A stretch of 63,573 bases of DNA, filler included, from Psammoneis japonica (GCA_008632985.1; 5 parts of 5 records of this genome joined end to end with filler, not necessarily neighbours in it); one strand, 5' to 3'. Positions 1-63,573 are shown, numbered from the whole stretch's first letter. The notes: generated by a model from the letters alone, not told the origin. Program-made: numbers and translations.

Positions 1-98
1 GCTCTCCGAATTCTTGTCGGCAGCAGCAGGAGAGCAGCATCCTCCCTTGTTGTTCCTTCAGCATCCTCTTCAGAAGGTTTCTGTGCACGTGTCTTCAT
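1..98 (-). CDS. possible 5' end of a gene running off the window (MKTRAQKPSEEDAEG...)
   Basis: ATG at 98-96 opens a stop-free frame to position 1; no recognisable domain. Confidence 0.2.
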   Translation of the reverse strand, partial: MKTRAQKPSEEDAEGTTREDAALLLLPTRIRR

Positions 99-1248
99 GG
101 CTGATGTCGCGGCGTCGTGTCGCATCGTATCTTCGGCGGCAGAGGGCGACTGCAAGAGAGACGGTGAAGAGGAGGTGGAGCGAGGTGACTGCTCCTCTTG
201 TTGGGTGGTTGGCGTTGGTTTGCTGAGACGGAATCTTCAAGTCGTGGACGCGCGGTGTCGGTGACGTCACGTACAATAAAATCTTGTCTGCGTGTTTGGG
301 GTGTCATTCAGTCAAACGGGTCAGTCCGGACTGGGGCGCGCAGCGCCCACGCAGGAAGTGCACCGGACTGGTCCGGACTGTGTGGTGGGGGGTGATAAAA
401 TAACTGACATCACATTATGACAGGTGAACCAAGGCATCACAACCCCAACGGCATTAAATTTGTCTTGATGACGATGCTGTCGAGAATCAAGCTTTGAAAT
501 TTTTTGAACAATCTCAGTGAACGGGGGCACAATGATCGTCCCAATGGCAACAGATCATGTCTGCGAGGACGCTCATTCGCTAAATCGCATGTAGCCTCCA
601 TGCGACAACGGAAATTGCGGATTTTTGCATCGAACATCGCGATGTGAAGGTGGTGTGTGCACGGAGCAGTTGTTCGCAGTTGGGCCCGTCGCGGGGAAAG
701 TGCACGTTCGGGCTTCAATCAATTGACTGGGTGGCTCAATCAACAGCTCGCGAGTGCCGGAGCTCTGCTTGGCCATCAGCACAATCAACAGCAGGCGACC
801 CGCCAATGAAGAGGAAAACACAAGGCCAAGGCCACAAGCTGCCTGCCTGAGCGCAGTGGCAAGAAGAAGTTTTGCGACATGACACCAGAGCACACTGTGA
901 CAAGAGGAAGGTGGTGAACCCGTTGAAGAAAAGAGATGGCAAGAGAAAAAAATTGCAATGGATGGCATTGAAAGGCGTGGAAAGGCAACACATCTGTTTT
1001 CTCAAGCACTGCCGTGCCCCCCCATTGTTGCGTCATCTGCGGCGCCCAGTTTGATGGGGCGGTTTCAGAAAGTCAATCATGGCATGTGCAGGTGGGGAAA
1101 ATTCAACCCTGCTGACACTTTTGCACATCATGATGCTAAAAAACACCAGAGGCAACCTGCATTTTTCCTTCCATCTCAAGCAAGTTGATGCCACATGCGC
1201 TGAAGCAACATCAGCACACAACCCGAGGAACAAAGCACAGCGACTCTT

Positions 1249-1642
1249 GACGGGTTCCAGTCCCAGGTGGGACTTTTTGTGACATTTGCCCCATGGAATT
1301 CCATGAGCGAGCTCTGCAGTTCGTACTCCGGTTGATGCATGTGTTTGTCTTCGACATAAAATGAACGGCCAAGTTTGCAGCACATGTGTCTCTGTTCGCA
1401 CTCGAAGCAGTTTTGGACAATGCTCCTGCCCTGTGCCATTCTCAAGACACTCGAGAATGGTGTAGAAGAAAAAAATGTTAAAAGTTGTTGAATGGATCAC
1501 CTGACAATTGTGCCATAAAATGATGCAAAATTTTGCCAAAATCACGTAGAAATGCACGTGCACGACATGCGACGTGATTTTCAAAAAACTGTCGATGTCA
1601 CAGTTCAGTGGTGCGAGGTCCCACCTGGACCTGGAACATGTC
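1249..1642 (+). mobile_element. MITE family A (about 390 bp, 25-bp TIRs, 4-bp TSD TCTT)
   Basis: GACGGGTTCCAGTCCCAGGTGGGAC ... GTCCCACCTGGACCTGGAACATGTC; TCTT at 1245-1248 and 1643-1646; further copies at 34-47 kb. Confidence 0.85.
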
Positions 1643-4372
1643 TCTTTTTAGAGTGGGCAACTGAACTTTTCTTGAAGATCCAAATGATCCCCCATGGCAG
1701 CCATGTTTTCTTTGTGTGTGTGAAGACGACGCAAAAAGGAAATTGCTTTGTGGCATCGGCTTTGTGAAGCATGGTTGATTTTGCAAAATGAGCACACTGG
1801 GAAAAACTCAAATGAAAAATGTTTGGCAGACTCAAGGCTGAAACTCAAATGTTCTTGTTTCTGTGAATGATTGAATTGCAATTTTTGTCCCAATGGCAAT
1901 TTGTTTCTGTCTCTCATTGTGCTTTCAAATTTTCAAAACAACACAACAAGTGAATGGTGACACCATTGTTGTCCCAACAGCAACAGATTTTGTCTTGACG
2001 ATGCTTGCCAGGGGGACAATTCCCCTTGATGCTTGTTCACCAATTGAAAAGGGGGCTCACACTTGCTGGCCAGCAAAGAGTCACACTGGTCAATGAGCAC
2101 CTCCTTCTCCAGATCTTCTCCTCCAGATCTTTTTGCACAGCTCAGTTGACCACACCTTTTTTGTCAAGTCTTTTGAGCTGAATTTTTTGTGCAGCATGGC
2201 TGCCACAACCAAGCTGGCTGGTGCACAGCTTTTTTGCCCCCCCCTGCATTTCCATGGAGCTGAGCAAGTGTGTGCACAACGTGCATCAGGCAGCAACATG
2301 GTCCTGCACAAACACTTTTCCAAACTGTCAAGCACAACATGGTGCTTGGCTGCTGACCAAGAGAGTCATCTCAAGCAGGCACTGCAGGCATGGTGCAGCT
2401 GGCTGCTCTTGCTCTTTGCTTGAGAGACAAGCTGAGAGCATTTGCAAAAAGGCTTGTCACTTGGAGAAGGTTGTTTGCAGACTTGCAGCTGACTCAGAGT
2501 GCAAGAAAATTGTTTTGTTGTTGTTGTCAGTGCTGGCCCTGCTTGCCAGGTGTGTCACTGCCTGGCCTCTGTTTCTGATCAGCAACAGCTTCTTGTTGTG
2601 TTCTTGATGAGAGCTGTTGCACAGGCAGAGTGCCCAGCACTGCACTGCTTTCAATTGTCAATGTGGAGAACAGCCAAGTGTTGGCCAAAACCGCAGAGCA
2701 CATGGGAGGCTGGAGAGCTTTGCTGGAGCATGTGATGTGTTTTTTGCAAGATTTTCTGTGCATTTCTACATGACACGCACTTTTTGCACCACAATCGCGT
2801 GCAATTTTCAAGCTCCCGCACGAGATGTCATCTTTTTTTCATGTCTCATCCACAAATTGCGCACACCGAACCATCCTTGCACCAACATCCACAATGACAA
2901 AGAAAACAAGAATGGTGAAATGGGTCAATGCATCTGCACTCAATGCGATGATGTGGTTGAAATTTTGGTGTTCGCCGTTTGTTGTGTCTTGTGGATGGCC
3001 TTTTGTCTCACGATGTTTTGTGCCTGCCTCTTTTGCTCATCCTCAGATTGCGATGTGGCATTGTTTGAAGTGCAAGGCTCTGATGACTTGACACTTAATC
3101 CAAGCAACAGTGTGTGTCTTTGTGGTGCATCAGTGTTCTTTTTGTGATGCGTTGAATTCACTTTAAGTCGGCGTGGACTGCACTTGTGGGTTGTGCGCAA
3201 ACATCAAACATTGGCGCCAACAAAAGAATGACTCTGCATTCAGTTGTGAGGGCGCATGGGGTTTAAGAAGCCACCAGACGAGTCTAACAGCTAAAATGTT
3301 GTAAAATGGAACAACGCTTTTACAGTGACATCCATGTGTTGTGGCCACTTCACTTCATTCCAAGGTGGAGCCAGTGTCAATGGCGTTGAAACACTGTCAA
3401 CATTTCATTGTCACCTCTGCTTCTGCTTGTCAAACAACTTAATTGCTCTGCATTTGTCAAAGTTTGATGCCAAAATTTCAATGCCAGCGTGCAACTGACT
3501 CAAGACTCCCCACAGGTCGACAAATCAGTCAATCTTTGAAACAGCGGATCGCGCAAAAAATGCATGTGCAAAGTCAGTTCCCCCAATTTTTCACATGAAA
3601 AAAAAAAAGGAGTTAGAATGCCATTCTATTTTGGTGTGAGCTCCTTGCACAACAGAGAATGCAGACATCCTTTCAAAATGGTCAAATCGGATGAAAGAAG
3701 CAGAGAAACAGTGACTCAAAGTCGTTCGGAAAACTGCCGCGCGCAGTTTCCCATCATTTTGAGACCAAAAAATTGACTCCAAAAGAGCTTTCTCCTTTTG
3801 TCCGCACCCTCCAACAAACAAAGAAGGCAGCCGGTCAATGAGAACAAACAGATCTGATGAAAGAAGATGCAAAAAATCGGGGAAAAGCACGGGCTCGGAT
3901 GAGATTTTTTTGTCACACAAAAAGCATGGTGACGGAAAATGGATGGATGCAATGTCACACCCTCGTGCACGAGTGACCCACCTGGGATGAAAACACACCA
4001 TGTGCACTGCCAGGCCAGTGACAACAGCATGGCAATGGCACCATCACAGCACAAAATGCATTTGCTTTGTGCACTCCACTGCAGGAGCAATTTTTCCGGG
4101 TTTCTTTTTGTCGGACGTCATCGTGTGAATTTAATGGCACCACCTGACGTCACCGAATCTGCAAGTTGCCATGAGAACCCACAGGAAATGCACTGTCTTG
4201 CAGCTGCGGGGGCGGACCACAACCTGCTGCAGCCGCAAGCAGAAAGATTTCAGCCCGCACAAAATCTGCATGATTTCTCTGCACCGTTTTGCTTGCGGGC
4301 AAAACCTGACACCTCCCTCTGACAACAAAAAACACATCACACGCATCGTCACAACACAAGCCACAAGAAGTC

Positions 4373-5458
4373 ATGTCATCCATGCAACACATTTGTCATG
4401 CCTGGTGGGCAGCCACAGTGTCACAAGTTGTCATGGGGGCGTTGCAAGAGTTGAGGAAGGAGGCGAGATCTGGTGGCTCTAGCGGCGCTGACGAAAAAGA
4501 AAATGCGAGCGGCACCAGCACATTTCTGCGATCAATGTTGACAGGCCGACCCCGCATCAGACTCTGGATGGACCAGAATCATCTCTTGCAGAAATGACAA
4601 ACCTTGAAGTCGATCTTACGGAGGATGAAAAAGTTGACAAAATCAACAAGGAGAAGGGAGTCACGAATGAGCCCAAGCTTCCAAACTCACTGAAAGTGGA
4701 AAATGAGTCTTTGTTGCATGACATGCTGTTCATCATGCAAACAGCAAAAGCAAATTGGTGTGTCAAGCACATTTCCAAGAAGGCCACCACATCTTCAGTC
4801 TGGCAGCCAATCATGGACCAGTTCTGTGACCCACCGGATGGCCCTGCACGTGGCTGTGCCAAGCCAGATGGTGAGACTGCACACTGCACCTTCCAACAAA
4901 AGTGCTGGAAAATCACAAAAGATTTGGCAAGTCATGCTTTGAAGAAGAAGCAAGAGGACTGCTCCCCCTGTGAGGTCTCTGCATTGGTCATGTGGAAGGA
5001 GCAGCAGGAACTGGTCATGAAAGATGAAGAGACCAAGTCAGAGGCGACAGCTTTGCAGAGGGACAGAGCAGCTGCAAATGCTTCATGTGAAGCAAAACTT
5101 GACCTTGAGCCCCCAGCTCCATTCACAAAGAAGCGCCCAGTCCCAAGTGCAGCTGCCAATCCTTCTGAGAGGCCTGATGGAAAAGTGCCGGGGGGAGCCG
5201 AGGTCGAAGGACCGTGTGCTGGATTTGGAAAAAACCCAAGAAAAGGCAGATGAAGTCTTGAGCAGCATCAAAGCTTTCTTGCCATGCAAGGAAGAGATTG
5301 GAGAGTCAAACAAGCGCAAGAAGAGGAAGCTTCAGCTGGACACAATGGCATCTGTGGCAACAATGATCGCGCAGGGTGGGGATGCGGGTCTCGATGTTTC
5401 CAGGTTTGAAGAGCATTTCAAGCAGCCACACGACAAGTTTTTTGAAGACCAAGCTTGA
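4373..5458 (+). pseudogene. decayed second ORF of a PIF/Harbinger-like element (putative DNA-binding partner); intron 4512-4591
   Basis: Charged, protein-like ORFs 4373-4597, 4594-5253 and 5024-5458 converge on the transposase; phase-consistent intron with a GC donor; partner role inferred from Harbinger two-ORF layout. Confidence 0.5.
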
Positions 5459-5657
5459 AAGAGATTAGATGTTAGATGGCATGATGTTTACAAATTGGGG
5501 TGCACATTTCATTTGGCTGCAGTCACTTGACATGGCTGCTTTGCTGGTGCACTGTTCTTTTGCACATTGTCGACGAGTGCAGTGCATTTGTTTTTTAGCA
5601 CATTGTTGTTCCCAGCCTGTTGCAATGCCACCAGAAGAGCTTGCACACCATGCACAT

Positions 5658-7078
5658 CTAATGCACATTTGAGTGGTTTTGAATTGATGGTGGATTGACA
5701 CCAAATGTGCCGATCGCACCAATCTGGTTGTGGTTGAAGCACGTGCAACAATTTGTGAGCAAAAAAGACACTCGAAGCTGCTCACATGCACGCGGCCTTT
5801 CACAGCACAGCTTGAAAGAAAAGACAAAATATCCTGCAAATTCGAAAGACATTGGATGCAACACCATGGCTCCACTCCACGTGATGCGCACTGCCTTGAG
5901 CCAACAATTTTCGAGCAGCTGAATGGGCGTGAGCGGAGCCAGCCCGTTGTGGCCAGGGTGATGCGCATGAATGACACACTGTTGTTGAGCAAATCCCTGG
6001 CCCGTGTGCACAGCACACAGCATGCCATCTGGAAAGCAGCCTTGCTGAATGTCCAGCAAGTGCTGATTCATGGCCGACAAGTGCTGCAAATCGGTGTCAG
6101 CTCCAACAAACTCAAAAAACACAAAGAGCAACGATGGCGATGAGCAGCCACTTTTTTTTGTAAATGCAAAGCACATCGGTGATGCACAACTGTGTGCTTG
6201 CCTGCAAGCTGAAGCAGGACCCCATGCAATGCTCAAGCCATTTGGAAAGACCATTGATGATGTCTAATTCTGTGAATGTGCTTGTGCCCTGTGCAAACCG
6301 ATCGCTGAATGTTGTCTGCGTCAGGCCGACGCGGTGCATCCACCCAGTCTTCAACTGTCCCTGTCCCTGGAGTGTTTGTTTCAAAAATTGAACAGTCCAC
6401 AAAGCCAAAAATGTTGAACTCTCCTGGTGGGTGAACAAGACCGGGGACGTCGCATGCTTGACCAGTGTCGGGATCAGTCCACTTGCACTGCTGCTTCAGC
6501 TTTCGCTCTGTTGCTCTTGCAAACAAGGGAAAATTGTCAATCCACCTTTCAAGACCTTGTTGTCCAAGTGCACAATCACATCTGTCATCAAGATGCAGCA
6601 AAAACCACTGGCATCCATGCGACCACTGAGTCAAGTCCCTTCCTCCAAAGCAGTGATCCACCAACACAGTGTTGTCAAGTCCAAGTGCAATCTCAGTCAA
6701 AGAAAACAAAAACAATTCCTCACCAGCAAATTGACAATGATGTCCTGGAAAGCATGGCACAAGAACTGTGTCGGGCAGCTCAAATAAATCATGCAAATCT
6801 TGCAAATTCTCCACGTTGAATCGAGTCGTTCGTTCGGCACAGTTGTCAGAGCAATCGTCGATTCGTCGGTGATGTGTTGGATGAAAGTCAGTGGGATGAT
6901 GCTCCTCCTCATGTGTCACATCACCAATTGTCGCATTTGCATCAGCCCAAATCTGAGCCACATGATGATGCACAAAAATGTCGCCCATGTGTGCGCAAGA
7001 GCGCGCCAAACGGATCGTCCGCATCACCAACTTGCTCTGGATCCAACAAGTGCCCATTTTCCTGATTGACAACATCAA
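5658..7078 (-). mobile_element. decayed PIF/Harbinger/ISL2EU-type DDE transposase (DDE_Tnp_4/HARBI1-like)
   Basis: Motifs FNIFGFVDCS, QRSVCTGHKHIH (=YxGYK), VFPNGLSIAWGP, AVRIT/VEWSHG (=VEWxYG) spread over frameshifted frames. Confidence 0.75.
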
Positions 7079-7834
7079 TTCTGGACACGATCGAAAGCAC
7101 AGTGAGAATCACAGACCATTGAATAACTGATTGAACAGAACATGTCCAGAAAACCTCTGTTCTCCTTGGCACAGACACTCCTCGCTCGCGTTGAGAGACC
7201 CACCCCTCATGTTTCTGTTGGTGAACCGCCGCGGCAATTTGTGGCGGTGTCCATGGTGGAACAGCCGTGGTTGTTTTGGCATGATGTGTAGATCAAGAGT
7301 ACAACAACAATACGATTGCAAAAGTGTTCTTTACCTTGGTGGACGAGAAGCCGTAACCACATTGTCAAAGCATCAAAGCTGTGCCGTGCGGGTTGAGCGG
7401 AGCCGCTTCGGGCAGCGAATCGTGATTGAGTCGCGTGTTGAAACACGAACGGATGGGAACCCTCCACCCATGACCCGTACGGGTCGGTAAGAACACTCTA
7501 CTAGAGTCTACTGCCAGCTCCATCCAGTTGCAGCAGATCATGAGAATGACCCACAGCGGTCATTTATTTCGTACTGTAACATCTTGGATCAAAGTGTCCA
7601 GGATGTCAATCATAAAATGCCGTAAGGTCGGTAAGCTTTTTCCATTTAACAAATCGTTTCTTTTTTATTTAAGACTGACATTTCTGCTCTTCTTCCAGAA
7701 ACGCCATGGTTTGGCAAAACGCGATCCTTCGTCGCGACCTACCTGACGCGACGATCCGACGACACCAGATGGCTTCTTCCAGTTTCTCTTCTGCCAGAAG
7801 ATACTGTATTCTCCCACAACCACAACTCGTTCCA

Positions 7835-9108
7835 ATGTTGCTGTATCCTTCTCTTCTCATTGCGTCCTGGCTCTCGACGGGAGCCTGGGCAGCACCCATG
7901 GCGTGTCCTTCGGACCCAGCCATTGTAGGATACACAGACCTGAAGACACTCACGGTCGACATTGGTGATTTCAACGGCACAGACGGAGAGTTCATTCTTT
8001 GTCCCCAAACGACCTTTGTCGCAAACTGCATTAATGGCTCGGACTTGTTTTTGCAGGGAAACGGTACAAAAGTTCTTTGTGGTCCGAATGGTAGTGTCGA
8101 CGATAACTGTACCATTGCCACCGATCGCAACTCGTGTCCTCTTGTGTTTGTGCAGACACGGCCAACAATGTGTTGGTCAAGGGCATTACAGTCGATCCAA
8201 CTGCTGGTGGCTTGACAGAAGCCATGAGGAGTCAGATTGCTGCGGTGACTCCAAACAGTACTTCCACCTTTGAAGATTGTATTTGGAAGGTTCGTTTTTT
8301 GCTGTTTGTCTTGGACCTTGGTTGAGTGTGTAATTTTGTCAATTACTCAGCTGCGACATTTGTCCTCGACTATAGAATGTTATCATGGCTCCTAGTCCTT
8401 TCAGGTCCATTATACGTGTGTCCCAAAGTAGCTTGACGTTGATTTCAAACACCTTCCAGGTAAGAAACTCAACACCTATCTATTGAGTATTTCCTTGGCA
8501 TTCATATGAAGAACGAGGCTTAAGTCCTGTATGTTATTTTCAGACCAACACTGCAAAGTCTCTTGTGGAAGTCTCGACCGGAACCCTTAGCGTGACTAGG
8601 CTGTATTCCAATTGTAACATTTTAGAAGAGGTAGGTATCAGAACGAGAGTTGCGAATTTTGCTAGTGTATGCCATTTCAACTCTAACATCCGTATGATCC
8701 TTAGTCTCCAATCCAAACCTTTGAACCAGATGGTGGTCCCTTGTCCGTGACGGACTCTTGCTTTGTGGAGAATGCCTACAGCTTTGGAGCATCTATGCGG
8801 ACCGCCGTATTTCAAATGTGACTCAAACAAACAACTATATTCGGGATTCGGTTCCCTCGGAACCAAACGAAGGTGCAATCCCTTGCAATGGTGTCTACCA
8901 GAGTACGCTCGAGAACTCAAAGGGTTTTACGTGCGACAACTTTACCGCCGTTGCCTGTGCTTTTGGAAGCTCTTCCTTTATTACGTGCCCCACCACTTCT
9001 CCTACCGTTGCTCCTACTACACCCACGGATGCACCGAGCGCGGGATACCAACCCGCCAAGAATGGCGGTAACCTTGTGGCATTGGACTTGTGGTTGTCGC
9101 TGTCATGA
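7835..9108 (+). CDS. secreted Cys-rich surface protein with Pro/Thr tail; introns about 8290-8375, 8460-8543, 8631-8704; two apparent frameshifts (about 8150, 8790)
   Basis: Signal peptide MLLYPSLLIASWLSTGAWA; LCPQTTF and CGPNGSVDDNCTI motifs; GT-AG introns join open exons; PTTSPTVAPT tail. Confidence 0.6.
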
Positions 9109-9620
9109 TGTGGTGAAGAAAGGAAAGGAGACAGTCTTCAGAGTCATGGTTGGAGAGACGCAAATGCTTTAGTTGAAAGTTCAGCTACGTTAAAATTTAC
9201 GTTAAGACAGACATACCAATTGTGACAATGTTGCAACTGCCAACGTAGCCTCTTTGAAAAGGAAGGAATTGAAAAGGTCACATATCATCCCGAGGGGCAT
9301 ATCCATCACTTGAACCGGGCACATAGCGATTGGGCTTTGCTGCCCATTTTTCATCTACTCCCTACAGTACGGTACTAGGCTCCAAGCTGCTCACTGGACA
9401 GGGAAGGTACACAACGCCCAGGTTGTAACACTTAATTACCGCAATTGCAACCCTTCCAAGACACGGCAGATGCCCCCCCCCCCCCTCCCCTCGTAAGGTA
9501 CAATGGTACACATGGAAGCTATGACAAGGATCCACAACGATTTCTATTGTTTGCATCTTTGTCTGTAGTGCTATGCTTCCGGTGGTTCCTTTTGAGACCC
9601 GCGGAGGAAAACTCAACAAG

Positions 9621-10463
9621 CTACAGATTACTCTTGCCGGGAGATTCTGCTTGGCCAATTACCAGTGCTGTCCCATCCTTGTTGTACAAGGCGGCAAAAG
9701 GGTGTTCCTTGTGCACGTAAACAGACAGCGTTTGATTCAGTTCTGCGGGCGCCAAGTACTGAACCGATACTTTGTAATTCTCATAGGAATACCCTTGAAT
9801 GTGCATTCCCTGTATAAGTAAGTCCACCAGTGCAGCATGATCTACATGGGAATTGTTGCAATGCTGAGGTCCAATAAGAACATCAAATATGTGTTGCATC
9901 ATGTCACTCTGTGATGGAACGGTTAGTTTGGTCACTTGAGGAAGCATCATCACGTCGTTTCGAGGTGTTGCAGGAAACAGTTCGGTTCGTTCCTGTTCTG
10001 TCACTTTAAGCAATTCACCGGTCGTTGTGTCCGTTCTTACATAGATTCTCGTAGCAGCTGCTAGCAATTCATCTTGAAAGCAAAGTATATTGCCAAAGGT
10101 GATGGATGTGTTTCCCAAATTCTCCACCCACATTTCAGACACGACTGGTGTTGAATTTTCTTCAAGCCGCTTTTTCATATTCTCAAGTGGAAATGTTATA
10201 CAAGCTTGAGATACACAAAACATGTCTGAGTTTTGGTTCGTCAAAAATCGGGCTGCACCCATGGCATGTAAATGATGATCTGCCAATCGCAAACACGATG
10301 CCGTTCGTATGGAAGATTCAAGCAGGTCTGTCGATAAGTTCACGGGGGCAGTCAGGATTGGGAAGGATGAAGAATCTGACATGAGGAAACGTCGTGATGC
10401 AATCAGTTGACGATGACCAAAAGTAGCAAGACGCAGTAGTGTTGTGGCAGCCGTCATCGTCAT
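9621..10463 (-). CDS. double-hotdog thioesterase-like protein, probably organelle-targeted
   Basis: Long intronless ORF; WVENLGNTSITF and NSHVDHAALVD...VQYLAPA motifs; Arg/Ser/Ala-rich presequence-like N-terminus from ATG 10463. Confidence 0.6.
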   Translation of the reverse strand: MTMTAATTLLRLATFGHRQLIASRRFLMSDSSSFPILTAPVNLSTDLLESSIRTASCLRLADHHLHAMGAARFLTNQNSDMFCVSQACITFPLENMKKRLEENSTPVVSEMWVENLGNTSITFGNILCFQDELLAAATRIYVRTDTTTGELLKVTEQERTELFPATPRNDVMMLPQVTKLTVPSQSDMMQHIFDVLIGPQHCNNSHVDHAALVDLLIQGMHIQGYSYENYKVSVQYLAPAELNQTLSVYVHKEHPFAALYNKDGTALVIGQAESPGKSNL

Positions 10464-10761
10464 GGCGACGGCGGGATGTTTGTGATGTTGTAGACCTGTA
10501 GACCTAGCTAGAGTGTGTACTGTCGTGTAATGTTTTTGTCGGGACGTCGGACGGACGGTCTTGTTCTGCTTCGAGCGAGCTACGAGTTTCATAAATTCCT
10601 GTCTCGTTGGCTCTGACGTAGGAAGTCCGTCCGTGTCACGTCAGTCCAAAACCCAACGACAGAAAACGACCGAAACGACCAAAACACGCCGACCAACGAC
10701 CACGGTTTTGTGACGAGGTCATCATATTTTCTGTCTCTTGCATTTGTGAAGATTCACCATT

Positions 10762-11998
10762 ATGACTTCTACAATACACGAAGACAAAGAGGAAGAACGA
10801 AATCTGAATGAAACGAACGAGAGTGAAGTCGAGCTAACAGAACGATCAAATGATGACTCTTTGTTGCAACGAGAGAACGAGAATCTGAGGTCACAACTGG
10901 AACAGCTCCATGTGGAATTATCACGACTACGAAAAGAGCAAAAACAATCGAATCTTACTCGTCAGCGTTCACGAAAGGGTTCCTCAAATAGTTGGAACTG
11001 GCTTAATTCGTTTCAATTTTCACCGCAATCACAAGAACCAGACGAAGAACATCGACCAGTCATGGTGGATGACAGTTTTGAGAATGAAACAATAGATGAA
11101 GAAGAAGAGGAAGTTCCCACTTCGGTCGGACTTCATCACCGAAGAACACAAAGTCCATCACAGTCGCCCTCGTTTCGACCACTAGAAAGTCCAAGAGATA
11201 GTCCACCACCCATGTCGACTTCCTTGAAATCAAAAGATTCTGATTTAGAATTTCAACAACTCACAGCTCATCACGACGTCGAGGGCGACGAGGAGAGTGA
11301 CCTTTCCGATTCGGACGGTTTAATTTTAGAAGGAGGAGTCATGAATGATGGGTCCTTTGGGGCCGTTTTAAAAGACCGTGCCATGTGGTTGGTCGGCTTG
11401 CTTGTCTTGCAATCGTTTTCTTCGTTCATCATTAAAAACCACCAACAAATGCTTTCCGAACACATTGTAATTGTTCGATTCTTAACCATGCTTGTTGGGG
11501 CTGGTGGGAATGCGGGAAATCAAGCTAGCGTCAGAGTCATTCGGGGATTGGCAGTGGGTACGCTAAATCGTGATACAGTTCGGTCCTATCTGGACGAAGA
11601 AATGAGAATGGGCTTATGTTTGAGTGCAATCTTGGGTGTGGCCGGCCTCGTTCGAGCAGCAATTGTGAGTTTCTGCTACAACATGCCCTATGCAACAAGC
11701 TCTATCGTGTACCCTGTTTCTAAAATGCCTCTCCTCCTTTTTCTTGTATCAGTTCATGATACCACTTGCCGAAACAGTCGCAATAACGTGTTGCCTAATT
11801 ATGATTGTCGCGATAAGTATTGTTATCGGGGCGCTTTTGCCACTGGGCATGAAATATGTAAACATTGATCCGGCTCATTCCAGCACCACTATTCAAGTGC
11901 TCATGGATATTTTGGGAGTTACCATCACGGTGTACATCAGCGCAGCGATTCTGGATGGCCCGTTTGGTGTACTGCTTGGTGCAAAACAACATGGTTGA
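10762..11998 (+). CDS. MgtE-family divalent cation transporter; exons 10762-11664 and 11753-11998
   Basis: RAMWLVGLL, TMLVGAGGNAGNQASVRVIRGLA and DPAHSSTTIQVLMDILG motifs; GT-AG intron 11665-11752 restores the frame. Confidence 0.88.
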
Positions 11999-12267
11999 GC
12001 TGAGAGCTATCTGAACTCGATCTACAGAAATTGTGCGAGTGTATTACATCTACCAATTCTGAACAATGGGGACATTTTCCTTTTGCGAAGAGTCACATTC
12101 CTTTCCATACCATAAACAAACACTGTCAGCTAATAAAATAGACGAAACCACTTTGATTTTGCGAGGCAGACTCTATGTAGCAAACATGCGCAACCGGCAC
12201 AAACACAGAACCATCTGAAAATCTCTCTAGGTATCGCAAAAGCAATAAGCATCCTAAAATTTTGTTT

Positions 12268-13208
12268 CTACTGCATATTGAGAGTTTCCATCTTAAGCAA
12301 GGTGGCAGCTTCCACTTGCGCCACCGTAAGAAGTCTCATGCTGCAAATGTCCTTTAACTCTTCAGGAGTCCTGCAATATTCCAAACCCTCATCGTACAAA
12401 ACAATCACCTCTCTTGCCGTCGTCAGGTCCGTTGCCATGCTGAGTTTGAGTTGTCCCAAATGCACATAGGCAGCATGGAACTGCGGATCGGTCTTTATAG
12501 CCTTCTCCAAGAACTCAATCGCATCCGATACATTGGGCGACGGAGAATTCATAACGGCAAGAGCCGCATTGACGTACGGGGTTGGGTTCCCCGGTTCACA
12601 CACAATGGCGCGATCAAACTCCCGTTTGGCATCCTCAAACTCGCCTTGGGCAAAGTGCATTTCACCACGATAGGAATGAACTTCAGACGAATTGGGATCA
12701 ATCGACTCTGCCGCCTCCAATATCCGCTTGGCACCCGCCAAATCGTTGGATGCCATGAGGATGGATGCCAGTCGCAAACTCGCCATAATGTGGTCGGGAC
12801 GGAGTTCAAGGCACCGTTCCAAGTCTGCCTTGGCTTCTGGGATCTTTTGTTGAATCATGTAGAGATTACCACGGTGCAACAAGGCATCGACCGCGTTGGG
12901 ATCAAGGCCCAGTGCCATTTCAAACAACTCCATGGCTTGCTCCGCATTGGATCCGTCCATCTTGACACCTGCACGCTTGACGAGAACTTCAGCCTGTGAC
13001 AGCACACACACAGTAGAGATCAAAACGTTTGCAGTGAGTCGCCGGATTATACAGACACACACTTGATTTTCGAAAACAACTACACAACAATTCGTGACTT
13101 ACATTGGTCGGATCCAAATCACTGCATCGTTCATAGCATTTGAGAGCACCATCCAAATCATATCTCCAGTGCCTGACCATTCCAACCCATTCCAATAGCC
13201 GAGCAAAA
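12268..13208 (-). CDS. TOM70: TPR protein, TOM70-like mitochondrial import receptor (3' part; intron 12994-13102)
   Basis: Tandem TPRs; C-terminus EKAIKTDPQFHAAYVHLG...LEYCRTPEEL...AQ resembles Tom70; 5' end cut by the contig end. Confidence 0.7.
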
Positions 13209-13308
13209 NNNNNNNNNNNNNNNNNNNNNNNNNNNNNNNNNNNNNNNNNNNNTTAATTAATTAANNNNNNNNNNNNNNNNNNNNNNNNNNNNNNNNNNNN
13301 NNNNNNNN
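13209..13308. other. assembly spacer (44 N + TTAATTAATTAA + 44 N)
   Basis: Identical 100-bp spacer occurs four times. Confidence 0.98.
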
Positions 13309-15590
13309 CCTCTTCGTTGCTTAAGAACCTCGCCCACAGCCTTTTTCTCTTGAAGCCACCTCGAGTGTAAGTTGAATTCTGTGGGTGTGTCGTCAACGAC
13401 CTCCAATGAGTTTGACGTCGTCAAAAATTGTTTCTGTACCGATATGTTCGGGTTTTCCCAATCCCCATACGGTATGCCACCAGACAAGAGTTCACTTCTG
13501 GACCATGGCGACGTTGGGAGCAAAAATTCAATTTCTTCTGTCTTCAAGAGCAAAACATCAGTTCGCTTGTCAGGAATTGACTTTAGCAGGGCACCGCGAA
13601 CCACGAATGCCGGTGTCAAATCAACCAGTGCCATGCCATCATAAAGGGGAATATTAAACCCAGATTTCAAAAGCAATGCAAACAGGGTCTCGAAAGTAGC
13701 TGTACGTGCCTCAAGGAGAATCTGCAGCGATCCTTTCCATGCATGTCCAACCATGATGTGCTCTAATTCTGTCTCTGTTGTTCCGGCCTCGCGTAACAGT
13801 CTGGCAATCGATTTAGCAGCATTGATGACTTCTTTTCGGTCATTGTCCGTCAAACTCTCTCCCAGTTCGATTCGGCATTTGAGCGTTACAACGCCTCGAA
13901 ACAGGCCCTTCTTTTTCATATAAATGTCGCCATCTCTTACATAACCGTATTTCTTAATCAATCTCAGATTGTCCTGAATTTGGCGCCTCCTCTTGTAGAC
14001 TCTCGTGTTCCATTCACGGTCTTCATCCTTGTAGATTCTCGAGAACATGACTCCTGCCACCAAACTGTCGCTCTCTGATGATGTAGATGAGGAGGAAGAG
14101 GACACGCTATCTGTCTCGGAGACAAGCTGCGGTAAAGCGCGGTCCATTGCAAACTCCAATTGATCTTGGGAAGCTCTCTTTGGCCCACGACGGTGCTCTT
14201 CCACAAAATTCACAAGGCTTTCCTCGCATTTGCGTTCTGAGATTTCGCCTTTGTCCAACAGAAGTGACAGTTCCGGCCAGAGCGTCTGAACCATATACTT
14301 AATTGCAGCTGGCGTATCGTGACGAATCCATATCAAGTCTCCTACATCTGGATGGTAACCATCTGCATTTTTTATCTGCCATAGAGCCGGAATCACTCGG
14401 ATCCCATCATTACTGCGCCGGCGTCTCATGAAGAGATTAAGTTCTTTGACACAGAACTCGCGTTTGATATATGAGGGTGACAGAATTACCAAGGCATGAG
14501 TACACTGGTATGCAGGTGGAACGAGCGCCTCCAACTTGGTATCTCCAGTCGTCGTTGATGACTCATCAAGAAAGGCGTCAACTCGCAAAATATTCTTCAG
14601 GTACCAGTACGTCGGCCTCCCAATATCCTGTTTGACGTTATCATGTCCAGTGTGAGATATGAAAACAAGAGGGTCCGAGCTCATGGTCCAACGCCGCCCA
14701 GCATTCGGCAAGGTTAGAATTCCGACTTGTTTCCTCTTTCCGTCGTGCAACCATGTCGTATCATATTTTGGATGGCCAAACTCGTCCTGTAGGTCCTCGG
14801 TATTCATCGGTGAATTACCGGAGCTTTCGGTTGCACTCCCCGATACCGTTATCGGCGATGTGTCAAGTGGCTCATTTAATCTGGATCGTCGAGGTAGCCT
14901 ATCCTCAATCCAATTCGCTACCACTTCGGCATACTGCTGTTCAGTCTGGCCGGCTTCTGGGTAGTACCTCGGCCCTTTTATCTCCTTCAAGGCGGTCAAA
15001 GCCATCTTCCAGCGGCGGGGGTACTCTTCCTCCCCCATTGACCACCGAACGAACTGCGAGGCCACAACGGATTCTCTCTGCACAAGTTCCTTAAAGTGTC
15101 GTTTGCTAATGTCTTCTGGACTAAGGTGGAAGTAGAGAGGTAGAACTTCCCCTGGAATCCCATCCTCGACGTCCTTAACCAGAGTTTGCTCTCTTTCGGA
15201 AAGCTTATACTCGAGAAATTCCTGGAAAGATCTTTCCTCGCGAAACCGAAGTGCGTCTTCACGTCGGGGAGACGCGCCATTGTCTCGCGCCAAGGCTATC
15301 TCCAGCTCTTTCAGCGTCCACTCGCTACAAAGAAATTCCGGGCTGAGAAAAACGACAACGATCTTGGCCGTAACGACCCCTCGTATCACGTGGGGTGCGA
15401 CTGGTTCCCCGTTTCTCAAGCTCTCTTTGTCGAAGAACACATTCGTAATGCTCCGGCGTTTCAATTCTTCGTAGACCAGCGACACGATACCCGCCTTTTG
15501 TCCTCCATAGCCAGCGTGACACAAAAAGACATCAGGGACGGCCATTTGCATTTGCATCGGTGTTTCTCGCTCTGTTTCCATTATGGCCAT
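13309..15590 (-). CDS. tandem TIR-domain protein (two TIR_2-like domains), 3' end cut by the contig end
   Basis: DVFLCHAG...VFFDKESL...VVFLSPEFLCSEWTLKEL and VFISHTG...AFLDE...VILSPSYIKREFCVKEL; likely ATG 15590 because the upstream part of the ORF lies in a MITE. Confidence 0.85.
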
Positions 15591-15616
15591 CCTTCTTCTC
15601 GTTCTCCGTTCCCTTG

Positions 15617-15847
15617 CTACCCCGCAAAAGAACTCCGGAATAACAAATTTACGTAGAAGCAGTACCAGGTCCGCAGTAGAAACACCAAATATGTCCGGAA
15701 TTTCGTGATTTTTTGACATCCCTGGTACTGATTCTAAACTGGATTCTACGCAGTTTCTGGATATTCCGGACTTTTTTGGCAATTCTACAGGGGCCCTGGT
15801 ACTGCTTCTACGTAAATTTGGTTTTCCGGAGTTCTTTTGCGGGGTAG
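15617..15847. mobile_element. MITE with 53-bp TIRs and 4-bp TSD CTTG
   Basis: 15617-15669 is the reverse complement of 15795-15847 with 2 mismatches; CTTG at 15613-15616 and 15848-15851. Confidence 0.85.
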
Positions 15848-16323
15848 CTTGCTTGCTTTGGAGTATTTCTCCCCGCCCCAGCGTTCACGTGCCCGAAGGG
15901 TGAATGTTGAAATTCGAGCTTCGCGCACGTAGAGCCTGTAGAAAATGTACCAGCCAGCCCGAAGCTCCGATTTGCGTAGATCACGTAGGAGAGTACCACA
16001 AGGTCATTTGATGAAATGACTGGGACGATTTAGACGACCAAAATGAAAATTTTGATACCACATCATACGTATGGTAGAATTGACATCTGCGCGAAGGGAG
16101 AATGTTGGGCATATCCCTGCTTATTATTTACGAGCTCGAATTTGCACAGACATGCTCCAGAGCGTGTCTGTGCATTTACGTAGATTTTGTACCAGTCGCA
16201 TCGTAGAGTGATGTTGTTCGCCTGCCCCAACGAACTCTTTCTCGTACATAAAATATTACTCACGCCTGCCGGATAGGTTGGAGGTACATTTTCCTGGTAC
16301 AAACACGTAGAATTTAACGCAGC

Positions 16324-16395
16324 TGCAGTGACCCTCGTTTTGGGGGGTCACTGCACGCGCGGTGGCAGTGACCCTCGTTTTGGGGGGTCACTGCA
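16324..16395. repeat. two identical hairpin units (GCAGTGACCC-loop-GGGTCACTGC), 40-bp period
   Basis: Copies at 16325-16355 and 16365-16395. Confidence 0.9.
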
Positions 16396-16659
16396 TAAGC
16401 AGGGATATGTCCGGTCACGTAGGTAGCTCCGATTTTATGGAAAAAAAAAAAGAGGAAAAGGAGGAGGAGAGGAGAAAACGCCATACGTTCGATCCGCACG
16501 TACGACGGCCGGACGTTTTACGACATTCCTTTTGCTGCGAGAAAAGACGGAAACAACAAACCAACCATGATGCGGCAACAACCAATGCTTGATCTTGCCA
16601 CCAAACCTTTTCCTGCCAAAAATGCCAATGCATGACATCCACGATATGCTGTTACAAGT

Positions 16660-19600
16660 GTGTCAATGGCAAGAGATGTGAGAGAAAACACCCAAAAATG
16701 GGCAACACAAAAGCTCCTTCCTCTTGCACAGCCAATGTTCTGCTTTTGCTGCCAAAACTGCTGTTGAGCAGCACACTGTGATGTTTCTCTTTGGCAAGCA
16801 TGGCAGTGAAAAGAGAGGCACCAGCGTGCTGCCAGGAGAAAAAGCTCAAGCAAGCGGGGCAAACACAAAGGCCCTTTGCACGGCTTTGCCACAAGACTCA
16901 GGCTCTCAGCTCTCACAAATTGTGCACTTCAATCCAAGTTTGCACTTGACAGATTGAAGACTGACTCTCAGCAATCAGGTGTCAGGTTCTGCTGTCACAC
17001 TGTGCCTGTGAGCGGCGGCGCCAAGGGCTGCTTGGCAGCCCAGCAGCCAGCTCTCTGTGAAAGAAAATGGCTGCAAAAGGAAAGGATCCGCCTGCTGCAA
17101 CACAAGAGACAAGCAATCAAGAGTGCATTTTTCTGTGATTTGGTGTCAAAGGAAATGTGCTTGTTTGTGAGTGCTGTGCTGGCAAGATCAGCTGTGGGGC
17201 GCAGCCAAGCCAAGCCAATGTCACAGCAGTGGCTGGCCTCCTCTCATGATGTTGGCACTGGGAAAGATCGTGCAGCTGTGACACTGCAGCAAATTGGCAC
17301 CTCTGTCAGCTCCACATGAAAAAGCAATTGCAAAAGGAAAGGAGCCATCTGCAGTGCAAGAGACAAGCAGCAGCAGCCAGCTTCCTGTGCGGGGTGGCTT
17401 GGGGGGGCTGCTTGAAGCACTGCAGCGGCTGTGCTCTGTGCTGGCCATCCAACAGAGATGAAAGGACCATGATGTTGGCTGCAAGATGAAAGGACTGTGT
17501 TGCTGGTCTCACAACTGGTGCCAAACAAGTGCAGGAAATTTTCCTTTCACAATCCGAGGAAATGTGGGGCTGAGAGAGGAGGAGCCCCCCGACCCAAAAT
17601 CCCGCTCATGCTCACATCTTGATTCACCCCCTCATTGGCTTGTTAAATGAGTGAAACAAAAAGGCTTTCCTCTTTTGTTTTGTTGCACAATGTGTGCCAG
17701 ATTTGCTGCACCAACTTGAGCTTTTGTGGGCTTGCTTCTAGCATGTCACACTTGAAAAAACCCCCCATGGCAGCACATCTTTTTGTCCTTGAGAAAGTGC
17801 CCCCCAATGGTGTCTGCCTCACTCATTGAGTGCATTGCACAAAAAGAGGTGTTTTGGCAGCCAGAGGCTCTGGACAAATCAACTTCTAGATGAAAGGATC
17901 ATGACGGTTGCAACTGCACATTGAACAACCAATCAATTTTTCCTTTTCCAAGTTCCTTGTCTTTCCTTGTCTAGGAAAATTCAGCGCCAAATGAGGAATT
18001 CCCTGTGATCGAAAGCCCTGAAAATGATGCAGTGATTGGTGCGTTGACAATGATTCCGTCTGTGGCGTTGCCATCAAATTTGTGCCGGAAAACCATGTGT
18101 GTTTCTACTTGTCGCCATCAAGGTGGAATTGTGTTGTTGTCAAATTCTGCACAAACCCTGGCACATTTCCTGCACAGTTTGTAAAGAGCTGCCTGCGCAG
18201 CTGGACGATTGCCGAGTGTTGCTTCGGGCAACGACATTCCACCTTCGGGCACGTGAACCGCGCAATTGTCTTGCAATTTGCAGCAAGAGGTCTCAGTGCT
18301 GCAGATCGAAGATGTGTGCTTCTACGTCGTAATTTTCGCACAACCTTCCACCTCACGCCCCAGCGTTCGGGAGACAAAAGGTCTGCTGTGGATGTGGATG
18401 CTTTTAGAAACATTGCGCAGAAATCTGCGCAATCAGCAGGTGGCATTTTTCTGTGCAATTTCTCGTGCACTGCAAACCTCTGCAGCACCTCTGCATTGAT
18501 CCAAGATTTCAAGACGCGCTTTTTTGCAAATGGATCAAGCCTGCTGTTGGGCTGGACTCTTGGGCATGAACACAATTGAACAACAGGACAGACAGGCCAT
18601 GTTCAATCAGCGTCAGATCAGCTGCCAGCCGGCCTCCCACTTCCAATGTTCCTGCATGCAGCCTCCATGGAGACTTCGAATCATTGCATGCTAAATTTTG
18701 CGGGGCGGAGCTTTTTCAATGCATGGGTCCAAATCTGCACCATGCACTGTGTCACATCTTTCAAAAATCAACATCTGTCGGTGTTGTCGATGCCACCCAT
18801 GCGTTGCAAGGCATGTCGTGGTGGCACATGTCTGCTTTGTCTTGCTCCTCTTGTTCTCTTGTCAGCGTCAGCTTGATCTGCCGTTCTCTTCTTTGATGCA
18901 TGCTCTTTTGTCATTTTTTTCAGATTTTGCCATGAGCTCTGTTCTGAACGCTGCTTTTGCACTCCCCTTTGCTCTCTGTGATCTGCAGCTTGCTTTCTGC
19001 ATTTTTGGCACTCGGCTTTTGCTCTTGCACGAGCGGATTTTTTTACAATGTTCTTCTGTGCGCACTTCAGCAATGCAATGGTCATCCATTTGCTGCCATT
19101 CTCTTGGGCTGTTTTCAAAAAGGATCATTGCAATGCCTTGTCTCCCATTGGATTCTCCACGCAGAAGTCAAGAAAATCATTGCCATGACGTTCAAAGCTT
19201 TTGCATCACATTGTCCCTGTGTCTGATGCAGCAGTGTCTTTGCAACTGCAAAACAAGGCTTGGAAACCAAGGCAAGCCATCCAATGTTGCAACTCTGTTC
19301 TCCCTGTGAACAACAGTTGCTCATGTGGTTGTCATCCAACATTGCTTTGTTGTGAAAGATTCTCATGCCATCTAAGAATTCTGCCAGGTCTTCAACAGCT
19401 TCAACAGATCTCCAATTCTCATCCTTTTCAGCCATTTTCTGCCTCTGTGAAAGCTTCTTCCAAAGAGAAAATGTCGCTCAACCACCTTGCCATGTCATCC
19501 TTCTTCAGCCATGCATCTGCACAATCCCACTTCTGCATGCTTTGTTTTGATGCCAAAAAGACAGCCATTGAATTCCTCATCCAATCCAACAGATGACAAG

Positions 19601-22600
19601 AAAGAGCCTGGACCAACTGGGCACCAATGCTTGCCATGGGTTCCCTCATCCTGGATCCATTTAAAGGGCCATGATGATGAGAGCCCTTGACAGTCCTCTG
19701 TCGGATCAGGGGCATTTCAACTCTGCTTTTGGTTCTTGCAAGTTGCTCCACTCTTGGATTTCCTCTTTCCACAGAAAAAAGTGCTGCCAGCCCCTGCTGC
19801 AGGCGTCTGGAGGTTGCATTGTCTACAGAGGCATCAAACTCTTTAAAGAATCCACCAAAGAATCCCTTCTTATCAGGTTCTGGCTCTTCCTGCCATTCCT
19901 GCCTCACAAGCTGAATCAAAGTGGCAGAACTCAGAGAGGGAGCAACATGTCATGAAGCAATGAATTGCGGCGCAAGTTTGTGGATCAAACAAAATGTCAA
20001 ACAACTTTTGCATCCCTCCCATTGAGAGCATTGATGTTGATTGTTGAGTGCCATTGTGTGTTGCAGTTTCAGAAAAATCAAAATTTCAAAAAGCTCCACC
20101 CTGCAAAAATTGGCACGCAATGAATCGAAGTCCCTGCAGCCGATGCACAATCACACTGGAAATGGTTGGCCGGCCAGCAACAACCAATCTGATGCTCATT
20201 GAATGAGGATGAATTGTTGAAGCCTGCGGAGGAGCCTGTGCAGCCCTGCCTGTCCTGTTGTCCAATTGTGTGTCCATGCTTTCAGGCTCCCTTTGTCACT
20301 GATGGCTGGCCTTGCTCATGGCATGGCTCCCAAATCTTGGCAACAACATCCAGCTTTTCTGCCACATCTGCTCTTCTCTTCTTCAGCTTGTGCCAGTCTC
20401 AAAGGACTTTTTTGCAACCACGATCAAAGTCAACAATGGCAAAGCAACACAAATCATTTTGTTGAAGTCTCTAGAAAGATCAAGCTTGCTGACAAATTTT
20501 GTCATTGTTCCTTTTTTTGGGTGCACATTGGTGGTTGGCACAACATTGCCAACAAGGGCAGTGGGGCATGATGGCATTTGATGTCACTTGATTCTTTGTT
20601 GGAGCTCCGCCATCACCAGCCGTGGCTCTGGACATTTGCCCCAACATTTGCTGTCTGTCAGTGCCCTGGTGCTTTTTTTTATTTTCAGGGTGCAATTTTG
20701 GCATGTCCTGTTTGTGCATCTGAAAACAAAGAAGCAGCAGTGCACACATTTTTGTGTCAAAATGTCACTGCTGTGATTTGTTGCTGCTGCTTTCAGGTTT
20801 GCTGTCACCAGTCCATTGACTGCTGAGTCATTCTCATCATTCTGCCATTTCATTTGCAGCACTGCTTGGTGTTGTTGAATGGATCACTTTGCATGTGTGA
20901 GCTTGTGCTGCCTTTGGGGTGGAGGTGAGCCTCAAAGCCATGCTTTTGTACAAAGGAGCAAGAGCTGTCTCAACACAAGAACGTGCTGTCTGTGCCAAAC
21001 TTTCTGCTGCATGGGTTGTGCCCCATGCCTCAATGATGGGATGAACCACTCATCACTTTCACCCAAGCAGCATTTGAGCTTGTGTGCAGTTCCTCCACTG
21101 CACTTTCACAGGACTCTTTTGGAAACGAGTGCCGCCAATCTCTGTTGTGATGGTGGTGTGCTTTGTGACAGCAGCCGCTTGCACAATTCCAACAACCAAC
21201 CTTCCTCAGTCAGGGTCCAAAAAGCACTCATGTCTTGCACACACAAGCTGTCACCAAGTCTCAGGTGTGCTGCAGTGTCCATTGGCAACAGCATTGTCAG
21301 AGTGGAGAGCAGTGTTCCTTGGCACACATGGGTGGTTGGCCAGTCAGAGTGTCCGCTGGTGGCAAAATCAGTTTCCGTGCAGATGACATGCAGACACAAC
21401 AAAGGACAGCTGCTCCAATCCATTTGAGCATGGATTTGGAACCAGCTCATGGATCCAGTTGCCAATGGTTGGGAGCTCTCATCCATTGCACTTTTGGTTT
21501 CACGCACTGTCCCATGACAAAGCACACCACGTGCTGCATTGCGCAGCAAAAAAATGAGCAAGGTGTTGTGATTGCTGCTGTCAATTTGATGAGGAAGCAA
21601 AAAATGTTCCAAACAAGGCACCGGCTGTTGTGTGCAGCTTGCAGCATCCAACAACTGCATTTGCTGCATGAGTTGGCTCCTCTTCTCTCTTTGAAAAAAA
21701 AATCCGTTGTTCCTTTTTTGTGTCATGCACGGTGTGCTGATCCCTGTCGGGATCTCTCCCCACAGTGGAAATCACTTCAGATTGAAAAAGTGTTTTCACA
21801 TGCATTGGATGCAAAGAACTTTAGAATCCTCTTTCAAATGTTGAATGCAAATTGATGTCGCCAAAATGAGAGTGATGATGTTAAAATTTGAAGCAAAGAT
21901 TGATGTCAACAAATGTCATTTGTTCAATTGGTTGTTTCAATGTTCTGCTGTCATTCCCATTTTTGGCGGGAAAAGTTTGTGTGAGGAGCATGCAATTCTC
22001 AGGAATGACAACAAAAGGATCCCCATGAAAGTTCTTTTCCAAAAGCCAGTTGTTTGTCAAGGGTGGTTCCCGCCACGGGGACAGATCTGCACTGTTGACA
22101 TTGGAAATCAGAGCATCATTTTCTGCATCTGTCATGGAAAATTGACAGAAACAAAAATGATGCCATCCATGCACCTGCATTCCTCAGATGCTGACAATTG
22201 CATCTGCAGCAGAAACAAACCCATTGATTGCAGACTCAGTTTCACAGTGGTCATGAGAGCCCTGCAGAAGTCAGCAAGCACACTGCTTGTTTGTGTGACG
22301 TGCTCCAGCCGCACGTGACCCAAATTGTGCACAAAAACAACATTTGCGCAATTTTTGCGTGGACTCTCACTTGCAAACAAGCTTTCACCACCAAAAGTGT
22401 GGATTCTGCAACACTGGCAAGACTTGTGTGAGCACTGCAATGTGATTGTCATTGCACTGTCTGTGTTTTCATTGCAACAAACAAATCACAACACAGCGGA
22501 TGATTTTTGGCAAAATTGTTGCCATGGTTTGGATGTCAAATCAAACAATTTTTTTGCAAGACCTTCTGGCAGGTGTTCCACCTGCAACCAAAAATCTGCA

Positions 22601-25600
22601 TCCAATGCACTGACATGCAATCAGCGCTGAGTCTACAGAGAGAGTTTGTGACACATGTCCCATGAGGAATTGAGTGCTGTTTTCCCCCCTCAACAGTCAT
22701 CAAAAACCCAGGGAAAAGGCCTTGAGTCACAGGTCATTGAACCCCACCATCTCATGGCATGCGCACTTGCACAAACATTGGTTGCCCCCCCCCCTTAAAT
22801 TCAACGTTCACTTGTCAGGAGTGAAACATTTTTGTTTGCACTCTCTTTGCTGGTTGGTGTGTTTTGCACTTGTGTTGCTCCCAGACACATTTTGTTCAAT
22901 TGGCACTTGTTGACTTGAGTGCCAACATGCCAAGTCACATGGCTGCATCATTGCCTGAACCATGAACAGCTGCATTTTGTTCCTGCTGAAAAAGTTTCAT
23001 TTTCAAATTGTGTGTGGCATTTTTGCCAAAAGTTCTGCATTTCTGTCCTCATGACGGGTGCCAATCATTCCGCCAAATTTTCACCTGCTTTCCCTTCAAG
23101 ACTCCTCCCCCTGGCGAGTCACAATGTTTCATTTCCACCATTTGCCTGAGCAATTGCACATGGGACATTTTTCTCTTTTGCTTGTGATCTGCAGATCCAA
23201 TTGCCTGCTTTTTTGGCAAATCAGTGCAGAGCCATGAAAGCAGTGTGACCAGCAGTCTGCAGGATTCTACGTCCGCTGTTCATGCCACGATTGCCCATGG
23301 TGGTTTGCCTCTCCTGCTGTTGCAATCATGCCCTGGCTCAAAGTCACACCCAAGCAAAAGCAATGTCTCTCTTCTCACTCTGATGATTTGTTCAAGGATG
23401 TGACACCGAATGTGAAACTGGCGTTGCACTCTGCTTTGTCACATCTCCTGACCACGACGGTTCATTGCTTGATGTTTTGTCTCCCTCCAATGTGGCAGCA
23501 AGCCTCTCTGATGACATCAATCTCAGCTCTGATGATGACTCCATGTCCAATGGGCAACAACTCAACCAGCCAAGGCAGCTCTCATGCCAGGGCACTGTCT
23601 TCATCTGGAGACCTTGATGGTTGTGCCAGCAATTGTCTTTCTTCTCCCAATGAAGACAACACAGACGACAATTCTTCAGACAAAAGGGATGGTTCTGTGC
23701 TGGACGACAAAGCCAAAGTGTGCACCAACGGTGTTGGTGGCACCCACATGACCAAGGATCAATTTTAAAAAAATCATCGAGACACAGCACCACCGTCAGC
23801 ACTTTCTTGAGACTTCTGAATGGACTCCCTCCCCCAACCTCATTGCTCTGCCCTTTGTTCATTGCAACTGCCAGAGTTGAGCCTCCCATTTCTTCATGGA
23901 AGTGTTGATGGTCAATGACACAGTTGCCCATTCTCTTGGCATCAAAAATGGCTTTCATTGTGTGAAAAGTTGTGGCTGTGGTTGTGTTTCTGCCAAAAGA
24001 TGGGAGGTGTGTTCTGGAGCACCGCAAGCTGGCCAAAACCTTTTCCAATCTGTCCCAGTTTGGCAAAAATCTTTGTGCAATCATTGACAATGCATGCAAG
24101 ATGACAGTGTGCAGTCAACTTGGCAATGACCCTTGCTTCCTGTGGATCACCAGAGCTTCCATTCCAAGTTGGGCTTTTTTGCACAACACCTGAGCACCCG
24201 CTGCCCCCATGACGGACTGTTGCTTTCTGCCTCACGTCAGCAAAGAGTTCAGCAATTTTTGACACTGGTTCACCATCATTTTTTTCAGCTGAAAAAGAGG
24301 AAAAAGTTTGTGCTGTTTTGCAACAATGCTCTGCCCTGATGAGCATGGGTCAGAAGTTGAAGGAAGGGAAGGTTGCCAAAAAGATCCTTGCCAATCATGT
24401 GGAATGTGTCAAGGCTTGCATCAACACCCATGCCTCTGCAAAAGGCATGGCACAAAAATGCCAAGAGTTGGTTGAACGTGAGCTCCACTCCACCCTCAAG
24501 CGTTCCTGCAAGGACATGAATTGTTTCAAGTTCCACAACCTGGCAATTGTGCGGTCACATGTCCGCAATCTCACGCATCCACACCTTTCCTGTGAAGCCA
24601 ACGCAAAGTTTGTCTCTTCCACCAAGAGGATGAAGAAGAGCAAGGAGTCCTTCACCATGTCAGCTGCTTCTCTGGCACCACCGCCTGCTTCATCCACAAA
24701 CAACACCAGCCAGAATCCTGTTGCTCAGCCAACCAGCACCACGGCCAATGCCCTTCCAGCTGCCAATTGCTCCATCAGCATGCTTGCCTCCCAGTTGCAA
24801 CCTTCAGCTGACAACACAGTTGAGTTGTTGTAAGACAGAGATTTGCCATTTGCAGGTGGTTCATCAAACAACAATGACCCCGTTCAGAATGTCCCTGACA
24901 CCTGCGCTGTTGGTCCATCCTCAGGAGTTGCTTCTGCAGCATCTCCATTGAAGCCAAGCACATCAGCAAGCTCCACAAAACTTCCTCATCAATCCATGAT
25001 TGGTTCCCCTGTGGTCATTGTTGCAGCTTTGCATCGCCAGCTGATGTCTTGAGATGTGCTCCTTGCAATTGTGGTTTTTACAATCTGGACAACGATGATG
25101 AGGACAACGAGCAATTCGCCAATCATGAGCTAAACTTGCATCATTCTCCAGCTGACTGTTGCCTGTTTGACAATCTGCGCCATCATCTTTGTTCCTTTGA
25201 GACAATGCAACCACTTCCTTCTGCTGCAACTCATGATCAGGAGCTGGTGGTTGTCCCCCAAGGGCTCAACGCATCCAGGATGACGCCACCATTTTGTGGT
25301 CTTCCTCACATCTTTGGCAGAAACACTTTGGATCTCTCCAAGTTGATGTTGGCATGATTGCTCATTTTGCATTTGAACACGGCTGTTCCATTGCCCTTTG
25401 TGAGAATGACAAGCACAACAACAATGCTGGTCCAAGCAGCCAGAGAAAGGGATGGATTGATTTTGGTGCCTGTGCGAGTCGCACAAAGTGCTTGAGAACA
25501 TGGAGAAAGTCCGGAAATGACAAGTCAGTTTTTGAATTTTTGAGAAAGAAAAAAACCTTGTCACCCGCAATCAGATCAAGTCTGTGCTTGTGGACATCTG

Positions 25601-26435
25601 TGGTTCCATGCAGATGTGTGCCATGATGAGCCAGAGATGGAGTTCTTTGGCAATCCTCACCCCTGTGATGACACTGCACGCACTGCAATGTGTGGGACGG
25701 TGCTCAACACCAGGCTTGGTTCTTGGTTGCAAAGTGGTGAGGAATGAGCTTGGCACTGTCCAGGCCAAGATTGTGCCAGACGGTGTGAAGATTCATCCAG
25801 ACTGTCAAAACTGTGTTTGTTGTGGATGCACCAAGACCAGAGCCCTCTGTTGTTTCATCCCAGACAAGTTGGGGAACATTGTTTTGGTCAAGTTCCTTGC
25901 CAACAGCCACCGTTGTGCAGGCAAATGTTTTGACAAGCATCTGACATTGTGGCCATTGAAGACAATGATGCTGAAGCATGTCACTGCCACAAATTGTGCC
26001 TGTGAGGAGATCTCTTTGTTGTGCAAGAGACCTCTTGGTCCACCAAAAGATTTGAACCACTGCCATCCCAAGAACATGATTCTCTTGACAATCATTGCCC
26101 ATGCAAGATTTTTGTTCTTGCTTGCCTTTGGTTTTTTGCAAAGAGAGGCCCAGTTTTGCGGCAGAGGGAAATGTTTTGCACTTCTTCTTCTGTTGTTCAT
26201 GTGCCTTTTCCATCATCTCACGCAGCTTGTGAAATTGCATTGCTGCGCATGACAGGCAGAACAGCAAACCCATTTTTTCAGAGTGGGTCTGGAGAGTTGC
26301 TCTGCTGAAGCCAGAACTCAAGCAACCTCTTGGTTGTTGTGCCAAGCCCGTGGACCTGCAGCTTCCAATGACAGATTTCAGCTTGGTCTCAAAGATTTCC
26401 TTTTCTGCGTTGGCAAGTCCAAAGCTCTAGACTTG
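16660..26435. other. TpA-depleted repeat domain 2 (decayed, mostly unidentifiable element ORFs)
   Basis: TA nearly absent; frameshifted protein-like fragments at about 18.1-19.9, 21.1-22.6 and 24.3-26.4 kb. Confidence 0.85.
21100..22640 (-). pseudogene. decayed element gene, possibly with a Ulp1/C48-like peptidase; homologous to the repeat at 48.4-52 kb
   Basis: MTITLQCSHKSCQCC...FGGES...NVVFVHNLGHVRLEHV matches 49720-49895; PHQIDSSNHNTLL and QMDWSSC resemble C48 His and Gln/Cys motifs. Confidence 0.35.
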
Positions 26436-26535
26436 NNNNNNNNNNNNNNNNNNNNNNNNNNNNNNNNNNNNNNNNNNNNTTAATTAATTAANNNNNNNNN
26501 NNNNNNNNNNNNNNNNNNNNNNNNNNNNNNNNNNN
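26436..26535. other. assembly spacer
   Basis: N44-TTAATTAATTAA-N44. Confidence 0.98.
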
Positions 26536-27985
26536 GTTTTCCTTGAAACCACATGTTCGTTTTCCTTGAAAACACATGTTAGTTTTCTTTGAAACGACAT
26601 GTTTGTTTTCCTTGAAAAGACATGTCATGTGTTGTGCACAGCATCGTCACACAGCATTTGTCCAACTGAAATGTGTGTTTTCTCTGAAAAGACATGTTTG
26701 TTTTCCTTGAAACGACACGTTTGTTTTCCTTGAAACAACATGTTTGTTTTCCTTGAAATGACACGTTTGTTTTCCTTGAAGCGACATGTTTGTTTTTCTT
26801 GCATGTTTGTTTTTCTTGAAGCGACATGTTTGTTTTCCTTGAAAACACACACTTGTTTTCCTTGAAACAACATGATTGTTTTCCTTGAAATGGCGCGTTT
26901 GTTTTCTTTGAAACGACGCATTCATTTTCCTTGAAACGACATGTTTTTTTTCATTGAAAAGACATGTTTGATTTCCTTGAAACGACATGTTTGTTTTCCT
27001 TGAAACGACATGTTTGTTTTCCTTGAAAAGACACATTTGTTTTCCTTGAAACAACATGTTTGTTTTCCTTGAAATGGCATGTTTGTTTTCCTTGGCATGT
27101 TTGTTTTCTTTGAAACGACATGTTCATTTTCCTTGAAACGACATGTTTGTTTTCATTGAAAAGACATGTTTGATTTCCTTGAAACGACATGTTTGTTTTC
27201 CTTGAAATGACATGTTTGTTTTCCTTGAAAAGACACACTTGTTTTCCTTGAAACAACATGTTTGTTTTCCTTGAAACGACATGTTTGTTTTCCTTGAAAA
27301 GACACATTTGTTTTCCTGAAACACATGTTTGTTTTCTCTGAAATGGATGTTTTTTCCTGAAACGACATGTTTGTTTTCCTTGAAACCACATGTTTGTTTT
27401 CATTGAAATGACACATTTGTTTTCCTTGAAAAGACATGTTTGTTTTCCTTGAAACGACATGTTTGTTTTTCTTTAAACGACATGTTTGTTTTCCTTGAAA
27501 CCACATGTTCGTTTTCCTTGAAAAGACACATTTGTTTTCCTTGAAACGACATGTTTGTTTTCCTTGAAAACACGTGTTTGTTTTCCTTGAAACGACATGT
27601 TTGTTTTTCTTGAAACGACATGTTTGTTTTCCTTGAAAAGACACATTTGTTTTCCTTGAAACGACACATTTGTTTTCCTTGAAACGACACGTTTGTTTTC
27701 ACTGAAAACACGTGTTTGTTTTCCTTGAAACGACATGTTTGTTTTCAAGACATGCTTGTTTTCCTTGAAAAAACATGTTTGTTTTCCTTGAAACGACATG
27801 TTTGTTTTCATTGAAAAGACATGTTTGTTTTCCTTGAAAAGACACATTTGTTTTCCTTGAAACGACACGTTTGTTTTCCTTGAAAAGACATGTTTGTTTT
27901 CCTTGAAATGACACGTTTGTTTTCCTTAAAACCACATGTTTGTTTTTCTTGAAATGACATGTTTGTTTTCTCTGAAAAGACATGT
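26536..27985 (-). repeat. 23-bp satellite array (unit GGAAAACAAACATGTCTTTTCAA on the minus strand)
   Basis: Tandem TTGAAAAGACATGTTTGTTTTCC variants with no spacers. Confidence 0.95.
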
Positions 27986-28105
27986 TTGGCAAAAAACGGA
28001 TTTGGAAAAAGTCAATTGCGCCAAGTGCACAAATTTCCAAATGGCGGGAATCGAACCTGCGCGGAGCACCTGGAGCTGGAACAGGCCTGCTGTGAAAAGA
28101 TCAAG

Positions 28106-28780
28106 ATGTCGTCTCCAGCACCGCTGGCAAAGAAGAGAAAGGAAAATGAGACTGTTGAGCCAATGAGCCCAAGACTTCAGGCAGTGTTGAAGAGAACGGG
28201 CATGCAGGCAGCGCGTGGTGCACTGAAACCAGAAGTGGAGAAGGCGGCTGGAAATGATCTCTTTCCACAGGTGAAGTTTCTCAGCCCGCAAGAATTGGCA
28301 AGCAACGGGAGCGTCTCAATGTTTGTCAAGAAACAGATTGCTGGTGGCAACATGGACACTTCAAATTGCTCAGGAACTTGAGAGGAATGGGCAAAAAAGG
28401 CGGCAAAAAGGCAAGTTGACAATCTCAGAAACACGGTGTGCTCGGCTGTTGGGGCGGAGGCAATGGCCCGCAAGTTGGGTGACCAATGTGTGTGACTCAA
28501 GAGTTGCGCGCATCTCACAAGAACATGACGGCGATGCTTTGTCTGTGCAGGCGTTGTCGCCAAGGAAGAGGGAAAGGAAAAAGAAAAGAAACTCAAGGCG
28601 GCAGTCAAGAGGAAAAAGCAAGGCAGGAAAAAGTCAAGCCGTGACAAGAATGAAAAGAAAGACATCCCGATTGTGCCGACATGGGATCTGCTTGGCCCAG
28701 AAACTGTCGCCAGCAGCAAACAAAGGAACAAGCAGGCGTGCAAGTGGTTCTGTGATCACACCCCTGTTTGCAAAAATTGA
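28106..28780 (+). pseudogene. decayed element-borne gene with intron 28470-28550 (donor GCAAGT)
   Basis: MSSPAPLAKKRK...LFPQVKFL...EEWAKKAAKRQVDNLRNTV, then a phase-consistent exon VVAKEEGKEK; an in-frame TGA lies inside the intron. Confidence 0.55.
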
Positions 28781-29026
28781 CAAACCAAGGATTGTGCGGC
28801 AACGCAATCATGGATTGGCACATGGCAACAAGGTGGAGGCAGAAACGGCGATGTGGACACAGTGAAAAATGGCACACATGATTCTCAACAAGTTGTCGCG
28901 ACATTGGTGCAGCAAACTTGCAACCAGAGGTTGGCCTGTCATTGTGCAACAACAATTTTTTGCAACATTTTGACAAATTGCCATCATGCAAATCCACACA
29001 TTTTTGACGTTTCGTGCACTCTGATG

Positions 29027-29367
29027 CGTGTGTTGTGCACAGCATCATCGCACAGCATTTGTCCAACTCTCCCTCTCATCGCAGGATGGGTTGTCGCCAT
29101 GTGGCACATCTGCACAGCGGACTTGAAAATTTGACCATGCACTCCCTCTGTCAGGCAGGATGGGTTGGTGCCATGTGGCGCATCCGGCCAAGGGAGGAGT
29201 GGGTTCGAAGCCCAGCCGCCCACCCCGGATGGGGTTGGAAAGGGGCAGGCCAAGAAAGAAAAGGAGGCTTGGATTTGAGGCCAATTCAAGCCAGCAACCT
29301 CAGGAAGTGCAGCACACATTCAGGCATGTGTTGTGAACAGCATCGTCGCACAGCATTTGTCCAACTG
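29027..29367 (+). repeat. ~340-bp dispersed repeat with 43-bp terminal direct repeats and an internal B-box-like GGTTCGAAGCC; copies at 29666-29916, 32485-32800 and 34803-35144 (-)
   Basis: GTGTTGTGCACAGCATCRTCGCACAGCATTTGTCCAACT at both ends; four near-identical copies. Confidence 0.75.
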
Positions 29368-29374
29368 AACATGA

Positions 29375-31095
29375 CAGTTTTCCTTGAAAAGACATGCTTG
29401 TTTTCCTTGAAAAGACATGTTTGTTTTCCTTGAAACCACATGTTTGTTTTCCTTGAAATAACTTGTTTGTTTTCCTTGAAAAGACACGCTTGTTTTTTTT
29501 GAAACAACATGTTTGTTTTTCTTGAAAAGACATGTTTGTTTTCCTTGAAAAGACATGCTTGTTTTCCGTGAAACAACACGTTTGTTTTCCTTGAAACCAC
29601 GTGTTTGTTTTTCTTGAAAACACATGTTTGTTTTCCTTGAAATGACATGTTTGTTTTCCTTGAACAGCGGACTTGCAAATTTGACCATGCACTCCCTCTG
29701 TCAGGCAGGATGGGTTGGTGCCATGTGGCGCGTCCGGCCAAGGGAGGAGTGGGTTCAAAGCCCAGCCGCCCACCCCGGATGGGGTTGGAAAGGGGCAGGC
29801 CAAGAAAGAAAAGGAGGCATCGATTTGAGGCCAATTCAAGCCAGCAACCTCAGGAAGTGCAGCACACATTCAGGCATGTGTTGTGAACAGCATCGTTGCA
29901 CAGCATTTGTCCAACTGAACATGACAGTTTTCCTTGAAAAGACATGTTTGTTTTCCTTGAAAAGATGTGTTTGTTTTCCTTGAAAAGACATGTTTGTTTT
30001 CCTTGAAAAGACATGTTTGTTTTCCTTGAAACCACATGTTTGTTTTCCTTGAAAAGACATGTTTGTTTTCCTTGAAACAACGCAGTTGTTTTTCTTGAAA
30101 CAACATGTTTGTTTTCTGTGAAACGACACGTTTGTTTTCCTTGAAAAGACATGTTTGTTTTCCTTGAAACCACATGTTTGTTTTCTTTGAAATGCCACGT
30201 TTGTTTTCCTTGAAAAGACATGTTTGTTTTCCTTGAAATGAAGTGTTTGTTTTCCTTGAAACAACATGTTTGTTTCAATTGAAAAGACATGTTTGTTTTT
30301 CTTGAAACAACACATTTGTTTTCTTTGAAACGACATGTTTGTTTTCCTTGAAACGACACGTTTGTTTTCCTTGAAACGACATGCTTGTTTTCCATGAAAC
30401 GACATGTTTGTTTTCCTTGAAACAACATGTTTGTTTTCCTTGAAATGACACGTTTGTTTTCCTTGAAATGACACATTTGTTTTCTTTGAAGAAGACACGT
30501 TTGTTTTCCTTGAAAAGGCATGTTTGTTTTCCTTGAAACGACATGTTTGTTTTCCCTGAAACGACATGTTTGGTTTCTTTGAAACCACATGTTTGTTTTT
30601 CTTGAAAACACATGTTTGTTTTCCTTGAAACAACATGTTTTTTTTGTTGAAAAGACATGTTTGTTTTCCTTAGAAACACACATTTGTTTTCCTTGAAAAG
30701 ACATGTTTGTTTTCCTTGAGACGACATGTTTGTTTTCCTTGAAAAGACATGTTTGTTTTCCTTGAAATGACATGTTTGTTTTCTTTGAAACAACATGTTT
30801 GTTTTTCTTGAAAAGACGAGTTTGTTTTTCTTGAAAAAACATGTTTGTTTTCTGTGAAACCACATGTTTGTTTTCCCTGAAATGACACGTTTTTTTTCCT
30901 TGAAAGGACACATTTGTTTTTCTTGAAAAGACATGTTTGTTTTCTTTGAAACAACATGTTTGTTTTTCTTGAAAAGACGAGTTTGTTTTTCTTGAAAAAA
31001 CATGTTTGTTTTCTTTGAAACCACATGTTTGTTTTCCCTGAAACGACACGTTTTTTTTCCTTGAAAGGACACGTTTGTTTTTCTTGAAAAGACAT
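29375..31095 (-). repeat. 23-bp satellite arrays (29375-29662 and 29925-31095)
   Basis: Same unit as 26536-27985. Confidence 0.95.
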
Positions 31096-31511
31096 GACTC
31101 GTGAGGCACAAGCCGCTGGAACAGCGCGCATTGCTTGGAAAGACGGGCGCGCGAATCTGGCAGATGCACTGACCAAGTCAAACACTGCCATGACAGCTGA
31201 GAATTGGGTGCAAGACAAGACAGAGATCGTTGAACAGCATCAACAGGTTCTAGAATTGTGGGATGTTGTGCTGCTGGGGCCGCTGATTGAGCAACAGTGA
31301 ACCAATTGCCAATGGCACACAAACTGCCTGTGTTCATGACAGCACATCAGCACTCATTCAGCCCCCTTGAACTGACGCTGGCTCCGCTTGGGTCAGATCG
31401 ACAGACAAATGCAACCTGATGCTGCCCCACCCCAGGGCAGCAGCCACATTTTGGGGGTGGGAAGTGCCGCACCTGCGCGGCAAACCCATTTGGTTTGTCC
31501 CCTTTTGGGGC

Positions 31512-32380
31512 TCACCACAGGACGTGACTTGTGATTTCCCGGAGCTTCAGTCCAGGCAACAACTTGGTCAGCGCGTCTGCCAGATTCGCGCGCCCGTCTT
31601 CCCAAGCAATGCGCGCTGTTCCAGCGGCTTGTGCCTCGCCAGTCCTGTGACAGGCGGCTGCATTGTGCTTCTTCTTCAAAGTGGACTCCGGTTCAGTTGA
31701 GTTCTTGAAGACAGCTTCATTGTCGCAGAAAACATCAGTGGCCCCATCCATGGGGATTCTGAGCATCCGAAGCTTGCAGCGCAAGGCTTCGATTTGCTCC
31801 GCTGCAGTCTTCACAGCCACGAACTCTGACCCAAAAGCAGAGGACTCTGTGGCATTCTGCTGCTTGGTGCAATGCAAGATGGGTGCTCGTTGGACAAATG
31901 TCAGGATCCCAGTGTGGGGGCCTGCGCGTCACACGGCATCCGGCGTGGTCAGCGTCGACAAAGCAAGCAGTGGTCACGCTGTTCCCGCGTGCCTCCGGCA
32001 CACTCGGCTGCATTGGCTCAGCCGCGCCAGGGTGACATTCTCCCCAATCACACTTGGCAAAGCGACTCTCATCAAAGACAGGCTCAGTGTCGTCGAACAC
32101 TGGCGCAGACTCAGAGCGAGCCTCCAAGCATGCAAAGATGTGGAGCACCTCGTCCAGGTGTCCAACTCATGGTGCCGCCAAGCAGGAGGACATGAGGGGG
32201 TGGACGTCCAGATTGTTCCGTTCATGTGGCCGGTCTCCCCCAATGTCATTGTGAGAAACACTGGCCTGAGCAGCCAAGCAGCAATGCAGCCGGACTTTGA
32301 CGGTCCTTGGCACACACTGGCGCATGCACGCTCTTCCTCATTTTGCGCCATGGCATCAGCAGAAGGTTCCCATCCAAGGG
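31512..32380 (-). mobile_element. Ty1/Copia pol 3' fragment (RT end and RNase H)
   Basis: FVDADHAGCRVTRR, KQQNATESSAFGSEFVAVKTA, VFCDNEAVFKNS, ESTLKKKHNA and NLADALTK are typical Copia RNase H motifs. Confidence 0.92.
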
Positions 32381-32800
32381 ATGTTTGTTTTCCTTGAAAT
32401 GACACGTTTGTTTTCCTTGAAACCACGTGCTTGTTTTCCTTGAAATACAAGCCCACACATTTTCAACATTTCGTGCACTCTGACGCGTGTGTTGTGCACA
32501 GCATCATCACACAGCATTTGTCCAACTCTCCCTCTCATCGCAGGATGGGTTGTCTCCATGTGGCGCATCTGCACAGCGGACTTGCAAATTTGACCATGCA
32601 CTCCCTCTGTCAGGCAGGATGGGTTGGTGCCATGTGGCACATCCGGCCAAGGGAGGAGTGGGTTTGAAGCCCAGCCGCCCAACCCGGATGGGGTTGGAAA
32701 GGGGCAGGCCAAGAAAGAAAAGGAGGCTTTGATTTGAGGCCAATTTGAGCCAGCAACCTCAGGAAGCGCAGCACACATTCAGGCATGTGTTGTGCACAGC

Positions 32801-34790
32801 AGAAAACAAACACATGGTTTCAAGGAAAACAAGCATGTTGTTTCAGGGAAAACAAACATGTCTTTTCAAAAAAAAAAACGTGTCTTTTCAAGGAAAACAA
32901 ACATGTTTTTTCAAAGAAAACAAACACGTCTTTTCAAGGAAAACAAATGTGTCATTTCAGGGAAAACAAACACGTGGTTTCAGGGAAAACAATCATGTCT
33001 TTTCAAGGAAATCAAACGCGCATTTTCAAGAAAAACAAACATGTCATTTCAAAGAAAACAAACATGTCTCTTCAAGGAAAACAAACGTGTCGTTTCAAGG
33101 AAAACCAACATGTGGTTTCAAGGAAAACCAACATGTGGTTTCAAGCAAAACAAACATGTCTTTTCAAAGAAAACAAACATTTCTTTTCGAAGAAAAGAAA
33201 CATGTCATTTCAAGGAAAACAAACATGTCTTTTCAAGGAAAACAAACATGTCTTTTCAAGGAAAACAAACATGTCGTTTCAAGGAAAACAAACATGTCGT
33301 TTTAAGGAAAACAAGCATGTGTTTTCAAGGAAAACAAACATGTTGTTTCAAGGAAAACAAACACGCTGTTTCATGGAAAACAAATGTGTCATTTCAAGGA
33401 AAACAAGCATGTCTTTTCAAGGAAAACAAACACGTGGTTTCAAGGAAAACAAACACGTGGTTTCAAGGAAAACAAACATGTGTTTTCAAGGAAAACAAAG
33501 GTGTCTTTTCAAGGAAAGCAAACATGTCATTTCAAGGAAAACAAACATGTTGTTTCAAGGAAAACAAACATGTGTTTTCAAGAAAAACAAACATGTGGTT
33601 TCAAGGAAAACAAACATGTTGTTTCACGGAAAACAAGCATGTCTTTTCAAGGAAAACGAACATGTCTTTTCAAGAAAAACAAACGTGTCCTTTCAAGGAA
33701 AACAAACGCATTGTTTCAGGGAAAACAAACATGTGGTTTCACAGAAAACAAACATGTTTTTTTAAGAAAAACAAACATGTCTTTTCAAGGAAAACAAACA
33801 TGTTGTTTCAAAGAAAACAAACATGTCTTTTCAAGGAAAACAAACATGTGGTTTCAAGGAAAACAAACATGTGGTTTCAAGGAAAACAAACATGTGTGTT
33901 CATTGGGGTTGTCGAATGCAGGTGGGGCGACTTCGTCAAGCAAGTGAAACAAACATGTCGTTTCAGAGAAAACAAACATGTCATTTCAAGGAAAACAAAC
34001 ATGTCTTTTCAAGGAAAACAAACATGTGCTTTCAAGGAAAACAAACATGTCTTTTCAAGGAAAACAGACATGTCGTTTCAAGGAAAACAAACATGTGTTT
34101 TCAAGGAAAACAAAAATGTGGTTTCAAGGAAAACAAACATGTTGTTTCAGGGAAAACAAACATGTCATTTCAAGGAAAACAAACATGTCTTTTCAAGGAA
34201 AACAAACATGTCGTCTCAAAGAAAACAAACATGTCTTTTCAACGAAAACAAGTGTGTGTTTCCAAGGAAAACAAGACGGGTTCCAGTCCCAGGTGGGACT
34301 CCGTGTGACATTGGGCCCGCAGAATTCTACGTGCAAGCTCCACAGCAAATTTGTGCTGCAACAAAAATGTGAATGATCGCCAACAGAAAAAGAGGCAATT
34401 TTGCGAACGCATCTCCTCCTTCACACTTGCAGCACATCATTGACAGTTTGCCCGGGCATGTTCTTCAGGGAAAACAAACATGTCGTTTCACGGAAAACAA
34501 ACATGTCTTTTCAAGAAAAACAAACATGTCTTTTCAAGGAAAACAAACGTGTCTTTTCAAGGAAAACAAACGTGTCATTTCAGGGAAAACAAACATGTGG
34601 TTTCAAGGAAAACAAGCATGTCTTTTCAAGGAAAACAAACATGTCTTTTCAAGAAAAACAAACATGTTGTTTCAAAGAAAACAAACATGTCTTTTCAAGG
34701 AAAACAAACGTGTCATTTCAAGGAAAACAAACATGTGGTTTCAAAACAAGCGTGTCTTTTCAAGGAAAACAAACATGTCTTTTCAAGGAA
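32801..34790 (+). repeat. 23-bp satellite arrays (32801-33898, 33947-34272, 34463-34790), opposite orientation; MITE A fragment from 34275
   Basis: Tandem GGAAAACAAACATGTCTTTTCAA variants. Confidence 0.95.
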
Positions 34791-36186
34791 AGCTGCCATG
34801 TTCAGTTGGACAAATGCTGTGCAACGATGCTGTCCACAACACATGCCTGAATGTTCGCTGCGCTTCCTGAGGTTGCTGGCTCGAATTGGCCTCAAATCCA
34901 AGCCTCCTTTTCTTTCTCGGCCTGCCACTTTCCAACCCCATCCGGGGTGGGCGGCTGGGCTTCGAGCCCACTCCTCCCTTGGCCGGATGCGCCACATGGC
35001 ACCAACCCATCCTGCTTGACAGAGTGAGTGCATGGTCAAATTCGCAAGTCCGCTGTGCAGATGCGCCACATGGCGACAACCCATCCTGCAATGAGAGGGA
35101 GAGTTGGACAAATGCTGTGCAATGATGCTGTGCACAACACACGCATCAGAGTGCACGAAATGTTAAAAATGTGTGGATTTGCACGATGACAATTTGTCAA
35201 AATGTTGCAAAAAAATTGTTGTTGCACAATGACAGGCCAACCTCTGGTTGCAAGTTTGCTGTGCCAATGTCGCGACAACTTGTCGAGAATCATGTGTGCC
35301 ATTTTTCACTGTGTCCACATCGCCGTTTCTGCCTCCACCTTGTTGCCATGTGCCAATCCATGATTGCATTGCCGCACAATCCTTGGTTTGTCAATTTTTG
35401 CAAACAGGGGTGTGATCACAGAACCACTTGCACGCCTGCTTGTTCCTTTGTTTGCTGCCAGCAACAGTGTCTGGGCCAAGCAGATCCCATGTCGGCACAA
35501 TCGGGATGTCTTTCTTTTCATTCTTGTCACGGCTTGACTTTTTCCTGCCTTGCTTTTTCCTCTTGACTGCCGCCTTGAGTTTCTTTTCTTTTTCCCTTCT
35601 CTCTTTGTTGGCAACAATGACTGCACAGACAAAGCATCACCGTCATCTTCTTGCGAGATGCACGCAACTCTCGAGTCACACACATTGGTCACCCAACTTG
35701 CGGGCCATTGCCTCCGCCCCAACAGCCGAGCACACCGTGTTTCTGAGATTGTCAACTTGCCTTTTTGCCGCCTCTTTTGCCCATTCCTCCCCAAGTTCCT
35801 GACCAATTTGAAGTGTCCATGTTGCCACCAGCAATCTGTTTCTTGACAAACATTGAGACGCTCCCACTGCTTGCCAATTCTGATGGACTGAGAAACTTCA
35901 CCTGTGAAAAGAGATCATTTCTGGCCACCTTCTCCACTTCTGGTTTCAGCGCACCATGCACTGCCTGCGTGCCCATTCTCTTCAACACTGCCTGAAGTCT
36001 CAGGCTCGTTGGCTCAACAGTCTCATTTTTCTTTCTCTTTCTTTGCCGGTGGTGCTGGAGATGACATCTTGATCTTTTCACAGCAGGCCTGTTCCAGCTC
36101 CAGGTGCTCCGCGCGGGTTCGATTCCCATCATTTGGAAATTTGTGCATTTGGCGCAATTGACTTTTTCCAAATCCGTTTGTTGCCA
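34782..36186 (-). repeat. right arm of the inverted duplication (partner 27985-29390)
   Basis: Reverse-complement match to the left arm; many differences are transitions. Confidence 0.9.
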
Positions 36187-36345
36187 AATCAAAGGGTGAG
36201 TGTGCACTTTACATGCATTTTTGGGTGTGCACTCACCTTTCGATTTTCGAAACGATCAAAATTGAAGGAGTCAATTGCGCCAAACTGCGCAGAAAATCGG
36301 CCTCTCGCGTGATGAAAAGCAGAGCACCTGGAGCTGGAACAGGCC
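36086..36345 (+). mobile_element. MITE family B (260 bp, 24-bp TIRs, 4-bp TSD AGCA)
   Basis: GGCCTGTTCCAGCTCCAGGTGCTC ... GAGCACCTGGAGCTGGAACAGGCC; AGCA at 36082-36085 and 36346-36349. Confidence 0.88.
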
Positions 36346-37643
36346 AGCAACAATGAGAGGAGTGCTGCTGTTCGACAGTGCAGCCGTCATTTGGGTCGTG
36401 TTGAGACAGCCAGCCACTCCATTTTTCTCCACAACATTGAACAAATTGTTGTCAGCAACCACGCTGCTGCAGTGCATCCTTCCTCCGAAGAGTGCGCGCC
36501 AATGAGGAATGTCCCCATTTGCGTGGCTGCTGCCATGTGGGTTGATCCAGCCAATGGACAGCCATGCCCACTGCCAGCCCACGAGGCTGTGTTTTTCAGG
36601 GAAAGAATGACTGACACCCTGCTGTGCCCCAGCCAACTGTGAGCAAGTGAGCTGACTGTCCACGACACCCCTCGCCAGTTTGACCCCAACAGCGCGCACT
36701 CTGTTGTTTTCCCTGACATGAAAATCAGGGTGCTTTTGCGCGCGCAAGGTGAGTTGAGTGCCAGAGCGGGACTTGGGCCTGTCTGCAGAGAAGACTTCAA
36801 TGTCAAGGTCAAACAAACATGTCTTGAAAACAAACATGTCTTTTCAAGGAAAACAAACATGTCGTTTCAAGGAAAACAAACACGTCGCTTCAAGGGAAAA
36901 AAATGTCTTTTCAAGGAAAACAAACGCGGCGTTTCAAGGAAAACAAACATGTGGTTTCAATGAAAACAACTGTGTCTTTTCTGGGAAAACAAGTGTGTCG
37001 TTTCAAGGAAAACAAACACGTCTTTTCAAGGAAAACAAACATTTCGTTTCAAGGAAAACAAACATGTCTTTTCAAAAAAAACAAACGTGTCGTTTCAAGG
37101 AAAACAAACATGTCTTTTCAAGGAAAACAAATGTGTCATTTCAAAGAAAACAAACATGTGGTTTCAAGGAAAACAAAGATGTCTTTTCAAGGAAAACAAA
37201 CATGTCTTTTCAAGGAAAACAAATGTGTCATTTCAAGAAAAACAATTGCATCGTTTCAAGGAAAACAAACACGTCCTTTCAGGGAAAACAAACATGTCTT
37301 TTCAATGAAAACAAACATGTCGTTTCAAAGAAAACAAACATGTCTTGAAAACAAACATGTCTTTTCAAGGAAAACAAACATGCAGTTTCAAGGAAAACAA
37401 ACATGTCATTTCAAGGGGAAAAAAAAATGTCTTTTCAAGGACAACAAACATGTCATTTCAAGGAAAACAAACATGTGTTTTCAAGGAAAACGTTGGATTG
37501 GACATTGGATGTTTGCCGCTCGAGACAGCACAGAGCCAACAGAGACAAAATTTGCCAGGGGCCCCGCTCAAGATGGTGCCTGCCACTCAAGACTGGATGT
37601 TGAGCACTCGAGACACTGCAGCTCACCACTTGAGATGATGACA

Positions 37644-38030
37644 GACGCGCTCCAGGTCCAGGTGGGACCTCGCACTGCTGAGCTGTGACATCGACAGTTT
37701 TTGAATCACGTGCATGTTGCGCATGAGATTTCTGCGTGATTTTTTTGACATTTTTTGTCATTTTATGGTGCATTCATTGAGCGATCCGTCCAACAACTTT
37801 TGACATTTTTTGTTGCAGCGCGATTCTACAATGTCTTGAGAGTCGCGCAGGGCAGGTGCACCTGCAAAAACATCGAGTGGCAAGAGGCACAATTGCACCA
37901 CAAACTTGGCAGCTCATTTGATGTTGAAGACAAACACACCCATTGGTCAAATTCTCGCACTGCGGAGCTCGCACGTAGAATTTTGTGGGCCCAATGTCAC
38001 ACGGAGTCCCACCCAGGACTGGAACCCATC
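37644..38030 (-). mobile_element. MITE family A copy
   Basis: Both TIRs present; no matching TSD. Confidence 0.85.
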
Positions 38031-38112
38031 GTTTTCAAGTGAAGCAAATGTGTGGTTTCAAGGAAAACAAACATGCAAACATGCATGTGGTTTCAAGGAA
38101 AACAAACATGTC

Positions 38113-38498
38113 AACGGGTTCCAGCCCCAGGTGGGACTTGTTGTGACATTTGCCCCATGGAATTCTGCGAGCTCTGCAAATTGCACTCTGGTTGATGGAC
38201 ACATTTGTCTTCAACATGAAAAAAACGGCCAAGTTTGTGGCACATCTGTCCATGCAGGTGCTCAAAGTTTTGGACAATGTGCCTGCCCTGCGCCATTCTC
38301 AAGACACTCGAGAATGGCGCAGAAGAAAAAAATGTCAAAAGTTGGTCAATGCATGGCCTGACAATTGCACTGTAAAATCACACAAAATTTTGCCACAACC
38401 CACGTAGAAATGTGCGTGCGCAACATGCGACGCGATTCAAAAAACTGTCAATGTCACAGTTCAGCAGTGCGAGGTCCCACCTGGACCTGGAGCGCGTC
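38113..38498 (+). mobile_element. MITE family A copy inserted in the satellite, TSD TGTC (right half repeated at 38698-38887)
   Basis: TGTC at 38109-38112 and 38499-38502; colinear with 1249-1642. Confidence 0.88.
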
Positions 38499-39421
38499 TG
38501 TCATTTCAAGGAAAACAAACATGTCTTTTGATGGAAAACAAACATGTCGTTTCAAGGAAAACAAACATGTCTTTTCAAGGAAAACAAAAGTGTTGTTTCA
38601 AGGAAAACAAGCACGTCTTTTCAAGGAAAACAAACATGTCGTTTCAAGGAAAACAAACATGTGGTTTCAAAAAAAAACAAACATGTCTTTTCAAGGAGAG
38701 AGAATGGCGTAGAAGAAAAAATGTCAAAAGTTGATCAATGCATGGCCTGACAATTGCGCTGTAAAATCACACAAAATTTCACCACAGTCATGCAGAAATG
38801 TGCATGCGCGACACACGACGAGAATTCAAAAAACTGTCGATGTCACAGTTCAGCAGTGCGAGGTCCCACCTGGACCTGGAACACGTCTGTCGTTTCAAGG
38901 AAAACAAATGTGTGTTTTCAAGGAAAACAAACATGTCGTTTCAAGGAAAACAAACACGCCATTTCAAGGAAAACAAACATGTTGTTTCAAGGAAAACAAA
39001 TGTGTCTTTTCAAGGAAAACAAACATGTGGTTTCAAGGAAAACAAACATGTCGTTTCAAGGAAATCAAACATGCCTTTTCAATGAAAACAAACATGTCGT
39101 TTCAAGGAAAACAAACGTGTGGTTTCAAAGAAAACAAACATGTCTTTTCAAGGAAAACAAACATGTCTTTTCAAGGAAAACAAACATTTCATTTAAAAGA
39201 AAACAAACATGGCTTTTCAATGAAAACAAACATGTTGTTTCAAGGAAAACAAACGTGTCATTTCAAGGAAAACAAACATGTCGTTTCAAGGAAAACAAAC
39301 ATGTCGTTTCAAGGAAAACAAACATGCTTTCAAGAAAACAAACATGTTGTTTCAAGGAAAACAAATGTGTCTTTTCAAGGAAAACAAACATGTCATTCAA
39401 GGAAAACAAACATGTCGTTTC

Positions 39422-39521
39422 NNNNNNNNNNNNNNNNNNNNNNNNNNNNNNNNNNNNNNNNNNNNTTAATTAATTAANNNNNNNNNNNNNNNNNNNNNNN
39501 NNNNNNNNNNNNNNNNNNNNN
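39422..39521. other. assembly spacer
   Basis: N44-TTAATTAATTAA-N44. Confidence 0.98.
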
Positions 39522-40082
39522 TTTTTTTTGCCACTGCTTTCATCCATGGCATCACCGCTGTTTTCAGGTCAAAAGTCCATTGTGGCATCTTGCTCAGGCA
39601 GCTGCAAGGTTTTAGAAAGTTTGACACAGGGGATGTGAGACAGCTGGCCATGTGCAGTTGGCATCATTGTTGAAATGTGCGCCACTGCCAATGCCAGCAT
39701 TTGTTTCTGATGCACCAGCAGGAGTGTCGCCAGACTCAGATCACTGTGGGCTGTGCCGTTTGATGCTGTTGCCTCCGCGTCCATTCCTTCCGGAGCCAAT
39801 GGATCCAAGGGAGTCACTTGCATGTTGAGGATTGACTCCACAAACAAAAAAAACATGCAAAACAGTGTGAGATTGTTGGCTGAGTGCATTTGGGATCTGC
39901 ATTGATGTGTGCATGCACTGTGGTTGGATGCCAGCATCTGCGCGCACATTCTTTCTGGTGGAGCTGGTGCATCAGAATGATGGGAGGCATTTTGGGTTGA
40001 ATCCATTGAAATGTTGAGTGGTGGTGATGGTGGATGCTTGCCAGCAGCAAAAGTCTCTTCCAGAACCTTGAGAATCACTTGT

Positions 40083-40344
40083 GGCCTGTTCCAGCTCCAG
40101 GTGATCTGCACGGGTTCGATTCCCATCATTTGCCAATTTTTGCATTCAGTGCATTAAACTTTTTCAAAATCCATTGTTTGCCAAATCGAAGGGCAAGTGT
40201 GCACTTTGCATGTGTTTTTGGGTGTGCACTCACCTTTTGATTTTTGAAACAATCAAAATTGAAGGAGTTTAATGCGCTAAACTGTGCAGAAAATCAGCCT
40301 CTTGCGTGATGGATTTCTGATCACCTGGGGCTGGGGAACAGGCC
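40083..40344 (+). mobile_element. MITE family B copy, TSD TTGT
   Basis: Colinear with 36086-36345; TTGT at 40079-40082 and 40345-40348. Confidence 0.88.
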
Positions 40345-41859
40345 TTGTGGAGTTGGACTCATCTCCCACCAACAAAAAGCCAGCAATGTTGGCATTTGTC
40401 TCTGTGGCCCTGGCTCATTCCTGCTTCAACTGCTCCAGTTTCTTCTCTGTTTTTGCAACACCTGTGTTGTTGAAGGTCTTCAGGATTGTCCACCCCCTGT
40501 CAACAGATGGTGCAGAAAGGTGGGGCTCAATCAAATGCCGTGCAGATGATGAAATCACTCCAAACATGCTTCCTCCTGATTTTGTCACAAACATCAGAGT
40601 TGATGGATTTGAATGTCTGGCAACGCAACACCCCCAGTGTGCTCAGCATTTTGTTGCCATCATTGATCATGTGTGAAAGGCTCCATGATTTTGTGCACAG
40701 AATCTGAAAATTCACAATGACAACCATCCATGTTGCCTGATCCAGTGTCAGCATTTGTGAGTTCAACCCAAAACAGGTGTGGCACTTTGATGAGCACATT
40801 CCTTGAGCATCGCAACTCTCTGTTGCTCCAGCATCATGAGTGCTTTCCTCACCCCTGCATGCTTTGACATGGCTGCTCCATTTGGGCTCACTTCTCGATC
40901 CAACAAAGTTGGCCAAAAACCCCAGGATTGTCCAAAAACCCCAGGATCATCCTTCAACACCCGTTGCTCTGCTGCTGAGCATCATCATGTGGTGCATGGT
41001 TTCTGTCCTTTCCTTTCCTTCCTTCAGCTGTTCAGCTGTGTTTGCCTTCCTCCAGAGTTCAAGGTGGGACATGCTCTTGCTGCATGTTCATTGTTTGTCT
41101 TGCCATCATTCTGAGTGGAGTGCAGTCCCTTGTGATCTTGGGCTGGGCCACAGCCTCTGCATCTCTAGCTTGTTGGTGCTCTTCCAGGTCTTTTGTCAAG
41201 TGAACAATCAACAAGAACATCATTGTGTTGGGCATGCTGCTGTTTGTTGGACGGTGTTTTTTGTGCTTTGTCAAGAGATCCTGCACAGAGTCTAAAATGT
41301 GCCATTTGTGTTGGAGAAGCATCCCAAATCCAAGCCATCATGAGTGGCAATGAGAGCCTTCCTTGAGGACAGATCTGTGCTCTGCAGCAGTCTAATTTGA
41401 AATGGCTCACATTTCTCATGCTTCGCTGCAACATTTTGACCAGCCTCAGAGCACCCCAAGCACTCGCACATTCATCAAGCCCTGCACATTTGAAAAGATT
41501 CAAAAGCTGCTTGTTGGCCTGTGTGCCCACAAATGTGCATGGCATGAACCGCTGCAACAACACACATGATTGTCATTTTTTTGTTCAACCAGACATTTTG
41601 CCTTGCAATGCAATCTGCATGTGTCAAGATCAACATTGTTCAAAAATCAACAAACTTGTTCATTCGTTGTTGGATCTTTCTTTTTTCCATTGATTTCAAA
41701 AACTTGAAAAATGTGTCTTCATTTCCATTGTTTTGTCTGTCTTCTGGTTGTGGAAAATTCAATCATTTTATTTGCACATCTTTGCACATTCAGCCAAGTG
41801 CAAAAACCAACATCATGATGTGCAAGCAAAGCAGGCTTTGGTCAATTTATGAAAACCAG

Positions 41860-42470
41860 TGGTGGATGAGTGTTGCAAAGCTCCTCTGGTGCAGTTGTGC
41901 CCCTCCCCCCCCCAGTCACTTCGCTCACACCAGAGTGAGAGTTAAAATGTCCAGCTCCAGAGTGAAGCAAGGAAGAACACCCCCCCTGCTGGCAACAGCA
42001 CTCACTCACCCAACAACTGCAGCCTGAGGTTGGGGGGCATTGCCAGTCTCTGGCGGCACCCAGGAAACACTGTGAGAATGGTGGTTGAGTGTTGCAAGGC
42101 TCACCTGGTGCAGTTGTGCCCCCCCAGTCACTTCATCCATGCCAAGTGAGAGTTGAAATTCCCAACTCCAGCATGAAAAAACACCCTGCCTGATGCCGCC
42201 AACCAACACAAAAACAACTGCAAGCACTGAGTTCACTGAGGGTCTCCTTTGGTGGAACCCAGGGAACACTTTGAGAGTGGTCGCAGAGTGTTGTGAGGTC
42301 CACCCAGCACAGTTGTTTGTGCCCCCCAGCCACTTCACCCAAGCCAGGATGAGAGTTGAAATTCCCAGCTCCAGAGCTGCTGTGGGCCAAGGGTCTCTGG
42401 TGGAACCCAGGGAACATGGGGTGAGAATGGTGGCTGAGAGTTGCAAAGCTCACCCATGGCACAGCTGTGC
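41860..42470. repeat. about 3.3 degenerate tandem units of 150-220 bp
   Basis: GAGTGTTGCAARGCTC...CCCCCAGTCACTTC...GAGAGTTGAAATTCCCAGCTCCAG recurs at about 41861, 42080, 42278 and 42428. Confidence 0.75.
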
Positions 42471-45177
42471 TGGCCTTCCCAAATTGTTTTTAACTGCTGG
42501 GGCCAAGCACTGCTGTTGATTGACAACAGATGCTGTGGATTGAAGATGACGTGTTTGTGTTGTGTGCATGATGCACACACACCATGTTGTCACCAGCACA
42601 TGTTGTTTCCAATGAACAGTGCGGTGTGTTCACGCATGTCATCCACAACAGCAGCAGCAACAACACATCAAAGCCACAAGTTGACTGTTGTCAATGGTGC
42701 TCAAGAATGAGAAAGATTGAAGTCTGCATCAAAATCATTCAAACCATGGAGATGAGGGGACAGGGGATGCTGTCAAAACTCTCAAGTTGTGCTGTTGCTG
42801 TCACCAACCCCTGGAGCAATGTTGACAGCCAACTCCATTGCTGCCATGATGACACACCTGGTTTCCATTGCAACATGCCATGCACTCTCACAGTTGCCTG
42901 CATGACAAGGCTGGTTGGATGGCCCTGGCTGGAACTGCTTCCCATGGTTTGCACTGGATGTCAACTGCACATCACCCACCAATGTCAGAACAAGAGCAGT
43001 TGAAAAGATGATTTTGCACAAAGCAGACAGGCAGACTCAGACCACCAAAGACAATGTCTCACTTTCTTGTGTGGATGACTTCCATTGGTCAATTTGCAGT
43101 CAAATTTCAAAACCAAGGAAAATTCCATCCATCCCTGCTGTGTTCATGGCCTTGTCTGGGAAAATGCCACTGGCTGTTTTGGAATTTGCCAAGCTGTGGA
43201 AAGAGTGAGACGTGGCACACTGTCATCCATGACTTCACTGTAAAATCTCCCAAGACCATCCTGTTCACTTTGAACCAACTCAACAACAAGAAGAAAGCAA
43301 ATGTTTCACAGAGTGCCAAATTCATTTTTCCTTCTGCAAGTCATGAGGACTTGAGAAGCCAAATTCAAAAGTTGCTGTTGCTTCAAGAGTGCCCCTTTTC
43401 CCAATGCTTGTGGCAAAAGCAATTGTCTCGTGGACCCACTGGAATGAGCCGAGCCATTTTCAAAGCCAAGGCTCAGCAAATGCTCAAAGACAAGCCAAGT
43501 CATGGTGTTGAGTTGCTTCTTGTCTTTTGACTTCATCGTGCCTTGGCCAATGGTGTTTCCGTTGCTGCAGCCATGATGGACTTGTGTGATGAAGCAGACC
43601 AAGTTCATGATTGCATCAAGGAGAAACTAAAAAAAAGTTAAAAAAGTCGTCCTTGTTGTGGAGTGGCTCTTGAAGAAGCTCAAAATGCTTTTTGAGCTCT
43701 CACCGGGCTTGATTTGTGCCGTTGCCCATCCGTTTTGCTTGTTTTGGCATCATGGGGTGAGTTCATTTGTCATGATCAAGGCAAACTTGCTGCTGGTGGA
43801 GCTTGGTCAGTCCATCTCATGGTGTGACATGGGCTCTCATTGACCAAGTCAAGCAAGTGGCCAAACACTTTGGATCGAAAATGACAGTCAATGATGCAAT
43901 TGATGCCTGCACTTCATGTGCTGTGTCGCGGCAATTGAGGCACCACCAAGAAATGATTGGTGCTCTTCAACAAGAAGACAAGAAACCAGCTCTGCCCAAG
44001 GACGCCCTGGATCATGCCAATGTTGCCATTCCAGCTCATTTGGCAGGTGGGGTCTTGTTGCCTGGTGAGTCCATGGGCAACAACGTTGGTGCATTTGTGG
44101 ATGTCGTGCACCATCAAGAGCCAAGCAACCAACAACAACAAGCAACACTTCTTGTGCAACAAGCCGGCACCTTGAGCAGGTTCTTCACAAGGTCTTGTGC
44201 AAAATCAAAAGGACTCCAGCTCTGCTGCTTTTCTGTGTGTTTGCCAAATTTTGTTTGTCCGCAATTCCTTTTGACATTGCACAGCATTTGTTTCAAAGTG
44301 CAAATGCTGGTGCTTCGTTTGTCATGTCCAACACTGGGCAAGGAGGTTTGCCTGCTGCAAAGCTGCATGTTTGGTGGGTGGACGTCTGACTGAGTGTCAG
44401 CAGTGAGGAAAAAAGACAAAAACTCCTCAGCCACAATTGCACTCAAGTGCCTCATGACAGGATTTGAACAAAATTTCAGTTTGTCACACACAATTGTGTG
44501 TGCTCTCAGTTCCACGCGCAATGAGCAACGCAGTTTGCTTTTGAGCCACATGGTTCACAAACATCACGACACCAGTCTTTTGGCTCCTGCAGCGGTCTCT
44601 GCACGGAGACTCATCTGCTGTTTGGACAGCAGCGAGGAGCCATTGTTTTCTTCCACCCCAGTTGTCTTCATTTTCTGTTAGATTGGCAGTCTCGCTCATG
44701 ATCAACCATTGAGCATTCATCATCGTCATCAAGATTTTTCAATGACGCTGTCATTGCAACATGTGTCCTTGGCACTGGTTCCAGGCACGTGGGCGGATTC
44801 ACACACCCAACACGCTGGGTTGTCATTTTTCTGTGGAAAATCCCACTGAAATCTCCCACGCAGTTCTACATGCGAGCACTGCAATGGTGGAAGTGCATTC
44901 CAAGATTTCTCATTGCTGAACACACATGTGCATCCAACGGACATTTGTCAAGACAGGGGTTCCAACGGACATTTGTCAAGTCAGGAATTCTGGCATTCAC
45001 CAACCATTGAGATTCCAGATTCCCTGCATTGGTTCTGCACTCAGCCACCAACTGCTGGGATTCCGGATTCCCCACAGCGGATTCTACCCTGGTTGGCAGA
45101 CAGACCAATCCATCCGCACGCGTTCACGTGCACACCACATGACCGTCAGACTCTGGCCCTGCTTCAAGCATGCCACC

Positions 45178-47640
45178 ATGGCTCTCACCAGGCAGCAACA
45201 AACTGATGGCTTTGAGCACACCTCAGGCACTGTTCTGAACCAAGCTACAGACAGTCTTTTGTGCTCTGCCCTCAACCTCGATGGAACCGATTCCTGCCAA
45301 GATCTCTTCACTTTTACTCCAACGCAACTGGATGCCCTGGTTTACAACAACAGCACCAATCAAACGCCTTTGCCACATCGTCACAAAGCACAGATGGCTG
45401 CATTGATTGGTTTGCACACAGCAAAAGCGCACGACGGTGCTGATGTTGGCAACGACCCCACCTTGTTCACACATGAAGAGTTTGCTGACTGTCATCTTAG
45501 TCCTGAGTGCGCAGCGTCTCTCTCCATGGGCACAGTGCCATCTGCTCCCACTCCTGGTTCATTGTCCCCAAAACCATGTGACTCCATGCGTGACTTCAAA
45601 CAAGGCATCAAACGCGATCCACTTGCCTTTGCAACTCTCAAGTCCAACAAGCAGTTGCACACGTGGAACACCTCCATTCTCTTGCAGGCCCATTCTCAGG
45701 ACGTCGATTGCATCCTCAACCCTCAGCACAAGCCTTCCATGAATGGGGACAAGGTTTTGTTCAAGGAACAACAGAAGCACATGTTTGCCATCTTCGATCG
45801 CATTTTGCAGAATGACAAAGGCAAGGCCCTCGTTTGTGAGCATGTTGACTCACATGATGCACAGCAAGTGCACAAGGAACTTTCTGAGTGCTCATCACTC
45901 ACATCGTCAACTCTTCTCACCTGCGTCACCACCACCCATCTTGGTGATGGCACCTGGAAGGGCTCTGCCCAAGCCTTCATGCTTCACTGGCAAGACCAAC
46001 TCCGCAAGTGTGTGAAGCTCTTGTCCCAAAGACGGGTCGATTCTCTGAAGGACAGAAGCGTGTCATGCTGAAGAACACCGTCCACCCTGTCAAAGAACTT
46101 TGTTCCATCAAGAGCCAAGCTGATCAGCATCACACACAGAATGGCAAGAGCCTCACCTGTGAACAATGTTGTGTGCTGCTGCTCTCTGTGGCTGCACAGT
46201 GCTGCAGCACATTTGTCCCCAAGACAGCCTCCCGTGCACCACGCCATGCCATCTGTGCCCATTGCCTGGCACCCAACAACCCTGATGATGACGTGTTCTT
46301 CAACATTGACAGTGGCGTTGATGTCATTCAGGCTCATGCCAGACGCGTTCCAGCTCTGGGTGGGACCTCGCACTGCTGAACTGTGACATCGACAGTTTTT
46401 TGGATCGCATCGCATGTCACGCACGTAGAAAGGCACATGATTTTTTTGAAATTTTGGGTCATTTTGTGGTGCACTTGTTGAGCGATCCGTCCAACAACTT
46501 TTGACATTTTTTGTTACAGCACAATTCTACAATGTCTTAAAAATCGCACAGGGCAGGCGTGTTTGCAACAACGTCAAGTGGTGAGAGGCACAATTGCACC
46601 ATAAACTTGGTCGCATGTTTGATGTTGAAGACAAACACATGCATTGATTAAATTCTTGCACTGCGGAGCTTGCACGTAGAATTCTGTGGGCCCAATGTCA
46701 CACAGAGTCCCACCCAGGACTGGAACCCATCTCTTGCTCAGTCCTTCACCAAGGAACAGCGGCGCTGCATTCCGCCGGATCACCAGCACATCTGGGACAG
46801 CAGCTCTAGGTGGGACCTTGCACTGCTGAACTGTGACATCGATGGTTTTTTGGATCGCGTTGCATGTCGCGCACGTAGAAAGGCACATGATTTTTTTGAA
46901 ATTTTGGGTCATTTTGTGGCACGCTTGTTGAGCGATCCGTCCAACAACTTTTGACATTTTTTGTTACAGCGCAATTCTACAATGTCTTAAAAATTGCACA
47001 GGGCAGGCGTGTTTGCAAAAACGTCAAGTGGCAAGAGGCACAATTGCACCACAAACTTGGTCGTGTGTTTGATGTTGAAGACAAATGCATCCATTGGTTA
47101 AATTCTTGTGCTGCAGAGCTCGCACGTAGAATTCTGTGGGCCCAATGTCACACGGAGTCCCACCCAGGACTGGAACCCATCTCGTGCTCCCTCCCTCACC
47201 AAGGAACAGCGGCGCTGCATTCTGCCAGATCACCAGCGCATCTGGGACAGCCTGCCTCAGTCCACCAAAGCCATCATTCTTGGATCGCACACTCCCTGTT
47301 CCAGCAACTGCCACTTGTCGGAAGCTGTCGGCCTCCACGACCTTCATCTTGGAAGCAATGGTGGTGTTGATTTGCTTGCCAACACTTGTGATGTTGCCTC
47401 GGCCGCAGCACCACCCACCGATGCAAGCACACGGCATCACGACAGACACGGGGTTGAAAAGTGAAAAAACAGTGCAGTGGCTGCTCAAACAACACAAAGC
47501 TCACCTGTGAATGGGAACAGAGCCACAGAGACCCAAATGAAGGCTCTCATGGTTGTTCCCCAATGTTCCCACACCATCTGCCTTCTGCAGGCAGGATGCG
47601 AAAGAAATCATTCCAAATCGGCAATCGGCGCCACCAAGTC
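45178..47640 (+). mobile_element. CoDi-type (diatom Ty1/Copia) gag region, decayed and interrupted by MITE A
   Basis: DFKQGIKRD, LFKEQQKHMFAIF, LQNDKGKALV, DAQQVHKEL and LGDGTWKGSAQAFMLHWQDQLR resemble diatom Copia Gag; 3' limit approximate. Confidence 0.8.
46342..47250 (-). mobile_element. MITE A (46342-46731) plus a 450-bp tandem duplication (46351-46800 / 46801-47250) giving a second copy
   Basis: Exact 450-bp period covering the MITE and about 70 bp of gag. Confidence 0.88.
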
Positions 47641-48460
47641 AAAAACAAAGCTCAAATCGACACCCAACTAACATGAACGCTCCCTCTGGATGCTGACAGC
47701 AACAAAGAGCACCAATTGTAAGTTGCTCTTGCCGCACTTGGGATGTGTCATCTGCTGCACCGGGCGGCGGAACCAACAAGCACGTGACATGGCACATGGC
47801 GACAGCAACAGGAGGTGAGAAGGGAAGAAGGAGATTGTGACGCACTGCCTTTTCCATTTTCAGGGACATGGTCCTCACCTGGTGAATGGAAATGCAAGAA
47901 ATGAAAGGCGTCGCTGTCAGAACAGGAACTGCTTGCCACGCGAGTGTCATGGCCTTTTGTCCTCCGTTTCTGTTTGCACTGATGTGGATGAATCCCATGC
48001 AGTTGTTGTCGCTCATTTGTCCGTTGAATGATGTGGTGCAACACTGAAACCCATTCAATGTTTCCAATGCATCTTTTTGCTGTTTTTTTCAATGCAAGCA
48101 GTGAGAAAGCACACACACATCCAACTGACCTGAAATTTTTATGTGCGACATTAAAGATTGAACAGGTGCATAAAAATTTTGTTGAAACCGGCAAAAAAAG
48201 GAGCTCTTAACTTGTGGCACAATTCAATGTCCAAAAACACAGTGCATCCTCAAAAACGTTGACATGGGTGCTGATGATTTTGCTGGGGGGGCGCTGTGTT
48301 TGCTTGTTCCCCCCCCCCATGAAATTCAACCTCATTTAAGCACCTGTGACATCCCCCCCCCCCCCCCCCAAAAAACTCCATGGAAGTGTCTGTCGTCATT
48401 GCGCGCCACATTTTTTCACTTTTTTCTGGCATGCTCCTTGCAAGAATGACCCTCATTGTT

Positions 48461-51400
48461 GTTGCAGGTGTGCACTTCATGCTTCATCGACACCTTTCCT
48501 TTCCAACAGGGGTTTGTCAAGAGCCCCTTTGCACTCTCATTGCTGTGCCTGCGCTTGAAACAATGGGGCCAAAAAGCCAGTTGAGTCCTTCGCGACTGAA
48601 GAAGTTGAAGCAAAGTGCGTCTAGGCCGACGCCCCACCCCTTGAACAAGCACACAAAAGAGGGTGAAGTGGAGTGACGTAGAAAGCAAAAGGAAATTGAC
48701 GAAGCTGACAAATTCAAATTCAGGTGCAATCAACACAAGAACAGCAAGAAGGTTCGTGAAAAAGTCACAACTCGAGTTGACTTTGGAAAAAATGTGCAAA
48801 CGGCGTGTCAAAGGACCGGGTTGCAAGAAGGGTCATGATGACACGTGCCACAAGAATCCAAATGCTTCCAATTGCAAGCCGCCAGAGAAAAGTGCAGTTC
48901 AGGTTTTGAAAGAGGTGCAGCCAGATTTCCTTCTAGCACTGCCACAAGATTGCAGAAACAATCTTGTTGCGAGGAGCCTTTTGGAGAGATCTGTTTTTTC
49001 TGTGTGGCAGAGAAGTGCAGAAAGTGCACAAGAAGCATTTTTCAACATGTCGGAGTCCTTGACAGATTCCAATCCATCCATCAACAACAATGAATCAGTT
49101 GGGAATGCTCCCAGCAGCGTTGAATCCAAGGACGCATTGAAGCCATTGCCACACAAGAAAATGACTGCGTCGCATTTAAAAAAAGTGATGCCTGCCGTGA
49201 TGTCAACGTGGAGCCCCAGCAAAAAAGAGCAACTTGCTCAAGACAACATAAAAAACTCTGCAGAAGTGTCTGTCATCGTTGCGCACCACATTTTTTCACT
49301 TTTTTCTGGCGTGCTCCTTGTGAGAACGACCCTCATTGTCGACGTGTTCCAGTCCCAGGTGATGCACAAAACAACAATCGATTTTGAACATGAGTTGTGC
49401 ATCCTTTAGTGTGTGGAGCATTTTCATGTAAAATGCTTGAGCGGATTGGCTTTTGTGGGCGTCCAGAGCACAAACATTTGAACATTTTTTTGTTCGGCAT
49501 TCAAGTCCTCATGGAACATGCATCACAAACTTCCTCAGTGGACTCAACACTGACTGCACATCAGTGCATTTTATGCTGAGATTTCTCTGCAGGTAGAAAA
49601 CCTGCCAAGCAGCATTGCAGGAAGACACATTTGGGCAACATCCAAACAATGGCAACAATTTCGCCGAAAATCATCTGTTGTGTTGCGACTCCATTGTCGC
49701 AATGAAAAACACACATGGCACAATGACAATGATGTTGCAACACTCACACGAGTCTTGTCAGTGTTGCAAAACATTTGTGTTTGGACAAATCTGTGCGTTT
49801 GGTGGTGAAAGTTCAATCGCAAGTCAGAGACCGCGCGAAAATCACGCAAATGTCATTTTTGTGCATGATTTGGGTCATGTGCAGCTGGAACACGTCTGTC
49901 GTTGCAGGTGTGCACTTCACACTTCATCGACACCTTTCCTTTCCAACAGGGGTTTGTCAAGAGCCCCTTTGCACTCTCATTGCTGTGCCTGCGCAAGTGC
50001 GTTGAGGCCGACGCCCCACCCCTTGAACAAGCACACAAAAGAGGGTGAAGCGGAGCAACGTAGAAAGCAAAAGGAAATTGACGAAGCTGACAAATTCAAA
50101 TTCATGTGCAATCAACACAAGAACAGCAAGAAGGTTCGTGAAAAAGTCACAACTCGAGTTGACTTTGGAACAAAAACGTGCAAACGGTGTGTCAAAGGAC
50201 CAGGTTGCAAGAAGGGTCATGATGACACGTGCCACAAGAATCCAAATGCTTCCAATTGCAAGCCACCGGAGAAAAGTGCAGTTCAGGTTTTGAAAGAGGT
50301 GCAGCCAGATTTCCTTCTAGCACTGCCACAAGATTGCAGAAACAATCTTGTTGCAAGGAGCCTTTTGGAGAGATCTGTTTTTTCTGTGTGGCAGAGAAGT
50401 GCAGAAAGTGCACAAGAAGCATTTTTCAACATGTCGGAGTCCTTGACAGATTCTAATCCATCCATCAACAACAATGAATCAGCTGGGAATGCTCCCAGCA
50501 GCGTTGAATCCAAGGACGCATTGAAGCCATTGCCACACAAGAAAATGACTGCGTCGCATTTAAAAAAAGTGATGCCTGCCGTGATGTCAACGTGGAGCCC
50601 CAGCAAAAAAGAGCAACTTGCTCAAGACAACACAAAAAACTCCGTAGAAGTGTCTTTCGTCATTGCGCACCACATTTTTCACTTTTTTCTGGCGCGCTCC
50701 TTGTGAGAACGACCCTCATTGTCGACGTGTTCCAGTCCCAGGTGATGCACAAAACGACAATCAATTTTGAACATAAATTGTGCATCCTTTAGTGTGTGGA
50801 GCATTTTCATGTAAAATGCTTGAGCGGATTGGCTTTTGTGGGCGTCTGGAGCACAAACATTTAAACATTTTTTTGTTTGGCATTCAAGTCCTCATGGAAC
50901 ATGCATCACAAACTTCCTCAGTCGTCAGTGCATTTTATGCTGAGATTTCTCTGCAGGTAGAAAACCTGCCAAGCAGCATTGCAGGAAGACACATTTGGCA
51001 ACATCCAAACAACGGCAACAATTTTGCCGAAAATCATCCGTTGTGTTGCGACTCCATTGTCGCAATGAAAAACACAGATGGCACAATGACAATGATGTTG
51101 CAACACTCACACGAGTCTTGTTGGTGTTGCAAAACATTTGTGTTTGGACAAATCCATGCTTTTGGTGGTGAAAGTTTGATCGCAAGTCAGAGACCGTGCA
51201 AAAATCGCGCAAATGTTGTTTTTGTGCATGATTTGGGTCATGTGCAGCTGGAACACGTCTGTCGTTGCAGGTGTGCACTTCACACTTCGTCGACACCTTT
51301 CCTTTCCAACAGGGGTTTGTCAAGAGCCCCCTTTGCACTCTCATTGCTGTGCCTGCGCTTGAAACAATGGGGCCAAAAAGCCAGTCGAGTCCTTTGCAAC

Positions 51401-51991
51401 TGAAGAAGTTGAAGCAAAGTGCGTTGAGGCCGACGCCCCACCCCTTGAACAAGCACACAAAAGAGGGTGAAGCAGAGCGACACAGAAAGCAAAAGGAAAT
51501 TGATGAAGCCAACAAATTCAAATTCAGGTGCAATCGACACAAGAACAGCAAGAAGGTTCGTGAAAAAGTCACAACTTGAGTTGACTTTGGAACAAAAACG
51601 TGCAAATGGCGTGTCAAAGGACCAGGTCACAAGAAGGGTCACGATGACACGCACCATGAGAATCCAAATGCTTCCGATTGCAAGCCGCTGGAGAAAAGTG
51701 CAACTCAGGTTTTTGAAAGAGGCACAGCCAGATTTCCTTCCAGCACTGCCACAAGATTGCAGAGACAATCTTGTCGCAAGGAGCCTTTTGGAGAGATCTT
51801 TTTTTCTGTGCAGCAGAGAAGTGCAGAAAGTGCACAAGAAGCATTTTTCAACATGTCGGAGTCTTCAACAGACTCCATTCCATCCATCAACAACAATGAA
51901 TCAGCTGGGAATGCTCCCAGCAGCATTGAATCCAAGGACGCATTGAAGCCATTGCCGCACAAGAAAATGACTGCGTCGCATTTAAAAAAAG
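48461..51991 (+). repeat. ~1.4-kb tandem triplication of a decayed element gene (units start at 48461, 49901 and 51263)
   Basis: GTTGCAGGTGTGCACTTCA starts each unit; encodes CKRCVKGPGCKKGHDDTCHKN (Cys/His motif); third unit cut by the contig end. Confidence 0.9.
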
Positions 51992-52091
51992 NNNNNNNNN
52001 NNNNNNNNNNNNNNNNNNNNNNNNNNNNNNNNNNNTTAATTAATTAANNNNNNNNNNNNNNNNNNNNNNNNNNNNNNNNNNNNNNNNNNNN
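51992..52091. other. assembly spacer
   Basis: N44-TTAATTAATTAA-N44. Confidence 0.98.
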
Positions 52092-54169
52092 AAGACTTGG
52101 AATCGTGCTTGGGACGAGCGTACGAGTTCGTAATGCAGCAACTTATGAAGCAAGACAGTGATAAGGAAAGGATGGCGAGAGAATTGACTCATTTGATTTC
52201 TCATTTGGAGCAAGTAGGAACGGGTGAATGGCAACTCTTACCATGGCTGCAACATTATGAAATGGCTATACGTGCATGGGCTGACGTACCGGAGTCTGAC
52301 GAAAACACCTCAAATCCTCAGGAAAGTCTAAAGGAGTTTGAGAATTTGATTCGCCGAATGCAAACTCGCCATCTGAAGTTTTCTAATGGTGCCACAAACG
52401 CCTCCTACGACGACAGTGTTGAGGAAAAAGCAATGACAGCAACTGTACCACTGAAGCTCTTCGAACGTGTCCTCCTTGATAATTCGCAGAGTGGGCTAGC
52501 CGAGGAAAGCCAAGCACTTTTGTCTCGCGTGATGGAGTTAAATAGACTCGGTCTTGTGGAGGCCAATGTTGCTGAGAAATCGAATCTCACTCGTTGTTGG
52601 AATCATGCCATGATGGCTCACTTTCAAAACGGAAACTTCGTCGGAGTTTTGTCGCTTTGGAACAAAATGAAAGCCTACTCAGATACCGTGATACCCGACA
52701 GCTTCACCTACGCTACAGTTATGAACACGTTGGCACAAAGCAACGAGCCACATGCAGCTGAGCGTGCTCACGCCATTCTGAAGAAAATAGCAACGGACTA
52801 CAATACAAGTAGTAGCACCGCAGAGGCCGGCCCATCGACCGCTACTCGTCTCGAAGCCGTCCATTTTGGATTCGTAATTACGGCGTGGTCACGGAGCCCA
52901 ATGAAGAATGCCGCTCAAATGGCACAAGCAGTTTTGGATGAATTAGAGAAGGCCTACAAGAGAAACCCAACACCCCACATGAAACCAAGACTATCGGACT
53001 ATAGTGCTGTCATCACTGCATGGGGCAGAAGTCGAGATCGAAGGGCTACACAGAAAGCACTTCTCGTCTTTGAGAAAGTCCAGAAGCTTAGCTTTCATCA
53101 TAAGGAACTTGAACCAGACGCGGTTATGTATGGGGCACTATCAGCTGCATTATCAAACGCGAACGACAAGTCGGCAGCCGAGAAGTCTCAAGAACTTCTC
53201 GATCACTTGGAAAGCATATCAAAGCAGCCTGGACTCGAAAATTTGGCTCCTACTAAGCTGTTATACACAAGTGTCATTAATGCCTGGGGTAATAGCGGTG
53301 TGAAAGATGCCCCTGATCGTGCGCAAGCTATCCTGAAAAGACTCCAGGATGCTTACTTTAAATCTCAGGATGAATCTCTTTGTCCAGACTCTTATGTGTA
53401 CGGTGCAATGTTGGGGGCATTAGCAAAGTCGAAGAATTTACATGCCGGGGAACGTGCTGAAGAGCTACTCACCAAAATCGAACAATCTGAAGACCGGGCA
53501 GCGCTTCTCAACAAAATTCTGTACACTAATGTAATAAGCGCTCATTGGAAAAGTGCCAGGGCAGATGCCGGCGAGAGGGCGGAGGCCGTCTTAAATCGAA
53601 TGGAGAAGCTATCGTTGGAGTCAGAGGGGGGACTTGATGTCAAGCCAGACACCCTATCCTACACTTTCGTCATTAATGCTTGGGCAAGGAGTGCTTCCGC
53701 ACAAAAGGCTCAGCATGCATGGGACTTGTTCCAGCGTATGTGCAAGGAATACAATGATGGCAATGTGGATGTTGCTCCCAATGCCTTTACATTGACTGCT
53801 GTGCTTAACGCATGTGCTCACACTCGAGGGCCAAGCACGGATAGAGAAAATGCTGTCAAGATTGCACTCCAAGCCATGAACGAGTTTGTCCAAAACGGGT
53901 ACGGAGTGCCAAATCATGGCTCATTTCGAACGCTACTTTTCGTATTCGGAAAACAAATCGCTGATGAATCCGACCGAATGAAGTATTCAAGCTTAGCTTT
54001 CGAGATGTGCGCGAAGCAGGGACAGGTCAACAACTCCGTTCTGGATACGTTAAAGAAATTCGCACCAGAACTTCATAAGAAGCTGCCTTGCGACTCTCGT
54101 GGTCGGATCGTGATACCGGCGAAATGGAGAAGGAATGTAGAGGCTACTACTACTAGAAATAGAACATAA
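52092..54169 (+). CDS. pentatricopeptide repeat (PPR) protein, 5' end cut
   Basis: Repeated PD..TY..V..AW.RS...A..A..L motifs (PDSFTYATVMN, PDAVMYGAL, PDTLSYTFVINAWARS). Confidence 0.92.
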
Positions 54170-54350
54170 ACCATTGAAAGATTCTGGTCTATAAGTAAGT
54201 TCGGTGGTTGTCTGTATTCTTTCGTCATTCTCGTCATCGTGTCCATCTATTGTCTTTCCAAAACGGTGATTGATGTTGTACGTCGATTCACTTGTCTGTG
54301 AAGCAATCATAGCACAACTTCGACGTAAAACTCGCAGCTCGTCCGTCTCC

Positions 54351-57099
54351 CTAATCATCGCCCTTTGCTCGGCTACGGATGAAGACCAGTTTTCGTGAGG
54401 GGTTCTCGCTCCTTATGCTTATCGCTTTGGAAACTTGCATTGCGGTCATTTGCGTCGTGTCTTCTCCGTCCACTTCCACCAGTTGATCGCCAACCCTTAC
54501 ACGATCGGCTAGTACACTAGTTTCCTTGATGGCGTGGACCACTGGAATACCATTACTAGGGGTATCAATAACAACCCCTAACTTTCCGGGTGGAGCATCG
54601 ACCACGAACCGTTCGTCGGGCTCATTGTATTGCTGTTCGAAAGATGAATCGTCCGAGAAAAGCGAATCTGCAGCTTGGAATATGACGCCTGACGAGTCAC
54701 GGCCAGAAGACTCATCAAAAGGCTTGGACTCCATTGTGTTAGTGGACACCGAAGGCGGTTCCTGCGGTGTTCCGTATGCTTTTGCGTAATCATAATCACC
54801 CGAAACAATGCTAAAGAAAAATGAAAAACGCAAGGTGGTGAGCCAATCGATAGGTTGGGCCGAGATGAAAAGCGATGTCTCTGTCGTTCGCACAATGCTC
54901 GTACCTCGGTGAAACGGTCTCATCCTTCTCTAAAACACCAGTTACCATTCCTCCCGCAGCAAAGGTCGGATCTCCTAGCGTGCTTATATCATCCTGGGGC
55001 TCAACGATAATGTCCCTGATGAAGGTTGTATAAACAACCGGAAAAACAAGTGAGAATTTCGAGATTGGTGGTAAAAGTATGAAATGGCGAGACGAAACGT
55101 ACGTTTGAATTCGCTCTCCTGTGGTGGTAGTCGGACTGGCCATTGTCGCCGCTAAACCATTTCCATTTAACTTGCTTCTGCGGGAACGTCGCAGATAAAG
55201 CAGTGCTGCCAAAGCAACGACAGCTAGACCACCACCGCCTGCAGCGGCAACAATTACAACGGGAAAGTCCGACCCACTGTCACCATCTCCTTCGTCGTTG
55301 TCAATCATTTCTCCATTGATTAAAACTACAAGATTCTGAACATTCCCAAACGCTGGATCACCGGTATCCCTCAGCTTCTGCATATAAACGTTACGATCGT
55401 CTTCCGTGTCAAACGCTCCCGCTACCAGATCTGCAATTTCATCTTCTGTATATGATTTTTGGGACTTGAATGTCACACCGGCGTCCGCTCTAACCCTGAG
55501 CACTCCTTCCTGCAGTCGGCGAGATGCATCGTTCTCTAAAACGCGCGACGGAGCAGGGGCGGGGACAGCTGAAATCTCATCTTGTCGTCGAATAATGGTA
55601 AAGACAGTTAAATCTGAAAACGGCTCCTCTTGCTGATCGAGCTCCTCATCAATGTGTCCTGCCGTGGTACTCTGGTATCTAGAAATGGAGTTCCCAAAGA
55701 GCTGTTCTGCTGCCTCCATCGTCATTGTAAGTTCCACGAGAAAGCTTTGCAACGGCAGGGTAGGGGCAAGAGTTGGTTCTGGTGTCGGTTGGGCAGTGGT
55801 GGGTCGCAAGGATGGCGCAGGAGATTGAGTTGGAAAAAGCGTCGGCAAAACAGTAGGGGCTGGGGATATGGTTGGCGATAGAGATGGGGAGATCGACGGA
55901 GACTGAGATGGAAAGTTTGTGGGTGAAGCAGAAGGCTCTCGTGTCGGATTTCCGGGAGTCACTGATGGCATCGCACTCGTCGGTTTATCTGTTGGACTAA
56001 CCGAAGGCGAATATGATGGTAACATTGTAGGTGTTTCTGTGGGACTCTGTGTAGGGCGGACAGTTGGGGTACCAGTCGGGATTCCAGAAGGAGTCAAAGT
56101 GGGGACCGTCGAGGGTGATTTTGTTGGAGGACTCGTTGGAGGCAGTGTTGGAGCATCCGTTGGTGGATCTGATGGCGGAAGTGATGGAGGTGGTGTTGGT
56201 AAAGGCGTAGAGGATATAGTTGGCTCCAACGTAAGCGGAAGCGATGGCCCTGGTGTTGCTGGAGGCGTCGATTGCATTGTCGGCGGTGGCGTCGATTGCA
56301 TTGTCGGCGGAGGCGTCGGCGCCGGTACTGGCGGTGGCGTCTCGAGCGACGGAGCTACCGTTGGTTCGGCAATGTAAGGAATTTCTGATTGTGGGGGTAG
56401 AGTTTCCACCACATATGTTGGAGCTGTGTTATCTTCAGCTTGATTGGTACTTCTCAGGGAAGGGCGTGGTGTAGGGTCGGGTATTGGTTGGGGTGACGGA
56501 GCTGCTGTTGGACTGGCCAAGAACGGTACCGGTCCTTGGGGCGGTAAAGTTTCAATAAGAAACGCCGGTGGTTCAGAACCATCCCCTTGGCTAGCAGGAA
56601 GCATTTCAGGTTCTCTAGTACTAGTAGGTGAAACACTTGGAGACGGAGTTTCAATGGCATTAGGTATGCATCTGGAAACACTTTCGCCCGACACTATTCC
56701 ACATATATCCGTCAGCGTACAACATGGAATAGTGACATCACATCCTGTCTCGCCTTGTATCACGCACGGGAGTATTGTGGGTGCAGATGATGGTACAAGG
56801 GTAGTGAGCGGCGTGCTCGTTGGGACTACGGAAAACGATGCAACAAAGATTCAGAAGAATGGGATTATTGCAAAAAGCAGTTTATAAGACTGACAAACAC
56901 GATCCAAAGGCAACATGCATTTACACATGGACCACACGCAAGGTCACATCATACCTTCTGTTTCTGCTAGGCAGTTTGATGGCGAGGCTGCTGCTAGTAT
57001 CAGGACGCCGAGGAATCTTCTGAAAGTTGTTTTCTCGCATATTTTTGAATAGGATATTTCGTCATTTGGTTGTTGCTGTTTATTGCACAATCGAGCCAT
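54351..57099 (-). CDS. single-pass membrane protein with Pro/Thr/Ser stalk and C-terminal PDZ domain; introns 56826-56954, 55016-55102, 54811-54904
   Basis: PTxSPT repeats; TM segment VVIVAAAGGGGLAVVALAALLYL; DDISTLGDP; PDZ APPGKLGVVID...VGDQLVEVDGED; three phase-consistent GT-AG introns; start codon less certain. Confidence 0.82.
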
Positions 57100-59590
57100 T
57101 CTCTTTGGTTCTCCACGCATCTCAGTGGGAACAATCATGCAAAATGCCGCGACTCGGATTGAAAATACCGTTCTCAAAAACAATTTCTCGTATATGTCAA
57201 GCAGTATGAAATCCTTTCTCTTTGAAGGCCCGTTCTGAAAGCAAGACAAAAGGATAAAGCGAAACAGTGAGTCTTGGGTAATCAGTCAATCACACGCATC
57301 AGATCCAATGCTGCCGTATGTTCCATCACCCCGCTGAAGCACGTTGACTGCGCCACTTCGAGCTCGAGCACGAAGTACGATGGAACAGTTCTCTTTAGGG
57401 CTACACCATTGTGCCACAAGCTTTTCTACTGCTTCATCACTTACAATCAAATTTCTCCTCTCTGTGTTCCTTTTTGTTTTCACTCGTTCAAGGCACACAA
57501 AGGATGTCTTGGTTCACCGACGAGAGAGAGGTCGTGTCGTGTGTGCCTTTCCCAGCAGTTTTGTGTCGTTGTTTGGATGCAGTCCCACGTCAAACGGTGA
57601 GAAATGAGCGGTAAATCACGCACATACATACAGAGCTACAGTAGGATTCTACGCACAAGTGACGTGTCGGCCGGTATGACGGCGTGAATGGGAACGACTT
57701 CAACGGTCAGAAAATGAAATAATCATGAATATGTGAATATGATCGCGATTAGAAACGCCTTTTAATACAAATCATTCTGCTTTGAATACTTCGTTACAAA
57801 TATGTATCATGGCGGGACTTAATTTTTGAATAAATTGGGTTCGGGTATGTTCAACATAAAATAGTATCCATTTTTATTAAAAGAGAATATGTACTTCAGA
57901 CGCGACCAATGAATCCCGCGTAGCAATGTTCACACACCGCAAATTCGCATCGACGCGACCATTGCTGATGTTGTGAAAACTGTAAGTACTCCTCTCCTCG
58001 ATGACGACGGCTTTTTTTCGAGCCTTCGAGTACTAGAACATGTTGGGGCGGAGACGGGTGCTGTCAACTTTCACTGTTGGGACTGAACAATACTTTTGCC
58101 GATGACACAACAACACGGCGTAGCAGATTGCCGATTTTGCTGGTTTCTTGACTGCTTCTGCATCCGCCAAAATACCCGGAGCTCTAAAATAGGTACCTAT
58201 TGCGGTTTTTTTTTCTCTCGAAGGATATTCGAACGGTTCCAGCGGGTCATCAATCACGTCTCCGGGAGAGTGACATTATCCGGGGTTGAAGATGTTCACA
58301 CTGAAGACTCATTGCGAAGAAGGACACGAGTCCCAATGTTAGCCTCGCGCAGATTGCGAACAAACTTCTTGGAAGAATAATCGATTGGGGTCGAGAATAG
58401 GTCCTCAAGACAACCAATGAGTATAATAGGAGTACAGGAACATTGTTCCTCCGACAATTTTGTGTCCGTGAAAATTTTGAGGAAAGCTTCTTGGATCGGG
58501 GTATCTTCATTTTGAAACTGTTTCAGTCGGCCTACGAATAACCTTTAATCATTGGCAGCTGGTGACAATGGATACCCTAGCGAAAAGGCTGAATTGGAAG
58601 GACACTGTTGCAGGAGACCCACTGTTCTCATACTCTCAGATGTATGTGAACAGGGAAGACGAAACCTTGCTGAGGATGTCGGAATTAAACCACCGGAAAA
58701 CCAGGGAATGAGGGAGGCGATTCTATGTAGAAAACGACGAAAGCTCAAAACGAGGAACCCATGAACAAGACGTGAAGTGATCGAAACGGAAAGGTGAGCG
58801 GTGCGTTTGCATGTTCTCATATCCTGCCAGAAATGCACAGAAAGCGACCAAACCGTCATTAACGTCGCATTAGCTTTGAAAGAGATGTCGCCAGGACCTG
58901 ATAACTGTAATCAATTCTTCATCTTTGGGATACTGGAGAATTCAACCTTCTTGAATCAAGCGCTGGGGCAATGTGCTGCTTGCCGTAATCGTCAACCGGA
59001 ACATTGTTGCGTCTACTCTCCCGAAAGTTCGTTCAGTGGCGTGTCTCTCTAGACTGCTTCGGTTGCAACAACTTTTGAAAGGCTGGGCGAATCGGCAGCG
59101 GAAGCGAAGCAATGGAAAGGGATGCCGTAAACGAACTATCCTCCTGACTTTTGAGGTTGGTGCATGCGTGTGATTGCGATGAAGTACTTGGGAATTACAT
59201 CAAACATGCGGATCGAGAAAGATCACATTTTGTCGCGGAGTGGGACTTTATCGAAGAAGTTCGAGATCACGACAGATAGATGCCTGTTGTAGGATTTGGG
59301 ACGAATAGCAGTTGCATCAATCTACGCATAGACTCTTACCTTATCTAATTAGAGGCTTCTCGACGAAGTGTGTCAGCAATTTCCTTACCTTACGGTCCGG
59401 GTTGTGGATCGCGAAAAGGGATATCAATTGCACATTTAAAAAAAAAAAAAGTTTCTCTTTCCATTGGCCGATCTCGGACCAAACTTCCGCCGGCTAGAGA
59501 AGAAAGAACATCAAGTCTACTGTAGTCAGCGAAAGTGATGGGCTGCCCAATTTCAATTATTCCGCTAGAATGTTTCTTTTCGTCTAGATG

Positions 59591-60385
59591 TCATTCATTC
59601 GGTACGGCAATTTTGAGGACATACAATGTCTCAGAGATCCCTTCCTTCGTCATAGCCCAGCATTTATCCTTGGACATGGTAGCATACTTAATGCGATAGC
59701 GTGAGTCCGACGCGGGCACTCATATTGATAGTGCCCATACTCACCGCACTGGTAGCATTGGACATAGTGATGGCTGCCCTCATAGGTGTAGTCTACCACA
59801 GCGTCAGAGAGCAAAGTTGAAAATTCAGTCTATGCAAAAAACAGGCGTTTAGGCCTTCATCTTCCAAGGAACTGACGAACTCTGTCTCATTTTTCGATTC
59901 GGGATCCACTCAAAGTGCTTGTCCATGTCGCTGGTCGAGCCAAGCTGGCGTACTGGAATGTGTCCTCGATAGTTGTTCTGGAGGATGTAGTCGATGTCGT
60001 ATGATGAGTTTGCAAAGACGTACATCTTTTCCCTATGCGGATCGCTGATCAGATCGTCCAGGATGAAATCCTTTGCCGAGTTCATGTCACGCATATGACG
60101 GATGAACAGTGCAGCCCGTATCTGAATTATCTTCTTTGACGAGCTCAAGTCGATCGAAGTAGGATCATCTGGTGCCAGGCCAAAATAGTCGAGCACCGTC
60201 CAAGCATCCGTCAGTTCAACATTATTCGGAATACCGGTAATTAGTGCAGGACGTGGGTTCTCCTCAGATGAATCTGTAAATCGCTTTGATCCATTCAGCA
60301 AAGTCAGGTTCCACTCTTCTTCGCATGGTATCTCAACATCAATGGGGTTGGCACTTCTGAACCTTCCTCTTTGTCTGTTTTCCAT
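59591..60385 (-). CDS. hypothetical protein with CCHC zinc knuckle, frameshifted
   Basis: ORF 60385-59849 continues in shifted frames; CYQCGEYGHYQYEC at 59757-59716. Confidence 0.5.
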
Positions 60386-60907
60386 CTTTTAGCCGTGAGA
60401 ACTGCCAGGAGAGAATCTGGGACAGAATCAAGTGCCTCTTTCTAATGTTGACTACAGGCGATGACTCCGCAGTCTTGCTTCCATCTTCGAAACGAAAGAA
60501 TACCATAGCAATATCTCCAGCTCTAGGGATGAAAGAAGAGAACTAGCTAGCTGCTCCATCGCGGCCGCGGCTGCGAGCAAAAAATCAAAAATCGAACAAA
60601 ATCGAAAAAAGATTTTCTCCCTCCGACGTCCGTCCGTCAGCTCTCACCATACTCCACACATTTTCAATTTACCGTACTTCGTACCATGATACATGAACAA
60701 TGCTCACTGCGACGACGCCACTAGACAGTTGAGAAAGCAAGCAACGCATCGTATGGAAGTCTCTCTAGAGATGAGAATTGCAAAACGTGCGGCGTCGTAA
60801 AGGAAAGGAGAGGCGAAGAAAACGAAGGACAACTGCGCACAGTTTTGTGAGGCGCGGAAGCGTGTTTTGCTACTCGCAAGTCAATTTTTGTTTGAGAAAG
60901 CCATATA

Positions 60908-62763
60908 ATGAGTCACCGTCATGGTCTACCGCATTTGACGCTGAATCGCGCAGCTCGGCTTTTGAACAAGGGTCTCTTGTCATGTGAAGATTTGTGCCTC
61001 TACTGTCATCGGTTGGCGGTCGCGGGTGAGGAACATTGGCAACTCAATGCGTTTACTCGCATTATGGATCTCGACTCGATCCTGGAACAAGCTCGGGCAT
61101 CGGATCAAAGGCGACAAGAAAATAAAGCTGGAATTTAGATGGTATACCTGTGAGTGTCAAGGCAAATCTCGCTGTTTCAAATGTACCATTGACTGCTGCA
61201 AGTCGAGTGTTGGGCAATCAAGACGACACGCACACTCCGCCCTGTGGTTACGATGCAGATGTTGTTAATATTTTGTTGCGTCAGTGTGGAGCTGTATTGA
61301 TTGGGGTGACAAACATGGATGAATTTGGAATGGGGAGTTTGGGAACAAATGTTTGTACTTCGCCATTGACAGGAGCCACAGTCACGAGGAATCCTCTACC
61401 CTGCTTGGTCGGTTGGGAGTCACAGGCACTCTCAAAGTCTAAAGACGATGTTGTTTCGTTGGCAGATTTCATTCGTAGCGCATAAGGATGAATCAATTAT
61501 TGATGCACATGTGAAAGCGATTGAAGAGGCAAAGGACGAACCAAGATGGTCTGCAGGGGGTCATCGTGCGGTTCTGGTAAGTTTGAATCAGACTCGAGAA
61601 TCTTATGTACCATGTAGCCACTTTTTATTCTTACAAATTGTTTCCTTCTCTATCTCATCTTTAAAGCCGCATCTGTAGCTCATGGCTCATCTCTGGTGTC
61701 TCTAGGTTCAGATACGGGTGGATCGATACGATTGCCAGCATCCTGGTGCGGAGTTGCGGGCTTTAAACCTAGCTATGGCGTCTTCTCTCGTCATGGGCTG
61801 GTAAGCTATGCTTCCTCCCTCGACACGGTTGGTGTATTGGCACCCTCTGTTGGTTGCGCCGAGTCTGTATTTCACGTCTTGTCCAACAAGGCCAGTGTGG
61901 GAGCTAGTCGAGATTCGACCGCTTCGTTTGTCACCAATGAACCGCCACCAACAGGTACGAACAGTCAGGATGATGGGAATACGGATCTAAACACAGCTAT
62001 TGATTTGTCTGAGATAAGGATTGGTATTCCTGCAGCATTCTCCGTGACTGACTGTCCTGAATCCATCCGAAATGCCTGGGCATTGGCTGCAGATTATCTC
62101 CAGCATCACGGTGCCACGATTTGTACAATTGAACCCGACGTGATTTCTCCAGAGATTGTTCAGCACTCCTTGGCGGCTTACTATGTGCTTGCATCAGCGG
62201 AAGCATCTTCCAACCTGAAACGATACGATGGAGTACGATATGGAACGGCAGCCGAATCGATACAAGTAGATGAAGAAGAGGACGACGAGTTGTCCGGCAT
62301 GACACTGCTGGAACGACAGTACTCTGCAACAAGAACAAGTGGCTTTGGCCGTGAGGTTGCAAGAAGAATACTCTGTGGCACTTCTGTCTTGTCGTCGGAT
62401 CGTTTTCATAGTCACTACGAAGCTGCAGCTCGACTGCGTGCCGTGTTGACTTTGCAACTTCAGACAGCCTTGTCTAAAGTTGACCTCATACTGATTCCCA
62501 CTTCACTCTCCTTTCCATATCAATTTGATGGCGAGCCTCCGGACAGCACAGAAATGTTTGGAAACGACGTCATGACAGTGCCAATTAGTCTTGCTGGACT
62601 TCCATCGGCATCTGTTCCCTGGGTTTTTGATTCGCCTCAAGACGAGCACAATGAGCTGAGTGGTGCTGGTTGTATTGCTGGTTTACAACTGGTTGGAAAA
62701 CAACTTGACGAAACTACGGTCCTTGACGTTGCAAAGGTTCTGGACCAGGCAAACAAGATATGA
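60908..62763 (+). CDS. gatA: glutamyl-tRNA(Gln) amidotransferase subunit A; intron 61577-61666; apparent frameshifts at about 61130, 61485 and 61560
   Basis: TNMDEFGMGS, SLGSDTGGSIRLPASWCG, EASSNLKRYDGVRYG and GFGREVARRILCGT. Confidence 0.9.
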
Positions 62764-63573
62764 CGAAAGATGGATGATACTGTGGACGCGCAACCTAGCA
62801 TGTTGTGTGTGTGTGTTGCTCTAGGGCCCTACTCTAGTTTATCGGACATTGCTCAAAACCACTCGTACGGCGTGCACCGAGTCCATGTTGCGGGTTTAAA
62901 CGTTTGGTCCTAACGACTATTGTAGCTTCTCTACTAGATAGCACTATATACAAGCTAGTCATCAAAGTAGAGGGCGAAAGAAAGCATAAGAAGATGATGA
63001 TGATTCACTCAAAACCGTCAAATAATGGCCTTCTTCGCTTCAGAATTCCAAACATTGGACACGTCGCCAACCACCACAAAAAGAATGCCCTTCCGACAGA
63101 AAGAGTGTGCGTACTGGGTGTCACTGGTGGGATTCCAGATTCATATGTCAGAACCATCATGACTCTTGATTCGTTTGATGGAGAACTCGGCAGCAGCTGT
63201 TTAGTCCGAACAAGTGAGCTCTGAAGATTCGTGTTCTGTCTTTCACCCGTGGTTCGTTAAATATCATAGTTGATTAGTGTATTATGACATGAAGATGTGT
63301 ATAATGTTCTTGTGAATCTTCATCAAGATTCCTTCAAGATTCGTTTTTGTTTTACTAAGGGAAAGTCTCCGTTGTGACGTAAAAGGGCAATAAGAGGGTG
63401 CGCCAAGTTTCTCCGATGTTGTTCCCATGAATTCTTCATACGGAATGTTCGTAGCCCTCACAGGGATCGCATTTGCAGCCACCAAAAAGCATGCATTGCG
63501 ATTAAAAAGATTTGAAGACATCATAGAAAATAGATTCTATAATGAATATTCATGATTGTAATAAAAATCGATG

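Follow-up and report, generated by a model that had tools for sequence, protein, structure and literature searches.

Extent of the TpA-poor domains

Diatoms are major primary producers with transposon-rich genomes, and the DNA of Psammoneis japonica described here raises the question of why long gene-free stretches should have become almost devoid of the dinucleotide TpA when the genes beside them have not. The window (the whole stretch of DNA that was analysed, 63,573 nucleotides) consists of five contigs with artificial N44-TTAATTAATTAA-N44 spacers between them, arranged as follows (O/E, observed/expected).

440..7289, no strand assigned: TA-poor domain of contig 1, TA O/E 0.08, CG O/E 0.52
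7290..13208, no strand assigned: gene-bearing control of contig 1, with MgtE-domain and TPR genes
13309..16653, no strand assigned: gene-bearing control of contig 2 with ordinary TA; TIR-domain ORF at 13309-15884 on the minus strand
16654..26435, no strand assigned: TA-poor domain of contig 2, TA O/E 0.04, CG O/E 0.27
26536..39421, no strand assigned: contig 3, TA-poor throughout, TA O/E 0.02, CG O/E 0.65
39522..51991, no strand assigned: contig 4, TA-poor throughout, TA O/E 0.07
52092..63573, no strand assigned: contig 5, ordinary throughout, with PPR and amidase genes; the amidase assigns its source to the diatoms

The TA-poor DNA totals 41,988 bp (66% of real bases) in four domains with sharp bounds. 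Counted over 41,983 bp it contains 148 TA (O/E 0.05), with O/E values of 1.68 for CA, 1.70 for TG and 0.46 for CG. The remaining 20,751 bp hold 857 TA (O/E 0.59), with CG at 0.97 and CA/TG at 1.17/1.16. At the domain edges the change is complete within about 10 bp. At the right edge in contig 1, TA occurs at 7124 and 7289 and then at 7300, 7311, 7332 onward; at the left edge in contig 2 it occurs at 16645 and 16653 and next only at 17644, and CG density falls at this same edge. The control region 7290..13208, in which splicing is seen in run X2, has a TA O/E of 0.41-0.71 per 1-kb window. Gaps of more than 300 bp without TA number 46, and the two that had been quoted in the sequence-only reading are among them, TA being absent from the 1118 bp between 1649 and 2767 and from the 1195 bp between 31251 and 32446. 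If TA occurred as often as on the gene side, a single 1118-bp gap would have a probability of 3e-21.

The loss is reflected in the encoded residues. Gene-side ORFs of at least 200 aa (n = 8, 3828 residues) contain 2.25% Tyr; the TA-poor ORFs (n = 20, 4848 residues) contain 0.12% Tyr, 5.8% Cys and 5.0% His. The sequence-only reading had described repeat DNA in four contigs as nearly free of TA and rich in TG and CA, and the adjacent genes as ordinary in TA and Tyr content, and this description holds, with TpG/CpA at 170% of expectation. Gene-free DNA in sharp domains has lost about 90-95% of its TpA, which has been regained equally as TpG and CpA, and the genes have been spared.

The same letters are found in a public DNA run (X1), the evidence from which consists of contigs rather than reads and may be the window assembly's own data. 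Its contigs match TA-free sequence over 1612 nt with 12 differences and over 1201 nt with 16 differences, and their depth is 55-65 over TA-poor DNA and genes alike. The contig 1 domain is recovered at depth 65-300. Among the 40 differences listed, of 164 between run X1 and the window, only one gives a TA, and 21 of 35 listed differences are of the CpG decay type.

Elements within the domains

The TA-poor DNA contains several kinds of element.

26536..27988, plus strand: 23-bp satellite array found by TRF, AT-rich but TA-free
29377-29664; 29927-31096 (plus strand); 32802-34791; 36826-37491; 38499-38697; 38888-39421 (opposite orientation): further 23-bp arrays found by TRF
1240..1655, plus strand: copy of a ~400-bp TIR element (MITE-like), part-converted, 7 TAs remaining
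37630-38040 (minus), 38105-38500 (plus), 38690-38900 (plus, partial), 46330-46740 (minus), 46790-47260 (minus): other MITE-like copies
45157..46373, plus strand: Copia-type polyprotein relic, Gag/N-terminal part, TA O/E 0.06, resuming at 47159-47512 beyond MITE copies
31443..32211, minus strand: Copia-type polyprotein relic, C-terminal (RNase H side) part, without any TA
48457..51991, plus strand: ~1.4-kb tandem unit, ~2.5 copies; identity between copies 92-95% with all four letters, 98-99% in purine/pyrimidine code
27985..29667, no strand assigned: 1.7-kb inverted duplication, one arm; its partner at 34507-36188 is 94% alike

Contig 3 contains a Copia relic and MITE copies as well as satellite arrays and the inverted duplication. 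The satellite profile was built from 243 units. The MITE-like family is very abundant (summed word depth 10,619-47,954 vs about 60), and its copies are half-converted: 2-7 TAs remain, and TA, CA and TG alternate at one site between copies. The Copia-type (Ty1/copia) identity of the relics follows from homology to an RVT_2-bearing polyprotein. Protein P0123 (1889 aa, PF07727) matches with an E value of 3e-33, and 120 relatives match 31443-32211 (minus), 45157-46373 (plus) and 47159-47512 (plus). No LTR pair was found for the element and its RT core is missing from the window, and a Pfam search of 359 TA-poor ORFs of at least 60 aa gave no transposon domain although the Copia relics are present. 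DNA transposons, retrotransposons, MITEs and satellite had all been named as affected; the satellite, a MITE-like TIR family and Copia-type relics are confirmed in this role, but an autonomous DNA transposon is not. About 16 kb in contigs 1 and 2 could be traced to no origin; in the contig 2 domain (16654..26435) neither a repeat family nor a protein relic was recognized. No viral DNA was seen in the window.

Direction of the change

A conversion of A:T to G:C at TpA on both strands had been proposed, and four lines of evidence agree with it. The first is a mass balance over 35,630 non-satellite bp, in which, relative to gene-side O/E values, TA changes by -1264, CG by -1109, TG by +1246 and CA by +1218; the expected counts here and below use stand-in baselines (gene DNA, foreign Copia loci) and not true ancestors. 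The gains in TG and CA are equal and without clustering (runs test z 0.6). When the gene DNA of the window is converted in silico (92% of TA to TG/CA, with 53% CG decay), its 4-mer composition correlates with that of TA-poor DNA at 0.94 instead of 0.72; alternative TA conversions reach only 0.84-0.87. The Copia relics provide the third line. Codons at which Tyr is found in at least 60% of at least 20 intact Copia relatives (n = 18) now read Cys in 7 cases, His in 3, Phe in 4, Tyr in 1 and other residues in 3, the Phe and other codons being unexplained by TA>TG/CA; other conserved residues are retained at 161 of 281 codons. Finally, intact Copia relatives have normal TA, with a median O/E of 0.71 and a minimum of 0.33 over 79 environmental loci belonging to the same element family, against 0.00, 0.06 and 0.00 in the relics.

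Repeat copies differ almost solely by transitions, their 92-95% identity rising to 98-99% in the purine/pyrimidine code. Because the process is saturated, the window offers little polarity at individual sites. Across repeat pairs with 92% identity or more (5761 columns, 312 mismatches), TA stands against TG/CA 13 times and CG against TG/CA 116 times; 38 of 54 adjacent mismatch doublets are CA against TG, for which the ancestor could be TA or CG; and majority-rule triplets give TA>CA/TG 7 times vs 3 for the reverse. We infer that the TpA loss is a DNA-level A:T-to-G:C transition process acting after insertion and on either strand. That a real TpA-directed mutational process has operated here is very probable.

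CpG decay in the same domains

CpG decay is a second, independent process and gives half of the TG/CA excess. TA-poor DNA has lost about half of its CpG to this process. CG O/E across the domains is 0.21-0.65, and within contig 4 it is 0.21 in 39522-44900 and 0.57 in 44901-51991. Over 39 one-kb windows the strength of CpG decay and TA loss are correlated with r = 0.13. Deamination of 5-methylcytosine at CpG, known from methylated repeats, is at work in these domains and is responsible for 116 of the 312 mismatches between young repeat copies, but it cannot remove TA, and its intensity does not follow TA loss.

A flank preference at TpA

How far TpA has been erased varies with the bases beside it. 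Only 4 RTAY sites remain vs about 465 expected, compared with 69 YTAR sites vs about 259. Residual TAs fall into RTAY, half-site and YTAR contexts as 4/65/69, which differs from gene DNA (271/435/151; chi2 92, p 1e-20) and from the 79 Copia loci (6452/9997/3744; chi2 109, p 2e-24). The products are skewed to match, with R-CA-R and Y-TG-Y gaining 997 and R-TG-R and Y-CA-Y gaining 279. In all four domains, taken one by one, this skew ratio lies at 1.44-1.67, compared with 1.10 for gene DNA and 0.89 for the Copia loci. All three Tyr>His codons follow a purine, and the seven Tyr>Cys codons follow any base.

The flank rule is new here, and the product skew agrees with A>G at 5'-TAY or, equivalently, with T>C at 5'-RTA. 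Judged from the letters alone, A>G at 5'-T-A-Y-3' would be the same event as T>C at 5'-R-T-A-3' on the opposite strand. The RTAY palindrome would then offer two good half-sites and be erased completely. RTAR and YTAY would offer one, leading to near-complete erasure that almost always yields R-CA-R or Y-TG-Y, and YTAR, with no good half-site, would decay slowly. The order RTAY > half-site > YTAR provides a prediction against which any candidate enzyme can be tested.

Target and proposed agent

The process had been described as repeat-targeted, which is more than the data show. Some TA-poor stretches are at single-copy depth, 65-94 vs 47-64 in genes (at a 90% match threshold, which diverged old copies may escape). 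These stretches and the ~10-bp edges therefore make the target look like a domain or an insert rather than present-day repetitiveness.

The whole is best explained, with a confidence of about 0.7 for the statement as a whole, by a TpA-directed A:T-to-G:C process with a flank preference and a deaminase as its agent. The preferred agent would be a TadA/ADAT2-like enzyme of the HxE-PCxxC type that deaminates adenine in DNA, like the one put forward for Bigelowiella natans, and that is guided to DNA which has been silenced or inserted. Adenine would be converted to inosine and taken for G when the DNA is next replicated, and repetition across generations would lead to saturation. Taken by itself, the identification of a deaminase as the agent falls somewhat short of even odds. 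A TadA/ADAT-like candidate is plausible and gains some support because of the TAY flank rule: bacterial TadA edits at U-A-C-G (PMC10027721), a motif resembling T-A-Y. TadA, ADAT2-3 and the TadA-derived DNA adenine editors are alike in converting A to I, which is read as G, and in needing T or U before the A. The natural substrates of TadA and ADAT2-3 are tRNA and mRNA loops, however, and natural activity on chromosomal DNA is so far a proposal, made in the B. natans preprint (bioRxiv 10.64898/2026.01.13.699255). Fungal ADAT-type mRNA editing favours A/G at +1, unlike the TAY found here.

The signature is blind to T>C on one strand vs A>G on the other, which leaves room for a TET/JBP-type thymine dioxygenase. 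Such an enzyme would oxidize T in 5'-R-T-A-3' of silenced DNA to 5hmU/5fU, which mispairs with G so that T becomes C, and the other strand would read TA to TG. 5-Formyluracil does mispair with G, and we know of no 5hmU in diatoms. Transposable elements of dinoflagellates are silenced by 5hmU, which is made there by a TET/JBP enzyme and replaces T preferentially in TA and TC (PMC11572971); that article makes no mention of diatoms. The likeness extends to the targeting of T in TA steps within a SAR/alveolate alga, but 5hmU is an epigenetic mark not known to be mutagenic, and TC, also preferred there, is undepleted here (O/E 0.99). A dioxygenase is rated unlikely, though well ahead of the other rivals. 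WA>WG is the signature of Pol eta, and TA>TG is one half of it. Patch repair in which an error-prone polymerase of the Pol-eta type is recruited to repeat DNA, an agent that the sequence-only reading had put forward, is nevertheless disfavoured because AA is not depleted: its O/E is 1.39 in TA-poor DNA vs 1.16 on the gene side, and AG is unchanged (0.91 vs 0.92). The near-total erasure of RTAY and the half-site rule also resemble site recognition and not polymerase error, making this origin very improbable.

Equally improbable is that the DNA was TA-free from birth or by selection, for instance through an odd foreign composition or as a way to escape a nuclease that cuts at TA. For most of contigs 1 and 2 no ancestor of known composition could be identified, as such an origin would allow, but this origin is already largely refuted by the Copia relics, in which conserved Tyr codons are now Cys/His in 10 of 18 cases and Tyr once, and whose intact relatives have ordinary TA. 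Moreover, satellite, MITE, retroelement and unique DNA share one state inside common sharp borders, MITE copies are half-converted, and the mass balance closes. A sequencing, base-calling or assembly artefact, such as G/C calls made from a modified base at TpA, has a slighter chance still. The library type of run X1 is unrecorded, but its independently built contigs carry the same letters at even depth, the inferred protein is altered in the predicted way, the effect stops within ~10 bp at domain edges, and the outcome varies by copy of one repeat, TG here and CA there. Least probable is ADAR-like A-to-I hyper-editing of RNA transcribed from the elements, with reverse transcription fixing the changes in DNA. 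Two relics are retroelements, and ADARs prefer U before the edited A (bioRxiv 10.64898/2026.01.13.699255), but satellite, MITE and unique DNA with no RNA stage are converted alike and both strands are hit equally inside one tract. ADAR-type hyper-editing acts on transcribed dsRNA with 5' U and 3' G preferences, and the +1 base here is Y, against the UAG hot spot of ADAR2 (PMC10661471).

Comparison with known systems

The closest likeness to the process seen here is in B. natans. According to a preprint by Mettrop et al., new A>G/T>C changes arise in mutation-accumulation lines of this alga at TpA alone, within viral DNA that has integrated, and about 1000-fold faster than background (bioRxiv 10.64898/2026.01.13.699255). 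The hypermutation of giant-virus and virophage DNA described there similarly leaves TpG/CpA products and spares host genes. The cluster thresholds of the preprint are reached by 39 of 64 one-kb windows here, including consecutive runs of 6 (1001-7000), 17 (17001-34000) and 13 (35001-48000). Restriction of A:T>G:C to TpA is likewise suggested here by the mass balance, the Tyr>Cys/His changes and undepleted AA, AG and TC. The systems differ in that B. natans is a chlorarachniophyte (rhizarian) with viral inserts, whereas P. japonica is a diatom (stramenopile) in which retroelement relics, MITEs, satellite and unidentifiable DNA are affected. Here erasure is near-total over 66% of the window, with strong CpG decay, and is known from sequence alone, whereas in B. 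natans the process was followed in real time. The main text of the preprint presents no flank analysis of the kind that gave the RTAY/TAY rule.

The earlier statement that no such process is described in diatoms stands for diatoms themselves, for which none was found, but not beyond them, the same signature having been published in 2026 for B. natans. So far, then, targeted mutation of this kind has been described once before, in an unrelated alga.

RIP in Neurospora and other fungi is alike in producing dense transitions in non-genic or mobile DNA on both strands, destroying coding capacity in a defence-like manner. It differs in chemistry, since RIP changes C to T, and CpA to TpA, and makes the TpA that the process here destroys. 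RIP also depends on duplication and a sexual cycle; here repeats are hit, and so are stretches at single-copy depth. As a candidate for the present data, fungal RIP was rejected, the TpA O/E of 0.05 and CpA O/E of 1.68 being the opposite of its TpA enrichment.

Implications

If the reading is correct, diatoms would use mutation to disable mobile DNA and other DNA outside genes, in a chemical mirror image of fungal RIP, and a natural enzyme system for A:T-to-G:C changes in chromosomal DNA would exist. It would help to explain failed repeat annotation in such genomes, and estimates of element age and mutation spectrum would be biased. Cys/His-rich, Tyr-free and stop-poor open frames would also arise, which gene finders may call genes. 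A broader and more doubtful proposal is that diatoms hold a site-reading DNA editor (half-site 5'-TAY/RTA, full site RTAY) that is guided to inserted or silenced DNA and rewrites A:T to G:C until TpA is gone; the half-site rule would then offer a direct biochemical means of tracking it down. Diatoms might share this system with the rhizarian Bigelowiella, and it would hence be an old genome defence of the SAR supergroup, one that may shape most of the non-genic DNA of Psammoneis japonica.

Composition of the window and extent of TA depletion

The window, 63,573 bases long, is assembled from five contigs of ~11.5–13.2 kb each, with artificial spacers (N44, TTAATTAATTAA and N44) between them:

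1–13208: contig 1
13309–26435: contig 2
26536–39421: contig 3
39522–51991: contig 4
52092–63573: contig 5

TA-poor DNA amounts to 41,983 bp (440–7290, 16660–26435 and the whole of contigs 3 and 4) and contains 148 TAs, an observed/expected ratio (O/E) of 0.05, with O/E values of 1.68 for CA, 1.70 for TG and 0.46 for CG. The corresponding values for the remaining 20,751 bp, the gene-side DNA, are 0.59 for TA, 0.97 for CG and 1.17/1.16 for CA/TG. The near-absence of TA and richness in TG/CA, originally noticed in the sequence-only reading, is confirmed and lies far beyond chance. There are 46 TA-free gaps of more than 300 bp, including both of those first quoted, and a single 1118-bp gap has a probability of 3e-21 given the gene-side TA frequency. 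The cluster thresholds of a preprint on Bigelowiella natans (bioRxiv 10.64898/2026.01.13.699255) are reached by 39 of 64 one-kb windows. Tyrosine forms 2.25% of residues in gene-side ORFs versus 0.12% in TA-poor ORFs, the latter being rich in Cys and His, and the neighbouring genes do have the ordinary TA and Tyr content ascribed to them.

Domain edges are abrupt. In contig 2, TAs recur at intervals of some 20 bp as far as 16645 and 16653, after which none occurs before 17644, and CG becomes sparser from the same point. At the right edge in contig 1 successive TAs are found at 7124, 7289, 7300, 7311 and onward. An element terminus was looked for at these two edges and none was seen. The left edge of the contig 1 domain, which starts at ~440–600, is more gradual than these two; bases 1–439 hold 6 TAs and dense CpG (CG O/E 0.91 in 1–1000). 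Stop codons in the TA-poor part number 64 TAA and 39 TAG versus 811 TGA, and because TAA and TAG are nearly absent spurious long open frames are plentiful (137 of at least 110 aa in 42 kb). In such DNA, gene-prediction software would report too many ‘proteins’ that lack Tyr and are rich in Cys and His.

On the gene side, the best named relatives of an amidase ORF (61618–62763) come from Seminavis, Cylindrotheca, Nitzschia, Amphora and other diatoms, with 49–60% identity, and the assignment of the host to the diatoms therefore holds. A frame of 858 aa (13309–15884, minus strand) contains two TIR-domain stretches (PF13676, E 6e-24), reaches the contig end and lies ~770 bp outside a TA-poor domain; it possibly encodes an immune-type protein. 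Ordinary gene DNA at 54811–56850 (minus strand) carries a 679-aa open frame with no Pfam family at E<=0.01. No tRNA or Rfam family is found anywhere within the window. Contigs of X2, a second run of the sample, skip GT..AG introns at 8287–8374, 8456–8541, 8628–8703 and 11664–11753 and give the splice sites and orientation of three genes within 7876–13208; a CT..AC intron at 12992–13102 is also skipped. This run, labelled ‘DNA?’, behaves as RNA. It leaves the TA-poor DNA of contig 1 largely uncovered, which is not counted as evidence.

Reliability of the TA-poor sequence

As an artefact check, contigs from X1, a public DNA run that contains the stretch, were compared with contig 1; X1 has no recorded library type and may be the assembly's own data. 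The TA-free DNA is reproduced in X1 by a 1612-nt record equivalent to 1613–3225 (12 differences) and by a second, 1201-nt record equivalent to 3897–5097 (16 differences). X1 depth is 55–65 over TA-poor DNA, as over genes (62.5). Among the 40 differences listed of 164, one gives TA, 21 events are CG versus TG/CA and five are CA versus TG doublets. The gene part (9473–13208) shows 0/3736 differences, against 12/1612 and 16/1201 in TA-poor DNA, a contrast suggesting that TA-poor DNA now mutates faster or is more heterozygous; the differences there could represent alleles or near-identical copies.

Content of the TA-poor DNA

The recognisable components of the TA-poor DNA are as follows:

Contig 3, seven arrays: 23-bp satellite, AT-rich (GC 32–34%) yet without TA
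Six copies, including within 883–1764 and 46330–47260: ~400-bp MITE-like family with terminal inverted repeats
Within TA-poor DNA: 1.4-kb tandem repeat and 1.7-kb inverted duplication
31443–32211 (minus strand): Copia-type retrotransposon relic, by protein homology
45157–46373 (plus strand) with 47159–47512 (plus strand): Copia-type retrotransposon relic, by protein homology

A 383-aa open frame (44920–46071) matches an intact 1889-aa RVT_2 polyprotein (E 3e-33), 120 relatives of which give matches at 31443–32211(-), 45157–46373(+) and 47159–47512(+). Two tandem copies of the MITE-like element split the last relic, between 45157–46373 and 47159–47512. The summed word depth of this element in X1 is 10,619–47,954 versus ~60, and therefore implies hundreds of copies. 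Conversion in its copies is lower than in the surrounding DNA; they are therefore probably younger insertions.

The Pfam scan covered 359 TA-poor ORFs of at least 60 aa, made up of 108 of at least 110 aa (from 137, with 29 mainly within satellite arrays omitted) and 251 of 60–109 aa (those >30% satellite omitted). It returned 0 transposon domains and only low-complexity or sub-threshold matches, a negative that is insensitive, because homology search found the Copia relics in this same DNA. No autonomous DNA transposon was found in the TA-poor DNA; of the affected classes initially named, retrotransposons, MITEs and satellite are thus retained. Over the greater part of contigs 1 and 2, neither Pfam on ORFs nor homology search yielded an ancestry, and a purine/pyrimidine-coded self-search of the plus strand revealed no hidden large repeats in these contigs.

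Parts of the TA-poor DNA of contig 1 have an X1 depth of 65–94, near the single-copy level, in a count that old copies <90% alike would escape. Present-day repetitiveness therefore does not appear to be the trait that defines the affected DNA, and the original description of the process as repeat-targeted is not borne out.

Direction of change

A change from TA to TG/CA is indicated by four independent lines of evidence. In a mass balance of 35,630 non-satellite bp against gene-side O/E, TA (-1264) and CG (-1109) are in deficit and TG (+1246) and CA (+1218) in excess. In-silico conversion of the window's own gene DNA (92% TA>TG/CA plus 53% CG>TG/CA) raises its 4-mer correlation with TA-poor DNA from 0.72 to 0.94; with the same CG decay, the alternatives TA>TT/AA and TA>TC/GA give 0.87 and 0.84.

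The third line is protein polarity, for which 18 codons of the Copia relics were taken where at least 60% of at least 20 intact relatives carry Tyr. The window encodes Cys at 7 (TGY), His at 3 (CAC), Phe at 4, Tyr at 1 and Met, Asp and Pro at 1 each, while other conserved residues survive at 161 of 281 codons. Where Arg is conserved, 3 codons now read His and 2 Cys, the counterpart expected of CpG decay. Finally, 79 environmental loci encoding Copia relatives have a median TA O/E of 0.71 (minimum 0.33), compared with 0.00, 0.06 and 0.00 for the window relics. Since the seed peptides of this metagenome scan contain Tyr, it is blind to hypermutated copies and serves as a control for intact relatives only, not for the spread of the process. 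Intact relatives in other organisms are thus not equally TA-free, and the Copia family appears not to have been born TA-free.

Repeat copies differ almost solely by transitions, identities of 92–95% rising to 98–99%, and of 84–85% to 93–97%, in purine/pyrimidine code. Two further approaches give no polarity: TG/CA sites in the satellite column profile (243 units) cannot be polarised, and a search for ‘fossil (TA)n’ is uninformative (51 mixed TG/CA runs versus 50.8 in dinucleotide shuffles).

A flank rule for the surviving TAs

Non-satellite TA-poor DNA retains 139 TAs, 138 of which have both flanks inside the counted stretch. With R a purine and Y a pyrimidine, these comprise 4 RTAY, 65 RTAR+YTAY and 69 YTAR, against 271/435/151 in gene DNA (chi2 92, p 1e-20) and 6452/9997/3744 in the 79 Copia loci (chi2 109, p 2e-24). 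The surviving fractions of the expected numbers are 0.01, 0.09 and 0.27, respectively. The pattern is present in each of the four domains and among the 90 residual TAs outside repeat families. This flank rule is new in this analysis.

The products are also uneven, with gains of 997 for R-CA-R + Y-TG-Y and 279 for R-TG-R + Y-CA-Y, opposite which stand losses of 682 RTAR+YTAY and 615 RCGR+YCGY. Given strand-symmetric CpG decay, virtually every R-TA-R would have become R-CA-R. Each domain has a product-class ratio of 1.44–1.67, as against 1.10 for gene DNA and 0.89 for the Copia loci (Fisher p 2e-8). The Tyr-derived codons, though few, are in agreement: the three His are each preceded by G and the seven Cys by T, A, C, G, C, A and G. 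These patterns are most simply read as A>G favoured on each strand within 5'-TAY, which is equivalent to T>C within 5'-RTA, so that RTAY would offer two good half-sites and YTAR zero. A hand-fitted additive per-strand model matches the ten context classes within about two-fold, ATAG excepted. TG and CA outcomes form no strand-coordinated clusters (runs z 0.6; local skew SD 1.18 versus 1.35 in gene DNA); long single-strand-processive events have therefore either left no trace or had it overwritten.

Saturation and CpG decay

The TpA process is saturated in the window and hardly seen in progress. Of 312 mismatches in 5761 aligned columns of repeat copies with at least 92% identity, 116 are CG versus TG/CA and only 13 are TA versus TG/CA. 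CA versus TG accounts for 38 of 54 adjacent double mismatches, which would fit one ancestral site, either TA or CG, altered on opposite strands. The six MITE-like copies keep 2–7 TAs each. The five full copies vary at 46 YR sites, of which three show TA+CA+TG, four TA/CA and one TA/TG, and such TA-type patterns are fewer than CG-derived ones. Majority-rule triplets give TA>CA/TG 7 times versus 3 in reverse, numbers that are small and leave the branches to the outlier copy unpolarised.

Recent divergence of the TA-poor repeats is dominated by CpG decay, a sign that these domains are probably methylated at cytosine. TpA loss and CpG decay are separable processes: the correlation of TA O/E with CG O/E over 39 one-kb windows is r = 0.13, and contig 3 (TA 0.02, CG 0.65) differs from contig 2 (TA 0.04, CG 0.27). 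CpG survival by flank (35,630 bp non-satellite) is 0.83 of expectation for RCGY, 0.42 for RCGR/YCGY and 0.33 for YCGR, the opposite order to TA, and GCGC is 1.96-fold enriched in non-satellite TA-poor DNA. This order may reflect either flank-biased methylation/deamination or new CpG from a second hit at R-CA-Y / R-TG-Y (former RTAY).

Possible mechanisms

The window displays TpA-specific loss with gain of TpG/CpA, in bounded non-genic domains and with a flank hierarchy. The sequence pattern suggests an enzyme that would recognise the TpA site. A DNA adenine deaminase is the favoured candidate because of the precedent in B. natans, the T before the target A that is a hallmark of the TadA/ADAT family, and the U-A-C-G sites of TadA. 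In its available text, the only experimental precedent names an ADAT2-like protein in B. natans as a proposal (bioRxiv 10.64898/2026.01.13.699255), and bacterial TadA is described as editing U-A-C-G (PMC10027721), consistent with TAY. A ‘YAC’ preference among TadA-derived editors could not be traced to a published source. Among related activities, as far as the available descriptions go, fungal ADAT-type mRNA editing favours A/G at +1 and ADAR2 has a UAG hot spot (PMC10661471), both unlike the TAY seen here.

The rival on an equal footing with deamination is a TET/JBP enzyme that would oxidise T in R-T-A. A dinoflagellate enzyme of this type is reported, in the accessible text, to silence transposable elements, with 5hmU preferring TA and TC (PMC11572971); TC, however, is not depleted in the window's TA-poor DNA. 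The Pol eta-like polymerase put forward in the sequence-only reading would act by WA>WG and is disfavoured, since AA is not depleted. Biased gene conversion was rejected, as AA/TT rise while TA alone falls. What stands of that interpretation is a TpA-directed A:T>G:C process; its repeat-targeted character and the role of Pol eta are not supported.

Relation to known systems

The closest system, going by the accessible part of its preprint (bioRxiv 10.64898/2026.01.13.699255), is found in B. natans, where TpA hypermutation affects integrated DNA of giant viruses and virophages. Both cases share the signature, leave genes untouched and have a long-term footprint. The window differs in host lineage, targets, near-total extent, association with CpG decay and flank rule. 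Fungal RIP is alike as a defence but opposite in chemistry, and the window tests negative for RIP. No description of such TpA loss in diatoms was found in searches of the literature on TpA, hypermutation and transposable elements, and the word ‘diatom’ has 0 occurrences in the available text of the preprint. The remark in the sequence-only reading that no description in diatoms was known holds in these searches; the signature itself, however, has been reported for B. natans, and the window's process belongs to a kind known from one 2026 preprint. Its significance is that it is seen here in a major algal group, that two thirds of the examined DNA is affected, and that the site rule is now testable.
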